DNA from: Amphiscolops sp. MND2022
Lineage: Eukaryota
Assembly: GCA_964187785.1 (NCBI GenBank)
Contig: OZ076409.1
Span: 49,416,001 to 49,480,000 of the forward strand
Reading direction: 5' to 3'
Length of the DNA: 64,000 bases
Shown: positions 1 through 64,000 of the stretch, piece after piece
Layout: every line of letters starts with the position of its first letter
Position numbering within the stretch: position 1 is the stretch's first letter
The notes under the pieces: generated by a model
The model's database searches: none
Seen by the model: only the letters and a program-made list of their open reading frames with translations
What the model was told of the DNA's origin: nothing
Position numbers and translations under genes: made by a program

Positions 1-3000
1 TGATTTGAATTTCGAGTATCTGAGTTATCTCTGCGACGATTTCTGATCGGAATTGCGAGCCTTTATCTGATAGAATCAATGTTGGTAGGTATGCATGTTC
101 TGTCATGACATCGACAATACATCGTCCTATTGTTTTTGCTGTGCTATTCGGCGTTGGATATGCAAATAGATAACGCGAAAAGACATCAATCAACGTGACA
201 ATGTTTTGGTATCCCGCGGAGTTTGGTAAGTTCGGCATTATGTCTATTTCTAGGATATCTTCTGGACCTAAGACGTGTTCCGTATTGTTGATCATCTTTG
301 GTCGGGTTTGGCTGTTGTTGATTCGTTTGTATTTGATGCAGTCTTTGCATTGCATTACCCACTGTCCGATCCTCTTTGCTAATCCGGGGTAGAAATACTT
401 TGATCGGCATTCTTGGATCATTTTTGTGATTCCTCGATGCTTTCCCATTTGTCCATGAATTGCTTTCAAGAGTTCTGTGATTAAATGTTCGGGGATTAAA
501 ATTTGATGATGAGTGACTTGGCCACATTCCCCGTAGTATTTGCGCATTAGTACTCCATTTTTCACTATTAGTCTGTTCTCGTGGAGTAGGAGACGCTTGG
601 CTGTCGGATCGGTCTGAAGAAGATGTTTGTCGTATTCTTCACATATCAGTTTCTTTTTGATTGCTTTGAAAACCAAATTCGAGTCTTGCTCGACCCTAAT
701 GCGTGCGTCTTCTTTTATTGCCCCAAAAGTATAAGATGCCTTATTCATTGGAATTGGGGTGGTTTCTTTGATGGCTAGTTTAATTTTGGTCGTCTCCTCG
801 TCGCGCGCATTTTGTTTAGCTTGTTCTTTCTGCGAGAGGATTTCTTCTTCGATTTCAATTGTTTCGTCTGGGAGGAAGAAAAGTTGTTCCTCATCTGCGA
901 CGTCTGTAGATTGCAAGTTGACCTGTATTGGGCGGATTATGATGTCATCTCGTATCTTTAATTCGACTCTCTCTTTAGAGTTGAGGTCGATTCGTGATAG
1001 GAAGTCTGCTGCTGTATTTTGCGTACCCGCGACGTGCATTATGTGGAAGTTGAATTGTAGTACATAATCACATGCATTCCACAGAGTGGGCGGGATCGCT
1101 TTTGTTTGAAAGAAACGCGTTACCGATCTGTTGTCGGTCATCACAAGAGTTGGTAGGGTTGTTTCCCATAGAATATGGCTGTATTCAAGGAAGGCGTGAT
1201 AGATTGCTAAAAATTCCTTGCAGTAAATTGACATTTTGATTTGGGCCGGGGAAAACACTTTTGATCCAAATGCGACTGGTGCAAATGTCTTCTTTTTTGA
1301 ATTGAGTTTTTTGTCGTTGTCTTCCTCAATCATTAGCGCATAGCCGGAGGCTCGGAAGCTGGCATCCGTCATCAGGACGTACTGTCGTCCTGTGATTGGT
1401 TGTTTGAGAGCCAAACCGCAAGCTTGCGCCAGTGTTGCGTTGATAGCTTTGTAGTGGTCAAGTAGCTCTTTTGTGACTTTGATGTGCTTGTCTGCTTTCA
1501 GCAGTTCATAGAATCCGAGCAATTTCTCAGGCAATCTCGGGATGTAGTTGCGATAATAATTGACAAAACCGATGTATCTTTGTACTTGTTTCTTGGATTT
1601 TGGAAATCTCACATTTGCCAGGAATTTTTGAATTTTATGATCCTGCGGGGCGATTCCTTGTGGTGTGATCGTTCTTCCAAGGAATTCGACTTCGGTTACT
1701 CCAAAGTGGCATTTTTCGATGGTTAATTTGAGTCCCGCTCTTCGGATGCATTAAAAAACGGCTCGCATGTTGCGTATCAGTTGCGTCACAGAATTGGCCG
1801 TGATTCCAATGTCGTCCACGTACTGCGCGCATTGGTCGGCTTTGATTACTTTATCCAAGTATTCTCGCATGAAGCTTGAAAATGCCGACAGGGCTCTGCT
1901 CAGTCCTTGTGCTAGGCGTTTGTAGGCGAACGTCCTGCTTGCAAAGTTGAAGGCTAGCGTTTCGATTGATCGCTGGTCTGCCATCTGTAGGCAATGATAT
2001 GCCTGTGAGCAGTCTAATTTGCAAAACATTTTTTCCCAGCTAGATGTTGAGCTGCATCTGACAGGGTGCTGACTGGGTGGTTATTGTTGATGTAATCATC
2101 TGAGATTAGTGCGTTTATTTTTCGTAGGTCGACGAGTAGTCGCAACTTGCCATTCGGTTTGCGTTGTGCGAAGATTGGGCTTGAATATTTTGAGAATGGT
2201 AGGGTCGTTATTATGCCGTACCTATGCATTAGTGCTAATTCGACTGTCTTCTTTAGGTCGATTTAGGTCTTCTTTCAGATTGATTGGTACCGGCAAGCTT
2301 TGCGTGTAAATTGGACGCTCGTCTTTCGGAGTTAATTTGACTTTGAAGCTGTTGTTGATTCCAATATCAAGGCGATGGCGGGCAAAATTATCGTTGTATT
2401 CGACTATTGTTTGCTCAAGTTGCTTCCTGTCGTTGCCTTCGATTTGTCGAGGAACTTTTGTCTTGAATCCTGGTCTTTGGTTGGGTCTAATGCTTCTCTC
2501 TGGATTAGTTCACGGATTTCCTTCAGGATCCGTCGTTGGATTGGCGTATGTTCTTCTTCATTTCCCGGATTCTCGGGTGTGGGGAACCAGAAATTTTTGT
2601 CACCTTGTTCAGTTTCGTTGGCTTTCATGAGTTCATTGACGTACATGTGGGTGTCATCAGGATCTTCTAGCAGTTTGAGTGCGGCAGCGTCTACTGGTCG
2701 TATTTTTTTCGTGTCCTCAGGTTTGAGGATTTGTAGTTCTGCCAGTTTTGTGTGATTCTTTATTGTATGAGGGAAATCCGTTAAGTTGGCGATTCGGATG
2801 TTGAGCCTTTTATTGTGGGCTGTCGCTAGTGCTGGTGCGACAATGATTGTTGCTGTTTCATCAAATTGTGGCAGTGGTTGTACCGCACCAGTGACGTCAT
2901 TCGTATTTGGGGTTATTACTATTGCATTCACTGTTGTTGTTTGTTGGGGCGGTAGCGTTTGATTTCCTTCTGCCATTATTTGAAGCGGTTTCGGGTTGCA

Positions 3001-3881
3001 TTTTTTCATCTCGTCCGTCATGGCTAGCGTCATTTCGACGTGCGGGAAATTGATGGTTCCGTTGGCAGTGTCAATTACTGCTTGGTGATTTCTCATGAAG
3101 TTCAATCCTATGATAGGAAATGACGTTTTCGATAGGATGACGAAGGTATCCGTGAAAGTATATGTCCCAATGTTGAACTGAATGTCCGCTGTGGCTTTTG
3201 GTTGCTCTAGTTTTGCGTTTGCGCATTCAATCTTGAAGGGAGGTTGAGGATATTCTTTTATGACACAACTATCACTATTCATTTTGATCGCGTTGTAGTC
3301 TGACCAGGACATGGCATTGATGAACGCGCCAGAATCGACCAGTCCATCCATTGTTATTTCGCCGAATTCGAGTGGCAAGTACAGCATTCTTCTTCTCCTT
3401 TTGAGGACTATGGTGGAGTGGAGAGGTATGTAGGTTTCTCCATCCTTTTCGACTACGTACTCCTTGATTGAGTTGAGTGATGTGGGAAAGTTGTCTGGGA
3501 ACAGAAATGCCTTGGTGGAGTCATGATTATCTCCTTCATTCTGTTGTGACAATGGGCGGTCGTCGGGGGCGCTTTCATTTTGTTCTAACTGGTTTGTAAC
3601 GGAGAGTTCTCTGTTGATGAGGGGTGACTTGGTGGGAAGATTTGTGTGTTGTTTAGGGTTGTCTCTGTAATCTTTATCGTGGGTGTAGGTTTCTTCGTGT
3701 TCAGTTTGTGGATATGGCCGTTTATAGAAGCGAGTGCTTGTCGTCTTAGCCAGTCCTCTGTTGGTGTGCCGTTGCATTTGATTGTTGTGTTGTTGACGTA
3801 TGTGGTAGTGGGTTCCTCGGTTGAATACGCCCCGGCGTCTACTTTTTCCCCAAAACGCAGGCGCGGCGTAATTAGTTTTTT
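1..3881 (-). pseudogene. pol: Element A pol (protease, dUTPase-like, RT, RNase H, start of integrase), broken by frameshifts and stops
   Basis: ORF fragments 2404-3777 (LVDSGA protease), 2014-2229 and 1751-2029 (RT: LLVDLRKIN, LDCSQAY, QYVDDI). RNase H and integrase similarity continues leftward in broken frames. Confidence 0.9.
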
Positions 3882-5311
3882 GGTTTGGCCATAAAGTCGG
3901 TTGTTGTCAGCTGGTCTGGGGTGTCCCTTTTTTGTTCTTGTGTAGTGTGACGCTTGGGACGCGGGTCGTTGGCAGCGTTGGCTCCATTCCAACAATTTTC
4001 CGTTTTGTGGGGCTTGTCGCACGTGTCGCATTTAAGTGGTGTGCCTATGCTGCTGCTGGTTTGGCCATTTTTTCTCTTGGTTTGCATCCATTTATCTCTT
4101 TTCATTTTCCTACGTTCCGCTTTGTAGTGTCCAAATGTTGCAGTAGAAGCAATACCCCTTTTTGACGTTTTGCGTCGTGTTGCCGACCTTTTTGGACTCA
4201 GTTGTTGGTGGGGCTGGTTCTACTTTGTTTAGTGGTACCAAGGTCACTTCATCTGGCGCCCCGCGGCCGTTAAGTCTCATTTCCCTTTCTAGGTGGAGTA
4301 CGATATCATTGTAGGGTTTGTCCTCAAGATACGCCCTATTTAGTATTTTCTTTACGTGGTCTGGCATTTTTGCATAGATCGCCTTATCAATAAATTGTTG
4401 GGCTTCAGAGCCGAAGGCTTCTTTGGCAGTTTTTTGAAGTACATCCAGAAATTCGTGGAGTTTCTGGTTCGAGGGATCGAATTTAAGCGTATCCCATTCG
4501 CATCTTGCCTTGGCCATAGACAAATAGTCTCCGAAACGTCGTTTGAAAATCGTCATGATTTCATCAAGGGAATCCTTCTTCGTATCTTTGATATTGCAAA
4601 ACGCCTGTAAAGCGTTTCCTCTGAGCAGGGAGTGGAAATAGTTTATTTTTTGGATTTCCGTAAGTTGTGGGTACATTTTGATATTATTGCGAAAAAGGTC
4701 TTCGAAGAGCTCGAATTTTTCCGACTTCCCGTCGAAAGTTGGGAGTGACGCCGTTAGTGCTTTTGGCATGGGCAATGCAGTGCCATTATTTTTATCGGTT
4801 GCAAATAAAGTCCTTGCCACTACTGGACGTTCTTTTGACGTCGGTTTACTTTGGGACCGGGCTTTCGTTCTTTTTGACTGGTTTGTGGAGTCGGTTAGGA
4901 CTCCTGTCACCATGTTACGACTAATGTTCGGGTCGTTTTGAGTTGAACTTATTCTCACTGATTTTGTAGGAGTATAAAAACTTCTAGTTTCCTCTTCTAC
5001 CTCTTCCTCGGTTTTCTTCCTAATATTTCCTCTTGTGTTTCAGGTTTTAGGAGTTTCAACATCTCCTACTGAGATTCGACAAGAAGATTCTTGATTTCTG
5101 ACGTTATTTCTTCTTTCAAGGAAGCCCTCAAACTTTCTAAGAGGCTGTTTTCAATCCGGGGGGATTTTGGTTTAGGAGGCCCCGCTACCTCATCGTCCTG
5201 GTTTAGAGAACAAGGAATTCCTACTACTATTGGTGAAATCAAGCCTTCACTTACGTTCTCACTGGTGTTTTGCTGATTGTTCCTTCTTTTCTGGCTTCTT
5301 GTTGTTGACAT
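3872..5311 (-). pseudogene. gag: Element A gag, frameshifted; N-terminus lies in the LTR
   Basis: Fragments 5066-5311 (MSTTRSQKRR), 4110-4958 (capsid-like, ...RNMVTGV...) and 3872-4105 (CDTCDKPHKTENC knuckle, ends PKN*). Confidence 0.85.
4901..4912 (-). promoter_or_regulatory. Primer binding site of element A (TGGTGACAGGAG)
   Basis: Identical to the PBS of B and C; lies directly after the LTR-terminal CA on the minus strand. Confidence 0.85.
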
Positions 5312-6906
5312 TTTGTTGTAGAAACGTCTGATCTTGAAGAATTGAATTTCTTTCAGAAATATTTTCTATTAAGGTTAAACAAGGCGAGAGTTTAGTGAAA
5401 TTGAAACTTCAACTGAATTGTACAATTGCAAAAGACTGAGTCCCTCAGCCAACTAAAATCATCGTATATATACCCTCCTAGCATCATTGATCATGAGTTA
5501 AAATCCTAATTTCCTTCGAACAATTAGTCATTTCCTGTATTTTCAGTGCAAAAATCATTTTGTTCCCAATTTTGCGTCGACATTCCGTCAACTTTTGAGA
5601 CACGGCAAATCTAATCTAGCATTAGTCATCAACCATAATCATATCATTTCAGCTCGGCGTCCTTTTGTTCCCTCCCGAACAGGAAGTAGATATTACTTCA
5701 GTCTGTCAAACCGGAAATATTTCCCTGTTTTGCTGCTTTGGTTCGTAAGAAACTGACGCTGAGATGACGCCGGCATGAACAACTAATGCCTGATTCTGAG
5801 ATTTCGCTCGAGGAAAAAATGCTATGACTAATGTTTTCAGCTCTGTCATTTCCAACGATGCTAAGAAGAAATGAGAACAAGATTAAAGAATTAGCAACAA
5901 TCTCAAAATAGTTTCAAATTGAATGATTAATGATTAACGAAATAAAACAACGACACATTGACGCTTGATGAATTGATGGACCAAATTGTATAATTCAGAC
6001 TTCTCTCCTAATTTATTAAAATTTCAATCACAAATACTGTCTAATTTTATTTTAGCGTCAATTTAATGATTATACATAACACGCTGTCAACAGATTTTAA
6101 CTTGCACATATGATAGTAATTTTGAACATAAACGTCTGACGACGTGGGGACGGCACTTTATGGATTTGCTGAACAGGCAAAAGTTCAAAACCTTCTATCA
6201 CTTGATCCCAATCATTACAAAATGTACAATAGCGACACAAAACATTTGTTCTGAATTTATGCACTTTGGGGTTAAAATAATGACCGTCCTGATTAGGAAA
6301 CGACGACGACACAACAAAGTTATACCACACGCTTTATGTAGTACAAAATACAAACATATGAAAATACATTTCCAATACGAAAATACTATACATTTACTTT
6401 CGTCATGCCCATAAACTGTGACTTTCACTTACATGATACAGGAAATTCCATTTCAAATTAAGTTTTAGAGCAAAATTAAACCGGCAGGGGAAATGTTTGA
6501 CGGAAACGTGGCGTTGGTCCTCAAATCTTTCACTAATCGTCTTGTTAAATTATCATATACCTTAAGCGTATTCCTAGTACTGATTAATTTGAATGGTATT
6601 CATCATATCTTTTTGGATGGATTAAAACAGCCTGCTTTGGTGGAATTTGGACGTAACGTGGACGTACGTATTAGTACTAGGCCTGGTCCAGTATAGTGGA
6701 CGTAACGTGGACGCAAATTTGAAGTGAGAATTAGCTGTCTGACAGCACCGTGACGTCATAATGGCGGAAAATTGGAATGATTTCAAGTAGTGTCACTAAT
6801 ATAGGCAGTAAATTGGAATGGTTCTCTAGTGAGCGCGGACGGAACGGTGACGTCACACTATATACTTTGAAGTCTGCTTCTTACCGACGTCTAATGTACA
6901 TGTATT
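4913..6906 (-). repeat. Element A 5' LTR, proximal part (interrupted by element B)
   Basis: Ends in CA next to the PBS, contains the gag start (5311) and a TATA-like TATATATA near 5466-5472. The partner LTR is outside the window, so the extent is inferred. Confidence 0.6.
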
Positions 6907-8957
6907 TGTCACAGCCGCCACAGGGCCGTGAAATAATAAGAACAGAGAGAACGCCAGAGGAAAGAAATGGAGAAATTAACCAAGAAGAAGCTAATAAACC
7001 ATCACAAACCTGAAAGAAAACAATCAACAAACAAACACTCATTGATATTGAACAACCCTGTAAGTGCATAATATTAATATCATCAACCCCCTGCAGTACC
7101 TGAAATACATAAATATGTAAATAATTAAATAATAATAACTTGTTGTAAATGCGATTTGTTTGCAGTAGCTTGACCAATACGCTGATTGAAGTTATTCCAA
7201 CCAGCGCACTGACCAGCCTACCGTCCCAATATCTGAGTAGCAAAATACACTAATTCTCACTGTCCCTTTAATTAACCAATCAGCGCTAAGCGCGAATGTG
7301 CAGTATTAATTCAGTTACTCTGCTAGCCAAGCAATTCAGTCGACAAAGCTGGGACGCACGCCTGGCTGCTCGACTGAATTACCTGAAATGCTAGTGTAAT
7401 CAAACGACGCTAAATGTGAAATAAACTCAAATTCAGAGCTTAGAAGAAGCTTAAAATATGCAGTTTTAAGTAATAGAGTTGGAATATGTAATATTTATAA
7501 TATACCAAAGTACAATTGTTAAGTTGTCAACCATGATTTCTGGGACAACCGCTGGGACAACCGGTTTATATTTATAAACTGGGACGACCGCCGGGACAAC
7601 CAGCCCAACTTAGATGGAGCAGTAAAGAACTAAAACACCAATAGATAATGAATAACTGCCTTAATACATGTAAATGTGCTATCTTAATTATACATGGAAG
7701 GTTACAAATCATTCAAGCGAAGCGAAATGATGAATAATATTAGTACGAGCCGGGACTCCCGCCTGGACAACCGTTTGATTAATTAATGATGTATCAAATT
7801 TGAGTGAAATATTAATACGTTATGATAGTGACAATCGTTCGACATACCATATTTGTTGACCGAATGGAAATTACTCCCAGATGCTACCTAACTGAATAAT
7901 CTTGCCCCCCTTTTCACATGCATTAATTTGGGCTGTTAGCCTGGTTGCTTGACCTCGTTTGAGTATTATGTCCGTCGACCAGGCATGTGTTTAATGTCAA
8001 ATTTGTGAAAGTGCGTCGATAGTTGTGATCATCACCCCTAATTTTGTCAATTCACAAAATAGTGCAGTTTTCTCTTATGTTGAATTGCTTATTTTATTTA
8101 AAGGAAAATTCATTTCCTTTTCCCGCTTCAGTAGCTAGGTTCATGAATTTCAGTGCCAACTTCACCTTCGGCGTCTTGAAAAGGCGGGAAATGAAGAAGA
8201 AAGGGACGCGGAATTGGGAAGCGGCAGGAAGTGAATTCCCACTTTTCTTTAAAGTGGGTTGAAACCGAATGCCGAGTCCCGAGGAAGAATACCTTATTTG
8301 GATTTCCCCGCTTTGGAAAGGACGCCGAGGTGAACAAGGTGTGAATTCACGCGCGGGGTTTTCCCCGCGTGTCTAGCGTAAAGTATAAATACCTGAAGCG
8401 GGATTAGGAAAAGTTAGTTGATAATTTGATTTTTCCAAGTGCGTTTGATTAACCGTTCTCCGGAAATTTTGCCTTTGTAATAATTGTTTTAATTACTTTG
8501 CTTAATATAATTCTTTTGTTTCGTAAACCCTGACAATTCACTGAACTGAAGTCTCCATTACGTTTGTAACGACTCAAGTTTAATTGAAATATTGTCTCTC
8601 CATTATTTTGCAAGATGCCTGAGAAATCTCAAAAACGAAAGTTGAGGAGTGACCAGTCAACTAGCCAGTTCGACATAGAGACGGCAAGCTCAATCAACGA
8701 CGAAAACGCCGTACTTTCGGAAAGGGATTTTGAAGACATATCTAACAAAATTGAGAATAAAATTTCTAAGCGCCTCAGAGACACTGAGCTCAATCAACGC
8801 GAGATATTAAAATTGATTGAGAGTCTGTCGTCCAAAGTTGACAACCTATCAAGTGTCAATTCTGAACAAGGTTATTTGACGACCAGGACCGAGAATAGTG
8901 GAAACCCCACTGAAGAACTAGAAGAAGTTAGTTTGTCCAGGAACGAGAGTTCCAACA
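6907..8957 (+). repeat. Element B 5' LTR (2051 bp)
   Basis: TGTCACAGCC...TTCCAACA; near-identical to 20536-22584. Confidence 0.97.
8384..8391 (+). promoter_or_regulatory. TATA-like box of the element B LTR
   Basis: TATAAATA about 230 bp upstream of the gag ATG. Similar GTATA(A/T)ATACC motifs sit upstream of gag in C (36396) and in solo LTR D (26020). Confidence 0.55.
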
Positions 8958-10033
8958 TGGTGACAGGAGTAATTAGCGAACCAACCTCCAGCAACACCAC
9001 CCACCCCCGATCTTCGAGCCTGCCGCCTCCAAACCAGAGGCACTCCGACGAAATCATCGACAAGCTGTTAGAATCCCTGTACGCAACACAACAACAGACA
9101 GCACAATTACCCCGTCTACCAAAAACGCTTGCCACGACAATGCCAACATTTGACGGTAAAAACGAAAAGTTTGAACTCTTCGAAGATTTGTTTCAAACAA
9201 GCTTGAAGGTCCATCCCCAAATAACGGAGCAAGAGAAAATACATTATTTCCACTCCCTACTGCGAGGAGACGCCTTGCAAACCTTTCGGAACATGACCGA
9301 AACAACCAAAACCAACCTGAACGACATCATCGCCGGATTCAGACGACGATATGTAAAAACCCAGTCAATAGCAACTGCTAGGTGTAAGTGGGAAAACCTC
9401 ACATTCGACCCGGCGAACCAAACATTCCAAGATTTCTTGGAGAACTACCAGAAACTTGCCCAAGAGGCATACGCCGACGATGCACCCCGCTTTATAGAAA
9501 CCTCCTTCTACGCAAAAATGCCGATACATCTCAAAAGAGTGTTAAATCAAGCACGCCTCGAAACAGCATCATATGAAACGATGGTCCAGCACCTAGAGCG
9601 GGAGATGGAGCTCAACGGATTGGCAAATCCAGAATCCACTACATTTACCGGCATACACAATGTCGAACCCGCCAACACATCCAATCAGGGGAGACACCCG
9701 AAAACTGCAAGCACGTGCTTTGGCTGCGGACACCAGGGCCACCTCCTCCGCAACTGCAGAAAGACAAACCGAGATAAACGGAACCAAAAACCCCCCAGCA
9801 ATATCATCACCAACCCCTGCGAAACATGTGGCAAATTAAGCCACGAGACTAAAGACTGCTATTCCGGGGCGAACTGGGCAAACCGCCCTACATGGTGGAA
9901 AACGCCTAAATCAACAGGCGCCAATAGTATACCCCTACCACAACAACCTGCACCCGAAATTATACAACAACCTTCAGCAAATCAGCAGCCACAAACCGTG
10001 GCACAACCACAATACCAGCCAAAAAACTACTAA
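8615..10033 (+). CDS. gag: Element B Gag (472 aa); first ~114 codons lie inside the LTR; two CCHC zinc knuckles
   Basis: Open ORF with retrotransposon capsid-like segment (MPTFDGKNEKFELFEDLF) and knuckles CFGCGHQGHLLRNC and CETCGKLSHETKDC. Confidence 0.93.
   Translation: MPEKSQKRKLRSDQSTSQFDIETASSINDENAVLSERDFEDISNKIENKISKRLRDTELNQREILKLIESLSSKVDNLSSVNSEQGYLTTRTENSGNPTEELEEVSLSRNESSNMVTGVISEPTSSNTTHPRSSSLPPPNQRHSDEIIDKLLESLYATQQQTAQLPRLPKTLATTMPTFDGKNEKFELFEDLFQTSLKVHPQITEQEKIHYFHSLLRGDALQTFRNMTETTKTNLNDIIAGFRRRYVKTQSIATARCKWENLTFDPANQTFQDFLENYQKLAQEAYADDAPRFIETSFYAKMPIHLKRVLNQARLETASYETMVQHLEREMELNGLANPESTTFTGIHNVEPANTSNQGRHPKTASTCFGCGHQGHLLRNCRKTNRDKRNQKPPSNIITNPCETCGKLSHETKDCYSGANWANRPTWWKTPKSTGANSIPLPQQPAPEIIQQPSANQQPQTVAQPQYQPKNY
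8958..8969 (+). promoter_or_regulatory. Primer binding site of element B (TGGTGACAGGAG; tRNA-Leu-like, inferred)
   Basis: Directly follows the LTR CA and begins TGG (complement of tRNA CCA). Resembles the Leu-tRNA-type PBS TGGTGTCAGGAG. Confidence 0.85.
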
Positions 10034-13000
10034 AGCCACGTCTTCGCTTCGGGGACTACACCGACTTCAGATACTACACCATCTCTGAACCCCCGAAGGA
10101 CTTCGACAAGGAATTATTTATGGAATGCTCAGGTGAACCATCGATCGACTGGCAGCGACGATGGCTCATAAGACGCATCATCAAATTCAACAAAAACACC
10201 TTGGACAAACTCCCCTACCCAGACTGGTACACCCAAAACCCCACCCAATACAACACAACACGCAGACCATTACTTCCCAGCTCCACACCCGAAACTTACA
10301 TCTACGACCCCGACTTCGAATGCGACCCATACTACAACGACGCTCTATATGACTCAACAAACCTTGTCTTCAGACAGTCAATCAACGTACCATTTCATGA
10401 ATTCATTGCCAAAACCAACATGGACATCTCGACAACTCCAAGAAGGAAAGACGACCTCAGTCATACTCCCGAACCACAGGCTGAAGAAGAATACGACACA
10501 GAAATCACCGTGATCGTAACACCTCCAACGACTTCCCTCAAGTCAATCCTCAAACACAACAATCAATCGCCACTGGTTGACTCCCAGTCACCCACGAAAC
10601 TACCAGCCACCCCCAATGAAATCCGGGCAGCTATGACGTCGTCCCCCTCCAGTCCAGAGAGTCCTGAACATAAATACTCCACCCCTAAAACCCTGGTTGA
10701 CGACACAAAAGCCGGGGACCAAACAATTGCAAGTCAACTCACAACACAACCGAGAACTCGCCGCGTCAAACGAACTCTGACCTGCGAATTCAACCAGCAA
10801 ACAGAAGCTAAAACAGCGACAAACAGCCCACTCATCACTACCCAAACCTCAAGAGAAGAGCCAACCAACCTAGAACAAGACGAAGAATGGATTCAAACCA
10901 ACAAACAATTGCATGAAATTGCAATTACAGACCCAGAAACAAGCGAACAATGCATACCAATTTTTTCGGCCATCAATCTGAAAAAGAAAAGGAAAATGCT
11001 CTTCGCCCCGATGGATTTCAACAACATTTCAGTCGACGCGCTTGTTGACTCCGGAGCACTCGTCAACTGCTTACCAGAAAGTGAATTCCAGAAAATCAAA
11101 ACAGTAAGCCCAGACAACATCCTCAAGGAAATGGATCCACCAACATTTAAATTGCAGGTCGCAAACGGCGAGATAGAAACCCCCACAAAAACAGTTCAAC
11201 TACAATTTGAACTAGGCGACTGGACGTTCAAAGAGACGTTCATCGTAGCCACAAAGATGACAGGGCCCATCCTCGGACTAACCTTTCTCAAAAACAATAG
11301 CGCAATCCTCGACGTCAGTCAGGCCCTCTTACATTTCCCTCACCTGACTTACGCAATTTCTGCAGACGATAACGAGACAATCTCAAGACACCATAAAGTC
11401 ACTACCAAAACCCAACTCACCATCATGCCCGACCAGTGTGTAACAATTGAAGCCGGCATCAACCTACGTACCCTGACAAACACCACAGGAATCATCAACC
11501 CTACTGAACCATACTCCGGAGAACACCAACTGGTAGTAGCCAGCTCTCTATCAACAGTTACAAACTCCAAAATCGAAATCAGGGTTACCAACACATCTCC
11601 AAACCCATTCACCCTCAAAAAGAACACAAATCTTGCAGAATTCACCATTCTATCCCCCCAGGAAGCCAAGCAACTCCACCCACTCAACTCTGCAGCCCTA
11701 AAGGTATTAGCAGAAGACGATTCCGAACAGGCGCTAGAATATGTAAACGAACTCCTCAAATCGTCTGAAAAGCCTCAGACTGTTCAAAATTTCTGGTTCC
11801 CCACACCGGAAAACCCAGGAGACCCATCAACACACACACCTATCCAGAGCAGGATACTGAGAGAGATAGAAGAACTGGAAAACATCCAGAAACTCAATCC
11901 TCAAGACAGCCCTGAGGACAGAGCAACTTTCCTACCCAATTTCAAGTGGACGGATTCACAACTCAGTGATGAAGACAAAAAGGACATAGAAGCAATCCTT
12001 GTAGAATACAACGATATCTTCGCAAGGCACCGTCTTGATATCGGAATTAACAACGAATCCAAAATAAAGCTCACCCCCAAATCCGAACAGCCAGCGTACA
12101 CTCAAAGCCTACCCTGCCCAGTCAACCTGAAAGACGACTTGACAGTCGAATTGGCGTTAATGCACTACTACGGCATAATCACCACGCTCCCTTTCAGCAA
12201 GTACGCAAGCCCAATATTTGCCCAAAGAAAACCAAACGGACGCCTACGATTGCTAGTTGACTTACGAAAGATCAACAACCTCATTTCCGACGATTATATA
12301 AATAATAATCACCCTGTGAGCACCCTCTCGGATGCAGCTCAGCATTTAGCCGGAAAGAAACTGTTTTGCAAGCTTGACTGCTCTCAAGCCTACCACGTCC
12401 TGCAAATGGCAGACCAAAAATCAGTGGAACTCCTGGCGTTCAACTTTGCCAGTCGGACATTCGCCTACCTGCGACTCGCACAAGGGCTCAGCAGATCTCT
12501 CTCCTCCTTCTCGAGCTTTATGCGGGAGTATCTTGACCGAGTCATCAAAGCCGACAAGTGCGCCCAGTACGTCGACGACATCGGGATAGCTACCCATGCT
12601 GCCGAGGAGCTGAAGAACAACCTGCGTGAGGTCTTTCAGTGCATAAGAGAAGCAGGTCTGCGTCTGACAATGGCTAAATGCCAGTTCGGTGCCAAGGAAG
12701 TCGAATTCCTTGGACGAACAGTCTCACCCGAAGGAATCGCCCCACAGAGTCACAAGATCAAGAACTACCTCCAAAAACTGTCGTTCCCAAAAACCAAAAA
12801 GGGCCTACAGAGGTATATTGGTTTCGTCAATTATTATCGGAACTACATACCTCGCCTCTCCGAAAAGATAGCACCCTTCCACGAATTAGTCAAGGCAGAC
12901 AAACCAATCAAGATCACAAACGAGATCATCGGGACATTCGACAACATCAACAAGGCACTTGACAACGCTTGTGGGCTATGGCTGAAACAACCACTACCCA

Positions 13001-15396
13001 ACAAACAGTACGTCCTCATGACAGACGCGAACTTCAAAAATGCAGGCTACGCCCTCATGATTGAAGAAAACGCTGATGAAAAACTGACCTCAGTTAAAAA
13101 GACTTACGCCCCGGTAGCGTTTGGTTCCAAGACATTCTCTCCGTCTCAAATCAAAATGTCAATATATGCCAAAGAATTCTTGGCTATATATTTCGCCTTC
13201 ATGGAATACAGCCACATATTGTGGGGATCGACCAAACCGGTCATCGTCCTAACAGACAACAAGTCCGTCACACGGTTTTTTCAAACCAAGATAATACCAC
13301 CAGCCTTGTGGAACGCCTGCGATTTCGTCCTACAATTCAACTTTACGATCGCCCACGTCCCAGGGCGCATGAACACCGCAGCTGATTTCCTTTCCCGACT
13401 TGACCTAGACCCAAAGGAAAAAGTCCAACTCTTAATCCGAGACGACATTCAAACAACACCAATAGAGGTACACATTCAATCCTCCAACGTCGCAGAAGAG
13501 GAACAGTTCTACTTCCTCCCCGATGATGACATTGAAACCGAAGAACAAATTTGGGAGAGGAAGCAAAGAGCCCGCAAGAAAATTCTAGGGAACGACACCC
13601 CACCAACGCCAGGAGAAGAAGCAAATAATGAAACAGTCCAAACAGAAGACACCACAGTCATATTTCAAACGGAAATAACAAGACACAACAAAACCACCGA
13701 AGACAAAGAAAACACCCTCCCAACTGACATGCGACACCAACAGGACCAAGACAGTGTCCTCAGAAACTACAAACTGCGCCTCCTCAAGGAACCATACGAT
13801 GAACACCTGATGGCCACAGACCACAGGGCACTCCGTTACACAGCGCAAGAATCGAGAATCATACTCAAAGACGGACTGCTATACCGGCAGTACTTCGGAG
13901 AAACCGGAACAGTCAAACACCTGCAAGTACTACTCCCGGAGCAACTGGTCGACTCCTTCATCGAGGCACACCATGGAATGCACAACAAACACCCGGGAAT
14001 AACGAAAGTAATACAACAATGCAGAGAAAAGTATTACTACCCAAGTCTCGCAGCAAGGATAGCCAAACATATCAACCAATGCATGAAATGCATGCAAACA
14101 AAACGAACAGACAATCGCCTCCTAACCCCACCAATGATCGACACGTCCAAACTGGCAATGGGACCGGAAGATGCCCTACAAATGGACATCGTCCCCTTCG
14201 ACGAGCCATCCAACGGATTCACAGCGATAGTCACCGCCATGGACGTCTTTTCCCGCTACCTATTTACCTATTGTGTCACCAAAATAGATGCCCGCTCGAT
14301 CGCAAGAGTACTGGTAGACATAATGACAAGACATGCTTACCTGCCCACAACGATCATAACTGACAAAGGAACCCAATTCATGTCCGAAGTAATGGCTGAC
14401 ACCACACGCGTTCTAGGCATCCAATTGAGACACGCAACTACAAAACATGCCCAAACAATTGGTATCCTAGAACGCTGTCATGCATCCTTAAAAGAAGCCC
14501 TGAAAATATCAACAGGAGAAAGGAGAACAATGTGGCACCAGTTCGTACCAACCGCCACACTAAACTACAACACAACCTACCACTCAGCACTAGGGTGCGA
14601 ACCCAGTAGAGTATTCCATGGCAGAATACCATACAACGTGCTTGACTTAAAGTTCGGTCTCAAACAGAACCAAACCCAAAACCCAAGAACAGACATAGGC
14701 GAAGAAGTCGTCCAGAAGACCCGGATGATACACCAATCAGTAACCAAACACCTCCTCCACTCCTACATACGCTACAAACAGTACTACGATAAAAAAGCTT
14801 CTGCCCACCCCCTAGCAGCAAACGACTACTGCTACGCCTTACATCCCCAGGCAAACAACCAGGGATCGAAACTACCTTTCCGCGAGTATTTATGGACAGG
14901 ACCATTCGTAGTAGTTAAAACCCTTCCCGACAACAACTACCTAGTTCGTAAATTGCAAACGAACAAGACCCAAATTCTACACAGGATACGACTGAAACCA
15001 TGCCCCACGAAAAATCGCCTTCCTGATATACAAGTTCAAACCAAGGACTTTCAACCAGACGATGAAGTTGAAATCCTACACGATGACCTATACGCCCTAG
15101 CCTGGCAATCAGGGTTTGAACACTTCATGATGACCCATAACCACGATTCCAACAACGAATCGGCAATCAACCCGACCGATAGTCATGACGTCTTAGAAAA
15201 CATTGCCCAGGATGACACCCACGATATCCTAACGGAACCCCAACCCGAACAACAGGAATCCCAACCAGAACCCAACCCAAACCCAGAGCCTAGTTCCCCC
15301 CGCAAAGGCAAATATAACCTTCGCAGCAACCCCCCTTCAAATTGGAAAAGGGACTACGCCTACTACAACCCAATGGTTGTTAGCTCAAACGAATAA
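10021..15396 (+). CDS. pol: Element B Pol (protease, dUTPase-like, RT, RNase H, integrase), expressed by -1 frameshift
   Basis: 1758-aa ORF from 10120, open back to the slippery site at 10021. Motifs: LVDSGA, YVDD, RNase H (MTDA...TDNK), HHCC, integrase core, GPF. Confidence 0.96.
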   Translation, partial: KKLLKPRLRFGDYTDFRYYTISEPPKDFDKELFMECSGEPSIDWQRRWLIRRIIKFNKNTLDKLPYPDWYTQNPTQYNTTRRPLLPSSTPETYIYDPDFECDPYYNDALYDSTNLVFRQSINVPFHEFIAKTNMDISTTPRRKDDLSHTPEPQAEEEYDTEITVIVTPPTTSLKSILKHNNQSPLVDSQSPTKLPATPNEIRAAMTSSPSSPESPEHKYSTPKTLVDDTKAGDQTIASQLTTQPRTRRVKRTLTCEFNQQTEAKTATNSPLITTQTSREEPTNLEQDEEWIQTNKQLHEIAITDPETSEQCIPIFSAINLKKKRKMLFAPMDFNNISVDALVDSGALVNCLPESEFQKIKTVSPDNILKEMDPPTFKLQVANGEIETPTKTVQLQFELGDWTFKETFIVATKMTGPILGLTFLKNNSAILDVSQALLHFPHLTYAISADDNETISRHHKVTTKTQLTIMPDQCVTIEAGINLRTLTNTTGIINPTEPYSGEHQLVVASSLSTVTNSKIEIRVTNTSPNPFTLKKNTNLAEFTILSPQEAKQLHPLNSAALKVLAEDDSEQALEYVNELLKSSEKPQTVQNFWFPTPENPGDPSTHTPIQSRILREIEELENIQKLNPQDSPEDRATFLPNFKWTDSQLSDEDKKDIEAILVEYNDIFARHRLDIGINNESKIKLTPKSEQPAYTQSLPCPVNLKDDLTVELALMHYYGIITTLPFSKYASPIFAQRKPNGRLRLLVDLRKINNLISDDYINNNHPVSTLSDAAQHLAGKKLFCKLDCSQAYHVLQMADQKSVELLAFNFASRTFAYLRLAQGLSRSLSSFSSFMREYLDRVIKADKCAQYVDDIGIATHAAEELKNNLREVFQCIREAGLRLTMAKCQFGAKEVEFLGRTVSPEGIAPQSHKIKNYLQKLSFPKTKKGLQRYIGFVNYYRNYIPRLSEKIAPFHELVKADKPIKITNEIIGTFDNINKALDNACGLWLKQPLPNKQYVLMTDANFKNAGYALMIEENADEKLTSVKKTYAPVAFGSKTFSPSQIKMSIYAKEFLAIYFAFMEYSHILWGSTKPVIVLTDNKSVTRFFQTKIIPPALWNACDFVLQFNFTIAHVPGRMNTAADFLSRLDLDPKEKVQLLIRDDIQTTPIEVHIQSSNVAEEEQFYFLPDDDIETEEQIWERKQRARKKILGNDTPPTPGEEANNETVQTEDTTVIFQTEITRHNKTTEDKENTLPTDMRHQQDQDSVLRNYKLRLLKEPYDEHLMATDHRALRYTAQESRIILKDGLLYRQYFGETGTVKHLQVLLPEQLVDSFIEAHHGMHNKHPGITKVIQQCREKYYYPSLAARIAKHINQCMKCMQTKRTDNRLLTPPMIDTSKLAMGPEDALQMDIVPFDEPSNGFTAIVTAMDVFSRYLFTYCVTKIDARSIARVLVDIMTRHAYLPTTIITDKGTQFMSEVMADTTRVLGIQLRHATTKHAQTIGILERCHASLKEALKISTGERRTMWHQFVPTATLNYNTTYHSALGCEPSRVFHGRIPYNVLDLKFGLKQNQTQNPRTDIGEEVVQKTRMIHQSVTKHLLHSYIRYKQYYDKKASAHPLAANDYCYALHPQANNQGSKLPFREYLWTGPFVVVKTLPDNNYLVRKLQTNKTQILHRIRLKPCPTKNRLPDIQVQTKDFQPDDEVEILHDDLYALAWQSGFEHFMMTHNHDSNNESAINPTDSHDVLENIAQDDTHDILTEPQPEQQESQPEPNPNPEPSSPRKGKYNLRSNPPSNWKRDYAYYNPMVVSSNE

Positions 15397-15728
15397 ACTT
15401 TCAATATGAATTCATGAAATGGTACACCTACTACTCACTCAATTGACCTGAAACTGACTCAAATCCCTACTACTCATCTACAAACTCAACAGAAAACGAA
15501 TTCGAGGAGCAGAAGAGTGAATTATTGTAAACCCCCCAACTGACATCCCTCCTTTTCTCTCATTTTCTAAGAATGGCGATGCAATTTTCTTTTCTTGCCA
15601 AATACAACGCAATCAGACCACGTGAGCCAGAAACAAAATAGAAATAATCAGCTATAAAATATAAACTGCTAATACAAACAAAGACTAAAATCCGATCAAG
15701 TATATCTGCAACAAGCCGAACACACGAC

Positions 15729-18700
15729 TCAATTCTGGGAACTACGCTTCCTAGACACACCGGAAGCTTCTTTACTGGATGAACAACTGGGCACACTCCC
15801 AAGACGTTGGTTCTTCTTCTCCCTCACTTTTTCCGCTACACTGCTGGACCCACGGGACTGCGAAACTGACACAGTAGACATCTTTGTTGGTGGGATAGCG
15901 ACAACTGACGGAACCTTAGAACTCTTCCCGGAAGAAGGCCCAACTACGGCATCCACCTGCTGAGAATCCAACACAGGCTGTAACTTGTCCGGAGACGAGG
16001 ACGCAGAGTACAAACCCAGACCAGCTCGCCGACGCCACTCTGCCACCTGGGCCAGATAATAGGAATCAAACGCATCACGCAATTCGCGATAGAGGTCACC
16101 TCGGGCATGCAAATACAAATTACCCCACGGCGAGAAGGAAGCGTTATCCATAAAATTCTTCCCGTTTGGCAAGTTGCACTTCAGTTCCTCGAGACAATCC
16201 TTCGTCAACAGTTCTCCGGAAACGAACTTATCGAACGAAACGTACGATTGACAAGCAAAGATCGAGGACAATAAAACCTTCTTTGGAATTTTGGATCCAC
16301 TCAGTGACATATCGACGACCGGATAACAGATCTCACGCGGAACCACGGCCATTGCAGCTAACTGCACAACTCGATCCAGATTCAGACGACAGTCCAGTAG
16401 CCCGGAATCACGCAGGAAAGCGAAACTGTTCGTGATAGAAGAAACCACCCGTTTGTTCCGTCGCCGTAATTCAACGAGCAAAGATTTAAACTCGTTAGCA
16501 GCTGCCTCGCAATCCAACGAGGATAGACGCCCACAGTCCAATAAATAGGTGGTCAGATCCTTGAAGAGAACAACAGCATATGACTCATCGCCCAATAACA
16601 TCATATCTGGAGAGAAGCAACTCAGACTAGATGCCAAACCCGACTTTGCATAAGCAGACTGATTGAGCACCTTCAGGAATTCCAACAGGAAACCCTGACA
16701 CTCACGAAGGAAAGTGCGCCGGAAAGCATCACTGCAGGACGACAAAGCCACAGTAACAAGGGGCTCACCTCGAAGACACTATGTATACGGAATGTTGGCC
16801 CATGTCGTCAAAGGTAGACCGATATACTGGCTCCATGCTTCAATCTCAGGCAACGCACTCAACTTCTTCACCTTCCCAAGCAACGCCCAATAAAAATAAC
16901 AGAAATCAGCATAATTACGGCACGTGTAATCGGTGACTTCAGTTGCAAACTGCTTCTCAAAGCTGGCCTGGAAACAGGATACGAGCACATGCAGGACACT
17001 CAGCCGAGGCAAAACCAGAGTATCCGCAAGTATCATCTGCCCTATGTCAAGAGGAGGTTTACTTTTGGGAGGCATCACAGTCCCAGTCTCCTTCAGGAAC
17101 AATCTCACGTCGTCCCAATGATGGATCAACTCGGAAATAACGGCGCACAAAGAAGCAAAAGGAACTTGACGCTGACGAACGCACCTGTGAAACTCAGATA
17201 AACCCATCAGCCATGGTTGACGAACAGCTTTAACCAAGCGCAATAACAAATAATCCAATATGGCAAAAGGATCCAGCAAATTTGTTCCAACCAGCCCAGC
17301 GTCCCGAACATGATCTCGGAACGTGTCAGACGTATACTCCAAGACAGGCAACGGCACAGGACGACTTCCGGTTTTGCACCAGCTCGAGAAGACATTGAAT
17401 AATGTGGAAGAACAACCACGAACTGCAACAGGAGACTGCTCAGCAGGAAGAACGGCAAGAATTCGAGACAAACACTTGATCTCAGCATCACACAAACCCG
17501 CGGAAGACTCCTCCCAGAGAACACATACTTCACGGATAACATCATCAGCAAAGAAACAGACGAAACAGCGCAACCCGGTGTCATCCTCGCGAAATGTCAA
17601 ACTGAATTCGGAGTTGTTGCAGCCAGTTTGGACTCGACGCAGAATACGAGGATACAGAGTCTGACTCAATACCACAAACGATTCAGTCTTACTCCAGGTG
17701 GCCTGGGCATAGCTAGTCTCAACTGGAATCGTTGTCCTGAACTGGCTCCAGAGTCTTCTAAGGAAGCTGTGAGATCCCCCGCTCCGCAACAACTCAAACA
17801 GACCACCCACGAGCGTCGAAGAGGGAACGTTCGAGACTACTCCAACGAGAGCATCCACTTCATCCTCCACGAAGGCATTCTTCTTACCAAGGACTACTGG
17901 CGGCGTCTTTTCAATTTCTGCACGCAACTCAGGAGAAATAGTGGCAACAGCAATCTCATCAAACCCAGCGGTATACACGGTATCCTCATGATCGAGACGA
18001 TAACGCTGATCTTTGGCAAAGTGAGTTTTGCAGCCAAAGTGCCGCCAGATCTCGAGTTCCCCCCGCCACAGGAATGAAATGTCCTTCCGACATATGGCAC
18101 AGTTGAACCCGTTTGGATTCTTGTCCGCCCTCTGGCTAACGAACAGACGAGGAATAGGGTGAATTGCCATGCTTCTTCGAAGAACATGACGCTCGGTCTG
18201 CCGTTTCTTCCTCCTCTCGTATTTGGCAAACAGTTTGCTCTTAGTCACCTCCTCAGCGTCCAAATGACCACGAGCCCGATCCAACTGAATCCCCTTCTGT
18301 TTGAGAAGCTGCATGATTTTGTCTAACTCTACAACACAAAGGGACAATCACATCCCGATAATACTACTTTGACATAAACCCACCCCCAGACAACCCTGAA
18401 GACATATGGTACCCCTAAACAACTATAAGTGGGATCATGACGCAACTGCGAACAAACAAACAACAGACATATACAACTTACGACGAGAAAGAGAACGTTC
18501 TTCTGCTCGACTATGAGTTCGCTCCAAGCGAACAGCTGCCTGGCCGAAAGCCAACACTTGCGAAGCAGATAAGCACACCGCTCCCTCCGGCACATCCTTT
18601 AGTCCAGCTAAAAAACAATGAATTCATAAGGACAATCAACGCACAAACACGACGCCCCCCCCCACAACAAGGCACCAACCAAAAGACACACGATACAAAT

Positions 18701-19712
18701 AATTGAAGACGATAATAACCTTTTGCCCACTCATTGTGGATGACCGACCGCTCCAACCCCTCTACTGGTCGTGAATGCTGTGTACGCTCACGCTTTGGTC
18801 GGAAACCCGCATCACCACCACCACTCGACACAGCCTCGTCGGCCACAGTGGGAACAATCATTGCATCGGAAGACGACGAATCCACTCCCATAGAAGCTTC
18901 TCCATGGACTTGTGAAGAACCAACTGAAATCAACTCGTACTCATCAATAAGCAGAAACAATCATTCGAACGAGCACAGCCAAGGTATTTATATAATGCTA
19001 GAGGAAGAAAGAAATACCCACCTTCAAAACCTGCAATAGGCGACGCCGCTGATCTAGTGGTCATCCCAGCACACCCTCCAGACTGAGACCAACGGCCTTG
19101 GTTAGATGGACTAGCACCACTAACAGATGCCACAGCAGAGCGAGACCCAGGGACATAATCATCATCACGAGAATCATCGGACAATCCTAAAACAGCAAGA
19201 AAGGTGGATGAAATGACGCGTCTGCATACTAGCATGAAAAGTTAGCTGGCCACTAACATTTCGCTAAGCAACTTACCCTCTAAATCACATAAATAGTCCA
19301 AATCGTGGCGTGCATCACTTTCTGTCGAATGCATTGAACCAGCATCGTCACTATCTGAACTGCCATTGTTACTCGCACTCTCAGAACCCGTGTCATCGGA
19401 ACAGTCATCATTGTCAATCTCCCCGAATCCACTACCACGTTTAGCACACTGGGACTCCAACCCAGCCAACGACTCCATAACTTCTTCTTCACCACTTGAC
19501 TCAGCAATAATCAATCGGGACTCAGCAGCACTTTCTTCCTCCTGACTCTCTTGACCTGCCTCTTGCAGCAGAACGCCCGTCAGTTCACTCTCTCCCTCAT
19601 GACTCTCTTGACCTGCCTCATGTAACAAGATACCTTCTCCCTCGCTCTCCACAACTCCAATTTTTCCAGACCGCAAAATCCGCTGGTCATCTTCATCAGT
19701 CGAATGCGACAT
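15729..19712 (-). CDS. Element B antisense multi-exon cargo gene: acidic N-terminus, C2H2/BED-like zinc finger, hAT-transposase-like body. One in-frame TAG at 16779-16781 (possible pseudogene copy)
   Basis: Predicted exons 19712-19277, 19186-19031, 18923-18720, 18607-18482 and 18328-15729. All four GT-AG introns are phase 1 and join in frame (~1174 codons). Finger CAICRKDISFLWRGELEIWRHFGCKTH. Homologous to the cargo gene in C. Confidence 0.75.
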
Positions 19713-19991
19713 AATAAACACTCAAATCTGAAATAAACTCAAACCTGATACCAAAAGTCGAAGACGTGGCGTAAAACCAACGCTAATACTAATATTACAA
19801 ACTAATAGTATGACGTAATGGAAGTCATTCAGTCTGCCAGCTGAAAACTTTCCCATTCATGCAAGCGGCGTGAACAGAAGAAAAGAACGGAATTATCATT
19901 CAATTACTCGACCATTCCGCAGAACAGCCGCTCAGCATTGCTTACAACTATTACTATTTATTGCATACAATTTATCTACTCATCGGATCAA

Positions 19992-20642
19992 ATGAATTCA
20001 TCGACACTAAATTCCTCAACCGATTATTTCATTTTGGACCGCGACCAAGACGCTGCCCCAGTAAACCCCTGCGCACATTCAACACCTAAAGCGCTTGGTG
20101 ATAATTGCGAAAATACTCAAACACCAATTATCGAGGATATTTACGAGATTATCAATACTGGGACAGAACATATTGTCCTTTACCATGAGTCGGCGCCGAT
20201 ATCTATCCTAGAAACAGCCCAATCAGATACATTACCATCCAGGAAATTTACAAACTTCAACCCAATTATCCCGGATGACGAATTCATGAGCCCCCCTAGA
20301 AACTACGAGAATATGGACAATTGGCTATACGGGCCGCACGATGGGACAATCAGCCCCATCTCCAGTAACTCTAGTTCGATAGGTTACTTCTCAGGAAGTG
20401 ACTGGTCAACAGATTCGTCCTGGATGTCTTATGATTCAATGGTACAGTCTATATTTCAACCCCCCATCTCTTCCCCATTCAGGCCAATTTCACCACTTCT
20501 TCCCACAATGGACGTCTCTCATCAAAGCCGGGGACTGTCACAGCCGCCACAGGGCCGTGAAATAATAAGAACAGAGAGAACGCCAGAGGAAAGAAATGGA
20601 GAAATTAACCAAGAAGAAGCTAATAAACCATCACAAACCTGA
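19992..20642 (+). CDS. Element B ORF3: S/P/D-rich protein of unknown function, ending inside the 3' LTR
   Basis: Open frame (ATG at 19992) reads through the PPT and ~107 nt into the LTR; same position as ORF3 in C. Confidence 0.6.
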   Translation: MNSSTLNSSTDYFILDRDQDAAPVNPCAHSTPKALGDNCENTQTPIIEDIYEIINTGTEHIVLYHESAPISILETAQSDTLPSRKFTNFNPIIPDDEFMSPPRNYENMDNWLYGPHDGTISPISSNSSSIGYFSGSDWSTDSSWMSYDSMVQSIFQPPISSPFRPISPLLPTMDVSHQSRGLSQPPQGREIIRTERTPEERNGEINQEEANKPSQT

Positions 20643-22584
20643 AAGAAAACAATCAACAAACAAACACTCATTGATATTGAACAACCCTGTAAGTGCATAA
20701 TATTAATATCATCAACCCCCTGCAGTACCTGAAATACATAAATATGTAAATAATTAAATAATAATAACTTGTTGTAAATGCGATTTGTTTGCAGTAGCTT
20801 GACCAATACGCTGATTGAAGTTATTCCAACCAGCGCACTGACCAGCCTACCGTCCCAATATCTGCGTAGCAAAACACACTAATTCTCACTGTCCCTTTAA
20901 TTAACCAATCAGCGCTAAGCGCGAATGTGCAGTATTAATTCAGTTACTCTGCTAGCCAAGCAATTCAGTCGACAAAGCTGGGACGCACGCCTGGCTGCTC
21001 GACTGAATTACCTGAAATGCTAGTGTAATCAAACGACGCTAAATGTGAAATAAACTCAAATTCAGAGCTTAGAAGAAGCTTAAAATATGCAGTTTTAAGT
21101 AATAGAGTTGGAATATGTAATATTTATAATATACCAAAGTACAATTGTTAAGTTGTCAACCATGATTTCTGGGACAACCGCTGGGACAACCGGTTTATAT
21201 TTATAAACTGGGACGACCGCCGGGACAACCAGCCCAACTTAGATGGAGCAGTAAAGAACTAAAACACCAATAGATAATGAATAACTGCCTTAATACATGT
21301 AAATGTGCTATCTTAATTATACATGGAAGGTTACAAATCATTCAAGCGAAGCGAAATGATGAATAATATTAGTACGAGCCGGGACTCCCGCCTGGACAAC
21401 CGTTTGATTAATTAATGATGTATCAAATTTGAGTGAAATATTAATACGTTATGATAGTGACAATCGTTCGACATACCATATTTGTTGACCGAATGGAAAT
21501 TACTCCCAGATGCTACCTAACTGAATAATCTTGCCCCCCTTCACATGCATTAATTTGGGCTGTTAGCCTGGTTGCTTGACCTCGTTTGAGTATTATGTCC
21601 GTCGACCAGGCATGTGTTTAATGTCAAATTTGTGAAAGTGCGTCGATAGTTGTGATCATCACCCCTAATTTTGTCAATTCACAAATTATTGCAGTTTTCT
21701 CTTATGTTGAATTGCTTATTTTATTTAAAGGAAAATTCATTTCCTTTTCCCGCTTCAGTAGCTAGGTTCATGAATTTCAGTGCCAACTTCACCTTCGGCG
21801 TCTTGAAAAGGCGGGAAATGAAGAAGAAAGGGACGCGGAATTGGGAAGCGGCAGGAAGTGAATTCCCACTTTTCTTTAAAGTGGGTTGAAACCGAATGCC
21901 GAGTCCCGAGGAAGAATACCTTAATTGGATTTCCCCGCTTTGCAAAGGACGCCGAGGTGAACAAGGTGTGAATTCACGCGCGGGGTTTTCCCCGCGTGTC
22001 TAGCGTAAAGTATAAATACCTGAAGCGGGATTAGGAAAAGTTAGTTGATAATTTGATTTTTCCAAGTGCGTTTGATTAACCGTTCTCCGGAAATTTTGCC
22101 TTTGTAATAATTGTTTTAATTACTTTGCTTAATATAATTCTTTTGTTTCGTAAACCCTGACAATTCACTGAACTGAAGTCTCCATTACGTTTGTAACGAC
22201 TCAAGTTTAATTGAAATATTGTCTCTCCATTATTTTGCAAGATGCCTTAGAAATCTCAAAAACGAAAGTTGAGGAGTGACCAGTCAACTAGCCAGTTCGA
22301 CATAGAGACGGCAAGCTCAATCAACGACGAAAACGCCGTACTTTCGGAAAGGGATTTTGAAGACATATCTAACAAAATTGAGAATAAAATTTCTAAGCGC
22401 CTCAGAGACACTGAGCTCAATCAACGCGAGATATTAAAATTGATTGAGAGTCTGTCGTCCAAAGTTGACAACCTATCAAGTGTCAATTCTGAACAAGGTT
22501 ATTTGACGACCAGGACCGAGAATAGTGGAAACCCCACTGAAGAACTAGAAGAAGTTAGTTTGTCCAGGAACGAGAGTTCCAACA
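20536..22584 (+). repeat. Element B 3' LTR (2049 bp)
   Basis: Direct repeat of 6907-8957 with a handful of differences, including GAG>TAG in gag codon 3 (22248). Preceded by a weak PPT (AAAGCCGGGGAC) and followed by TSD GTATT. Confidence 0.97.
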
Positions 22585-22589
22585 GTATT

Positions 22590-23100
22590 CTTATTTTGTT
22601 TACTTAGCGCAGTGCCGACGTCCTAATCCGCACTAATTGCTGTTCAAAGTGCAATTAAGCTGCCTTTCTTAGAAAAGGTGTAATTATTTCAGTGTGTCAT
22701 CTCAATGTACTTTCTATTCTAGATTCAAATAATGTCCTTTTTCCAATGGCGATTTTGGGTATGTTTTCGTTTAGATCGGTCTATGGCCTTTATTTCACGA
22801 TGTGTTTTAATTTAGTTTTCAGGTGGCGAATGTTCTTATTTTGGCGCACTAAAGACGTCCCACCGGAAATGTGTGAAATCATTTTAGTTCATTTTAGTTT
22901 CTGTTCTCATTTTCGTTTAAACTTTACGTAAGTTAGGCGTGCGTTTTCGTTTTTCTAGTCACAGTTTATTTAAGATTAGAGTTTAAAGTTTTTAAGTTAG
23001 TAATTGAAATACCATTTGGGGAATCGCAGGCTGCATCCATGGCCTCTTCCGATCCCCACTCGTCTGCAATGACAATCCAGTCCGGGAGCGGGCTGTGACA
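22590..23100 (-). repeat. Probable distal part of the element A 5' LTR, displaced by insertion of B
   Basis: The minus strand begins TGTCACAGCC at 23100, the family LTR start, in the same orientation as A and just across the B TSD. Confidence 0.6.
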
Positions 23101-25013
23101 ACTAGTAACTTCAACGATTCAAAAAAAACCTCGTTTGCAATGTAGTATTCAGTTTTAGTTTTATTTAAATTCAATCTGCCATGGGGAACATGATTAACCG
23201 ATCTAGAAATAATGGTCTCTATCCACCGAACCACTGTGATACTCTTGGTTTCTAAGGAAAGAAGTGCATGACGAGCATGTCGAACCAAGTCACAAAGTTT
23301 ATTCAGATTATGTCCCATACAGTTCACATAAAGAGTGAAAGCTACGATCATAGAATGCTTCCTTGGGGAACATTTTTAAAAAATAACAATCTAATCAGAA
23401 TACACAGTTCAGAGGACTACGTTTTGAGTGCGATTTGTTCGGTAACCTTTCATTAGTGCGATTGTACCTTCCGCAAAAAGTGCAATTTACAAACACTTTA
23501 CAGTATGAAGTGTTTCAATTGCACAGGCAATTTTCTCTTGAAAAATCTTTTACGTCGTTTTCGAAGGTGGGATTCTGATACATACGTACTACTAAAATAT
23601 ACGTGAATGATTTGCAACTCATAACACCAGCGTTTAGTTAGGTGATTTACTGCCTTTTTTTTGTGAAGGAGCTTGAATTTAGTTTCATTTCTATTGGGAT
23701 TCAATCAAAGATGCTAAAAATGTTTAATGATTCAATCAAAGATGCTGCTGTGATTCCAGTGATCCCATTATTCGCTCACGGAAAACAGTTCATCTTCAGC
23801 TGTATTATTCAAGTCAGTAAAATTGTCTGGAGTAGGTCTCTTTCTCGTAGAACGTAAAATATAGAGAAACGGACTTGGTAACGTACCATGCGGAAATCTT
23901 CGATAAATTTCAATCCAATTAGAACACATTTTAGAAAACTATATTATAGTGTTTTTAGGTAAAGTTTTGTTACGGCAGTTGGACTTACATCCGAGTACGA
24001 TCAGCTTCTGAAAAAGCCTTGTTACAGTGTGTGGAAGGCACAATATGTTTTTTCAAGCGATCTTTCAGGGCCCAAGCACGCAATTCGTCGTTTCCGGTAA
24101 ATTCAAAAGTGTCTCACATCAACATGAGCTTGAATCTTGATCATCCACTTCTTTTTGAAAACTTAAAGTTGAGCAGTTGGACATTTTTAGACCGAAAAAC
24201 ACAAATGTTAGCTTCTGATCAAACTGTTGGCGCCTTTAGTGCAGCTTCAGTGGTAGACAAGCTTCATTAAAATCTGCGATATCGAAAACAGTTCGTAAAA
24301 TATTGCAAAAAATATTTCAAATTTCAAAAATATTAGTAAAACTCGCAAGTGCCGAGAAAAACTCAAAGCAGAGGGTCTTTGACACGTCAAGGGTTTGGAA
24401 ACGAAGAAATTTGGTCCTCGTCAGAAATTGATCCGATGGCCATCTGCTGGGAAGCGCACATGGCTACTTCCGGCGTGAACAAATAAATGGGTGGCGTTAA
24501 TAATCTCTAAACTCTCTAAACTGATTATCGGGCACATTTTCTCATCAATGTGCCGACTAAAAAACGTGCAAGACTTTGAAATGACTAGATTTTTTTTCTC
24601 CATACCACAGAGTTCACACTAAACGGTCTACTTTTAACAGATTTTAGACCAAAGGGTTCCTTTGAGTTTCTCATAAATTTGCCCAATCATCACAATACGA
24701 GACCGAAGGGTCCCTTCAGGAGTTTTTGACATTGTTTTACGTTTCTTTTTTATACTTTTTCTGTTAGAAAAATAAGTTTTAAGAGCATAAAAACTTTTTT
24801 TGCGTTCTTTGGCAGTCTTATACTTGCGAGATTTTCCTTGAAAACGTCTTGAGCATATTTCAAAGTTTTGCTTATCGAACTCAAAAACCAAATAAAAGTA
24901 TCCTCAAATTCTTGTTATTAGGGAGAATACATGATGATACCCAGTGTTCGAAGCCATGGAACGCTTGCCATGATCATGGTTAATCTTGCTAAATCATGGT
25001 TAACCATGGTACC

Positions 25014-26744
25014 TGTCGCAGGCTGCCGCCTGTGACGGCACAAGGATTACAACAACAGCTGTTGGCCAGGATGTGGCCCCAGGAACTCTCCCTATATCTA
25101 TTAAAGTAAACTAAAACTTACTCTTAAACTTTTACGTTGCTTATGTATTTTGTTGCCATATTATTTTAGAAAATAGCCAAAAGGGCCGTACCGGGACGTA
25201 TTCCCTTGTTACCAAAACTTAGAATTATTGCACTTGTTGATTATTTATAGTCAACCTTAGTTTTGAATGTCAACTGTATATTAGTCTGTTAACATAGATC
25301 GTGCTGTGTTGTTGTATTATCAATGTAATGCAGTAATAATCAAAGATTATAGCAAGCAACTAAGAGAAAGTACGGAAACGAGTTCAAATGGACTCCTGTA
25401 CTTTCTTGCCAACGCCGCTTGCGCTCACCCAATTAGCCAATCAGAGGCCTTCATTTTCGAGTGCTTTATTCTCTTTTGCCAATTACGGCCTTTGTACAAT
25501 ATGGACGAGTGTGCTATTAATGCCGTTCAGGCGAACGGCCTAATCCGGCTATTTAGTCTCCAATGAGTGAAGCACTTGTAATTGATGCTAATTTCATGTA
25601 GTAGTATTTATTTAGTAGTAGGCTTTGTTGATCATGAAATACCAATTTGAAGTGCTATTTAGTACTTTGTTGTGTTACTAACAAATAGTTGCCCGATTCT
25701 GCTTTAATATAACCCTGTTGCATGAAATTTGATGTTATTGCCTTAACAGGCCTTTTGCCATTGTACCTACGATAAGTATTTAGACCAAACAAGTTTGTTG
25801 TGCTATCACGTGCTAAAGAACGCGTACCTGTATCAACAAATACCTGTTCGATGGAAATATTTTGCCAAATATGTAAACGATGCTAACGGTTGAATGTTTG
25901 TTCCTTTGATGTATAATATTTGGAATGGATGGCGTTCATCCCGTGACCATCAGAAATGCAGTCATATGATATTGTCTTAGTCAAGGAATGTAAAGAATGT
26001 GAGTGTCACTCTTTCGGGGGTATAAATACCTGTGCCTTTGAGAGAGGAGACACTTCTTATTTGCTCTCTTCTGAAAAAGACTATCATATTAGTACAAACG
26101 GTTTCACTGTTATTTTCGAGATATAATCTAATTCAATTTTATACTCGAAGTTTTCCTTATGCCTACTACAAGAAAACAAAAGAAGACTAGAAAGTCCAGA
26201 GGACTAGAGATCCTTTCTGATATCGAAAACCTAGATATAATGTTAGGAGGCGATCGTTACAATGGAACTGTAAGAGAAAGGAGTTTAGACAGTAACTACG
26301 TTAGAAGGAGAGAAAGTATCGTGAGTAATAATTTAGACAATGAGGGCGGAAGCCTGTTTTCAAATTGTAGAAATGATGAACCTAGGACAAGTGCCGATCT
26401 TGGCCAAAACTCAGCTGAAGCAAACTCACTAGCTGAGATAAACAGGTTGTCTAGCGAATTGAACTCTAGGATATCCCGTGAGATGGATGAAATGATGAGT
26501 AATGTTGATACGCTGATCCAAAGGGCCATTAATGAAGCTATTAGTAGTCAAGTATTGCCTCAAATACAGAATGCCATAATGGCCGGATCAGGCCGAGAGA
26601 CCAGAAGGGGATGGGAAGCCCCAGTTGAGAGACCGGAAGTAAATGCCGAGGAACAGCGAATTCCAAGTGCTAAGGCCGACTGTAGAAATGAACAACATGA
26701 TGGATACCGACCAAGTGGTCAATCAAGCCGTCATGCTCATGACA
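25014..26744 (+). mobile_element. Solo LTR D (1731 bp) of the large-LTR clade
   Basis: TGTCGCAGGC...CATGACA with TSD GTACC on both sides; contains a TATA-like box and the gag N-terminal frame. Confidence 0.92.
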
Positions 26745-26821
26745 GTACCCTTGCCAAGATCATGGCTAGTCATGATACATGGAACGCTTGCCAAGATCAT
26801 GGCAAGATCTTGACAAGATAA
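26159..26821 (+). pseudogene. LTR-encoded Gag N-terminal fragment fused to flanking DNA (220 aa)
   Basis: MPTTRKQKKTRKSR...ELNSRISREMDEMM...QVLPQIQN is homologous to the C Gag N-terminus. The frame runs past the LTR end at 26744. Confidence 0.8.
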
Positions 26822-27505
26822 CCATGGTAAGACATGTAAGCTGGTATTAATTGTGCATAATTTATTCTTTTCGCAAAAATTCTTTGTCGTCTGCGATTTT
26901 AGAATTATCCACTGTAATAACTTTGGACATAATATTTATTGATTGAAAATAGTTTTTTAATTGAAAATTATCCAAAATTTGCTCATTAGTTTGCTGCACC
27001 TATTGACCGAGTTTTGTTACTTGAGAGCACGGCATTGTTACTACTAACATGACTTATCATACCAAGCAAACTCCGAATCAAGTTATTGCAATTTACGGGT
27101 TTGCGATATCGGTGTGAAAACCAACTTTTCTAGCTATTATTTGTTTAGAATTATGCAAATCATGCTATTACCTGATCTATTGAGGTAACGGGTTCTAATC
27201 ACTGAAGTTCGAGAATGCAATAAAAACTCAAAATGGTCGGAGCAAAAACATTTTTCCTTTAATGACTTGACTACCAATTTTTCTTCTGTTTAACCCTATA
27301 CATGTCTGTTTTTTGGTCCCAATAAATTTTGAGATACTAGTTACAATTTGAAAGTAAGAGCTCAGAATTTTCCAAAATTTTCGCTAATGTTACCATGGAA
27401 CCCTTGCCAAGATCATGGTTAATCATGGTTAGCCTATGCACGATCTTGCATGGCCATGGCATCCTTGCCAAGATCATGGCAAGATCATGGCAAGATCTTG
27501 ACAAG

Positions 27506-29016
27506 TGTAACGTCCAGCAAAAAGACGTCACAAAAACTCGATGAAATGTGCGATAGCAAAATTTCTAAAACAAGATGGCCGACCTGACAGGTACTGAAAA
27601 TTGAAAAGGATGATGAAAAAAAGTGCAAACCACCCCCACCCTACCCGAGACAGAACACACCGTCACAGAAGTATCCCCGAAATCGCCGTGTTGTGCCATC
27701 TCCCTCGGACGACGTCCCAGCTGCCAGCAGAACCCGAAGAATGGCCCAAGAGATGAAGAAACTCAGAAGTTCGCATATTTTGCGTGTGCCACCTAGTAGG
27801 TCCAAGACCAAGGCTCGCTGACACTGACGCCTGATGTTTTCTGAATCTATTGTACCATGTTTGCGGTTTTTGTAGATGTTTGGTGATGTTTTACCCCTTA
27901 TTTCACCCAGTTTAGACGTTATTCACTAATTGAATGCAATTTGGCTAAACCCCTGTTTTTGGACCTCGGAGGTATGTAGGAACACGCAGGAACATTAGGA
28001 ATTGTTTTTACAGGCTTGTGGGACGTGTCCGGACTTTGAGAGAGCCGGCACGTCGCCTCGGAGCTCTAACTGAGGAGACTCCTTAGGCGTATAGGAAAAG
28101 TCCCTTTTAGGAGACCATTTTGGGATTAAAAACTAATGTCTAGGTTGTAGTAAGACACTGGTCTCCTGTTCAAGCAATCTAGGCATTGTCCCACTTCTAT
28201 GATATACTCTGCTAGGTGGTTGACGTTACATCTAGAAGAGTTTTTATGGCGCCCCACAAGGGACCTTTTTTCCATCTTTTCGCCATAAAAACTACTCTAG
28301 ATGTAACGTCAAGCAAGTAACGCACATACTAGAACTGGGACAATACTTAGGTTGCTTAGACAGGAGACCATAGTCCTACAACAAGCCTTAATACCAGTTT
28401 TTCGTCCCTAAAGGTCTCCTAGGGACTTTTCCAAAACACCGTGGAGACTCCTCTTATTAGAGCTCCGTGGCGACGTGCCGGCACACTCAAAGTCCGGACA
28501 CGTCCCACAAGCGTGTAAAAACGTTCCTAAAGGCTTCCCCGTGCTCTACATACTTCCGAGGTCTGAAAACAGGGTTCTAGTTGAAGTGCATTTTATTTCA
28601 GAAAATAACGTCTAAATACTCCATTACAAGGATCTGGCAGATCCGACATCATCATAAATCTGTAAATCAATACTAATGACATCAGAATCAATCAAGATTG
28701 GCCTTTCTGACATGTTTCTATTGAATTCGCGATTCTCTTCATCTTCTTCGCTGTGGGATATCGGAATCTCAGAACGTTTTTGTATTAAAAACGCACTTTT
28801 CTGGGGAGATGACACAAATCCGAGCATTTTTCTTGTTCTTCCACATCGTGTCAGTGTCTTTTCTTCTTTTCTGGGTCGGGGTTGGGTTCGTCTGTCTTTT
28901 TTTTGCTTCCTTTTTGGTTTCAACGACCTGCCAGGTCGGCCATTTTGATTCGCACACTTTCTGGTTTTTGATCGAATTTTTTATCGAAAATTTGGTGCTG
29001 ACTGGTGGACGTTACA
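27506..29016. repeat. 1.5 kb imperfect palindrome of two LTR-like arms (27506-28230 and 28302-29016)
   Basis: Each arm is bounded by TGTAACGTC...GACGTTACA. The inner halves are clearly reverse-complementary (e.g. GCTTGTGGGACGTGTCCGGACTTTGAG / CTCAAAGTCCGGACACGTCCCACAAGC). Confidence 0.85.
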
Positions 29017-30058
29017 AAGGCTACCAAGGAACTTGCCATGGATCTTGGCAAGGATGCCATGGCTTCGAACACTGGGTACGTATAAGGGTAACATCATACG
29101 TCGATATGATCATCATCGATATCGAAATAAATTATTGAAAATAACTGTTTCAATGTGTTCAAAAACATGGCAATTGATTCAAATATTAACGAAAATACAT
29201 TCTCAAAGAAGGCAGAATCTATAACAAGGCTTCGTCAAAAAATCCATCATCAAACATCCTTTCAAACTTTAATAGTTTCTTCTTCAGCGAATTCTGAATT
29301 AGTTCGCAACTAATCCTAAGATTTCAAAAACCTGCAATTTAGATTCAGCAACTGAGTAGCATTAGTCTTAACGCATTATCTTGAGACTATTGGACTTAAT
29401 TTTAAAAAATGATACAAAAAATGTGCCTTATAAATACGAATTAACCATTTTTCGCGCAGGTTTCTTTGTATAAACAGAAAAAAAAGAAGTGGTCTTCACC
29501 CAGCAAATAGAAACGCTTTTAGCTCGAGCCCTTAAATTCCAAGAAACTGGTGTTTTCCGAATTCGGTTGTCTGGACTAAAAAGGGTGTGTTTTCGAAATT
29601 CATATTTTATTATTCATGATTAATAATCTGCAGAGGAGTAGATAGCTAATGAGATGAGCACAAGTTACTATGTTAGAACCAGTCTAGTTTTTAGATCTCG
29701 ATACTCTCGAACGAATTGGGTCAAATACATGTATCTTGAACGGAGAAGGAGCAATTCCTTGAGGTACTAACCTAATTAGTCTGCATCAAGTCTAATTAGT
29801 CTGCTACTATACCAAATAGCAGACCAAAAGCTGACGAGCACCCAAATTAAAACCAAAAGGTACTCAAAATGATTGCATAATTATGATTATAATTGCAATT
29901 TTCTTTGAGCAACTTTTAGTTTCCTTTTGAGTATTCTAATGTCGATCGGCGTGGACGCTACTTAATGTCGCCCTAGGCGAATTTCCGAATTGGTTGATGT
30001 CTCAAGTCATTAAGCCACATGGCCTAATTTACTTAATGATGAATAAATTCAAAGGTGT

Positions 30059-30406
30059 TTAATTTCGAGTGTTGAATTTGATAATGAAAGACCTGATAAA
30101 AATAGCAAAACTTAGAGCAAACTTCAAACAGAATAAACCATGACAACATGACACATTGCACTCAGATTTGAACATATTAGGTTGAGGCTCTGTGGATTTT
30201 TCCATGAAATTGCTCTTCACACTGGATGAGGGAAAGTGAGGGGATGAAGTCTGTGAACAAGTCTGGACTCCCCACTGGTCGTGGATGCAGGATATTACTT
30301 CCGGGGTGCCACATGCTATCACTACTTGAAAGTACTGGGTAGAGGAGGAAGGTGATGAGCCAGAGTCCGGATCGGTTTTCGGCTGCTCTGGACAGATATC
30401 GGAAAC
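30059..30406 (-). CDS. Possible terminal exon of a host cysteine-containing protein with a hydrophobic tail
   Basis: Acceptor-like TTTCATTGTTTAAG, open frame with CNVSCCHGLFC and a hydrophobic C-terminus. No coherent upstream exon found. Confidence 0.2.
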   Translation of the reverse strand, partial: VSDICPEQPKTDPDSGSSPSSSTQYFQVVIACGTPEVISCIHDQWGVQTCSQTSSPHFPSSSVKSNFMEKSTEPQPNMFKSECNVSCCHGLFCLKFALSFAIFIRSFIIKFNTRN

Positions 30407-31033
30407 CTTAAACAATGAAAACTTGATGCTTCATTACAACAGAAATTTTCGATAATTCTTTTGAAATTAGCCTTTGGTTTTTTCGAAAAAGGTTCTGATA
30501 GAAGTTTGAGGTTATTTGTTCTAGTGAAATCTCATGTCTTCGAAACATTCTGCAATGTTTTGCAAGTTAATTCATTTGGACGTTACACACAGAAGTAACA
30601 TAGGTTACCCTTCTGCTGAAAGACTTCGTTAATAATGTAACAGAACCAAAGCATTTAGCCCAAATAACTCTATGAAAGATCGCGAGAACTTTCTTCTGCT
30701 CCTCGAAAATAAATCGATGTTGTTTACATGTTCAAATTTGATGCAAACTCTACGAAAGAGTTGTTAAACTGGGGAAAATTGAGTCATATGTTAGAGGGAA
30801 TCATCTTTTCAATATAATACTAATTATTATACTTGTTTTTTGTTTGAAGAAACCTAGAAGTAACATGAACAGAACTGGCGAAAGCTGTCTCGAAGTATTT
30901 CAAGGCCGTTCCATTCTTTGATGTGTCATTTCCCACGAAGACATTGATCAATCACTTCTTCTGACTATCAGTCTGCTGATATGGTCAATTGGATAGCTTG
31001 TTTTGATCAACTTTGAGTATCTAATTAAAACTC

Positions 31034-34000
31034 TGTGGAGGACACTAGACTAAACTCATATATTACATGAACTAATTAGTCTAGCCTTGACATTTATACT
31101 TTATAATAGTGTATATACAATTGTGTTTGTATACTACCTGCTCCTTCCACTTAAGCGCAGATGAAGCTACTTATTAGTAGTACAAAAAGATACGGATTGA
31201 AACAGTTCAATTTTATGATTCATATTCTTTTCAACCCTCACTCAGAATACTCCAAACTCCTTTAGGTTAAAATCCTAAATTTGGCTGTGTCGACAAGCCG
31301 AGAGCATGAAATGCATTGTCTGCTTCGTTCAGTAAGCAAGTAACTTGAAAAGTTACACAAGAACACAAAAGAAAACCAGAAAAAAACAGGAAATCGACAG
31401 AGAAACAGAGAACACTCCAAGAAGCGGAGGAAACGCGACGACGTCGGCGGTATCACACGCAAGTGGACAACTGGTAACCAATGAGACAATGAATAGGACG
31501 GCGGACCGGACCTGCACTCAACAACTTACAACTCCGACACTGGAAAAACAGGACTATACCAGTGCAAACATGTGGTGGCGGAAATTTGTCCAATACATCA
31601 AGATGACAAAAGACATCAATTTTTCGACCATGACAAACAATAAAGAAATACTGCCACAATTCCGTGATCAATTAGAACCGGAAATGAAGGACATATATCT
31701 ATGGGCAATTGGACAAACCGCTATTACGGAGATGAAAAAAACGGTCAGAGAAAGAGAACCAAGCTCACTACCTTTACAAAAACTATACACATTATTTCGC
31801 TTGCACTTTAAACCAGAGAGGAATGTGCAACATAGCAGAGCCGACTTTTTCGACCTAAAAAGAGAAAATGGAGAATCAGCAGCGGATGTATGGAAATGGA
31901 TCCTAGAAGTAGAAGAACTGCGAAATTGAAGCAATAACCGCAGCAGAGCTCCTAGCGTCAAAATTCCTATTCCTCATCGGTGAATCCAGTGGTGATTACG
32001 AATTGAAGAAAAAGATTAGAAAAAGCGACATGTCGGTAGAAACAAAAACTGACATACTACCTGAATGCATGTATGAAAAATTAAATGATTCACCAGAAAC
32101 AGAAGAAGAGAAGAAAACCCGTTACTTGAATGAGAGGAAGACACGAACCAAAAAAGAAACAGAAAATGAACCGGCAAAAATCAAAAAGGTATACTGCAAC
32201 AGATCCGGGGCACCTAACTGGTCGAAACAACATCAATGTCCGGCCAGAGGAAAGAAATGGGCAAAGTGCGGAAAGATAGGCCACTTTGCAAAATTTTGCC
32301 GGTCCCACAAGAAAATAAACCACATACAGGATGAAGAAACAAGCAGTGCGGAAGATGATGAATGGTCACCAGACACAGTCCATTCAAAAAAACAGAAGAT
32401 CCTTTCTACACAGTCAGTAACCAACAGCGGTCCAGAATTCTTCACTCTACCCGCATTGGTCAATGACTGACCAATCAAGTTCACCCGTAACTCTAATAGC
32501 GAAGTCACAATTCAACAACAAAACACCGTTACAGCCACTGGAAACGGAATATAGAGATGTGAATGACAATCGGATAAAATTTGAAGGAAAAACAACAGAA
32601 ATGGTAAAAATCAACAGTGAACAGAAACATTTGGAAATACTGGTAACGACAAAGAAGACAAACCCATTGCTGGGATAAGACTGGATGAAAAAACTGGGAA
32701 TAACACTAGACAAGGATAATATTGACTTGACCCGCAAATAAAACATGTCAAAGAAAACCCAGACATTAAAAGAACTGAAAAGACAATTGCAAAAATTCTT
32801 CAATGAAAACCACACAATAAAAGGGGTAAAAGTCGAAATACAACTGAAAGAAGATGCAAAACTAATACATTAGAAAGGGAGACCAATACCGATTCATTTA
32901 CAACAATTGGTCGAGAAAGAAATAGCAACGCTAAAAAGCCAAGGCCACATCGAAAAAGCGAACGATATCGACGAATACTGCTTTGTCATCCCAGTTTTAT
33001 TGTTCACAGACCGGTTCCGCAAGTGGCCGGCGTCAAATTATTGTACGTCCACGGACGGAGAAACGGCAGTAAAATTATTAGAACAGTACATCCGCCTAAA
33101 CGGTATACTGAAAACAATTCGAACGGACAAAGCTACCGCATTCACGGGACGTCTTTTTAGAGAATTCTGTAGAAGACTTTACTTCAAATTAATATACGGG
33201 ACACCGTAATTGCACACCCCAACCGTCTTAGTAGAGCGGGTCGTTAGAACACTGAAAGAAAATCTTCTAACTAATATTAATGCCGGAGAATGTTTCGGAA
33301 ATGCGTTAGATATGTCCCTCGAAGTAATGAGAAAAAACACACTACACAAGAGTAGGAAAATTGGCCTTCGAGCTCCATTACGGCAGAAAACCCAGTACGG
33401 AAATTAGCAACCTACTGAAACTGGATATGTTGGAAAAACTAACAAAAGGTTCCGTTTTAGCCAAACCAGATACCTTACAGGTGTACTCTTTCAATGGAGC
33501 TGGCGGTGTGTCCGACAAGCTACCTATCAAGCCGAAGAAAAGCGCGAAAGGAGTAACTACCCTTTTTTATTTTTAGAGAAAAAACATCAGCGATCTAAGT
33601 TCGAAAGTGCAGATTCCGATAACCCCTAAATAGCGACATCGAGCACTGAACACACAGTTACTACACCCAACGGAATAATCATACATAGAAAAAACATTAG
33701 TCAACCCATAACTGATTTTGTACAGGAAAACAGCAACAGAGGGAGAGGTCCGAGGGGACCACATGGACGATTTACAAAATCACCATAAAAACCAAAACGC
33801 ATGAATATAATAGAAACAGAAAGCAAGCCAGAAGCACCACCTATGGAGACAGAAAGCCCCGAAACAAATGCAAATTTTAAAAAGAGTACCTTCGGCCGAG
33901 GCAGACCGAAACTCATAATGGAACGTACCAGCCCAGGGTCTCCCCAAAGCGGTCCAGACAAGATACCAGCACTGGATGGCAATACGGGCCCGCTAACAAT

Positions 34001-34838
34001 GAGTATGGACCACATGACAGAAACCGAAATACACCAGGCCATACAAGACACTAAATGCGCAGACCAAGAATTTTTGATCAGAGACGGAAACGGTAAGGTA
34101 TATACCGATCCCAGCATAAACCCAAAAACAACAGAAGACAACCTAGAAACCTCTGAATTAGAACTAGCCAGAAGCTTAAGTTCAAGTACTGAAATCGAAA
34201 CTGACATAAAAACTGAAGAAGAGCAAACCATTCTTAGATCAAAAAGGTTGACAAAAACTAATGCTATTGTTAGAAATAATAATCCCATGTATCATGATTA
34301 CAGGAAACACCGGAAAAAAGCGGAACTCGGGCAATATACCGGGTGAACCAGACATGGAACCGGAGAATGGAAGCAACAACCTACCATGAACCAACAAGCG
34401 GACAAAATACAGACGTTACGGTCACTCATAAACCACGAGAACACTGGAAGTAGGGAACAGTCAACCGTCCACCAACCGCCAGAAGACAACTAAACAACAG
34501 AACCCCATTGACAGAGCATCAGCCAATAGTAGAAGGGGGATGTAGAGGAACCTAGACTAAGCTCATATATTACATTACCTAATTAGTCTAGCCTTGACAT
34601 TTATACATTATATTAGTCTATATGCAATTGTGTTTGTATACTACCTTTTCCTGCCACTTAAGCGCAGATGAAGCTACTTATTAGTAGTACAAAAAGATAC
34701 GAATTGAAACACCTTAATTTTATGATTGATATTCTATTCAACGCTCAGTCAGAATACTCCAAACTTCTTTAGGTTAAAATCCTAAATTTGGCTGTGTCGA
34801 CAAGCCGAGAGCATGAAATGCATTGTCTGCTTCGTTCT
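31034..34838 (+). mobile_element. Element E: decayed small-LTR Ty3/Gypsy element with an internal deletion
   Basis: ~300-bp diverged direct repeats (31034-31331 and 34541-34838), PPT AGAAGGGGGA at 34531-34540. Broken gag (CGKIGHFAKFC knuckle), protease/RT start and integrase core (IRTDKATAFT). No clear TSD. Confidence 0.85.
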
Positions 34839-35453
34839 GACGTTGCTAAATGCCACAAATTTACTATTTTTCGAAAGTTTGACAATTTTTTTATGTCGTC
34901 ATTGATTTGCGTTCTTAGAGGAACGTTCCGCTAAATTGAAAAAAAATCAAACCGATTGTACGTATCATAAATATATTAACCATTAATCTTAAGATTCAAG
35001 AACATGAAACAACTCTTGGGGAAACATGAAGTAAACTCGAACAAGGCAGTGGTCATTGTTTGAAACGGAAAACTACGTTTCAGTTCTAGAGTTGCATGGA
35101 AGAGAATTGTGCAGTAATGTCAAAACAAAAAAATCATGGCAACCCAAGATAACTGAACTCAGAATTCACTCCGAAGTATTTACCCTGGGATGGCGTCCAG
35201 TTATTGGTTACTTATATATGCGCGAAGAATGAAACCGAAACAAAAACCGCATGCGAGAAAACTCTTTATGTCTACGACTTGATACCTTTTTTCCGAAGAT
35301 GTCGTGAGATGTCTCCAAAGAACCAACTAATAAACTAGTTTTCACAAACTGAGAAAAGCTAAAACACCATGTCTCCGAAGAAATGAAATCTAGGTTGCAA
35401 GACCCTGATCAAACTAGGACCACGATGGCCAGAGGAACACCAAAGTATCGTAT

Positions 35454-37084
35454 TGTCGCAGGCTCCCGCCTGCGATGGGAACTTTTACACCATCAATTAC
35501 AGCTGTTTTCGCGCCCTCCCAGGTACTCTACCAATAAACTAGAGGAAAGGACCATGTGTCCCATTGTCATGACGGGACAAAACTTCAAACTGAGCTTGTA
35601 ATATTTTTACGGCATGTCTATCATTCTATTTTCAGTTTTGACAGCCTTATATATATAATCTTGTGCAAATTAGTAATCGGAAATACCATTTGGTTATTTG
35701 AAAACTTTGAAGTTGATTTTGATATATTGATGCATGTAAATAATGTATGTTTAAATGTGTTAGCTAAGAAATTGGACACCAAGGCGTACAGGCAAAGGAA
35801 ACGAGTTCAAATGTTTCCTTTCCTGTCTCGCTGGACACGCAGTCCGTTCAAATTCTTAGCCAATCAGAACACGCCATTCATTTCATTCACTGTGCGCAGT
35901 ACTCTAAATTAAAGGACTCAAAGGCCACGCGCCGTCAGCTAGCAGTAATTTGCTGCCTATTTACGGTAAATGGACACTGAGTCCAAATTGAAGTAAAGTG
36001 CAATTTACAGTGGTAAATAAAGGCTATGATTGGTGTTTCTAATAAATACTCGTTTTGATGAAGATTACTGGACCATTTGTACCATTTGATGCTAGATACT
36101 AATAATTTACATGAATACTCAGATTAATGAATTGGTACATGTAAGTTATGGTTGATCAAATGTAATTGCATGTAATGTTGCTTAACCTCACACATGAAAG
36201 GCCTTGAAGGATGCTTGGACCTACAATCCTTCTATATATGGAATTGTTGAAGGCGCTTAAATAAATCACCCCTTTGAAGTGACCCTTTCGTCATGCCGCC
36301 TTCATGGCTATAAATAGTAGGTGCTATTTTTAGATAGCTGTGAAGGCTATTTTTAGAACGTGACCCTCATTATTTTGCAAGTCATGTAAACCTGAGTATA
36401 TATACCGCGGACCCTAGGTCCCAAGGACTTTTTCAATTTCCTTGATACCGTAATACTCAAACTTGTAAAATCGTTCCAACATACTCTGTTTGCAAGCCTG
36501 AGAACTTAATTTAAATTCTTACCTCTTGCAATAAACTCTTATGCCTTCCACAAGAAGACAGAAAGCGAAAGCTAGAAAATCCAAAGAGATGGACATGTTG
36601 TCCGATATGGACAATTTAGACGTGATGATAGGGAGTGAAAGTCCTTTAGAAAGAGAGTTAGCAGATGTAATAGACCAATCTTCCATTAATGGTGACATAG
36701 AAACTGATAGTCACTCGAGAAATGATCTTGGAGATTTCATTCAAGGAAATGAGCCTCATGGTCGAAATGACATAAGACAATCCTTTGAAACCCTTTCAAA
36801 TGAATTTAATCTTAGGTTATCTCAAGAGATGGATTCCATGATGGCCATGGTACATAGTCAGATAAATAGAGCAATCAGTACTGCCATATCAGAGAAGGTG
36901 TTACCGGAGATTCAGAATATTGTGAGTTCAATGTCTTCCTCTGGAAACAGGGACACTGAGGCTAGCATGTCCCCTGACAGTCAGGAAAATAGGGAAAACC
37001 CATCTGGCTTGAAAACAAAATTATTGAAAAAGGATTCACGGTCCGTTGGTGATTTGAGAGACACCACGGGACGTGGCTCTTACA
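35454..37084 (+). repeat. Element C 5' LTR (1631 bp)
   Basis: TGTCGCAGGC...CTCTTACA; direct repeat of 49606-51236. Confidence 0.97.
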
Positions 37085-38223
37085 TGGTGACAGGAGCTAA
37101 CGAAGCCCAGCAGCCTATACCTGAATTTCTCACTGGACGAATCCACTCAATCCCGAACCTAGAGAGACAGCAATCTAACCACAATGTCTCTCTGGACACC
37201 ACTCTGCCAGCGCCAGAACCAGAGGCCACAGAGCCACCTCAGGACCCGCTCAATAGATTGGCCGATGTACTAGTCAATTTGCAAAACAAACCCCAAACGA
37301 TGACTATCCGGCCTGTCCAAACAACCCCTATGACGTTTGACGGAAAGAGTGAGAAATTCGAACTCTTTGAAGATTTGTTCCACACAATGATCAAAATGCA
37401 ACCGGCCATGACAGAGCAAATGAAAATTAACCATTTCCATTCACTGCTCAGAAAAGGAGCCTTGCAGACCTTCAGGAACATAAACTCAATTAACCGCCAA
37501 ACACTCGAGGACGTACTGATCATATTCCGGAGAAAATATGTCAAACCGGAATCCCAAGCAACGGCAAAACACAAATGGCATCGGTTGACGTTCGACCCGA
37601 ATACCATGAAACTGCCGGATTTCTTAGAAGAACTGAACCAGGGGGCAGAAAAAGCTTTCGGTGAGAATGCAAAAAGCATGATTGACAGCTTATTGTATGC
37701 AAAACTGCCTCCAAAATTAAAACGATCTGTCAATATGGCCCGCCTGGAGAACGGGACATATGAGGAAATCGTCGCTCATCTTGAAAGAGAGCTTGAACTC
37801 AACGCATTAGAAGAGTCAGACGATTTGCCAATCGCCACAATGGCCTCTGCGTCCACCAGTAACAACAATCTGCTCTCTAATGGCATAAATACTAATAAGG
37901 ACGCACAATGCTCTTATTGTAAAGCCACAGGCCACTTTTATAAGAGCTGTCCCAAATTGAAAAAGAAGAAAGAATTGGAGGACAAAAATGGCAAAAAGCC
38001 CCAACGTCCCACATACCCAGAATGTCCTACTTGCGGAAAGAAAAATCACCCCGTTGAAAGATGCTGGAAAGGGGCTGGAGCACAACTACGTCCCAAAAGG
38101 ACAAGACCCGAAGATAAAGCCGATGAAAACTCCGGCGATGAAAAGTTGTCTAAAAAATCAACTAACCCCGAAACTGCATCTTCGAGCCAATCAAACCCAC
38201 GAAAAACGGACTCAAAAAACTAA
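36541..38223 (+). CDS. gag: Element C Gag (560 aa); first ~181 codons lie inside the LTR; two CCHC knuckles
   Basis: MTFDGKSEKFELFEDLF capsid-like segment; knuckles CSYCKATGHFYKSC and CPTCGKKNHPVERC. Confidence 0.93.
   Translation: MPSTRRQKAKARKSKEMDMLSDMDNLDVMIGSESPLERELADVIDQSSINGDIETDSHSRNDLGDFIQGNEPHGRNDIRQSFETLSNEFNLRLSQEMDSMMAMVHSQINRAISTAISEKVLPEIQNIVSSMSSSGNRDTEASMSPDSQENRENPSGLKTKLLKKDSRSVGDLRDTTGRGSYMVTGANEAQQPIPEFLTGRIHSIPNLERQQSNHNVSLDTTLPAPEPEATEPPQDPLNRLADVLVNLQNKPQTMTIRPVQTTPMTFDGKSEKFELFEDLFHTMIKMQPAMTEQMKINHFHSLLRKGALQTFRNINSINRQTLEDVLIIFRRKYVKPESQATAKHKWHRLTFDPNTMKLPDFLEELNQGAEKAFGENAKSMIDSLLYAKLPPKLKRSVNMARLENGTYEEIVAHLERELELNALEESDDLPIATMASASTSNNNLLSNGINTNKDAQCSYCKATGHFYKSCPKLKKKKELEDKNGKKPQRPTYPECPTCGKKNHPVERCWKGAGAQLRPKRTRPEDKADENSGDEKLSKKSTNPETASSSQSNPRKTDSKN
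37085..37096 (+). promoter_or_regulatory. Primer binding site of element C (TGGTGACAGGAG)
   Basis: Directly after the LTR CA; identical to A and B. Confidence 0.85.
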
Positions 38224-41200
38224 TTTCGCCACGACTCCAAATATGTAACAAGATGTCAGTACGACAGTACGTCATATCTGACCCTGCAAACATTACATAT
38301 AAACAAACCCAAAACGACACCACAGGGATGCCATCGACTGTCTGGCAGCAGCAGATGGCCGACGCCCGCAGAGAAACTCAATATATCATCCATAGTGATC
38401 ATCCATACTTATATCGACGGAACAGTAACCGCAACGACTTGGAAACTCACTTTCGCCCTTTAAAAACTGTCGAAGATTATAACCCTCAATACTATGACCC
38501 CGAGTATGGCAAAGACCCATACTGGGACGAAGAACTATACGACAAAACCAATTTACAATTTCGAAATGAAGATTACCCCCCAACTGACGACGAGGACGAC
38601 CCAGACATTGAAGATAACACACTGTCTCGGGCCCTCATTGATCTTTGGCAGCCGAACTTTGAGGCAACTATACAAGAAGTAGACACCATACACACACAGG
38701 AGGACCACAAGGCTCCTAATAGTCTTTTAGATGAGACAGTCTTCTTACACCTCCTAGTGACCAACGAAGGAGAATTACCATACGTTCCCCTTTCAACAAA
38801 CCTTGGACTTAAATTCAAACGACGAATGCTCTATTTCCCAATGGACTTTGGGGAATTAACTCTAGATGGCCTGATAGACACTGGAGCTCACTCCAGTGCA
38901 ATCCCGGAGGCAGACCTCAGGAAAATACGCCTATTGGCCCCTCAATCCATTGTAAAAGAAGGTCCTGCCCCATCTTTCCAAATAATGGTCGCAAATGGAG
39001 ACTTAGAAACCCCAAAGAGCACAGTCGAACTAAAATTCGAAGTGGGCGACATAGAATTTCACGAAATTTTCATTGTAATGGAAAAACTGTCAAGCCCTAT
39101 AATTGGACTAATGTTCCTTCAAAGGAACCACACTGTCCTGGATATGCGCCAAGGTATACTCAACTTCCCCTATTTTTCGATGCAACTCAAGACGGCTGAC
39201 CATAAATACTCAAATGTTTTGGAACCCATCCTCAATCCTGAGGATGTCACAATTCCGCCCAATGACCATGTGGTCATACCCATTCAATCACAAATTTACG
39301 CAGAAAATGCAGTTACGGGCATATTGCAACCCAGCGATCTTCTGCACGAAGAAGGCGACATAACCTTCTGCGCCGCCATAGTCACATTACACGAAGGGGC
39401 TATGAGAATACACGTTAACAATTTCACTGATCAACCCTATAAAATAAAGAAAGGGATGCACATTGCAAACTTCTCAGTGATGACCCCTGAACAGATGAAA
39501 CACGTCAGGCCAATAGACCCAGTGTCCACCTGGCACTTACTGAATGAAAATGAAGACGACGCTATTTATTATATAAGTAGCCTTCTTAAAGCTAACAGAA
39601 ATAATGACCAATACGAACAATATTGGTTCCCGACGCCTGAAAACCCAGGGGACGAAACGACCCACACCCCAATACAACAAAGAATTCTCAAAGAATTACG
39701 AAATCTGCAAAGTTTAGAACAACTCAACCCGCACGACGATACGGAATCTCGTCGAAAATTTCTCAGTAATTTTGATTGGAAGGATTCAATGTTACAACAA
39801 CATGAAATCAGACAAATAGAAACTCTATTAGTGGAATTCCATGACATCTTTGCGCGCCATAGATTTGACATTGGCGTCAATGAGGAATTTACGGTCAAAC
39901 TGACCCCAAAAGACGAATCACCTGCCTACAGTCAGAGCCTACCTACACCAGTCAACCTCAAAGAGGACATATTGGTCGAACTGGCGTTACTTCATAAATA
40001 TGGTATTATAACGACATTACCATTCTCAAAGTATGCCAGTCCCATTTTCGCGCAGAAAAAGCCCAATGGGAAATTGAGACTGTTGGTTGATTTGAGGAAA
40101 ATAAATAATCTCATCTCAGACGATTATATCAACAACAATCACCCAGTCAGTACCCTGACGGACGCGGCGCAACACATGGCAGGCAAAAAGCTCTTTTGCA
40201 AACTTGACTGTTCTCAAGCTTATCATTGCCTTCCTATGGCAGACCAGAAGTCGATTGAAATGCTAGCTTTCAACTTCGCCAGCAGGACATTTGCATATAG
40301 AAGATTAGCCCAAGGACTCAGTAGAGCCCTGTCGGCCTTCTCCAGTTTCATGAGGGAATACTTGGATCGTGTCATAAAAGCAGACCAATGCGCTCAATAT
40401 GTGGACGATATTGGAGTTGCGGCGACAGACGCCGACCAGCTTATCGTCAACTTAAGAGCAACTTTCCAATGTATCCGAGAAGCAGGATTGAAATTGTCCA
40501 TGCACAAGTGCCATTTCGGCGCTACTGAAATTGACTTTCTTGGGAGAACCATTACACCTGAAGGCGTAAAACCCCAAAAAGAAAGAATCACTAACTTCTT
40601 GGAAAAGACGAAATTCCCAAAGTCCAAGAAGGCCTTACAACGCTACCTTGGTTTCCTCAATTACTACAGGAATTATATTCCAAGGCTATCTGAAAAACTA
40701 GTTCCCTTCTTCCAATTACTCAAAAAGGATGAAAAGGTACTAGTTACGCAAGAGCTAGTTGAACAATTTAATGAGATCAACCGCGATTTAGACCGATGCA
40801 GTCAATTGGCGTTGAAACAACCTCTGCCGAACAAACAACTGGTCCTTATGACTGACGCGAGCTTTACAGCAGCCGGTTACGCCATATTGACCGAAGACGA
40901 CCCAAATCAAAAATACACTTCTGTTAAAAAGTCCTATGCGCCGATTGCATACGGATCCAAAACTTTCACGCCTTCTCAGCTCAAAATGTCGATATATGCA
41001 AAGGAATTCCTAGCTATATATTATGCATTTAAGGAGTTTGGACATATCTTTTGGGGAACACCTCAACCCGTGATTATCCTCACAGATAACAAATCGGTCA
41101 CAAGGTTCTTCCAAACAAAGATAATTCCACCGCCTCTCTGGAATGCTTGTGATTTTGTCATTCAATTCAACTTCATTATAGCTCATATTACAGGCAAAAA

Positions 41201-43418
41201 CAATACAGCGGCAGACTACTTGTCCCGTATGGAAATGGACCCTAGTGAAAAGTTAGTCCTGAAAATACGAGAGGACGTAGAAACTAGACCAATCGAGGTC
41301 AATGTCCAATCAGCCGGCGTATCAGAAGAAGAGCAAATTTTCTTCACCGAGGACGACAACGAAACAGAGGAACAGATTTGGAAACGCAAACAACAATCCA
41401 AAAAAGGACTCATGGTCCCTGAGACAGTAATCCAAATTGACGCTATATCAGAAAATACCGTCGAAGAGATTACTAATTTCACGCAGAAATTAAGAAGAAC
41501 AAATCAGATACTGCTTGAGCAATCCAGAGACCCGATTCTCCTCCAATTGAAGGCGAAACTTCAAAAAGAAGAATACTCTGAAGAAATCCTTCAACAGGAT
41601 ATTCGGTACAAGTATTACTTGAACAACATAGACCGAATAGTCCTCAAAGACGAGATAGTGACACGGCAGTACTACGATGAAACCGGACAGGTCAAATATC
41701 ATCAAATCTTATTGCCAAAGCATTTGCTCAAAGAATTATTACAAGCAATACATGGCACGGCACATCGACACCCGGGCATTTCTAAAATGCTACAAGAAAT
41801 TCGCCAGAAATACTACTACCCCGGAATTGCTAAACACGTCAAAAAATGGGTAGAAGGCTGCGAAACATGTGCCAAGGACAAAAGAGTCCCCAACACGGTA
41901 ATCACCCCAGAATTACTGAATTTACCTGAATGGGACCTAGGCCCAGAAGATGCCATGCAAATTGACTTATTACCAAACTTACCAACTAGCGGCGGATACC
42001 AAACGGTGATGACGGCAATAGATGTATTTTCAAGATATTTATTCGCCTACCCGCTAATTGAGGCAACAGCCGCAAACGTAGCCAAGGTGATAATTGACAT
42101 CATGACGAAACATTCGTATTTGCCAACAACACTCATCACGGACAAGGGATCTGCATTTACATCAAAAATTTTAGAAGAAATTACTGCAATACTGGGGATC
42201 ACATTGAAGTGTGCCACTACTAAACATCCGCAAACTATTGGTAAACTCGAAAGGACACACGCCTCTTTAAAAACCAACCTAAAGATGGCCTCAGGGGAAT
42301 ACCGTCGTCAATGGCACAAATATTTACCATTAGCTGTGCTTAACTATAACACTACTTATCACGCTAGCATTGGTTGCGAGCCTAGCAAAGTCTTTCATGG
42401 CCGCATTCCCTATAACGTCCTGGATCACAAATTAGGGAATAATCCTAACAAAAATTTCCTACCGACGACTGAATTCGCGGAAGAATTACAGCAGAGGACG
42501 CAAATCCTCATTGATCAGACCAAAAAGAATATTATGCAGTCGTATTTAAAGTACAAGGAGTACTACGACCGCAAGGCCAAAGCGGCTCCGCTACAAGAAA
42601 AGGACTATTGTTTTGTTCTTCAACCAAAAGCGGATAGTCAAGGCTCTAAAATACCATTCAGGGATTTCCGTTGGATTGGTCCTTTTGTCGTTCAAAAAAC
42701 TCTACCAAATAACAATTACATAGTGCGTCGTTTAAATACGAATAAAACGCAAATTTTGCACCGGATAAGGCTCAAAAAATTTGTCCCAAATGCTCCATTA
42801 GAGGACAAATACCAAGAAGAGAAATTGCAGCCTGATGAAGAAATCGTAATACCGCAAGATGACTTGTATACCATTTCATGGGAAGCGGACTTTGAATACG
42901 AGCAATTCGAGCCGAAGAAAAATGATTGGCCAGACACGGCCACGCGTCTACCGCAAGACGCCACGAATGGTGGAGTCGACTATTACGTCACCGAGAATGA
43001 AAGCAGCAGAGCAAATGAAAGTGAATGCAGCAGCGAGAGAATGAATGAAAATGACGTCAGCGAAAACGAAATAAGGCCGAGACCGGCTAGCAGCCGTGAC
43101 GCGTCGTCCCTTCCACATGAATCGACTACTGGGGCGGAAAATGCAAATGACGTCAACGAGAATGAAATAAGGCCGAGACCGGCTCGCAGCCGTGACGCGT
43201 CGTCCCCACTGAGCGAAACGCCACGTGGGACGGCAAATCAAAATGACGTCACAAATGATTTAGAAAATGCAGAAATTGCTTCAAAAGGAGGCGTAGATAT
43301 TACCGTGCCCGGAATATCGGAAAATGGAAAAGATGAAGAAACTTCTAGCCCTAGAGGAGGGAAATATAATCTTCGACCTAACCCCACCCCCAACTTCACT
43401 GATGAATACAGATACTAG
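38214..43418 (+). CDS. pol: Element C Pol (protease, dUTPase-like, RT, RNase H, integrase), expressed by -1 frameshift
   Basis: 1721-aa ORF from 38253, open back to the slippery site at 38214. Motifs: LIDTGA, YVDD, MTDAS, HHCC, integrase core, GPF. Confidence 0.96.
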   Translation, partial: KKLISPRLQICNKMSVRQYVISDPANITYKQTQNDTTGMPSTVWQQQMADARRETQYIIHSDHPYLYRRNSNRNDLETHFRPLKTVEDYNPQYYDPEYGKDPYWDEELYDKTNLQFRNEDYPPTDDEDDPDIEDNTLSRALIDLWQPNFEATIQEVDTIHTQEDHKAPNSLLDETVFLHLLVTNEGELPYVPLSTNLGLKFKRRMLYFPMDFGELTLDGLIDTGAHSSAIPEADLRKIRLLAPQSIVKEGPAPSFQIMVANGDLETPKSTVELKFEVGDIEFHEIFIVMEKLSSPIIGLMFLQRNHTVLDMRQGILNFPYFSMQLKTADHKYSNVLEPILNPEDVTIPPNDHVVIPIQSQIYAENAVTGILQPSDLLHEEGDITFCAAIVTLHEGAMRIHVNNFTDQPYKIKKGMHIANFSVMTPEQMKHVRPIDPVSTWHLLNENEDDAIYYISSLLKANRNNDQYEQYWFPTPENPGDETTHTPIQQRILKELRNLQSLEQLNPHDDTESRRKFLSNFDWKDSMLQQHEIRQIETLLVEFHDIFARHRFDIGVNEEFTVKLTPKDESPAYSQSLPTPVNLKEDILVELALLHKYGIITTLPFSKYASPIFAQKKPNGKLRLLVDLRKINNLISDDYINNNHPVSTLTDAAQHMAGKKLFCKLDCSQAYHCLPMADQKSIEMLAFNFASRTFAYRRLAQGLSRALSAFSSFMREYLDRVIKADQCAQYVDDIGVAATDADQLIVNLRATFQCIREAGLKLSMHKCHFGATEIDFLGRTITPEGVKPQKERITNFLEKTKFPKSKKALQRYLGFLNYYRNYIPRLSEKLVPFFQLLKKDEKVLVTQELVEQFNEINRDLDRCSQLALKQPLPNKQLVLMTDASFTAAGYAILTEDDPNQKYTSVKKSYAPIAYGSKTFTPSQLKMSIYAKEFLAIYYAFKEFGHIFWGTPQPVIILTDNKSVTRFFQTKIIPPPLWNACDFVIQFNFIIAHITGKNNTAADYLSRMEMDPSEKLVLKIREDVETRPIEVNVQSAGVSEEEQIFFTEDDNETEEQIWKRKQQSKKGLMVPETVIQIDAISENTVEEITNFTQKLRRTNQILLEQSRDPILLQLKAKLQKEEYSEEILQQDIRYKYYLNNIDRIVLKDEIVTRQYYDETGQVKYHQILLPKHLLKELLQAIHGTAHRHPGISKMLQEIRQKYYYPGIAKHVKKWVEGCETCAKDKRVPNTVITPELLNLPEWDLGPEDAMQIDLLPNLPTSGGYQTVMTAIDVFSRYLFAYPLIEATAANVAKVIIDIMTKHSYLPTTLITDKGSAFTSKILEEITAILGITLKCATTKHPQTIGKLERTHASLKTNLKMASGEYRRQWHKYLPLAVLNYNTTYHASIGCEPSKVFHGRIPYNVLDHKLGNNPNKNFLPTTEFAEELQQRTQILIDQTKKNIMQSYLKYKEYYDRKAKAAPLQEKDYCFVLQPKADSQGSKIPFRDFRWIGPFVVQKTLPNNNYIVRRLNTNKTQILHRIRLKKFVPNAPLEDKYQEEKLQPDEEIVIPQDDLYTISWEADFEYEQFEPKKNDWPDTATRLPQDATNGGVDYYVTENESSRANESECSSERMNENDVSENEIRPRPASSRDASSLPHESTTGAENANDVNENEIRPRPARSRDASSPLSETPRGTANQNDVTNDLENAEIASKGGVDITVPGISENGKDEETSSPRGGKYNLRPNPTPNFTDEYRY

Positions 43419-43612
43419 TCAGACATGTAAATTAAAGTCCCATAAGTCTCTTGGACTAAACTAATATTTTTTACTGGGACTACTCTGACTCCGAACTTTT
43501 CAAATAAATACAACAAACAACATACAAAACGCTTCAATAAATAAAAGGAAGATCAGTTCGTTTATGTTAAATACAAAATAACAGACTAAAGAACAAATGT
43601 ACATATGTACAT

Positions 43613-46600
43613 TTAAGATTTAGTGGTCTTCTGTCCAGATTCCTGTCCGCTTGCGGTACCCTTCTCAGTTTTGGAGCTATCGAAAGAAACTTTCTTTTTT
43701 CCTTTCCCAGGAGAAGATTTGCGTCGAACAGCAGCAGGAGAATTAGATCGTGAACCAGTTTTACTCGAAGAGGCTGACCTTGGCGCCCGGACCACAGATT
43801 CGTAAGCGGCATGGAGGGTCTTATAAAAATCAGCTCGCCCAAAAGTGTCGACGTGAACCCAAGGGTCACCAGCCACATTGCCAGAATTGAATTGCTGTTC
43901 AACCTCACGATATTTACACAAAGAGACATCATTAGTGCAAACTGAGATGGCGTCAGGGACTCGTGCTAGGAAGGACTGAGCAGGGAGCAACACGTCACCC
44001 AATCTACACCGAGGACTCTGCGCGTCAACGTCCTGAAAACGGATATATGGAAGCAATGGGGTGTCCTCTGTCAAGCACAAACAGCACAATCGAAATAAAC
44101 GATATAAATGATGTCGACTTCGGAGCTCAGCCATATTAGATAACAGCTCCACTATATCAGTAAAACCATCAGGCGAATCTTCCAGGGCGGCATACTTTTC
44201 GCGAAATAAGTCGACAAATTCTAGGTACTCGTCGCGACAGTCGTCTTCAGAGGATCCTTCCAACCATCCACGGAGATTGAAACTGTGATACAGTGCTCGG
44301 AAACAATAGGTCGCCTGGTCCCGAGGCAAACGCAAGAGGATGTGCGGGTCAAAACTGGCCATTCCCTTCACAATCTCAGCATTGATGCTGTGATGCGCTA
44401 GCAGCTTCTCAAGAAGGTAGACAACGTACCCCCTTGCCTTTCCAGCGAATTTCTCCTTGCATTCCTCAACGAGCTTGGAGAAATTAGGTATCGGCCCTTC
44501 CTTGTCACTGTGATCTCGCTTGACCTTAGATTCAGCAGCTCCATCTAGATCTTCTTTCAATTTCAATCGATGGAGAAAATCCCTGGAGGAGAGTTGTCGC
44601 AACTCAGCAGTCCGCAGAATGGGTAGTTGGGTCCAATCAGTTTCGCTGGGATGATGCTTGGGGAGCAGAGAGCGATAGCACAACTTGCGGATGAAATTAT
44701 TTAACTGCCCAAAGGTGAAGAAGCCAGCGTCCCTGTATCCAACTAGACTTCTCTCAAAGCAGCGAATATCTAAACAGAGAAATGGACCTCTGAGCATAAC
44801 ACCTTACCCGGTGAGTCCCTGTGAAGAAAATGCGTGAGCGACCACAAGTAAATTCCCTCCGAAACGAAAGCAATACTCACAATCATAGACGATCTTTCCA
44901 AAGAATTCCAACTTGACTAGGAAGAAGTCATCGGAGATGATAGTCCACTCCAGACTCTGTGGCTAAAAGGAAACAAGAGCAACTAATGGATAGTGACCTT
45001 GGGATCACACGTCATGAGGAGAAAATCGAAAAAGGGACAAAGAAAAATTGAAACCTTATTTTTAACTCCTCGCATTTCGTAACCAGGGGCAATCCTAGTC
45101 AGGTGGTCAAGAATTGGCTGCCAGTTACTGATCAATTCGGTACAAATAGCTGGAATGCACCGTATCTTCAGGTCAAAGTTGCTTATAGCCTAAAAGGAAC
45201 ACTCCCTGCTATGAAATGTACAAACATTGTGCAGACATGTGGGTCCAACAATATTAATTCAAACCTTGGCCAGTTCTGGGCAAGAAGACATCCAAGGCTC
45301 ATCAAGACTGTTGTTGAGGAAGGCCAGTAGGTACTTCAGCTGTGTGAAGAAGTCAATCCGCCCAAACACACTACCTTCAAGCTGGTGCATTAGCTTGGGG
45401 AGAGAGAAGGCATTGAAACGGAATGGGTACTCGATGCCCTTCTTGAACAGCCCGGAACGTTCAACTGATCGCAACACTTCAGATGTGCACCCAGATATGC
45501 AGGCAATTTGTGGCAGCGTGGAAAGGAAGGAGAGTAGACGGGAAATCATCTGTAACTGACTGGGGCCAGGGTCCGAAGGTAGAGGGTATTTACACAATTG
45601 GACCTTGGTCAGGATCCCCACCTTCCAGTACCTAATTGAGAGGATGCACTGATTTCCATGTGGCTCAAACTCCAGAGAGTACGCTCCACAGGAATTCACA
45701 GACTGAGCTATATCCTCCATTCCTCGCAAAAAGACGTGGTGAAACATGGCCTGGAACAGAACGAAATCACTAAAAACTTAGAAAGAACAAACTATAATCT
45801 GATGGACTTAGTGGATTAAGTGACACCCTCAAAAATCATACGTCTGGTGATCCTAATTTGCAGAAAAGATGAAAAGACTTACAGTGAGCGTGAGTGAACT
45901 CCAGTCAAGCTGTCGGAAAGAGTCTTGATGGTTGGTGAAGTTCCCAACCTCGGCCCACAGTCCCTCCAGTATAGCCAAGTTGCCGAAATGCGGAACTGCT
46001 CGTCCGATCAATGAAAGTTGCGTACCCAACCTCAAATCTTCAGGGCATGCGATTCCACCAGCACTAGCCATGTAGTCGTCATAAAAGGGGAATCTAGGGC
46101 CAATGTCCACTAACGGAGCCGATTCGAAATGGGGCTTCTCTTTCTCTAATTCTAGAGCGGATAGAAGATGTCCGTCTTTCCCTCTAACTGCATGGACGGT
46201 TTGTCCACTGAGTTTGTCCACCCTACTAAGGTGTTCGAAGCGCCATCTTTGGTCTTTGCGCAAATGGGTCTCGCTCTGGTAGTGTCTCACGATCTCTCTG
46301 GCCCCTTTGGTATAAATCGACACATTCGTCTTGCAGATCTGGCAGTAGAATTTGTGCTTGTTATGCACAGGGTCTAGGGGTCCAGTCACGAAAACTTTGG
46401 TCCACTGAATGCCTTTGAAATAGGCGGCTTTCATGATCTTGCCAGGCCTGCCTACAAACCTTCGCTTCTTGCGTGGTGGACTGCCTCCTGGTCGACGTGA
46501 TTGGTCTTCTCCCCGTATGGCACTTAGAGGTTGATAGTCCCCCTCGCTGTAACCTGGGCTAGGGACTGTAGTGTGGCTGGTACTAGGGACCTTGTCCATC

Positions 46601-47613
46601 TCATCATCGGAAGTATCTGGGAAACCAGAACGTCCTCTTGGTAGTGGTGTTCCACAGCGTGGCCTGGACGCAACAACGAGATCATCATCGGAGGAGAGGG
46701 CTCCACTTGTATAATCATCGGTTATTCCTCCCTCACTTTCTGTATCAGCACCGGAGCTACTGGGACCGCCTTGGGTAGGAAGCACGCCTCGAACCATCGA
46801 TTTTCGGAACTGCCCAGGAGTTTGTTTCCCAGCCCCGTAGACAGCATGTAGGACAAGGGAGCGCATGGCATGGATGGATGATTTTACGGTTTCATCCGAT
46901 ATGGTCTTGAGGACGGCGTGTATCTGTGGCTCACTAAATGAAATGGTATTATGGCCTTTGGGCAATTCAATTGGGGCAGAAGAGGAAAAGTGCTTTCTTA
47001 AAACAGCCTGTCCATTAGCTGAGAATTGTCCTGGCAGTTTCACCTCTCTAGTCCCGGACTTTGTGGATACAGGCACTGTACCACTTATATCTTGGCCGGA
47101 GGTACTCTCTGCTGCAGATGGTAATTCAGTACAAGTAATGCTCGAGGTAGGGCGTTTGCGTGTTCCTTCGGTACCCATCTCGTCAAGCAGTTCGCCAGCC
47201 TCGCTAATATCAGAGGTAAAATACGACTTTGCCTTATCGTGTGACTCAAAGTAATTGCCAGTCTCCTTAGAAGTCCCTGGTTGCATTTGATCGAATGAAG
47301 AGGTCTCCTCTCCTAGGCGTTCAAAACCTATCGACTGAGAAACCTTCCCGGGCCCTGCTGTTCTAACTTCAGGCTGTGCCAATGGTGGGAGAAATGAGAT
47401 ATCCAGAGAAGGATCATCACCGGCCAATGCTCGTAAAGTTTTCTCTGCGTAAGAAGTTACGCTCTCTTCAGTGTTTCCACTACTGGATGACTGGTTGGAG
47501 TCAGGACGCATTACCACTACTGGCTCTTTTGGTGCTGTATTAATTTCTTCGGCAACCCCAGAATTCTCTGATGTTGGAAGAATTGTGTTGGTGACTTGTT
47601 CTTCAGACGCCAT
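43613..47613 (-). CDS. Element C antisense multi-exon cargo gene (~1196 aa): disordered N-terminus, C2H2/BED-like zinc finger, hAT-transposase-like body
   Basis: Predicted exons 47613-45883, 45750-45265, 45189-45055, 44962-44881 and 44769-43613. GT-AG introns of 132, 75, 92 and 111 bp (phases 0, 0, 0, 1) give a stop-free frame that aligns with the intron-free core of the B protein. Finger CQICKTNVSIYTKGAREIVRHYQSETH. Confidence 0.8.
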
Positions 47614-48854
47614 GTCTAAATAGAAAGAAATGAATTCAAGCGGCGAGCTTCCTGAGTTAAAATCCATTAGCCGCGTTAAAAATCTTCCGGAAGTAGATTA
47701 GATTGAACACTTGTGAACACTTGTGTTACGTGGACAGGAAGTACTTGAACGAAAAGAGAGCCCTGATCAAGCCTCAAATTAGTTCGAAAATCTAGCCTAA
47801 CTAATGAAAATGTATGAAGAACAACTGACCTGTAAATGTTCCAATGCGGAGGAGTCGGTAGATGATAGTTAAGACAGTAAATCGAGCCGAGCCGACAGCT
47901 AGTTGGAGACGTCCAAAAATGGGCCTAGATGTCGATTTTCCGGGAGAAGCAGTGGAAATCCACGAAGGTGAAGATGAATGGACGCTGAGTCCCAAGATGA
48001 AAGTGGGGTGGAGAAATGGAGAGATGTATAAAATAAACACGACTAAAAGACTAACAAGTGACTAAATACAAAGTGGATAAATATGTTGGTGATTAAATAC
48101 GAAGAAGAAAGAGTAATACGACTGCAATTGAATGTAAAAGAATTGAAAAGGCGAATCAGCAATGTGACAAGATGTCAAGATTGGAGTTCGTGGCTATACA
48201 GTTTGGTGTCAAATTTACAGTTATTTACATTTTACGGCATTATGTGGATAGAGTCTGCCACTTTATCTACATTTCCTTTATTTATTTCGAAAACTTTGGT
48301 ATTTTACAAAATTATTTCATGATTTTATCTTGCTTTATTTTATTTTATATTATTTTCAAGGTCATTTTATATCATTTCCTTATACGGGTTCGCGACCTTG
48401 AGAAGCCATGTTAGCTTGGGAGAAATTTTGCTGCTTTCTTATTGGCTGAGCATATTGATGGTGGACGGCGTGGCTGATCGTCATATCTTCACCCACTTGA
48501 AATCCTCAAGTATCTGATGAGTGTTAATAAACACTCGAGACCGCGCTCTTAAGTTAGAAGTGTTAACTTAGGTGTTGATGGATAGTTAAGGCGGCGCCGA
48601 CAATTACAAAGCAACTCTGCGGCTTGATGAAAGAATTCGAAAAGGAAGAATTTTGTTGTCGAGAAGTTATTACTTGGAGAGGTAGTGGAACCCCGGGAAA
48701 AACGAAACGAAGAGACTCACGGTCTGTCGGAAATAAATCCGCCATTCCTCTCAGTTTCATTCTTGAATTCAGCCGTCCTCTTCAATCATTTCTGAATTGA
48801 AAACCACTAAATTCTTTCAAGATAGCGAAGAAAATATTCAAAAAAAGATTTGAT

Positions 48855-49694
48855 ATGAATAGCCTTGTCTCGCCTTTGTATGACTCCGAACCCGAAAGGA
48901 CCTATCCGGAGGACTTCCAAGGAGCTGCCCCGGGAGATGGGATCATTTACATTTCAAGCGACGAAGAGGAGACGATGGAATGCAGGAGCGTTTCCTCGAT
49001 AACCGATTTCTTGTCCTCCTCGGAGGATGAGTCGGAAGAAGTTGCTCAGATGGCCTTATGCGTCGAAACACAGATGTCCGAGCCCATAGCAATTCCCTAC
49101 ACCTCTTCTTCTGCCGCGAATCAGGCAAACGAACACAGAAGGCCAAACTTGCCTCCGTTTCCTAAGTTCGACCAGACTTACTTTAGCCTGGGGAGAGGCA
49201 ATGGGCCCCTAAGGGCAGACAGTAGAATTAAGCGGAACCACCCGATAAACTTGTGCCGCAATCTTGTCCCGATGGTCGATACGCCACTATCCCCACCAGA
49301 TGCAGACAGAGGACAATACTGCCCTCAACCAACATCGAGTGGGTCTTACGCATCAGATGCCCCGACGATTGATTCTATGGCCAATCATTTTAATGACTTG
49401 GAGATCGGGGTGCCTACAGCTGAATCGACCTATTCGGACTGTGTGATCTGTGGTAAATCAACACATCAAATACGCGAGGAAGCTGCAGATGATTACATCA
49501 GTAAGACGGTCGCAGTGGGAGAAACGCTAGCGGAGACGCAAGCAAGAAAGAGAGCATTTCTAGACGGGATGACAGCCGGAACTTTTCTTCTCTTGCCAGG
49601 GGGAGTGTCGCAGGCTCCCGCCTGCGATGGGAACTTTTACACCATCAATTACAGCTGTTTTCGCGCCCTCCCAGGTACTCTACCAATAAACTAG
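48855..49694 (+). CDS. Element C ORF3 (279 aa), acidic/S-rich with a CxxC motif, ending inside the 3' LTR
   Basis: ATG-initiated ORF that reads through the PPT and 89 nt into the LTR. Its C-terminal SQAxACDG...PGTLPI is conserved in both solo LTRs. Confidence 0.75.
   Translation: MNSLVSPLYDSEPERTYPEDFQGAAPGDGIIYISSDEEETMECRSVSSITDFLSSSEDESEEVAQMALCVETQMSEPIAIPYTSSSAANQANEHRRPNLPPFPKFDQTYFSLGRGNGPLRADSRIKRNHPINLCRNLVPMVDTPLSPPDADRGQYCPQPTSSGSYASDAPTIDSMANHFNDLEIGVPTAESTYSDCVICGKSTHQIREEAADDYISKTVAVGETLAETQARKRAFLDGMTAGTFLLLPGGVSQAPACDGNFYTINYSCFRALPGTLPIN
49598..49605 (+). promoter_or_regulatory. Polypurine tract of element C
   Basis: AGGGGGAG directly before the 3' LTR TG. Confidence 0.8.
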
Positions 49695-51236
49695 AGGAAA
49701 GGACCATGTGTCCCATTGTCATGACGGGACAAAACTTCAAACTGAGCTTGTAATATTTTTACGGCATGTCTATCATTCTATTTTCAGTTTTGACAGCCTT
49801 ATATATATAATCTTGTGCAAATTAGTAATCGGAAATACCATTTGGTTATTTGAAAACTTTGAAGTTGATTTTGATATATTGATGCATGTAAATAATGTAT
49901 GTTTAAATGTGTTAGCTAAGAAATTGGACACCAAGGCGTACAGGCAAAGGAAACGAGTTCAAATGTTTCCTTTCCTGTCTCGCTGGACACGCAGTCCGTT
50001 CAAATTCTTAGCCAATCAGAACACGCCATTCATTTCATTCACTGTGCGCAGTACTCTAAATTAAAGGACTCAAAGGCCACGCGCCGTCAGCTAGCAGTAA
50101 TTTGCTGCCTATTTACGGTAAATGGACACTGAGTCCAAATTGAAGTAAAGTGCAATTTACAGTGGTAAATAAAGGCTATGATTGGTGTTTCTAATAAATA
50201 CTCGTTTTGATGAAGATTACTGGACCATTTGTACCATTTGATGCTAGATACTAATAATTTACATGAATACTCAGATTAATGAATTGGTACATGTAAGTTA
50301 TGGTTGATCAAATGTAATTGCATGTAATGTTGCTTAACCTCACACATGAAAGGCCTTGAAGGATGCTTGGACCTACAATCCTTCTATATATGGAATTGTT
50401 GAAGGCGCTTAAATAAATCACCCCTTTGAAGTGACCCTTTCGTCATGCCGCCTTCATGGCTATAAATAGTAGGTGCTATTTTTAGATAGCTGTGAAGGCT
50501 ATTTTTAGAACGTGACCCTCATTATTTTGCAAGTCATGTAAACCTGAGTATATATACCGCGGACCCTAGGTCCCAAGGACTTTTTCAATTTCCTTGATAC
50601 CGTAATACTCAAACTTGTAAAATCGTTCCAACATACTCTGTTTGCAAGCCTGAGAACTTAATTTAAATTCTTACCTCTTGCAATAAACTCTTATGCCTTC
50701 CACAAGAAGACAGAAAGCGAAAGCTAGAAAATCCAAAGAGATGGACATGTTGTCCGATATGGACAATTTAGACGTGATGATAGGGAGTGAAAATCCTTTA
50801 GAAAGAGAGTTAGCAGATGTAATAGACCAATCTTCCATTAATGGTGACATAGAAACTGATAGTCACTCGAGAAATGATCTTGGAGATTTCATTCAAGGAA
50901 ATGAGCCTCATGGTCGAAATGACATAAGACAATCCTTTGAAACCCTTTCAAATGAATTTAATCTTAGGTTATCTCAAGAGATGGATTCCATGATGGCCAT
51001 GGTACATAGTCAGATAAATAGAGCAATCAGTACTGCCATATCAGAGAAGGTGTTACCGGAGATTCAGAATATTGTGAGTTCAATGTCTTCCTCTGGAAAC
51101 AGGGACACTGAGGCTAGCATGTCCCCTGACAGTCAGGAAAATAGGGAAAACCCATCTGGCTTGAAAACAAAATTATTGAAAAAGGATTCACGGTCCGTTG
51201 GTGATTTGAGAGACACCACGGGACGTGGCTCTTACA
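49606..51236 (+). repeat. Element C 3' LTR (1631 bp)
   Basis: Only one difference from the 5' LTR noticed by eye (36641 G vs 50793 A). Retains an open Gag N-terminal frame, 50693-51313. Confidence 0.97.
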
Positions 51237-51389
51237 CGTATCATCTTGAGGTTGTTTTGGTCTCTGATAATGTTTTTGAACAATTCCTTTATTATTATCA
51301 TTTTAGCATGTGAAGTTCTGGGGAACGATACGAATGAAGAGAATTTCTTTTCAACTCTTTTCAATGTGACCTTTTGTTGTATTCTCATA

Positions 51390-54000
51390 TGTTTTTAAAA
51401 GAATCGATCATAATACTGTTTTCACTGAGTACACTTTGGCTTACTGAGCTCCATTAACATAATGATAAACAAGATAAAAGCAGGTACTTCAGACAGCCGG
51501 AGTGTAATTAAGACAACATGATAAAGATCATAGGTTCATCGTCTAGCGTTTGATATCTAACTGCTACATTCCCCCCTTCGTCATTCGACGAGAGTTGGCC
51601 TACGGGGGTATCTTGTTTTTCTTTCTGGCGGTTTTCCGTCCATGGCTCTGCGTTGGTTTCCGCGGTAGTCCGGGTTAGCTCTAGGTTTGATATCCGTTTT
51701 TCGTTTGTTTCCGGAATGGTTCATTTACCGGTGGTACCGGTTAGTAGCTCGGGCTTTCGCCCATGCCTGGATTGTTTTTTGGGAATGTTGGCTGATTCCA
51801 GAACATTCAGCTATTTGACGGTGTTTGCTGTAATCAAATGGCACTGGCTTGTTCAGTCACATGATGGGGTTCGTTTTTGTCATTCGTGTAGATCTACGCA
51901 GGTAATGTTCTTTGATGTCAAGTTCTATTTCAGTACCTGAACATAGGTTGCATAGGTAGTACCTGAACATCATTTCTATTTCAGAAGTTTTCATGTCTAA
52001 ATTGTTTTCTACGTTTCCTTCTTCCGGTATTGGCGTTATTAGTCCAGAGCCGCTGTCTGATTCTGGCTATTTGTTTTCTTCACTAGTTTTTGCGTTTTTG
52101 CAGATTTTATCAACCGGCCAACCGGTCCGCGTAGTCCAGTTCCCCTGTTGTTCGACTCCTGTACAAATTCAAAAATACTGGTATGTTTTTTATGTAGGGT
52201 TTTTATAGGGAGTCGTGACGATATATTTAGTGCCCGATATAGCTACTTGTGGATTGGCGGTAGATTCCCAGTTTTATACTGTATCGCCATCTTACCATTA
52301 AAAGTCTGGATGCTGCGAAAGAATCGACCGCGTCCATTATGCTTTTATTTTCATTTCCGAAGAAATTGTGTGACTGTTTGGCGTGTTGTTAATGCAATCA
52401 ATGGCAGTTTGTTCACGCGTTTTGAATTGATTCGGTTCGATATTTGTTTTGTGTGGCGTTGCGTTCGCTATATCACGTTCTGATTGGTTGCATTGTTGCT
52501 AAGACAAGCATAATTCGATACGAATTTGTAGTATGCTACTATTTTGTTGATAACCTATGTTTCGTCGTTTGCGTCATCCGCTTGCGATGGTGCGGTTGGA
52601 TTTCTGTTGATTAAATCACTGAGTGCTATGTGTTTGCCGGCAACATGGCTGACAGTAACAGGGAAATGCGCTAATTGTTCCAGCCACCTTGTTTACCGTG
52701 CGCTATATGTTTTGTTGGATCAATTAGGTTTAACAAATGGTTCTATTGCTTGACGATCTCTGAGCAGCGTCATCAGTTTTCTGTCAGTATCTATAGACGA
52801 AAATGTTCTACTGCCAGTAGTTTCAATTCTTTCATGGCATACTACATTTTTGTTTTAGAGTACCGCTCGGTTGCTCTCACAGGGTCGAACTTTGATATCC
52901 AGATTTCGTTTGGGTCCATCCGCAACTTCTTTGGAGATACGTGATATCAACTCTTCCTTGTTGGGCGTTTGCACTTTTCCTTTCACTGTTATTTCATTCA
53001 GTTTCCGAGAGTGTGGGACTATTTTTTACTGATTTGTCTTTAATTTCTGTAGTTACTGCTGGACTTCTACCACAGGTTTCATCGGTTTTTGACTTTATTT
53101 TTCCGATGTGCCATTGTTATTCTAACTGTTCGGTTTCCTTTTCAACTGAAGGTTGTAAATGGATTGGTCTTGGTCTACTCTGTTGCTGTTTTGGTGCTGC
53201 CGTTACTTTCAATTGAATGTCTACGTTTACGTTTTCAATCGTATGAGTTTCTGTTAACAAATTGTGAACCCTACGTTTTAGTTTTGTTATGTCCGGGTCC
53301 GTTGTGATTCCCGGGTCCAATAAATGGTTGAATTTTGAGATGTTTTTGTCAGTTTCTAAGATGATGCGCAGCTTTCTCATCCAATGTAGTCCGAGTAGTG
53401 GGCGAGTTTCTATAGGTGTTATCAATAACTCCAATTGCTTCTTTATCCGGTCAATTTCTAGGTTGGTGAACAACAGCATTTGGCGAAGTGTCCGATTTGT
53501 TTTGCACTTTGAGCTTTTCTTCCCTCTTGTCGGACAGTCATCTTGTTTGGACCAGTTTGGTGCCGTCTGCTGCACTCCAGTTTTTCAGTTGTGGGGTTTC
53601 GATCTGGTTGTTTGTTTGTGTGTTTGCTTTTTCTTTTTCCCACGTATTGGATTGTCTTGTCTTCTTTAGTTTCTGGTGAGTCGTTTAGCGTTTCTCACAA
53701 ATACTCGTGTATGTAATCAGGTAATGCTTCGACCAAGGCATCACTTTTTTAAACTGATAATCTACTATGGATTTTCCTATCAGTGATAGAATTTTTGAGG
53801 CCAAATTCTTTTTACCTCTAGGATACGTTTGCAAACTAACGTTTTCCTTGGCTAATTGCAAGTTAGCCTGACTGCGCCTTGTTGTAATCTCAGATGTTAA
53901 TAAAAGAATCGATGATAATACTATACTGCTCCGTTTACATTATGATAGGTAAAATAACATGTAAATCAGACAGTCTAGGTTTAATTAAAATAACATGAAC
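51390..54000 (-). mobile_element. Element F: heavily decayed small-LTR Gypsy element related to E (boundaries approximate)
   Basis: Diverged direct repeats near 51395-51520 and 53900-54000, minus-strand PPT at ~51570-51578, and ORF 53117-53575 similar to E (PNWSKQ, PLLGLHWMRKL, RPIHLQPSVEKE). Confidence 0.7.
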
Positions 54001-54499
54001 TCTTGCATGATGATCTGTGAGCAGTTCTCTGTATATATAAGCGAAAATGTTTTGACCCCCTTACGACTGGCAGTTGTTCCTTTTCAATTTTGGAATAATA
54101 CGTTTCTGTTTTAGATTACCGTTCGGTTGCTCTTGCCAGAATGTTGCGCCCAGTCATTTCATGCTAGAATCCGTGTTAATTTAGTTAGGATAATTAGAGT
54201 TCTAGTGCGCCAAACACGCTGGTTCCATGACTTCATGATTCAGATTTTCGAACGCTTTAGATCCCGTTCGTTATCGTTTCATGGTAATTGTCTCAAAATC
54301 TCCGTCTGTTTTGGATGGTTTTCAATGTATTTGGATAGGTATTGAATTGCGCCCAAAAAAGATGTTAATGTTTTTAAGGCGACGAGCGAAGCGAGACACC
54401 TTATTGTTTGCGTCTGTTTTTTTTTGCCAAAACGTGACATCCCTCTGCATTAGTCAAAGGTTCGGCTATTTTTCTCCAAGCCTATTTCTACGAGACAAT

Positions 54500-55480
54500 T
54501 CAAAACTTTGAAAACAGAACCGCAACTGAATGCCCTTTCTGGCCATATGAAAAGATTCCGAAAGTTTTCCGCCTGGGCGATTTAATTAGCTTTGAAAACA
54601 CGATTTTTGCAAAAATTTCAAGGGTTTTTTTTCCAATTTTGTGTAAATTTACCATTTGAACCATATCGAACCGTCTCAATATGGGTACCAATTGACGCAA
54701 AAGGAAGTCTTTTTTAAGGTCGAGAAAGTTTCATTATCTTACAATTATTTCAATTATTGGGCGTTGAGAAAATGGCGAATAAATATCGGACTTCTTGTGG
54801 GGTATTTCGCGGGAAAAATTGTTTTTTTTTTGCAAAAAAGGTGTATTTTGACGTACCCTATGCAATTATGGGTGCTTGGGCGCAATTCCGTAGAACCCAT
54901 TACTCCTGGACCCTCTCGAAGATGTTCAGAGTTTTTTAGGCCGGCGCGACTGTTAAAGCTTCGGAAACATGAAATTTCTTATACATTTAAAAGCTTTTGC
55001 CGATTTTTCTTATTTTCGGCTGATAAACCATATCAAACCGGCCAAAAATAGGCCTCAGCTGACGTATCAGGACGCCTCATTCCAGTGGCTGAAGGTTTTA
55101 TTACTGGGCGTTGAAAAATGGCAATTAAAATTGAGTTTTTCTTGGGTGTTTTTGCGAAAAACACTCTAACGCTTATTTTGACATTCCTATTTGTATATGC
55201 CTAGGCCATTTTCCGACAAACCATTGCTCCGAAGCTATCCGAATTATCAGAAAAACTACTACCATTGATTACTTTTCTGAAAATGTAAAATTTCTACGGA
55301 AATTTTCTATCAGCGCGATTTAATTAGCTTCGGATGAATTTTTGATTACTTTACAGTTTTCGTTGATTTTGCTAATTTCGTTACTTGAACCACGTCAAAC
55401 CGGCCCAATATACGGAGCAACTGACACTGGCGGATGTTATATTCAATCTGGTGAAAGTTTCATCCTAACATTATTTGTCA
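54500..55480. repeat. Degenerate tandem repeat, about three units of ~365 bp
   Basis: Recurrent motifs CCATATC(G/A)AACCG at ~54661, 55029 and 55390, GGCGTTGA(G/A)AAATGGC, and GCGATTTAATTAGCTT. Confidence 0.55.
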
Positions 55481-58400
55481 TTGCGAAAATGGTTGTTGGA
55501 AATCGGATTTTTTTTGGGTTTTTATTGAAAAATTGCTTAGCGTGTTCTCGCTTTTCACTTCTGATGTATCAGCGGTAATTCCACCTGATATCACACCTGA
55601 GTAGGTCTCCAAATTTGAAAATTAAAAAGGACACTTTGATTAGACATATATAGACCAAAAACTTTTCATTTCTCAATTTTTTTGATCAATTGTAAATTTG
55701 TTGTTTTTCCCTACTTCCAAATGGTAATCGTGTCAATAGCTTCCTATTGCTTCCTTCAATCTATTCCTATTTGGTCTTGACAGTTCACTTGTGTAGCTGT
55801 AAAATTTCGGTTTATGTTAAATGCTTTATCTAGCATCTACTGCCGCAGAGATTACTGTAATTCACATCGTCTCGTACAAGTGACCTACCCAACGCTCTTT
55901 GACATAATACAATGAAAGATCATAGGATCCCTGGACACGAGCTGGATTCTAATTTTCCTTGCTGAATAATTTGTAGCCTCGAAGAGATCGTCTGCTCGGA
56001 GCCGTCGCGCAATGGCAGTTGCGCCTATGTTTTGGTCTTATTTTTTCGGGGTTTTTTTTAGCGAACAGCTTGTCTTGTAACAGTCTGATACCATTTTAGT
56101 CGATCTTATGACCGATGCATCTATTTCTGTTTCGATTAGTTCGGATTTGTTTTCGCTCAATATATAACACAACTGGCATTTTATAGTTTCGTTAATAACG
56201 TCTATTTGTTCGTCCATGTGTTTTTGTTGTGCATGGCGTACAACGTCAACAAGGCCGATAAGTGCATTTTTCATGAGAGAACGATACTAGCAGTACTTCA
56301 GCGTGAGAAGATGCAAAGGTTCGAGGGAACTTCCACACACCATGGTGGGACTAATTAGTGAAGAATGTTTCCGAAAAAGTCGTACAATACCAAAAAACCA
56401 AGTGTTGTCAACTCAAAAATCAAAAAGGGTTGTCATTTAGTGAAATATAAAAAAAATCTTCATGAGAGTCGCGCAGTTCCAAAAATTTCAAACGGAAACC
56501 CTTTGGACTCGTCTTGTTTTGTCCAACTCGGAGTTCGATCGCGGGGTTCTCCCAGCCCCAGCCACGCACAAGCATGCGCCAACCACTCAGCCACGTATAA
56601 TAACTACTTTTATCCAGAAAAAAAAACAAAAAATAGCAGTGTTTCTGCGGTTTGGTTTGTTTTTCTTTGCATTGAAACGCCCTGAGCACCCAATCTTCTG
56701 TCTGTTAACACATATATTTGTGTGACGTCTTTGGAATGCCTTATTATAATCATAAACTCGAACTCATTTTAGAGTGTATTAGAATGGTTGTATTAGTTGA
56801 TCAATAATACCTTGAGCCGTTCTAAAATAGATGCAATTGATTGGCTGGGAGCACTGTAGTGTTGATCAGGAGGTGTGGCACTTATGCAGTATTCCAATTT
56901 CGATGATTTCCGACTCAGGTATTCAAAGTTCGAGCCCCAGGCGTTGCCATTACTGCTTCTTGAATTCAGAAAGTTTTGTGACGGTTTTGATGTAATGTCT
57001 TTGCTCTGAAACAACAAAAATTATACCAATTATAACCAACAAGTAAGTATTGTAATTGCGTTCAAAAAACGAAAGACTCTAAATTCTGACTAGAAAATTC
57101 ATCTATTCATCAGGGCCTTCAAATTTTATTTAGTAAATTGGGTGACAATTCATCTTTAATATAACCTTTTTTATGTAAATACGATAAAAACTCTACGGCA
57201 TGTATGAGTACCAAATTCAGTTTTTTCTTTGATTCGAATTTGTAGAATTTTCAGCATCATCTATTGGAGGAGCTTTATCTGATATAATCTCGTACCTTGT
57301 CTTGACAAAAACCCAAGCTAAACTAATCTGCTTCAATCCCTGTACTGCTGTCACAAAATAAATAGAACTGATAATAACCTATCTTCAAAGTTAATTAGTT
57401 AATTTCCCGAGTAATTTCATGTTTATTAAACCAAGACATTCTCATCTCCGCAAAATTAAGCTCGCTTCCGTCTTTCTGAATTGCACGGTATCAGAATTCA
57501 GAGGGAAAAGAGAAAGAGAGTGGAAAAAGGGCATCCAAAGTGAAAATGTGGAATTTTTGGGGGTATTTGCAGTTAATAGGATACGGGGATAACCGAGTCA
57601 GACAACTGGAAGTAAGTCAGTGGAAATGCAGTTGGTCTAAATTTCGACATAAGACTCCTCTTTGCCAAATTGGAATTATTTCGCGACGGGTATTTCCTTT
57701 ACTGAGTCTTCATTTAATTATGTGTCGGCGGGGGAGCGAAGAATTTGACACACAAGATTAATTAGTTTAAAATGAAAGTCACTTGAAAAATAGTTGCAAT
57801 AGTCACTTGAAAAAATAGTTGTGACGTAATGAGTGTTGGTATTCACTCTATAGTCCAAGTCAAAGGTGTCTGCGCAGCAAGGGGAAAGGTGAGTTGACCG
57901 CAACGGCCATTCAAGTGCGAAATTACTGAATTTATAATTTTATAATCAATCGATGAACCTAATACCCAATTATTCAAGAAAACAAGAACGGTTAATACTC
58001 TGTATTAATAAGCATTGCAGCACTTCTGATTGAAGTTCTATAAAAACCTCAATCGAATCAGGCAGAAAAGTAAAGTTATTGTTCATGATGTTCTTCGTGC
58101 TATTTTGAAAGAAAAATAAGCCAGAAATGCACAATGAAGCATTGTTTTTTGATAAATCAACGAATACCTAGGTTTGTTTCCTGAATAAATCATTTATGAT
58201 GAGACCTTCAATTTGGCTTCCGATTTCAATGACACTTGGATTTCCGTTTTTCATATATAAGTATAATTAATTAACACAGGTACTTTTCGTCATCGAGGGT
58301 GCATATTCTAGTAGCACTTTGACGTTGTTTGTTATCGACCTTTTCCTAAAATTAACTCCAACAATGACAGTCTCTACTCTGGGAAACTTCATCCATCTTG

Positions 58401-58631
58401 ATGAAATGCTGAGTACAATTTGCCAAGAAACCTATAAGAGCATTAATGATATTTCCAAAATTAGAAATCGGAATATCAAAGCAGGTCATTGCTGGAAATT
58501 TTTTGGGACGTTTGGAAAGTACTTTAATGGCATCGCTAAAAAAGAAAAGTCCAGGAAACAATTTCAATATTATACCTGGCAAGACGTGAAAAATGGAAAA
58601 AAAGGTTAATTTCAATTTATGTACGTTATAA

Positions 58632-59628
58632 CCACAGTCGAATTCCCATACATTTTTTGCAAGAATCTTGCAGAAGTGGTACCTATCAGACACTATCTGC
58701 AAGAATTTTGCAAGTATCTTACATTTCAGACAAACCTGTCAGGTTCTGGCAGATCAGACATTTCTTGCAGAATCAGACGTTTGCAAGATTCTTGGATGGA
58801 TGTTGCAAGACTGTGTCCAAAAATTGAAAGAAATTCTGCACGAAAATGTCGAAAATGTAGGGGAAAAGTCCAGATTTTTTCTCAATTTTTGACCTAGAAT
58901 ATGTTCAAAATGAATGAAAATGCCTGGTATATGGAGTCGCGCGGGCTTAAATGTGACCGAATTTGTTGAAAAATGAGTTGTATAATTTAGAACTACCGAT
59001 TTTGGGAGCTGAACGTTTGCCACGATGGTGAACTAGGACAGACGGTTGACCCGCGTCCTAACTTGCGAGAATCTGCAGGAGCTACTCCAACTTACATGTA
59101 CAGTGCGACGAAACATACGTCAGTTCTTCCAGAAAATATACAGGTGTAAACAATATCTGCTACTGCTATATAATAGGTGAAGCCCAGAAGGTAATCTTAT
59201 TCTCATGGAAACGGGAGCAGCAGACTACCGCCTGAGTAATTCGTCAAGGTTTGGACATTCGGTCCACTTGACAGCAACAAACTTGAATCACGTATGTCGA
59301 ACGAACTCTTTTGCTGTAATCTTTGAATACGTGAACATGTTTATGTTTAACATCGTCTATATTTGTTTTGCTGATGTTGTCAAAACCTTTCAATTGGAAA
59401 ATTTCAAACTCTTTTTCCATGGTACTTCTAAAATTCAGGCACTTTCTTCCAAGTTACTTTCAAGATCAGGCATTTTCTTTCAAGTTACCTCTAAGATCCA
59501 CACATGTCTTGCAAGAGACTTTTCCAACGTCTTCCAAGATACCCGCAAGAATAATGCATGGTCTTGCAAGATATTGGAAATAAAATCTGACAGATTCTTG
59601 CAGAAAATGTATGGAAGTTCGACTGGGG
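58632..59628. mobile_element. ~1 kb non-autonomous TIR element (MITE-like) with CTTGCAAGA subrepeats
   Basis: Imperfect ~40-bp TIRs: CCACAGTCGAATTCCCATACATTTTTTGCAAGAATC at the left, and the reverse complement CCCCAGTCGAACTTCCATACATTTTCTGCAAGAATC at the right. Confidence 0.75.
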
Positions 59629-59764
59629 AACTCAAGGTTTCGCAGAAACGAGCGATATGTACGTTATATCCAAAGATATGCGTTGTTGCCGCAACACGAG
59701 ACTGATATCAGTATACTATAGATTCAAAGGAGAAAAAGTTTGGACTCTTGAAAAAGAGCAATAT

Positions 59765-61630
59765 TGTCATGAACATTCAGATCAGGATAATCATTGTCTA
59801 ACTGATTCTCATCTTGTTCATTTCTCAAGCTGTTTTTTGCATTTAAGTTTCGCTGAACTTCGGAATTCAGTTCCGGTCTCCCGGACAGAACGTCCCATCC
59901 TCTTCTAGTCCCGTGTCCCGACCCGGCCATAATTATATTTTGGATTTGAGGAAGCACTTGTGTACTTATTGCATCATTTTTTGCTCTTTGTATCTGGACA
60001 CTCACAGAATTCATCATCTCATCCATTTCTCGTGAAATACGGGAATTTAATTCACTTGACAACCTGTTTATCTCAGCACTAGAGTTGGCTGTAACTGATT
60101 TTCGGTCATATTCGGTATTTGTTCTAGAGTTAGCATTTCTCTGATTTCTACCTATATCCCCATCTTCATTTTCGGATTCATTGCTTGCAAAGCTTCTAGA
60201 TCTTCTGGGCAAGTTACTATTAAACTGCCTTCCCTTTCTCTCGTACTAAAGTGGTTCTCGCCTAACATGATATCTAAGTTCCCGATATCAGATAACATTT
60301 CAAGTCCTCTCGACTTTCTTGCCTTCTTCTGTTTTCTAGTTGTAGGCATCAAGACAAAACCGGGTTGAATATTTTAATTATTTAAACCGGAAAGCTGACA
60401 GATTAACTGTATTGAGTATTTCAGTATCTTTACTAGTGTAAGGTCAACTGAATTAATGAATTCCACTAACATGGTGGTAGTATTTACACTGCTTGGGGAA
60501 TGACTATCACATTTTTTACATAACTAGTTAAGATGATTGGATCATAGGATTCATCACTTCATAGGAAAATTCGCCGACGAACTGCATATTACTAGGGGAC
60601 ATTTAAGGAATGGCATCTAAAATCATCATATCAACCAACAGCTTCAAACAATATACCGATCAATGCTACTTATATCAAAGTGTCAACAAATGCCACCGCT
60701 CACATATTTTACACTAACGTAAGGTAGAGGCACGTGCCGGCACAAGTTTACTGCTGATCAAGTTGAGAACGGAATGTGCCCTTATATGAGGAATTTCGAT
60801 ACTGCATTAATATGTGTAAAAATACATTTTCGTATTGAGGCCGGAATAGGCTCAAGTCCATGACATGAACGGCACACTTGAAGAACAGAGTAGAATGGCC
60901 CTAATTGTCCATTTCATCTTGACTGGGGTTATCCAAGCATCAAAGCATTACAAATGCATCTATTAAGTTTAAATCACAAATTTGTTAGCTCCGAGTAAGT
61001 ACTGGTTTTAATTAAGCAACAAAGTATTACAACACTTGAACTGGCCGGAACCGGCCATTTGACTAAAGTACTAGTATAAGTGAGCGGCACTCAGTCAATA
61101 GGCCTTACTCGGCCATTAGAAATGAAAGCACTCATATGAACAAAGGAATGATCTGATTGGTTATAAGCTGTGCTGGAAGTTACGTCGCCGAGAAAGGACG
61201 TTTTCGCACTCGAACACGTTTCCTTCTCGCAATTAACTTGCACATTGTACGTTACCGCTTCAATCTGATTTTACATTCAACTTGTAATACAGCTTCGCAC
61301 CTTTTACTAATTTTAAAACAGCAACTCTATTTGGATAATCCCAAATCGTAATTTCAACAGACTAATATGGCTCTATTACATATAATCTAAACAGGATGGA
61401 ATCACTATAAAAGCACACCAATTTCAACATTGAAATAAGGGAACTTGTACCTATAAGTCTTTTGTTGGTTAATTTACAAAAGTACTATAACTATATAAAT
61501 AGATGCAACGAATGGGACCGTTTAACCAGTTCCGAGTTTTCTCAATAAATTGGCAGTGTCCCTGGTGCCACTTCTTGTCCGATGGTTGTCGTTGTTATCC
61601 TGGTGCCGTCACAGGCGGCAGCCTGCGACA
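59765..61630 (-). mobile_element. Solo LTR G (1866 bp), same subfamily as solo LTR D
   Basis: Minus strand TGTCGCAGGCTGCCGCCTGTGACGGCA...CATGACA with TSD AATAT on both sides. Contains a frameshifted gag N-terminus (60152-60352 and 59724-60212). Confidence 0.92.
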
Positions 61631-64000
61631 AATATCCAAAATTGACACTTTCTAAGTCATCGCTATAACTACAAGACCGTTGATTTTGAAATTTTTCTAC
61701 GGCGCTGATACTATTTGTCAAAAAAACATAGAAAATAAGCTATTGATACTTTTTAAGACATTGAACTTGAATTTCAGCGTCTTTAGTCTGCATGAGCCAA
61801 TGAGCCAAAACAGGCAGTTATACGCATAGCTGTCGGACATACAGTTCTTCTAACTCACGGTTACAGAATGCGAAAATTCTCCTTTTTCTGTGTTGAATGT
61901 TCTCTGCTATGCCGGATCAACCACTAGATACCAGACATGCTTGACTCACGACGAGATCCTAGTCGCCAAAATTCAGAAACTGCATTTGTTCAAATTTTAG
62001 CATGTTCAAGAAGATGCTACTATTTTAATCAATCAATTATCGTTATGCCAAAAATTTGATAACCTTTAATTAGCCTCTTGAAAAAGCTGAAAAATTACAA
62101 ATTTAACAAATGATTTCACTAATGTAATATGATAATGATTCTTCAGTTACGTCAGAGACCACATGAAGAAAATATATTGACTTCGTTTTGTTTGCTCATA
62201 ATCTGTGCATTTTTTCTTCACTCTAGGGTCTACGCCAGCTGGTTTTGGCATTTTTGAAAAAAGTCATATCATTATTATTTTGGAGTGATTCATGGCAAAA
62301 CAGTCAGGATGCTTGATATAATTTCACTTTGCTTCGCATATATCTGGGGTATGATTTACCACAATTTTTCACCAGAGAATTGTGGAGTTTTTGGGTAAGA
62401 CCAAAATGACATTTATATTACTCAAAAATTGACAAAACCCCGCTATTTTCCAATTTTTGACGTCTTTCACGCAATTTTTGTATAACTTTTTTGAAGAGAT
62501 ATGTGAAGTTTCTTGTTAAGAAAATGCCTTATAATGACCTCGAGTCAAAAAATCCCATATTTTCATTTTATAAATTTTTCTGACGTGGTTCAAAGATTTC
62601 GTGGGTGGAAACGTTCAAAAGCTCAACCACGGAAAACTAGCTATAAAGTACACTTCTTTGAACAAAATTTTCCATTTTTGCTTGAACAATCTCGTCAATT
62701 TTTTGAGAGATTTCGTGGATCATAATGTTAAAACTGTTATGCAGTACTTTTTTGCGAAGAGATAATCAATTTCGTATGTAAAAGTGCCTCAAAATGACCC
62801 GGAGAAAACTGAACAACCCAAAAACACTACGCTATTTAGGAAAGAAAAATGCGACTTTTTCGTCAGAAACGTTCCTCGGAATTTTACAAAAGTTCGAAGT
62901 TTGCAAAGTTCACCAATGTTTGACAACATTCTCCGAGGTTCGGACAGATTTCGAACGTTTGCTCGAATTGAAACAAGACGGAAACGTCTCAAGTCAGCGA
63001 TATACCTAAGGCTCAAAAAGAGCAGAGTTTTCAAAACATGCTCAAGACTTTTTTTATGAAAAACTCAGAATAAAATTTCCAAACACCCAAAGGGTGCTTT
63101 TCGTGCTCGGAAAACGCTTCAGACGTTCGGATACAGCGTGCTGAGACAAATGCGAGCGCTTTTTTCGAACATACGCCTTCTTTTCATAAAAACGCAAATT
63201 ACTTCAGATATAACGTCTAAAGTTTCTTATATAGCGTGCTGAGACAAATGGGAGCGCTTGTTTAAAAAGTCTCACAAAGCCGCAAAAATGTGGGGAAAAG
63301 TCATAACACCAACAAAGTGGAAGGGAGGACTCTTCTGTTTTGGAATGGTTTTGTAATTCATGTTAGAGGCTTAGGATGGGTTCAAAATCAAGTACTAAGT
63401 ACTTATGGTAAAAGTGCACAGTGCACAAAAAGCGGACCATTCAGACTTAGATTGACAAAAAACTAGTCACTGTAATAGTCTGGCTTTCTTCTTAATGGGT
63501 GCAAACAACCAAGCTCAGCGTTGAGACAACTAGCTATCAGGAAGCGTTTTGAAGGAGAGCTCGGAAAAAAGTTGTTCATAAAATACTATAAAAGATTCTC
63601 CTAGAAAAGTTCCGTATTTACACCATTCCGACAAAATTTAATCAACATTTGAAATTAACAATTCAGTAGATATGAAAGTTCAAAGAGTTGAAAGACAAAA
63701 CATTAAACCTTCAGCAAACATCCAAAAACCATGGGATGCTCAGGGAATGTTTACAAAAAGAAAGCTTAGCGCTTTGTTTTTTCTGTTAGGGTTTTGTGGG
63801 GTAATATTGATTTTCCAAAATCTTCTGGCAAATATTTTCATCCATTCCGCCTGAAATATAGTTGAAATATAATGAAAACACATGTTTAGCAGTTACGGAG
63901 TTTTACTTCCAAAAGAATAGGAAGGATGATATGAAAAATGACAAAAGTTTCATCTTTTCAGTTTCACAGGGGAGTACAAAACAACTCTATGGCCGCCATA

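Follow-up and report, generated by a model that had tools for sequence, protein, structure and literature searches.

A spliced antisense gene with a predicted hAT transposase fold in a clade of Ty3/gypsy-type LTR retrotransposons of Amphiscolops sp.

Introduction

The window analyzed here, a stretch of 64,000 nucleotides from Amphiscolops sp. MND2022, contains two LTR retrotransposons (B and C) in which a spliced gene on the opposite strand and a further sense reading frame (ORF3) follow pol. What is this antisense gene, where did it come from, and why would a retroelement keep it?

Structure of the Elements

B (6907-22584; 15,678 bp) and C (35454-51236; 15,783 bp) are recently inserted Ty3/gypsy-type LTR retrotransposons, with LTR pairs that are 99.56% (B) and 99.94% (C) identical. 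Both possess the hallmarks of Ty3/gypsy LTR elements, namely TG..CA LTRs, a target-site duplication (TSD) of 4-6 bp (here 5 bp), a tRNA primer-binding site (PBS; TGGTGACAGGAG, common to B and C) and a polypurine tract (PPT), and the order PR-RT-RH-IN after gag is that of Ty3/gypsy (Metaviridae) (Table 1). In both elements, gag starts inside the 5′ LTR and overlaps pol in the -1 frame, with the heptamer A_AAA_AAC immediately upstream of the gag stop. B itself splits the 5′ LTR of a third element, A (4913-6906, resuming at 22585-22734 or beyond).

Table 1. Features of elements A, B, and C (positions in the window)
Feature	Position	Strand	Remarks
B 5′ LTR	6907..8957	+	TG..CA; contains first 343 nt of gag; TSD GTATT
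B PBS	8958..8969	+	complementary to 3′ end of host tRNA-Leu(CAG); within gag frame
B gag, 472 aa	8615..10033	+	slippery heptamer A_AAA_AAC at 10021-10027
B pol frame, -1 to gag	9928..15396	+	PR, RT, RNase H, integrase
B antisense gene	15729..19712	-	acidic N-terminal exons, then long exon encoding C2H2 finger and hAT-like body
B intergenic region	19713..19991	.	putative divergent promoter; one CRE-like site at 19811; cassette-exchange boundary ~19758
B ORF3, 216 aa	19992..20642	+	acidic/Ser-rich; reads through PPT into U3
B 3′ LTR	20536..22584	+	
C 5′ LTR	35454..37084	+	contains first 544 nt of gag; TSD CGTAT
C PBS	37085-37096	+	directly after 5′ LTR
C gag, 560 aa	36541..38223	+	heptamer A_AAA_AAC at 38214-38220
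C pol frame, -1	38166..43418	+	PR, dUTPase-like domain, RT, RNase H, integrase
C antisense gene	43613..47613	-	five predicted exons
C intergenic region	47614..48854	.	putative divergent promoter; cassette-exchange boundaries ~47955-48125
C ORF3, 279 aa	48855..49694	+	SIM-like acidic motif at ~residue 30; CxxC and helical hairpin 196-242; into U3
C 3′ LTR	49606..51236	+	
Element A, third family with same layout	1..6906	-	antisense gene, ORF3, and 3′ LTR upstream of window

The initial annotation held that B and C share one layout despite unrelated-looking LTR DNA and diverged proteins, and this is borne out: the LTR DNA of B gave no match to that of C, and protein identity is 32% for Gag and 52% for Pol. 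The shared intergenic region is indeed flanked by start codons (19712/19992 in B; 47613/48855 in C), and ORF3 extends into the 3′ LTR before its stop (by 104 nt in B and 86 nt in C). The reported absence of an env-like ORF from B and C also holds, because the 19-residue hydropathy of their ORF3s peaks at 0.5 and 1.1; ORF3 is unlike the third ORF of env-bearing (errantivirus/Tor-like) elements, which has a signal peptide, a furin site, and a TM anchor. The claim that both elements carry the same spliced antisense gene stands in part. The gene and its splice sites are present in both, and the zinc-finger regions are 26% identical over 174 aa (E 1e-11), but the intron patterns differ and the B copy has an in-frame stop (16779-16781). 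ORF3 of B gave no BLAST match to ORF3 of C, and the homology of these two frames is positional only.

The Antisense Gene

In C, the antisense gene is predicted to comprise exons 47613-45883, 45750-45265, 45189-45055, 44962-44881, and 44769-43613, every one of them free of internal stops, with GT-AG introns of 132, 75, 92, and 111 nt and a coding length of 1,196 codons plus stop. Across 13 diverged copies, 103 of 104 checks of the C-type splice sites hold. The exon model of B is incomplete; its splice sites at 19276, 19187, 19021, 18608, and 18481 are kept in five or six of six copies, and a stop-free open frame of at least 868 aa is found in 22 of the 38 genome matches that are at least 90% identical to the B gene. 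The dN/dS ratio is 0.053-0.086 for the core in unsaturated pairs and 0.20 for the disordered N-terminus, and pS is saturated in most of the remaining pairs. These sequence comparisons mark the antisense gene as a real one, with conserved splice sites and under purifying selection. Its products have acidic N-termini and basic stretches that resemble an NLS (PPRKKRRF in C, RRKKRQ in B), and the top 19-residue hydropathy of the B protein (1.76) lies in one helix.

No Pfam family matched any of 27 members, a PDB sequence search returned nothing, and hhalign found nothing (probability 0.1) between the 27-row alignment and nine host hATs. Given these Pfam and profile-profile negatives, the case for a hAT origin comes from predicted structure and from language-model features. 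A DUF4371 search of the genome gave no match, as did its control. The AF2 model has a pLDDT of 74.6, and the zinc-finger region is modeled poorly (<50 at residues 1-47); the C2H2 ligands are marked as conserved at ≥95% in 35 copies. All top 11 Foldseek rows were Hermes (E 7e-5), and VIA aligned model residues 149-647 with Hermes 135-609 (400 residues, Z 13.8, rmsd 5.3), the next unrelated row having a Z of 6.3. Identity to Hermes is 8-13%. The sole match below 0.001 in a viral-library search was a hAT protein, and the ESM Atlas neighbors (0.90-0.93) belong to hAT/FAM200/ZMYM/C17orf113 clusters. The antisense protein is predicted to have a hAT (Hermes) transposase fold, in which a helical insertion interrupts an RNase H-like core, and the earlier guess that the gene is hAT-like is thereby backed at the level of predicted fold.

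The D-D-E triad, RW, and CxxH of active hATs were not found in this protein. With columns placed by motif and secondary structure rather than by residue-level superposition, none of 32 rows has the catalytic Asp at the strand-1 column, where 15 have Glu, and none of 35 has it at the strand-4 column; within the RNase H-like region, no D or E column reaches 80%. [TS]RW is present in one and ERxFS-like motifs in two of 102 segments, whereas D, D, RW, and E are invariant in the nine host hATs used as a control. The catalytic DDE motifs appear to have been lost. Intact hAT transposases occur in this genome; no donor hAT or relative in other species was identified among the best 150 of 825 representative matches. 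A nested hAT DNA transposon would be expected to show terminal inverted repeats and an 8-bp TSD around the gene; no convincing terminal inverted repeat is common to the B and C cassette ends, and old ends would have decayed.

ORF3 and the Intergenic Region

ORF3 reads across the PPT and on into U3 in a single phase, and its model is mostly disordered. Its dN/dS is ~0.16-0.22, with one pair at 0.44. It matched no Pfam family, a fold search gave no match under E 0.001, and its Atlas matches were all <0.9. A SIM-like pattern, defined post hoc and counted in related rows, occurs in 17 of 26 ORF3s against a shuffle mean of 0.6; four of the five groups have the motif, and B-type ORF3s lack it. No SUMO gene was found among six loci inspected in the genome, all of which are ubiquitin, NEDD8-like, or ubiquitin-fusion genes. 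Upstream of ORF3, CRE-like sites are enriched in only eight of 19 elements, CCAAT is not enriched, and no 8-10-mer is common to all five groups.

Prevalence and Exchange of the Cargo

The genome contains 7,527 LTR-end/PBS sites, compared with one for the control; as upper-bound arithmetic, these would amount to about a tenth of the 1.07-Gb assembly if all were full length. The initial annotation had proposed mining full-length copies for the same synteny, and among 30 consecutive sites picked by PBS in this genome, the antisense gene was present in 23, five were short or deleted, and two belonged to a sister lineage that bears an env-like ORF. That ORF (site S25), so called from a signal-like start, an RTKR site, and hydrophobic segments, matched nothing in Pfam or among PDB sequences. 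In an RT tree built by a quick method, midpoint-rooted and restricted to elements of this genome (six of 43 loci lacked a usable RT), the antisense gene is present in all five subclades of one clade with 100% support, and the RT and cargo trees are congruent at the deep level. The RT has at least 120 homologues, and all 120 listed are unnamed. The supposed stable lineage with accessory genes is upheld by the spread of the antisense gene through loci and subclades, its splicing, and its purifying selection. ORF3 was not found in the basal subclade; the four genes are therefore not clade-wide.

At shallower levels, the cargo appears not to be fixed to its backbone but swapped. B is 98% identical to L027+28 up to 15514 and 94% identical from 19758, compared with 65-71% between, and the identity of C breaks at 43497/48125 against L035+36 and at 43441/47955 against S14, each mosaic pattern being represented by one copy per type. 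Six C-like copies are 94-100% identical in RT-RH and 42-95% in cargo; their integrases are 96-100% identical while cargo identity is 42-81%. ORF3 can be 95-99% identical alongside antisense genes of 42-81% identity, and the opposite pattern occurs in S27. These breakpoints indicate a new finding, namely that backbones nearly identical to each other exchange the antisense gene as a cassette. Because antisense alleles seem to be swapped under an unchanged LTR, tight sequence specificity of allele to LTR is disfavored.

Possible Function of the Antisense Protein

On balance, we favor the reading that the antisense protein is an accessory regulator that binds DNA or chromatin in the nucleus and sustains transcription of the element, and we regard this as somewhat probable. 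In a single event, an ancestor would have picked up a hAT transposase gene, or a domesticated host derivative of such a gene, in the region separating pol from the 3′ LTR. The introns could survive reverse transcription because the antisense orientation would prevent their splicing from genomic RNA. A putative internal divergent promoter would drive both the antisense gene and ORF3; the invariant C2H2 finger and the retained transposase body would bind DNA, and the acidic disordered N-terminus would recruit or block chromatin factors. ORF3, with its SIM-like motif, would be a likely helper against SUMO-dependent silencing. Old antisense alleles would pass from one backbone to another by template switching in the homologous flanks, a behavior to be expected of a gene that is in conflict with its host.

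The same structural evidence (hAT fold, catalytic loss) would also suit a dead transposase that acts, itself or through its antisense RNA, as a negative regulator limiting the element's own transcription, by HBZ-like or copy-number control. Pairing of antisense transcripts with genomic RNA could yield dsRNA, as has been discussed for plant elements (PMC7264820); however, a role of the RNA only would not need constraint at the protein level (dN/dS 0.05-0.09), and old alleles that move between backbones probably suit host conflict better than self-restraint, so that we consider this explanation unlikely. Slightly less likely still is a tether for integration or nuclear import, which would bind the element cDNA or integrase and steer insertion to tolerated chromatin. 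A transposase body is made to hold DNA ends, as established for Hermes, and the NLS-like runs and the insertion of B in the LTR of A fit such a role, but integrase and cargo do not co-vary in the C-like copies, and in a region rich in repeats, nested insertions are to be expected by chance.

Three further explanations are less likely still. The divergent arrangement of two genes, each under purifying selection, could point to a matched toxin-antidote or addiction-like pair of antisense protein and ORF3 favoring cells or gametes that retain the element; this is improbable, because the two genes exchange independently and no ORF3 was detected in the basal clade, where the antisense gene is present. 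A cargo that is still active as a transposase or recombinase and moves the cassette or the element is more improbable: the hAT fold, the cassette exchange, and the frequent Glu at the strand-1 column are set against the lack of Asp at either catalytic column, the loss of RW and ERxFS, the lack of a convincing terminal repeat common to the cassette ends, and the 5-bp TSDs with PBS and PPT, which indicate integrase. Least credible is a neutral passenger left by an old nested hAT insertion, even with intact hAT transposases in the genome and a stop in the B copy, because the protein and its splice sites are conserved while synonymous sites are saturated and the gene is kept in all five subclades; dN/dS far below 1 already refutes it.

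As an extension of the accessory-regulator reading, we tentatively suggest, as a possibility that we ourselves hold to be doubtful, that the clade turned the enzyme of a DNA transposon into a transcription or anti-silencing factor of its own, with a SUMO-pathway antagonist at the position of its relatives' env and with ancient, freely exchanged alleles under balancing selection against host silencing, and that it may thereby have reached thousands of copies.

Comparison with Known Systems

Hosts are well known to have domesticated hAT transposases. The antisense protein resembles hAT transposases (Hermes) and host genes of the FAM200/ZBED5/GTF2IRD2/C17orf113 type in its zinc finger, its predicted RNase H-like core with helical insertion, and its C-terminal helical region, and differs from them in that the catalytic motifs appear lost and that its gene resides in a retroelement, not in a DNA transposon and, so far as observed, not at a single host locus. 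In the present case, domestication of a class II enzyme appears to have been the work of a class I element, which kept it, with introns, across a whole successful clade, and the literature searched contained no report of an LTR element with an antisense gene derived from a hAT. Automated annotation would likely label such cargo genes as host genes. VANC of VANDAL, a group of plant Mutator-like DNA transposons, offers a model for the proposed role: it is an accessory protein encoded by a transposable element that binds the element and lifts silencing. VANC is specific to sequences of its family, whereas alleles appear to be swapped under the same LTR in the present elements.

HIV nef and the internal promoter of foamy viruses are parallels from complex retroviruses. 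Like those viruses, the present elements have an accessory ORF that crosses the PPT into U3 and accessory genes served by an internal (here putative) promoter; unlike them, B and C lack env, and no link of sequence or fold to their proteins was found. HBZ of HTLV-1 is an antisense nuclear regulator (PMC11963269), a role that is proposed here, but the HTLV antisense promoter lies in the 3′ LTR (PMC7264820), whereas it would be internal here.

Among plant Ty3/gypsy elements, Retand, Grande, and RIRE2 have a long region between pol and the 3′ LTR, and almost every recent copy bears a conserved antisense ORF there; gene23 of Grande is nuclear and has its own promoter, with DNA binding and a regulatory role proposed (PMC11963269, PMC7264820). 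The group, which belongs to the plant non-chromoviruses, is confined to plants, it carries TRP28 (PF04195), for which no similarity outside transposable elements was found, and neither paper mentions introns; here the cargo is a spliced protein of 1,200 aa with a predicted hAT fold, and no Pfam match to TRP28 (PF04195) was found in these elements. A second sense ORF running into U3 and the apparent cassette exchange further separate them from the Retand group. The Oikopleura elements Tor3b/4b, with an internal promoter, are among the closest parallels, although their third ORF is a membrane glycoprotein and the available text describes no antisense gene (PMC4402516). The bdelloid Juno, Vesta, and TelKA and the planarian Burro are likewise gypsy-like invertebrate elements; a dUTPase-like domain lies between their PR and RT, and they have accessory ORFs other than env. 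Their cargo differs, carrying GDSL, DEDDy, coiled-coil, TM, or apoptosis/ubiquitin domains, and the bdelloid paper does not mention a transposase (PMC5408684, PMC6431247). What antisense accessory genes do in LTR retrotransposons is treated as an open question in the papers on plant elements (PMC11963269, PMC7264820). The present system makes that question testable, because it offers a recognizable fold, thousands of natural copies, deletion derivatives, and nearly identical backbones between which alleles have been swapped naturally.

Structure of the elements

Self-comparison of the window recovered two long direct-repeat pairs, which represent the TG..CA LTRs of the Ty3/gypsy-type elements B and C and are accompanied by 5-bp target duplications and a common primer-binding site (PBS). 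This PBS matches the 3′ end of host tRNA-Leu(CAG) (857 pattern matches versus 0 for controls), and ARAGORN called tRNA-Leu at one of four loci; a tandem array contains a large share of these 857 matches to the 3′ end of the primer tRNA. The gag start codon lies within the 5′ LTR, gag and pol overlap at A_AAA_AAC with pol in the -1 frame, and pol has the domain order PR-RT-RH-IN, to which C adds a dUTPase-like domain between PR and RT. Identity between B and C is 32% for Gag, 52% for Pol and 26% over 174 aa for the antisense protein, and their ORF3s do not align. The starts of the antisense gene (the reverse-strand cargo after pol) and of ORF3 (the sense-strand gene before the 3′ LTR) proposed for both elements in the initial annotation were borne out. 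A third family, A, has the same layout, and B sits inside its 5′ LTR; another A-type element lies directly upstream of A on the opposite strand. Because gag starts inside the LTR, two C-related gag-like pieces are likely solo LTRs. A repeat-flanked A-rich region is likely an older short-LTR element.

Coordinates of features in the window and, where a locus is named, elsewhere in the genome
Feature	Position	Remark
LTRs of B	6907-8957/20536-22584	99.56% identical
LTRs of C	35454-37084/49606-51236	99.94% identical
Element A	1-6906 and 22585-22734 (L021, L022)	Four-gene layout; pol with frame breaks; split by B
Upstream A-type element	L021, L022	
gag-N-terminus-like pieces	26132-26821 and 59727-60373	68% alike, opposite strands
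A-rich degenerate coding region (3.8 kb)	31034-34837	297-bp direct repeat (92.6%) on both sides
Inverted stretch related to the preceding region	51374-54133	After C
In-frame 96-bp tandem duplication	43044-43251	Close to end of C pol
Exchange boundaries, B	15514/19758	
Exchange boundaries, C	43497/48125 and 43441/47955	
tRNA-Leu 3′-end tandem array	G000:C8:35587799-35639269 and beyond	
S25 element	L114:3135-7617	Same PBS
S11 element	L086:4128-7248	Same PBS
Intron-less genes	L134:955-2487 and L136:949-2466	Tandem ubiquitin-like domains; C-terminal YHGT-motif domain

Distribution and origin of the antisense gene

The 1.07-Gb assembly contains 7,527 copies of a 14-mer spanning the LTR end and PBS (reversed control, 1). 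The first 30 such sites, taken in order and blind to cargo, were searched with profiles built from natural segments, and the antisense gene was found in 23, always on the opposite strand. Five of the seven remaining sites (S03, S08, S09, S20, S26) are short or internally deleted; the other two, S11 and S25, have divergent Pol. In an RT tree (37 rows, quick method, midpoint root), 35 rows form a 100%-supported clade of five subclades, with the sister lineage of S11 and S25 outside. The deep groups of this tree largely reappear in trees of the zinc-finger exon and of the RNase H-like exon, which suggests a single, ancient capture of the antisense gene. S19 (L102+L103; LTRs 99.7% identical) retains both cargo genes and has a 1,746-aa frame that begins at the gag start in the LTR, continues directly into pol and shows no match to capsid; it is likely a non-autonomous derivative.

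At the position of ORF3, S25 carries a broken ORF that opens with a signal-like segment and contains an RTKR site and hydrophobic stretches; it reads by eye as env-like, matched no database entry and is broken in S11 as well. Both elements have a small antisense ORF (38% identical between them) that is unrelated to the hAT-like gene; it has 67 genome matches, many split as if spliced. The divergent layout may be older than the hAT capture.

ORF3

Four subclades have ORF3; searches of the basal subclade (S01, S02, S04, S13, S16, S17) did not find it. Its dN/dS is 0.16-0.22 in most unsaturated pairs and 0.44 in one. Between types, only those of C and S19 align; a common origin is hinted at because ORF3 keeps one phase as it reads through the PPT into U3 (15/17 and 8/8 elements scored). 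Most of the predicted model is disordered; one helical hairpin follows a CxxC, and a fold search gave no match. Of 26 N-termini, 17 contain a SIM-like motif followed by an acidic tail (shuffled sequences: 0.6 on average, at most 4), a post-hoc pattern among related rows that the B type lacks. Elsewhere in the genome, two intron-less genes encode a YHGT-motif domain that recalls ADP-ribosyltransferases.

Affinity of the antisense protein

Sequence searches gave relatives without names (35 proteins and, among 825 representatives, the best 150), and no Pfam family was found. A model of a natural open-frame copy (27-row alignment; pLDDT 74.6) had the Hermes hAT transposase in every one of its top 11 Foldseek rows, and VIA-align scored it at Z 13.8 across 400 residues, the next unrelated chain reaching 6.3, in agreement with the original hAT-like label. 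The sole viral-library match under 0.001 was a hAT protein, and ESM Atlas neighbours were hAT-derived families. Profile-profile comparison with nine host hATs gave no match, and none of the host transposases at L053-L058 (496-697 aa open frames, intact DDE motifs) aligned with the cargo.

Constraint and proposed function

The C gene has five predicted exons, four GT-AG introns and 1,196 codons, and pieces of its protein match the intron-less B-type exon. When its eight splice sites were checked in 13 C-type copies, 103 of 104 were intact. The intron that follows the finger exon recurs in the other subclades and is absent from the B type. Introns would persist because of the antisense orientation. 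Among unsaturated pairs, dN/dS is 0.053-0.086 in the core and 0.20 in the disordered N-terminus. Values of 0.24-0.37 for near-identical pairs are based on few changes, and most other pairs are saturated at synonymous sites. The copy in B has an in-frame stop, and 22 of 38 close genome matches are open. On sequence grounds, the antisense gene is a real, constrained gene, and a mere passenger is scarcely credible. With the catalytic columns assigned by motif and strand, Asp occupies the first two in 0/32 and 0/35 copies; RW and ERxFS are essentially missing, D, D, RW and E being invariant in host hATs, and an active enzyme is highly improbable.

The CxxC..H..H finger is kept across 35 aligned copies, and the protein, as modelled, appears to have retained the DNA-binding parts of a transposase and lost the cutting part, with an acidic disordered N-terminus and basic NLS-like runs added. 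Because this pattern is typical of hAT-derived host transcription factors, we lean towards a nuclear regulator that sustains transcription of the element. The same protein might instead repress the element, which is unlikely, or tether integration, which is rather doubtful. The layout points to a putative divergent promoter between the antisense gene and ORF3; in 8 of 19 elements, CRE-like sites exceed expectation (22 versus 1.75 expected), and CCAAT and TATA showed no enrichment in the same count. That these two genes form a toxin-antidote pair is very unlikely.

Cassette exchange

Some elements match B or C at 95-98% identity in gag, pol and ORF3 and carry antisense DNA that either reaches only 61-72% or cannot be aligned. 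The similarity breaks off abruptly shortly after the pol stop and resumes equally abruptly a little upstream of where the antisense gene starts. S27 is the reverse case: its antisense gene is C-like (93-95%), and its ORF3 (55%) and LTR differ. For the one copy per type examined, assembly chimeras are unlikely, because the mosaics L027+28 and L035+36 have target duplications and LTR pairs 99.5% and 99.9% identical. Two template switches during reverse transcription could swap the cassette, and the occurrence of old antisense alleles on young backbones suggests balancing selection on them.

Comparison with known systems

In the article listings and passages searched, no report of hAT-derived antisense cargo in LTR elements was found. 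A term search of a survey on metazoan elements with env found neither "antisense" nor "dUTPase" (PMC13524379), and passages of another source give bulk LTR content only (PMC9911081). Internal promoters for a third ORF are known from Tor elements (PMC4402516). Plant Retand/Grande elements resemble B and C in their antisense accessory ORFs (PMC11963269; PMC7264820), and rotifer and planarian elements likewise have non-env cargo and carry a dUTPase, as C does a dUTPase-like domain (PMC5408684, PMC6431247).

Follow-up and report, generated by a model that had tools for sequence, protein, structure and literature searches.

The window analysed here, a stretch of 64,000 nucleotides, contains three Ty3/gypsy LTR elements, A, B and C, and their gag and PR-RT-RH-IN regions were confirmed by Pfam. 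Element A lies on the minus strand and extends past the left end of the window, element B (6907-22584) is nested within the 5' LTR of A, and element C occupies 35454-51236. The 5' LTR of B (6907..8957, plus strand, 2051 bp) and its 3' LTR (20536..22584, plus strand) form a TG...CA pair with 99.56% identity; the element also has a target duplication (GTATT), a TGG sequence resembling a primer-binding site directly after the 5' LTR, and a purine tract. The gag frame (8588..10033, plus strand; Pfam DUF1759 and Retrotrans_gag) starts within the LTR, and pol (9928..15396, plus strand) follows it with the order PR-RT-RH-IN, which is the gene order of Ty3/gypsy elements. The LTR pairs of B and C, 99.6% and 99.9% identical, respectively, indicate that the B family has been recently mobile. 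A third sense frame, ORF3 (19845..20642, plus strand, ATG at 19992), is acidic and rich in Pro and Ser, was present in all 40 loci, and gave no match in a Pfam search. It stands head-to-head with an antisense gene, referred to here as the cargo gene, which occupies 19712-15729 between pol and the 3' LTR. Conserved non-coding blocks between these two genes (19745..19900) are a candidate promoter and a candidate right-hand boundary for the exchange of cargo alleles described below.

The preliminary description of this DNA had proposed that scattered minus-strand frames are joined through four introns into a gene of approximately 1174 codons. The four intervals are indeed GT-AG on the minus strand and all of phase 1, with an exon 1 of 436 nt and internal exons that are multiples of three. 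Exon 1 (19277..19712) starts with an ATG and encodes 145 amino acids, 40 of which are D or E and 7 K or R. It is followed on the same strand by predicted intron 1 (19187..19276), exon 2 (19022..19186), predicted intron 2 (18924..19021), exon 3 (18720..18923), predicted intron 3 (18608..18719), exon 4 (18482..18607), predicted intron 4 (18329..18481), and exon 5 (15729..18328), which encodes a basic helix, a C2H2 finger, a predicted hAT transposase fold and a disordered tail. Exon 4 is 126 nt long in the window and 126 or 129 nt across all 13 cargo subfamilies defined below. The second donor had been placed at 19030, where only the window's own subfamily, 1 of 13, has GT; the alternative at 19021 is GT in 13 of 13 and is the conserved donor. 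The arithmetic of the proposed length was correct (3522 nt, or 1174 codons including the stop), and the donor at 19021 gives 1177 codons including the stop. Exon 5 is an open frame of approximately 870 amino acids in most copies, but the window copy itself is interrupted in exon 5 by an in-frame TAG (16779..16781, minus strand), which is private to it and was found in 0 of the 29 other close copies. An acceptor-like AG (19728..19729, minus strand), located behind a pyrimidine tract just upstream of the cargo ATG, is kept in 13 of 13 subfamilies, and such an AG likewise precedes the ATG of the antisense gene of C. For a donor that would pair with it in the 5' UTR, two weak candidates inside ORF3 were found and no convincing one.

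Thirty close copies of the cargo gene, including that of the window, are 93-99% identical. Copies this similar say little on splicing, and therefore diverged loci were fetched; 40 such loci together with the window formed 13 cargo subfamilies, whose representatives have 50-83% amino acid identity to the window in exon 5. The predicted introns are retained in all 30 close copies, 17 of which have neither a stop, a frameshift nor a lost splice dinucleotide, and in all 13 subfamilies. Conservation of the splice sites among B copies had been suggested as a check, and it was found: the donors at 19276, 19021, 18719 and 18481 are each GT in 13 of 13 subfamilies, and a YAG acceptor lies within -6 to +15 nt of the aligned acceptor for 52 of 52 introns. 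With the nearest YAG taken as the acceptor, chosen without a frame filter, the length of exon 1 is 1 modulo 3 in 13/13 and that of exons 2-4 is 0 modulo 3 in 39/39, and none of the 52 N-terminal exons contains a stop. Intron lengths are free of frame (0, 1 and 2 modulo 3 in 19, 18 and 15 of 52, respectively), and 30 indels that are not multiples of three were counted in intron 3 over the 30 copies. The 18 distinct exon-length changes are all multiples of three, for which the probability by chance is approximately (1/3)^18; this is a rough estimate based on distinct lengths alone. These patterns indicate a genuine gene and more than chance, and from the conservation of sites and frames across subfamilies, it is very probable that the predicted splicing of the cargo takes place. 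Against this, no protein spanning exon 4 into exon 5 was found among 525 fetched. Furthermore, in the closest subfamily pair dN/dS was 0.21 for exon 1, 0.16 for exon 2, 0.14 for exon 3, 0.06 for exon 4 and 0.05 over the first 510 codons of exon 5; in the other pairs synonymous sites are near saturation. Shared substitutions in exon 5 within the family were found 31, 11 and 106 times at codon positions 1, 2 and 3, respectively. As read from these comparisons, the antisense frame is under purifying selection.

Searches of the host's own genome with three cargo queries returned at least 83, at least 150 and at least 150 scored matches; database matches to the cargo were all ENA proteins. Of 40 loci that were fetched by their similarity to the cargo, 39 have pol next to it. 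Comparison of the sequences indicates that homologues of the gene are present in all three LTR elements checked, although their pol proteins are mutually only 52-55% identical. The exons of A map in order onto the B profile with E values of 9e-67, 7e-53 and 2e-10, and those of C with E values of 7e-23, 3e-18 and 3.5e-10, with two short exons not significant; B and C are thus homologous through the core. The resemblance of exon 4 to C that had been noted earlier was not supported: a profile of exon 4 detected no domain in 10 of the 13 N-terminal exons of the C family, including that of the window, and its best score there, -1.5 bits for the corresponding peptide of one copy, was below the best of 260 shuffles (1.7 bits). 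The antisense gene of C (43613..47613, minus strand) has introns at 45882-45751, 45264-45190, 45054-44963 and 44880-44770, with phases 0, 0, 0 and 1, GT-AG in 13 of 13 copies, and five stop-free exons. C has four introns in the core and none in the N-terminal coding part, and B is the reverse. A has the acceptor of intron 4, the last one, in common with B, and two of its core intron positions apparently coincide with those of C.

This distribution requires at least one precise loss or intragenic recombination on any tree of the three elements, and therefore the antisense orientation would shield introns, but not permanently. On the packaged strand, the boundaries of the predicted introns are CT...AC, and splicing of the genomic RNA would thus be unable to remove them. 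The earlier suggestion that antisense orientation lets a retroelement keep its introns is therefore consistent with this reading and with their persistence in 30/30 close copies and 13/13 subfamilies, with the qualification that the introns of A, B and C partly differ.

The structure encoded by exon 5 was modeled for a naturally occurring copy with an open frame, using an alignment of 61 rows (pLDDT 84.1, pTM 0.72). Ranks 1-10 of the Foldseek search were all the Hermes hAT transposase (best E 8.5e-6), and the next unrelated match had an E value of 0.062. In a wide structural search, Hermes was found with a Z score of 13.0 and an rmsd of 5.0 over 399 residues, followed by ISCth4 at 7.0. The predicted model contains an RNase H fold with a helical insertion as in Hermes. 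Neighbours in the ESM Atlas, which are independent of the model, were hAT/ZBED5/FAM200/C17orf113 clusters at 0.90-0.93; since shuffled proteins attain these values 4-10 times per 100, this match supports the assignment and is not proof. The identity of the cargo to Hermes is 8-12%, and sequence searches were negative throughout: the 61-member alignment matched no Pfam family at E below 0.02, a search of PDB sequences gave nothing credible, profile-profile comparison by hhalign with two hAT sets was not significant (probability 0.7% and 0.3%), and the hAT profiles PF05699, PF14291 and PF27073 did not match the cargo. Based on the model, the cargo very probably has a hAT-transposase fold. The N-terminal C2H2 finger is BED-like only, with conserved ligands (C76 in 41/44, C79 in 44/45, H96 in 40/43 and H102 in 42/43) and no match to Pfam zf-BED. 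Exons 1-3 form an acidic, serine-rich arm, and basic runs resembling NLSs were recognized by eye in the cargo of both B and C.

The catalytic residues were compared with a control of 47 hAT proteins, in which the first D is present in 44/47 and the second D, the C and H of the CxxH motif, and the E in 47/47 each. In the cargo alignment, the inferred first aspartate, at the end of the first core strand, is D or E in 6 of 46 rows, the inferred second one, in the fourth strand, is D or E in 2/49 or 4/48 depending on the register, and CxxH is absent. The third position, which was located by a weak profile alignment, is acidic (D/E) in 28 of 29; a W is invariant in 48/48 rows, and at least 90% of the residues are D/E in 25 further columns. 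The complete DDE triad and CxxH of an active hAT transposase are therefore apparently lacking, and two of the three catalytic residues have probably been lost. The first two positions were located from the order of the strands and the register of the motif rather than by superposing residues, and for this reason the description of the enzyme as "dead" is limited to likely, as is the conclusion that the cargo is not an active hAT transposase. With respect to terminal inverted repeats with an 8-bp duplication around the gene, no flanking inverted repeat of at least 40 nt was found in the window. No close hAT donor was found among the host hAT frames fetched, and a search of the host's own genome with PF14291 gave no match anywhere, as was also the case for its control.

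Elements that are 97-100% identical to B in pol and ORF3 fall to 50-75% nucleotide identity across the cargo. The boundaries of these exchanges are near 15470-15500 and 19745-19810 for three alleles, whereas in other pairs they are spread over tens to hundreds of bases. Among 70 loci, one pol type was found with six cargo types, and the cargo type of the window on two main backbones. The sequences thus indicate that the cargo moves as a cassette between pol backbones. Nor is the cargo type tied to the LTR type, for LTR type 0 occurs with two alleles and type 1 with three, and the variation in a segment of the 3' LTR at approximately 21000-21800 is unlinked to the cargo allele. For retroelements it is established that reverse transcription can switch templates between co-packaged RNAs, which would account for the exchange of cargo alleles.

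The most likely origin of this arrangement is the head-on insertion of a hAT transposon into an ancestral element, in the region between its pol and 3' LTR. The transposon would then have lost its ends and its catalysis, and the gene may have been kept because its DNA-binding body helps the element. The introns would have been kept because they face away from the packaged RNA, and alleles may have been exchanged by template switching at the conserved flanks. On the whole, we lean towards the interpretation that a clade of LTR retrotransposons domesticated a hAT transposase as an exchangeable, antisense, intron-bearing gene, in which the dead enzyme binds DNA and activates copies or steers insertions towards related elements. 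As for its role, the case for the dead transposase as a DNA-binding protein that activates these elements or counters their silencing is evenly balanced. This role is favoured because of the finger, the acidic arm, the NLS-like runs, and the precedent in DNA transposons. With the same reservation, the zinc finger and the transposase body could bind element DNA while the acidic N-terminal exons recruit the transcription or chromatin machinery. The lack of coupling between cargo alleles and the variable segment of the LTR argues against a strict pair of activator and target there.

Antisense ORFs in the 3' part of LTR elements are known from the plant Ty3/gypsy element Retand (TRP28/PF04195), maize Grande (gene23) and fungal Boty, and they are located between pol and the 3' LTR and kept in most copies (PMC7264820, PMC11963269). 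According to the same sources, the Grande ORF is driven by a promoter of its own and its product is nuclear, a DNA-binding and regulatory function has been proposed for ORFs of the Retand type, and the origin and function of these extra ORFs are described as unknown; introns are not mentioned for them in the accessible text of PMC11963269. The B cargo is like the Retand ORFs in its orientation, location and retention, but differs from them in its predicted full hAT fold, four conserved introns, head-to-head ORF3 and allele exchange, and PF04195 (TRP28) was not found in it by Pfam searches. In its modeled architecture, an N-terminal C2H2 finger, an RNase H core with a helical insertion, and a C-terminal region, it resembles hAT transposases (Hermes, and ZMYM1/THAP12- and ZBED5-like proteins). 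Unlike these, it apparently lacks two aspartates and CxxH, has no terminal repeats of at least 40 nt, carries approximately 300 extra acidic residues, and travels by reverse transcription.

Transposases have been reported to switch on their cognate elements and, through the loss of catalysis, to turn into regulators (bioRxiv 10.64898/2026.08.24.746577), and the DNA-binding part of TnpA has been traced to a transposase (bioRxiv 10.64898/2026.08.24.746577; PMC13547354). The accessible text of the former does not mention LTR elements. Like Spm TnpA, VANDAL VANC and domesticated transposases, so far as these are described there, the B cargo would be an element-encoded accessory factor proposed to activate cognate copies. 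These factors, however, serve DNA transposons or the host, whereas the B cargo is a class II protein kept within a class I element, with a putative regulatory role. The HTLV-1 gene HBZ is spliced and encodes a small protein with a fold unrelated to that of the B cargo, and unlike the B cargo it is driven from the 3' LTR. It is likewise antisense, and its product is described as a nuclear regulator (PMC11963269, PMC7264820). In sugar beet, Coe1 is described as a multi-exon DNA transposase gene between putative LTRs; unlike the B cargo, it is of the En/Spm type and has an RT pseudogene (PMC2426827). Bdelloid LTR elements are reported to capture other ORF3s (PMC5408684). In a search of largely open-access literature, no hAT-derived, multi-intron, exchangeable antisense gene in an LTR element was found. 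The B cargo would work like a Retand antisense ORF or TnpA but is a member of neither group.

The B cargo gives one antisense extra gene of LTR retrotransposons a structural identity, likely that of a disarmed hAT transposase, and selection on this gene is seen in numerous young families of the 1.07-Gb genome. Two functions, self-activation and target choice, become directly testable. If the proposed origin is true, transposase domestication extends from hosts to other transposons, and a class II protein serves a class I life cycle with its alleles swapped between backbones. The antisense cargo also provides a naturally occurring case in which to follow how introns are kept and lost in a genome that is reverse-transcribed, and such antisense intron-bearing genes escape Pfam and ORF-based annotation.

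An alternative to activation is that the dead transposase is an integration tether, which would bind DNA or chromatin and bring the integrase to chosen sites, for example related LTRs or hAT-derived repeats. This possibility, which we consider unlikely, was suggested by comparison of 36 B and 16 C insertion flanks. The 3' flanks of the B family share sequence above random (6 of 1326 flank pairs, B and C flanks together, vs. 26 of 76000 control pairs), and 4 of 36 B insertions are located within approximately 80 bp of one spot in A-family LTRs, compared with none of 400 control windows and none of the 16 C flanks. In addition, 3 of 36 lie within or next to members of a single hAT-like MITE family; this family has 8-bp duplications, and its termini are similar to those of a hAT element of the host. 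However, the hot spots are common to different cargo alleles, and C has a cargo homologue, yet its 16 flanks are without clustering. The clustering was found after the fact and is a lead, and the integrase's own preference for open chromatin could produce it. Targeting to hAT loci in general was rejected (4/36 insertions near such loci vs. 42/400, p 0.78), as was a bias towards target-site or promoter motifs, none having emerged among nine tested.

Another alternative is that the cargo protein does not act via a DNA site of its own but serves in counter-defence, as a decoy or scaffold to which host silencing proteins bind, or poisons host hAT-derived factors via mixed oligomers; the exchange of alleles would then reflect host pressure. 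Both the decoy and this explanation of the exchange are somewhat less probable than the tether. The six cargo alleles on one pol type, the presence of the window allele on two backbones, the drop to 50-75% identity inside the gene between flanks of 97-100%, and the uncoupling of cargo from LTR type are as expected for such pressure, but the closest-pair dN/dS of 0.05-0.21 and the pairwise counts are without sign of positive selection, and the zinc ligands are kept. Moreover, mosaicism is also seen in ORF3 and the LTR, and thus may be ordinary recombination.

It is improbable that the cargo retains nuclease or strand-transfer activity by means of a rebuilt active site, with a role in exchanging cassettes or processing DNA. 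The acidic third position (28/29), the W in 48/48, the other conserved acidic columns and exchange boundaries that hug the cargo gene would fit such an enzyme; however, the two catalytic strands have no conserved acidic residue, CxxH is absent, terminal repeats of at least 40 nt were not found in the window, and the boundaries scatter in other pairs. More improbable still is that antisense RNA or cis signals matter and the protein is incidental, or that the gene is a neutral remnant of a nested transposon: antisense RNA regulation has been proposed for such genes (PMC7264820) and intron 1 has conserved palindromes and one compensatory pair, but synonymous sites are near saturation while dN is low, frames are open in 13 subfamilies, and homologues are kept in A, B and C in spite of the divergence of their pol proteins.

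The expectation that the introns evolve faster did not hold uniformly, because intron 1 is unusually conserved (0.62, compared with 0.52 and 0.50 for its flanking exons), with 0.006 substitutions per site vs. approximately 0.015 in those exons. A search of 15300-22600 against Rfam yielded nothing even at E values of up to 1, RNAalifold gave no pairs for intron 1, and its single folds were within approximately 1.7 SD of shuffles on both strands, with a stability not above that of shuffles. The intron contains a short inverted repeat flanking a palindromic loop (19257-19241) and a second palindrome of 6 nt (19221-19216). In a hand-drawn stem of five pairs, one pair covaries in a compensatory manner and 4 of 13 rows are gapped at the other four, and this putative stem is regarded as a lead only.

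A sense-strand frame, ORF3, faces the cargo gene head-to-head in all three elements, at 19845-20642 (plus strand) of the window in B, at 48801-49694 in C and, for element A, at 3466-4200 of L136, the fetched genome stretch that carries this element. Each ORF3 begins with Met-Asn-Ser and its product is acidic; those of B and C, which were searched against Pfam, had no match, and BLAST among the ORF3s of A, B and C gave no significant mutual match. The antisense homologue of the cargo gene in element A (L136:4700-8670) contains both N-terminal and core introns, and this copy has a decayed appearance. At one of the 40 cargo loci (L093), pol was not seen within the fetched stretch, which matches its sister locus up to the 3' end of the cargo gene.

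In the pol of C (38166-43418), a dUTPase-like match (E 6.9e-5) was placed between the protease and RT, whereas this match was absent from the pol of B. The gag frame starts within the LTR and reads through the primer site in both B (8588-8975) and C (36535-37100). An intra-LTR segment (21000-21800) is swapped among elements that are otherwise 95-99% identical, and its exchange is independent of the cargo.

Element B lies nested in the 5' LTR of element A (4913-6900 and 22585-23100 of the window; L136). The same spot of ~80 bp in A-family LTRs, in copies that are 71-99% identical, was struck by 4 of the 36 B-family insertions examined for target preference; a TATA-like and CRE-like sequence, judged by eye, lies near it. 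Three B-family copies lie in or beside a MITE of ~415 bp with terminal repeats of ~45 bp (L237:141-560; also the fetched stretches L123 and L251-L260), whose ends are similar to those around a host hAT frame and whose 8-bp duplications were exact in eight of the nine printed. Other repeats in the window are nested inverted repeats (27568-28950) and a 297-bp direct repeat with copies 3.5 kb apart (31034-34837); a dispersed repeat, present at 26151-26700 and 59809-60357, carries short ORFs.

Follow-up and report, generated by a model that had tools for sequence, protein, structure and literature searches.

A conserved ORF3 reading frame ends inside the 3' LTR of Ty3/Gypsy elements of Amphiscolops sp.

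Elements and genes in the window

The window, the whole 64-kb stretch of DNA that was analysed, contains a cluster of long Ty3/Gypsy elements within a 1.07-Gb genome (Table 1). Elements B and C are full-length, and D and G are solo LTRs. The assignment to Ty3/Gypsy is based on the PR-RT-RNase H-IN order that Pfam returns for the pol products of B and C. Direct LTRs with TG...CA ends and 5-bp target-site duplications (TSDs) are present in B, C, solo D, solo G and one full D copy, and the LTR pairs of C and B are 99.9% and 99.6% identical, respectively. A tRNA primer site, a 12-nt match to a genomic tRNA-Leu(CAG), follows the 5' LTR. The reverse transcriptase (RT) core of B shares 79-80% identity with those of C and D, which are 90% identical to each other. 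At the downstream end of the LTR, gag reads through the LTR end and the primer site in frame as M-V-T-G (36541-37096 in C; 26159-26744 in D). In agreement with the initial annotation, which had proposed that both ends of these LTRs are coding, the first ~195 codons of gag lie within the LTR, and the D/G pN/pS in this part is 0.37.

Table 1. Features of the elements in the 64-kb window (positions are those of the window).
Feature	Position	Strand	Remarks
Full-length element B	6907..22584	+	LTRs 6907-8957 and 20536-22584; TSD GTATT
Antisense hAT-transposase-like gene of B	15729..18347	-	Largely intron-free; one in-frame stop in this copy
Sense ORF of B	19992..20642	+	Enters 3' LTR across purine tract, in the same phase as ORF3
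Solo LTR D	25014..26744	+	1,731 nt; TG...CA; TSD GTACC
Predicted hairpin/dyad at start of LTR D	25015..25036	+	nt 2-10 with 15-23; overlaps codons 1-7
ORF3 tail codons 1-27 in D	25016..25096	+	Relic; own frame stops at 25112-25114
TATA-like box, candidate LTR promoter of D	26021..26026	+	Motif match only; ~1 kb downstream of ORF3 tail
5' part of gag within LTR D	26159..26744	+	~195 codons
Full-length element C	35454..51236	+	LTRs 35454-37084 and 49606-51236; TSD CGTAT
gag of C	from 36541	+	Starts inside LTR
Primer-binding site of C	37085..37096	+	12 nt complementary to tRNA-Leu(CAG) 3' end
pol of C	38166-43418	+	PR-RT-RH-IN order
Antisense gene of C	43613..47697	-	Intron-split; head-to-head with ORF3; hAT-transposase-like
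Spacer between antisense gene and ORF3 of C	47698..48821	.	~1.1 kb; candidate bidirectional promoter
ORF3 of C	48822..49694	+	Likely AUA start 48822; first AUG 48855 (279 aa); stop 49692-49694
SUMO-interacting-like motif I-I-Y-I-S-S-D-E-E, C ORF3 residues 30-38	48942..48968	+	Pattern match, column counts
CxxCG plus helical hairpin, C ORF3 residues 196-242	49440..49581	+	Sole confidently folded part of the ORF3 model
8-nt purine tract of C	49598..49605	+	Read by ORF3 as P-G-G-V
Solo LTR G	59765..61630	-	1,866 nt; TSD ATATT
ORF3 tail in G	61542..61628	-	28 codons plus TGA; relic in solo LTR

Several further features of the window and its elements were recorded. At the left window edge (156-5039, minus strand) lie the decayed remains of a third gag-pol element, which is partial and has B and C as relatives. 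In C pol, a weak dUTPase match (residues 358-440; E 7e-5, just above the Pfam cut-off) falls between protease and RT; this match is not reported for B. The segment 27393-29078, with a long imperfect inverted repeat (27911-28616) and further flanking inverted repeats, looks like a foldback or MITE-type element, and its short repeated motif is also found around the insertion site of solo D. Direct repeats of 297 nt (93%) flank an A-rich region with several mid-size ORFs (31034-34837 and 50900-54133), and a distant inverted relative lies near 53478-53687. The 3'-end motif of the primer tRNA-Leu has 884 matches genome-wide, 871 of them on one strand, and is carried by a tandem array with a period of ~296 nt (C8:35587800-35643637). 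An Rfam scan over solo LTR D gave one sub-threshold match, which was taken as chance.

The ORF3 tail at the start of the LTR

The C-terminal 28 residues of ORF3 are specified by the initial 86 nt of these LTRs. In element C, the open frame spans 48801-49694 and its last 28 codons lie within the 3' LTR. The related peptides that the initial annotation had read from the LTR starts of D, G and C are all found where it placed them, and its count for the 19 codons that follow CDG in D and G, 11 synonymous differences and three replacements (A/T, V/I and D/E), is exact. At the nucleotide level, codons 9-27 of D and G differ by 13 synonymous and three nonsynonymous changes (pS 0.78, pN 0.074; Fisher p = 4e-7, for a region picked after the similarity had been seen). 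The corresponding D/G ratio is 2.3 and 12.8 in the other two sense frames and 0.12 in the antisense frame that has the same third positions, but the latter contains a stop in G. Codons 1-8 show zero nucleotide differences between D and G. The D copy in the window carries two additional nucleotides just after codon 27 relative to the other 39 scored copies, so that its frame continues to its own, later stop; the other 29 D copies retrieved end in ...LPIY followed by the stop codon.

The upstream part of the frame was examined in copies from the genome (D family: 679 candidate LTR starts, 40 scored, 30 retrieved; G family: 134 candidates, 40 scored, 30 retrieved). Of the copies with an internal flank (12 for D, nine for G), nine and six, respectively, have at least 200 open codons that enter the 3' LTR in phase, and none of the other 39 flanks (0/18 for D, 0/21 for G) does. 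The upstream open frame in D/G 3'-LTR copies is mostly 228 codons from an AUG and enters the LTR in the right phase, which is what the initial annotation had proposed to look for in full-length D/G elements. Upstream of the two solo LTRs, the open Met-free codons number only 4 (D) and 37 (G). During LTR replication, reverse transcription copies the 3' U3 to both ends, the 5' LTR included, and 5' and solo LTRs therefore carry the coding signature without an upstream frame. The tail is translatable solely in the 3' LTR, and its copies in 5' and solo LTRs are inherited relics. The earlier statement that the first ~90 nt of the LTR are coding consequently applies to 3' LTRs and fails for 5' and solo LTRs, those of D and G included. 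Genome-wide, 7,306 LTR starts fit the ORF3-tail motif; a reversed control returns 0.

Selection was assessed on a family alignment of 149 LTR starts from 30 families. The search pattern that retrieved some of these starts specifies bases 1 and 2 of each of codons 1-8 and leaves third positions free, so the amino-acid constancy of these codons is partly built in. In a GY codon model across the 30 families, omega is 0.10 for the whole tail (lnL -1810 vs -1952 at omega 1, a gain of 142) and 0.049 for codons 9 onward (lnL -1431 vs -1592, a gain of 161), and the ORF3 body gives 0.091 (219 codons, 17 families); these values are approximate, as synonymous sites are near saturation. At the terminal P-G-T-L-P, the amino acids are kept in 21-28 of the 30 families and third positions are saturated (0.66-0.76). 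In 27 of the 30 families the tail has a length of 27-28 codons, and an in-frame stop within 81 nt occurs in none of the 30, compared with 14 and 22 of the 30 in the other sense frames. The ORF3 proteins of D/G and C are homologous at 27-29% identity. These data confirm purifying selection on the ORF3 C-terminus, and, given the in-phase upstream frame and a dN/dS far below 1, ORF3 is almost certainly a real protein gene, as had been supposed. Both results that the initial annotation had named as contrary to its proposal, a dN/dS near 1 and the absence of an upstream frame, were examined, and neither was found. The sharp drop in identity expected at the stop codon is not clear, with means of 0.55 before and 0.51 after it. 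For D and G, identity is 0.72 without gaps before the stop and 0.70 with five gap breaks after it; only gaps rise past the stop codon, and blastn carries the D/G similarity to ~160 nt.

The conservation could alternatively stem from a DNA or RNA signal at the LTR end alone, such as an integrase attachment site, a hairpin or a factor site, with the peptide a by-product. The identity of codons 1-8 between D and G points in this direction, as do depleted third positions at codons 1, 2, 4 and 5 (0.07-0.30 across 30 families) and a 9-10-bp hairpin predicted at the LTR start of D, G and C. From codon 8, however, third positions are saturated and the residues G, P, G, T, L and P remain conserved, with the low omega given above. 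Moreover, the stop is fixed at 28-29 codons into U3, the long in-frame upstream ORF is found at 3' LTRs only, and the three families that have C at nt 5 retain T at nt 20, which keeps the Cys codon despite the broken pair. A signal without a protein is refuted for codons 8-28 and holds as a co-constraint for nt 1-23; as the full explanation it is extremely improbable. The initial attribution of conservation to protein selection stands for codons 9 onward, and the invariance of codons 1-8 (SQAAACDG) is in part a nucleotide-level constraint.

In the predicted hairpin, 263 of 270 stem cells pair across the 30 families. The mismatches, seven cells in total, include pair 5-20 in four families and pair 9-16 in two; pair 8-17 changes from G-C to A-T in two families. 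The mean fold is -15.0 kcal/mol, compared with -8.7 +/- 0.6 kcal/mol for the same peptide in other synonymous codons (0/300). Loop base 14 is nearly invariant (29/30 families), for which pairing provides no explanation. A stem is also observed at the LTR start of the B clade, where the LTR-crossing peptide is unrelated: 81% of cells pair and three pairs are doubly changed in 8 of 11 retrieved copies (three near-duplicates were left out), and the shuffle control used here is not a probability, since related sequences can beat a shuffle without structure. A nucleotide co-constraint on nt 1-23 is very likely. At the U3 end, nucleotides 2-23 would act as a cis-signal in the form of a hairpin or dyad, and nt 1-23 may be a dyad that is recognised as DNA. 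The additional use of nt 2-23 as a cis-signal would also explain why SQAAACD is the most invariant stretch.

The sequence immediately before the 3' LTR differs between clades. Of the 23 families with a 3' LTR, 18 have 6-8 purines at the end of the internal region, translated as PGGV or a similar sequence. The other five, D and G included (3' LTR junctions L018, L036, L125, L131 and L149), end in CCCGC(A/T)G, read as P-A-V, with 1-2 purines, and they form one branch (support 100/99). Element B, which is more distant in RT, has a G-run before its 3' LTR, so loss of the polypurine tract (PPT) in the D/G clade is the simpler reading. The full D copy has no purine tract, although its two LTRs agree at 1,723 of 1,733 positions and its TSD is exact, and the D/G clade contains many near-identical copies with exact ends. 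PPT-adjacent sequence matters in other elements, according to the available part of one report (PMC10085805). A role of the hairpin in D/G plus-strand priming is hypothesized, and this clade makes plus-strand priming without a PPT a directly testable question.

Expression, product and proposed role of ORF3

The predicted ORF3 product is ~260-290 aa long, and its frame starts 700-790 nt within the element. The sequence K-I-A-K-K, with synonymous variation at every codon, precedes the first AUG. The corresponding pattern AAR-ATH-GCN-AAR, with third bases free, stands before this AUG in 22 of 23 families; 18 matches are in frame with the tail and four are out of frame, and one reads KIAKT. The Ile codon is ATT in 14 cases, ATA in six, ATC in two and ATG in none. 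Its context is mostly CAAR-AUH-G, with A at -3/-2 and G-C at +4/+5 in 17 of 17 families and C at -4 in 14. A context of this type favours near-cognate initiation. No upstream in-frame AUG is present in 14 of 17 families, and in five families an in-frame stop lies only 8-11 codons upstream. The seven codons just upstream of K-I-A-K-K appear neutral (omega 2.6, not different from 1), and the extension itself gives an omega of 0.004 that is biased low by the choice of rows by motif. The replacement of the first AUG by CTG in one copy (L101) was considered as support for a non-AUG start and rejected, as a sister copy has ATG. Together, these sequence features suggest that ORF3 probably starts at a non-AUG codon, AUU, AUA or AUC. 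The AUH start would give a short basic extension, and the downstream AUG would give a shorter form.

The Lys before this Ile is invariant, which could mean that translation starts further upstream by an unseen route. One such route is a spliced, LTR-started RNA, as for env, in which K-I-A-K-K would be the start of the 3' exon. The available text of a study of rotifer elements describes the ORF3s of LTR retrotransposons as typically made from spliced messages (PMC5408684). A splice acceptor is indeed found at K-I-A-K-K in C, but the other families do not share it: within 45 nt upstream of K-I-A-K-K there is no AG at a shared offset, and 3 of 17 families have no AG at all. In addition, splicing would require an 11-kb intron that extends across the antisense gene. 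A spliced origin is thus considered unlikely, and transcription of ORF3 from an internal promoter appears somewhat probable. The 1.1-kb spacer between the antisense gene and ORF3 contains blocks conserved among C, D and G and is consistent with a shared bidirectional promoter. A sigma-70 scan of the spacer was at chance level and is irrelevant for a eukaryote.

The antisense gene, which lies between pol and ORF3, is split by introns in C, D and G, whereas in B it is largely free of them. Its pN/pS between D and G is 0.31-0.45, which indicates constraint. A model of a B-clade antisense protein (P0292) matches the Hermes hAT transposase (8edg) with a Foldseek E value of 1.9e-4 and, in the VIA comparison, a Z score of 13.9 (rmsd 5.1, 392 aligned), compared with 6.3 for the next family. 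The N-terminal CCHH finger of this protein (C72, C75, H92 and H98) is conserved, and no conserved acidic residue is seen at the RNase-H strand ends or in the late helix region, where the catalytic D-D-E would be expected, with positions taken from secondary structure and not from residue-level superposition. The C gene is called hAT-transposase-like by its position and by a zinc-finger pattern common with the folded B-clade protein. Antisense genes of this type are also found at L091/L092 and L093/L094. Transposases that lack catalytic residues have been argued, in the accessible part of a preprint, to act as regulators (10.64898/2026.08.24.746577). The sense ORF of B shows no homology to ORF3 (probability 0.1%) and has 150 scored matches, down to 63% identity and mostly open, which suggests that the LTR-crossing slot is reusable by unrelated genes.

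A word search returned 101 ORF3 homologues, and a profile search returned 579 representatives at 50% clustering, of which the best 150 are all at most 316 aa long. No named protein is found among the members examined from 17 clusters. One homologue (P0085), which lies on short contigs, is at most 59% identical to any of 150 scored places in this genome, and the family probably extends to another species. ORF3 is present in most copies and conserved like the other element proteins, as in a conserved sense additional ORF (aORF-3S sensu PMC7264820). Its location in the env position, in sense and before the 3' LTR, would fit one of the known kinds of ORF3, either envelope-like or enzymatic. Yet none of 86 sequences has a 19-residue hydropathy window above 1.6 or, in other words, a transmembrane segment; the N-termini are hydrophilic on average, without a hydrophobic leader. 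Pfam finds nothing better than E 0.01 in the same 86 members (best E 0.011), GDSL esterase and DEDDy nuclease profiles included, and no PDB sequence matches better than E 0.5 (best 0.54), so that a known envelope or enzyme is highly improbable. PHROGs match 0 of 6 ORF3 sequences. The ESM Atlas yields no usable match for the whole protein (residues 170-279 at best 0.76), Foldseek gives no match to the model at E 0.001 or better, and the best hit in a VIA-wide structure comparison (Z 6.4 over 53 residues) is a generic helix pair; these database and fold nulls do not establish a new fold.

The ORF3 model is mostly disordered (mean pLDDT 58), with a confident helical pair at residues 203-242 after CxxCG and a pLDDT below 50 in the LTR-coded tail. 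A hydrophobic core followed by SSDEE, which resembles a SUMO-interacting motif (SIM), is present in 63 of 72 long homologues and lies in a low-pLDDT region of the model. The arrangement fits the SIM definition of a four-residue hydrophobic core, a Ser/acidic flank and a disordered region, as given in the available text of a review in which SIMs are loose motifs (PMC12751080). In one decayed copy (L179), a TA microsatellite is expanded within the codons of this motif. Other conserved features of ORF3 are a P-x-S-P-P motif and the nearly invariant residues C134, H178, C196, C199 and C257. These five residues could form a zinc site, and together with the basic N-terminal extension and the mostly disordered model they would suit a cytoplasmic or particle-associated factor, for example a nucleic-acid chaperone, a zinc-binding adaptor or a translation or export aid, in which the acidic motif is not a SIM. 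Against such a factor, which is rather unlikely, the hydrophobic core and the following S-S-acidic sequence are retained in homologues that share no more than 26-38% identity with the C protein, as expected of a phospho-SIM. A role of ORF3 as a SUMO-linked nuclear regulator is tentatively put at just under an even chance.

Taken as a whole, the reading slightly favoured here is that ORF3 is a conserved accessory protein with an LTR-coded tail, expressed from an internal promoter with a non-AUG start, and acts as a SUMO-binding nuclear regulator. The frame runs from inside the element across into the 3' LTR, and selection would act on the 3' U3, from which standard LTR replication would supply the 5' LTR. 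Nucleotides 2-23 would double as the hairpin or dyad cis-signal at the U3 end, and ORF3 and the antisense transposase-like gene would form a head-to-head accessory cassette. The SIM-like motif is predicted to engage the host SUMO-dependent chromatin machinery and so keep the element active. A more specific version, which is speculative and improbable as a whole, is a counter-silencing cassette under one bidirectional promoter. The disarmed hAT transposase would be its DNA-binding arm and the non-AUG, SUMO-binding ORF3 its effector; the U3 boundary would be triply coded as protein tail, hairpin and integrase end; and the hairpin would have taken over plus-strand end definition, so that one clade could drop its PPT.

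Comparison with known systems

ORF3 represents a conserved family of accessory proteins that belongs to no known kind, and the retrotransposon lineage that carries it is very abundant. An annotation that treats LTRs as non-coding, or genes as AUG-started, would clip both of its ends. Should the SIM reading be true, ORF3 would be a candidate transposon-encoded handle on SUMO-dependent silencing. Viral regulators that bear SIMs include HSV-1 ICP0, KSHV K-bZIP and LANA, and EBV BGLF4 (PMC12751080, available text). As described there, these share with ORF3 a short hydrophobic core and a Ser/acidic flank in a mostly disordered parasite protein; in contrast, no RING or kinase domain was found in ORF3, no homology is claimed, and SUMO binding is putative.

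Extra genes between pol and the 3' LTR are described in plant elements, both sense (aORF-3S or env-like) and antisense (aORF-3R, in Retand, Grande and RIRE2; PMC7264820, PMC11963269), and rotifer elements carry ORF3s in this interval (PMC5408684). In contrast to these, as far as the accessible portions of the three papers describe them, the present elements have a sense and an antisense gene at once, head-to-head, and the sense gene, which lacks transmembrane and enzyme domains, terminates within the LTR. The antisense gene, by the folded B-clade protein, matches Hermes hAT, whereas most plant aORFs are of unknown origin according to the accessible text of the review. A judgement by titles and abstract beginnings in the openly accessible literature outside Repbase found no published description of the ORF3 family.

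The nef gene of HIV-1 crosses the PPT. In part for nef and as a whole for sag of MMTV, the frame of a 3'-end accessory gene lies in the U3 of the 3' LTR, as in ORF3 (PMC12789967, available text). ORF3 differs from both in its env-less Ty3/Gypsy host, in having only 28 U3 codons, in lacking a sequence or fold match and in its likely non-AUG start. In plant chromoviruses of CRM group A and some Reina elements, a pol frame runs through the PPT into the 3' LTR (PMC3059260, PMC3605345). In the parts of these reports that are available, a Ty3/Gypsy frame likewise passes through the PPT and a conserved motif (CR in CRM) is coded in the LTR. The overlap in CRM is the integrase C-terminus of pol; here, it belongs to a separate gene ~5.4 kb downstream of pol, since the pol of C stops at 43418 and the LTR-crossing frame is separate from it. 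The LTR-overlap layout is therefore already known, and the ORF3 protein family is not.
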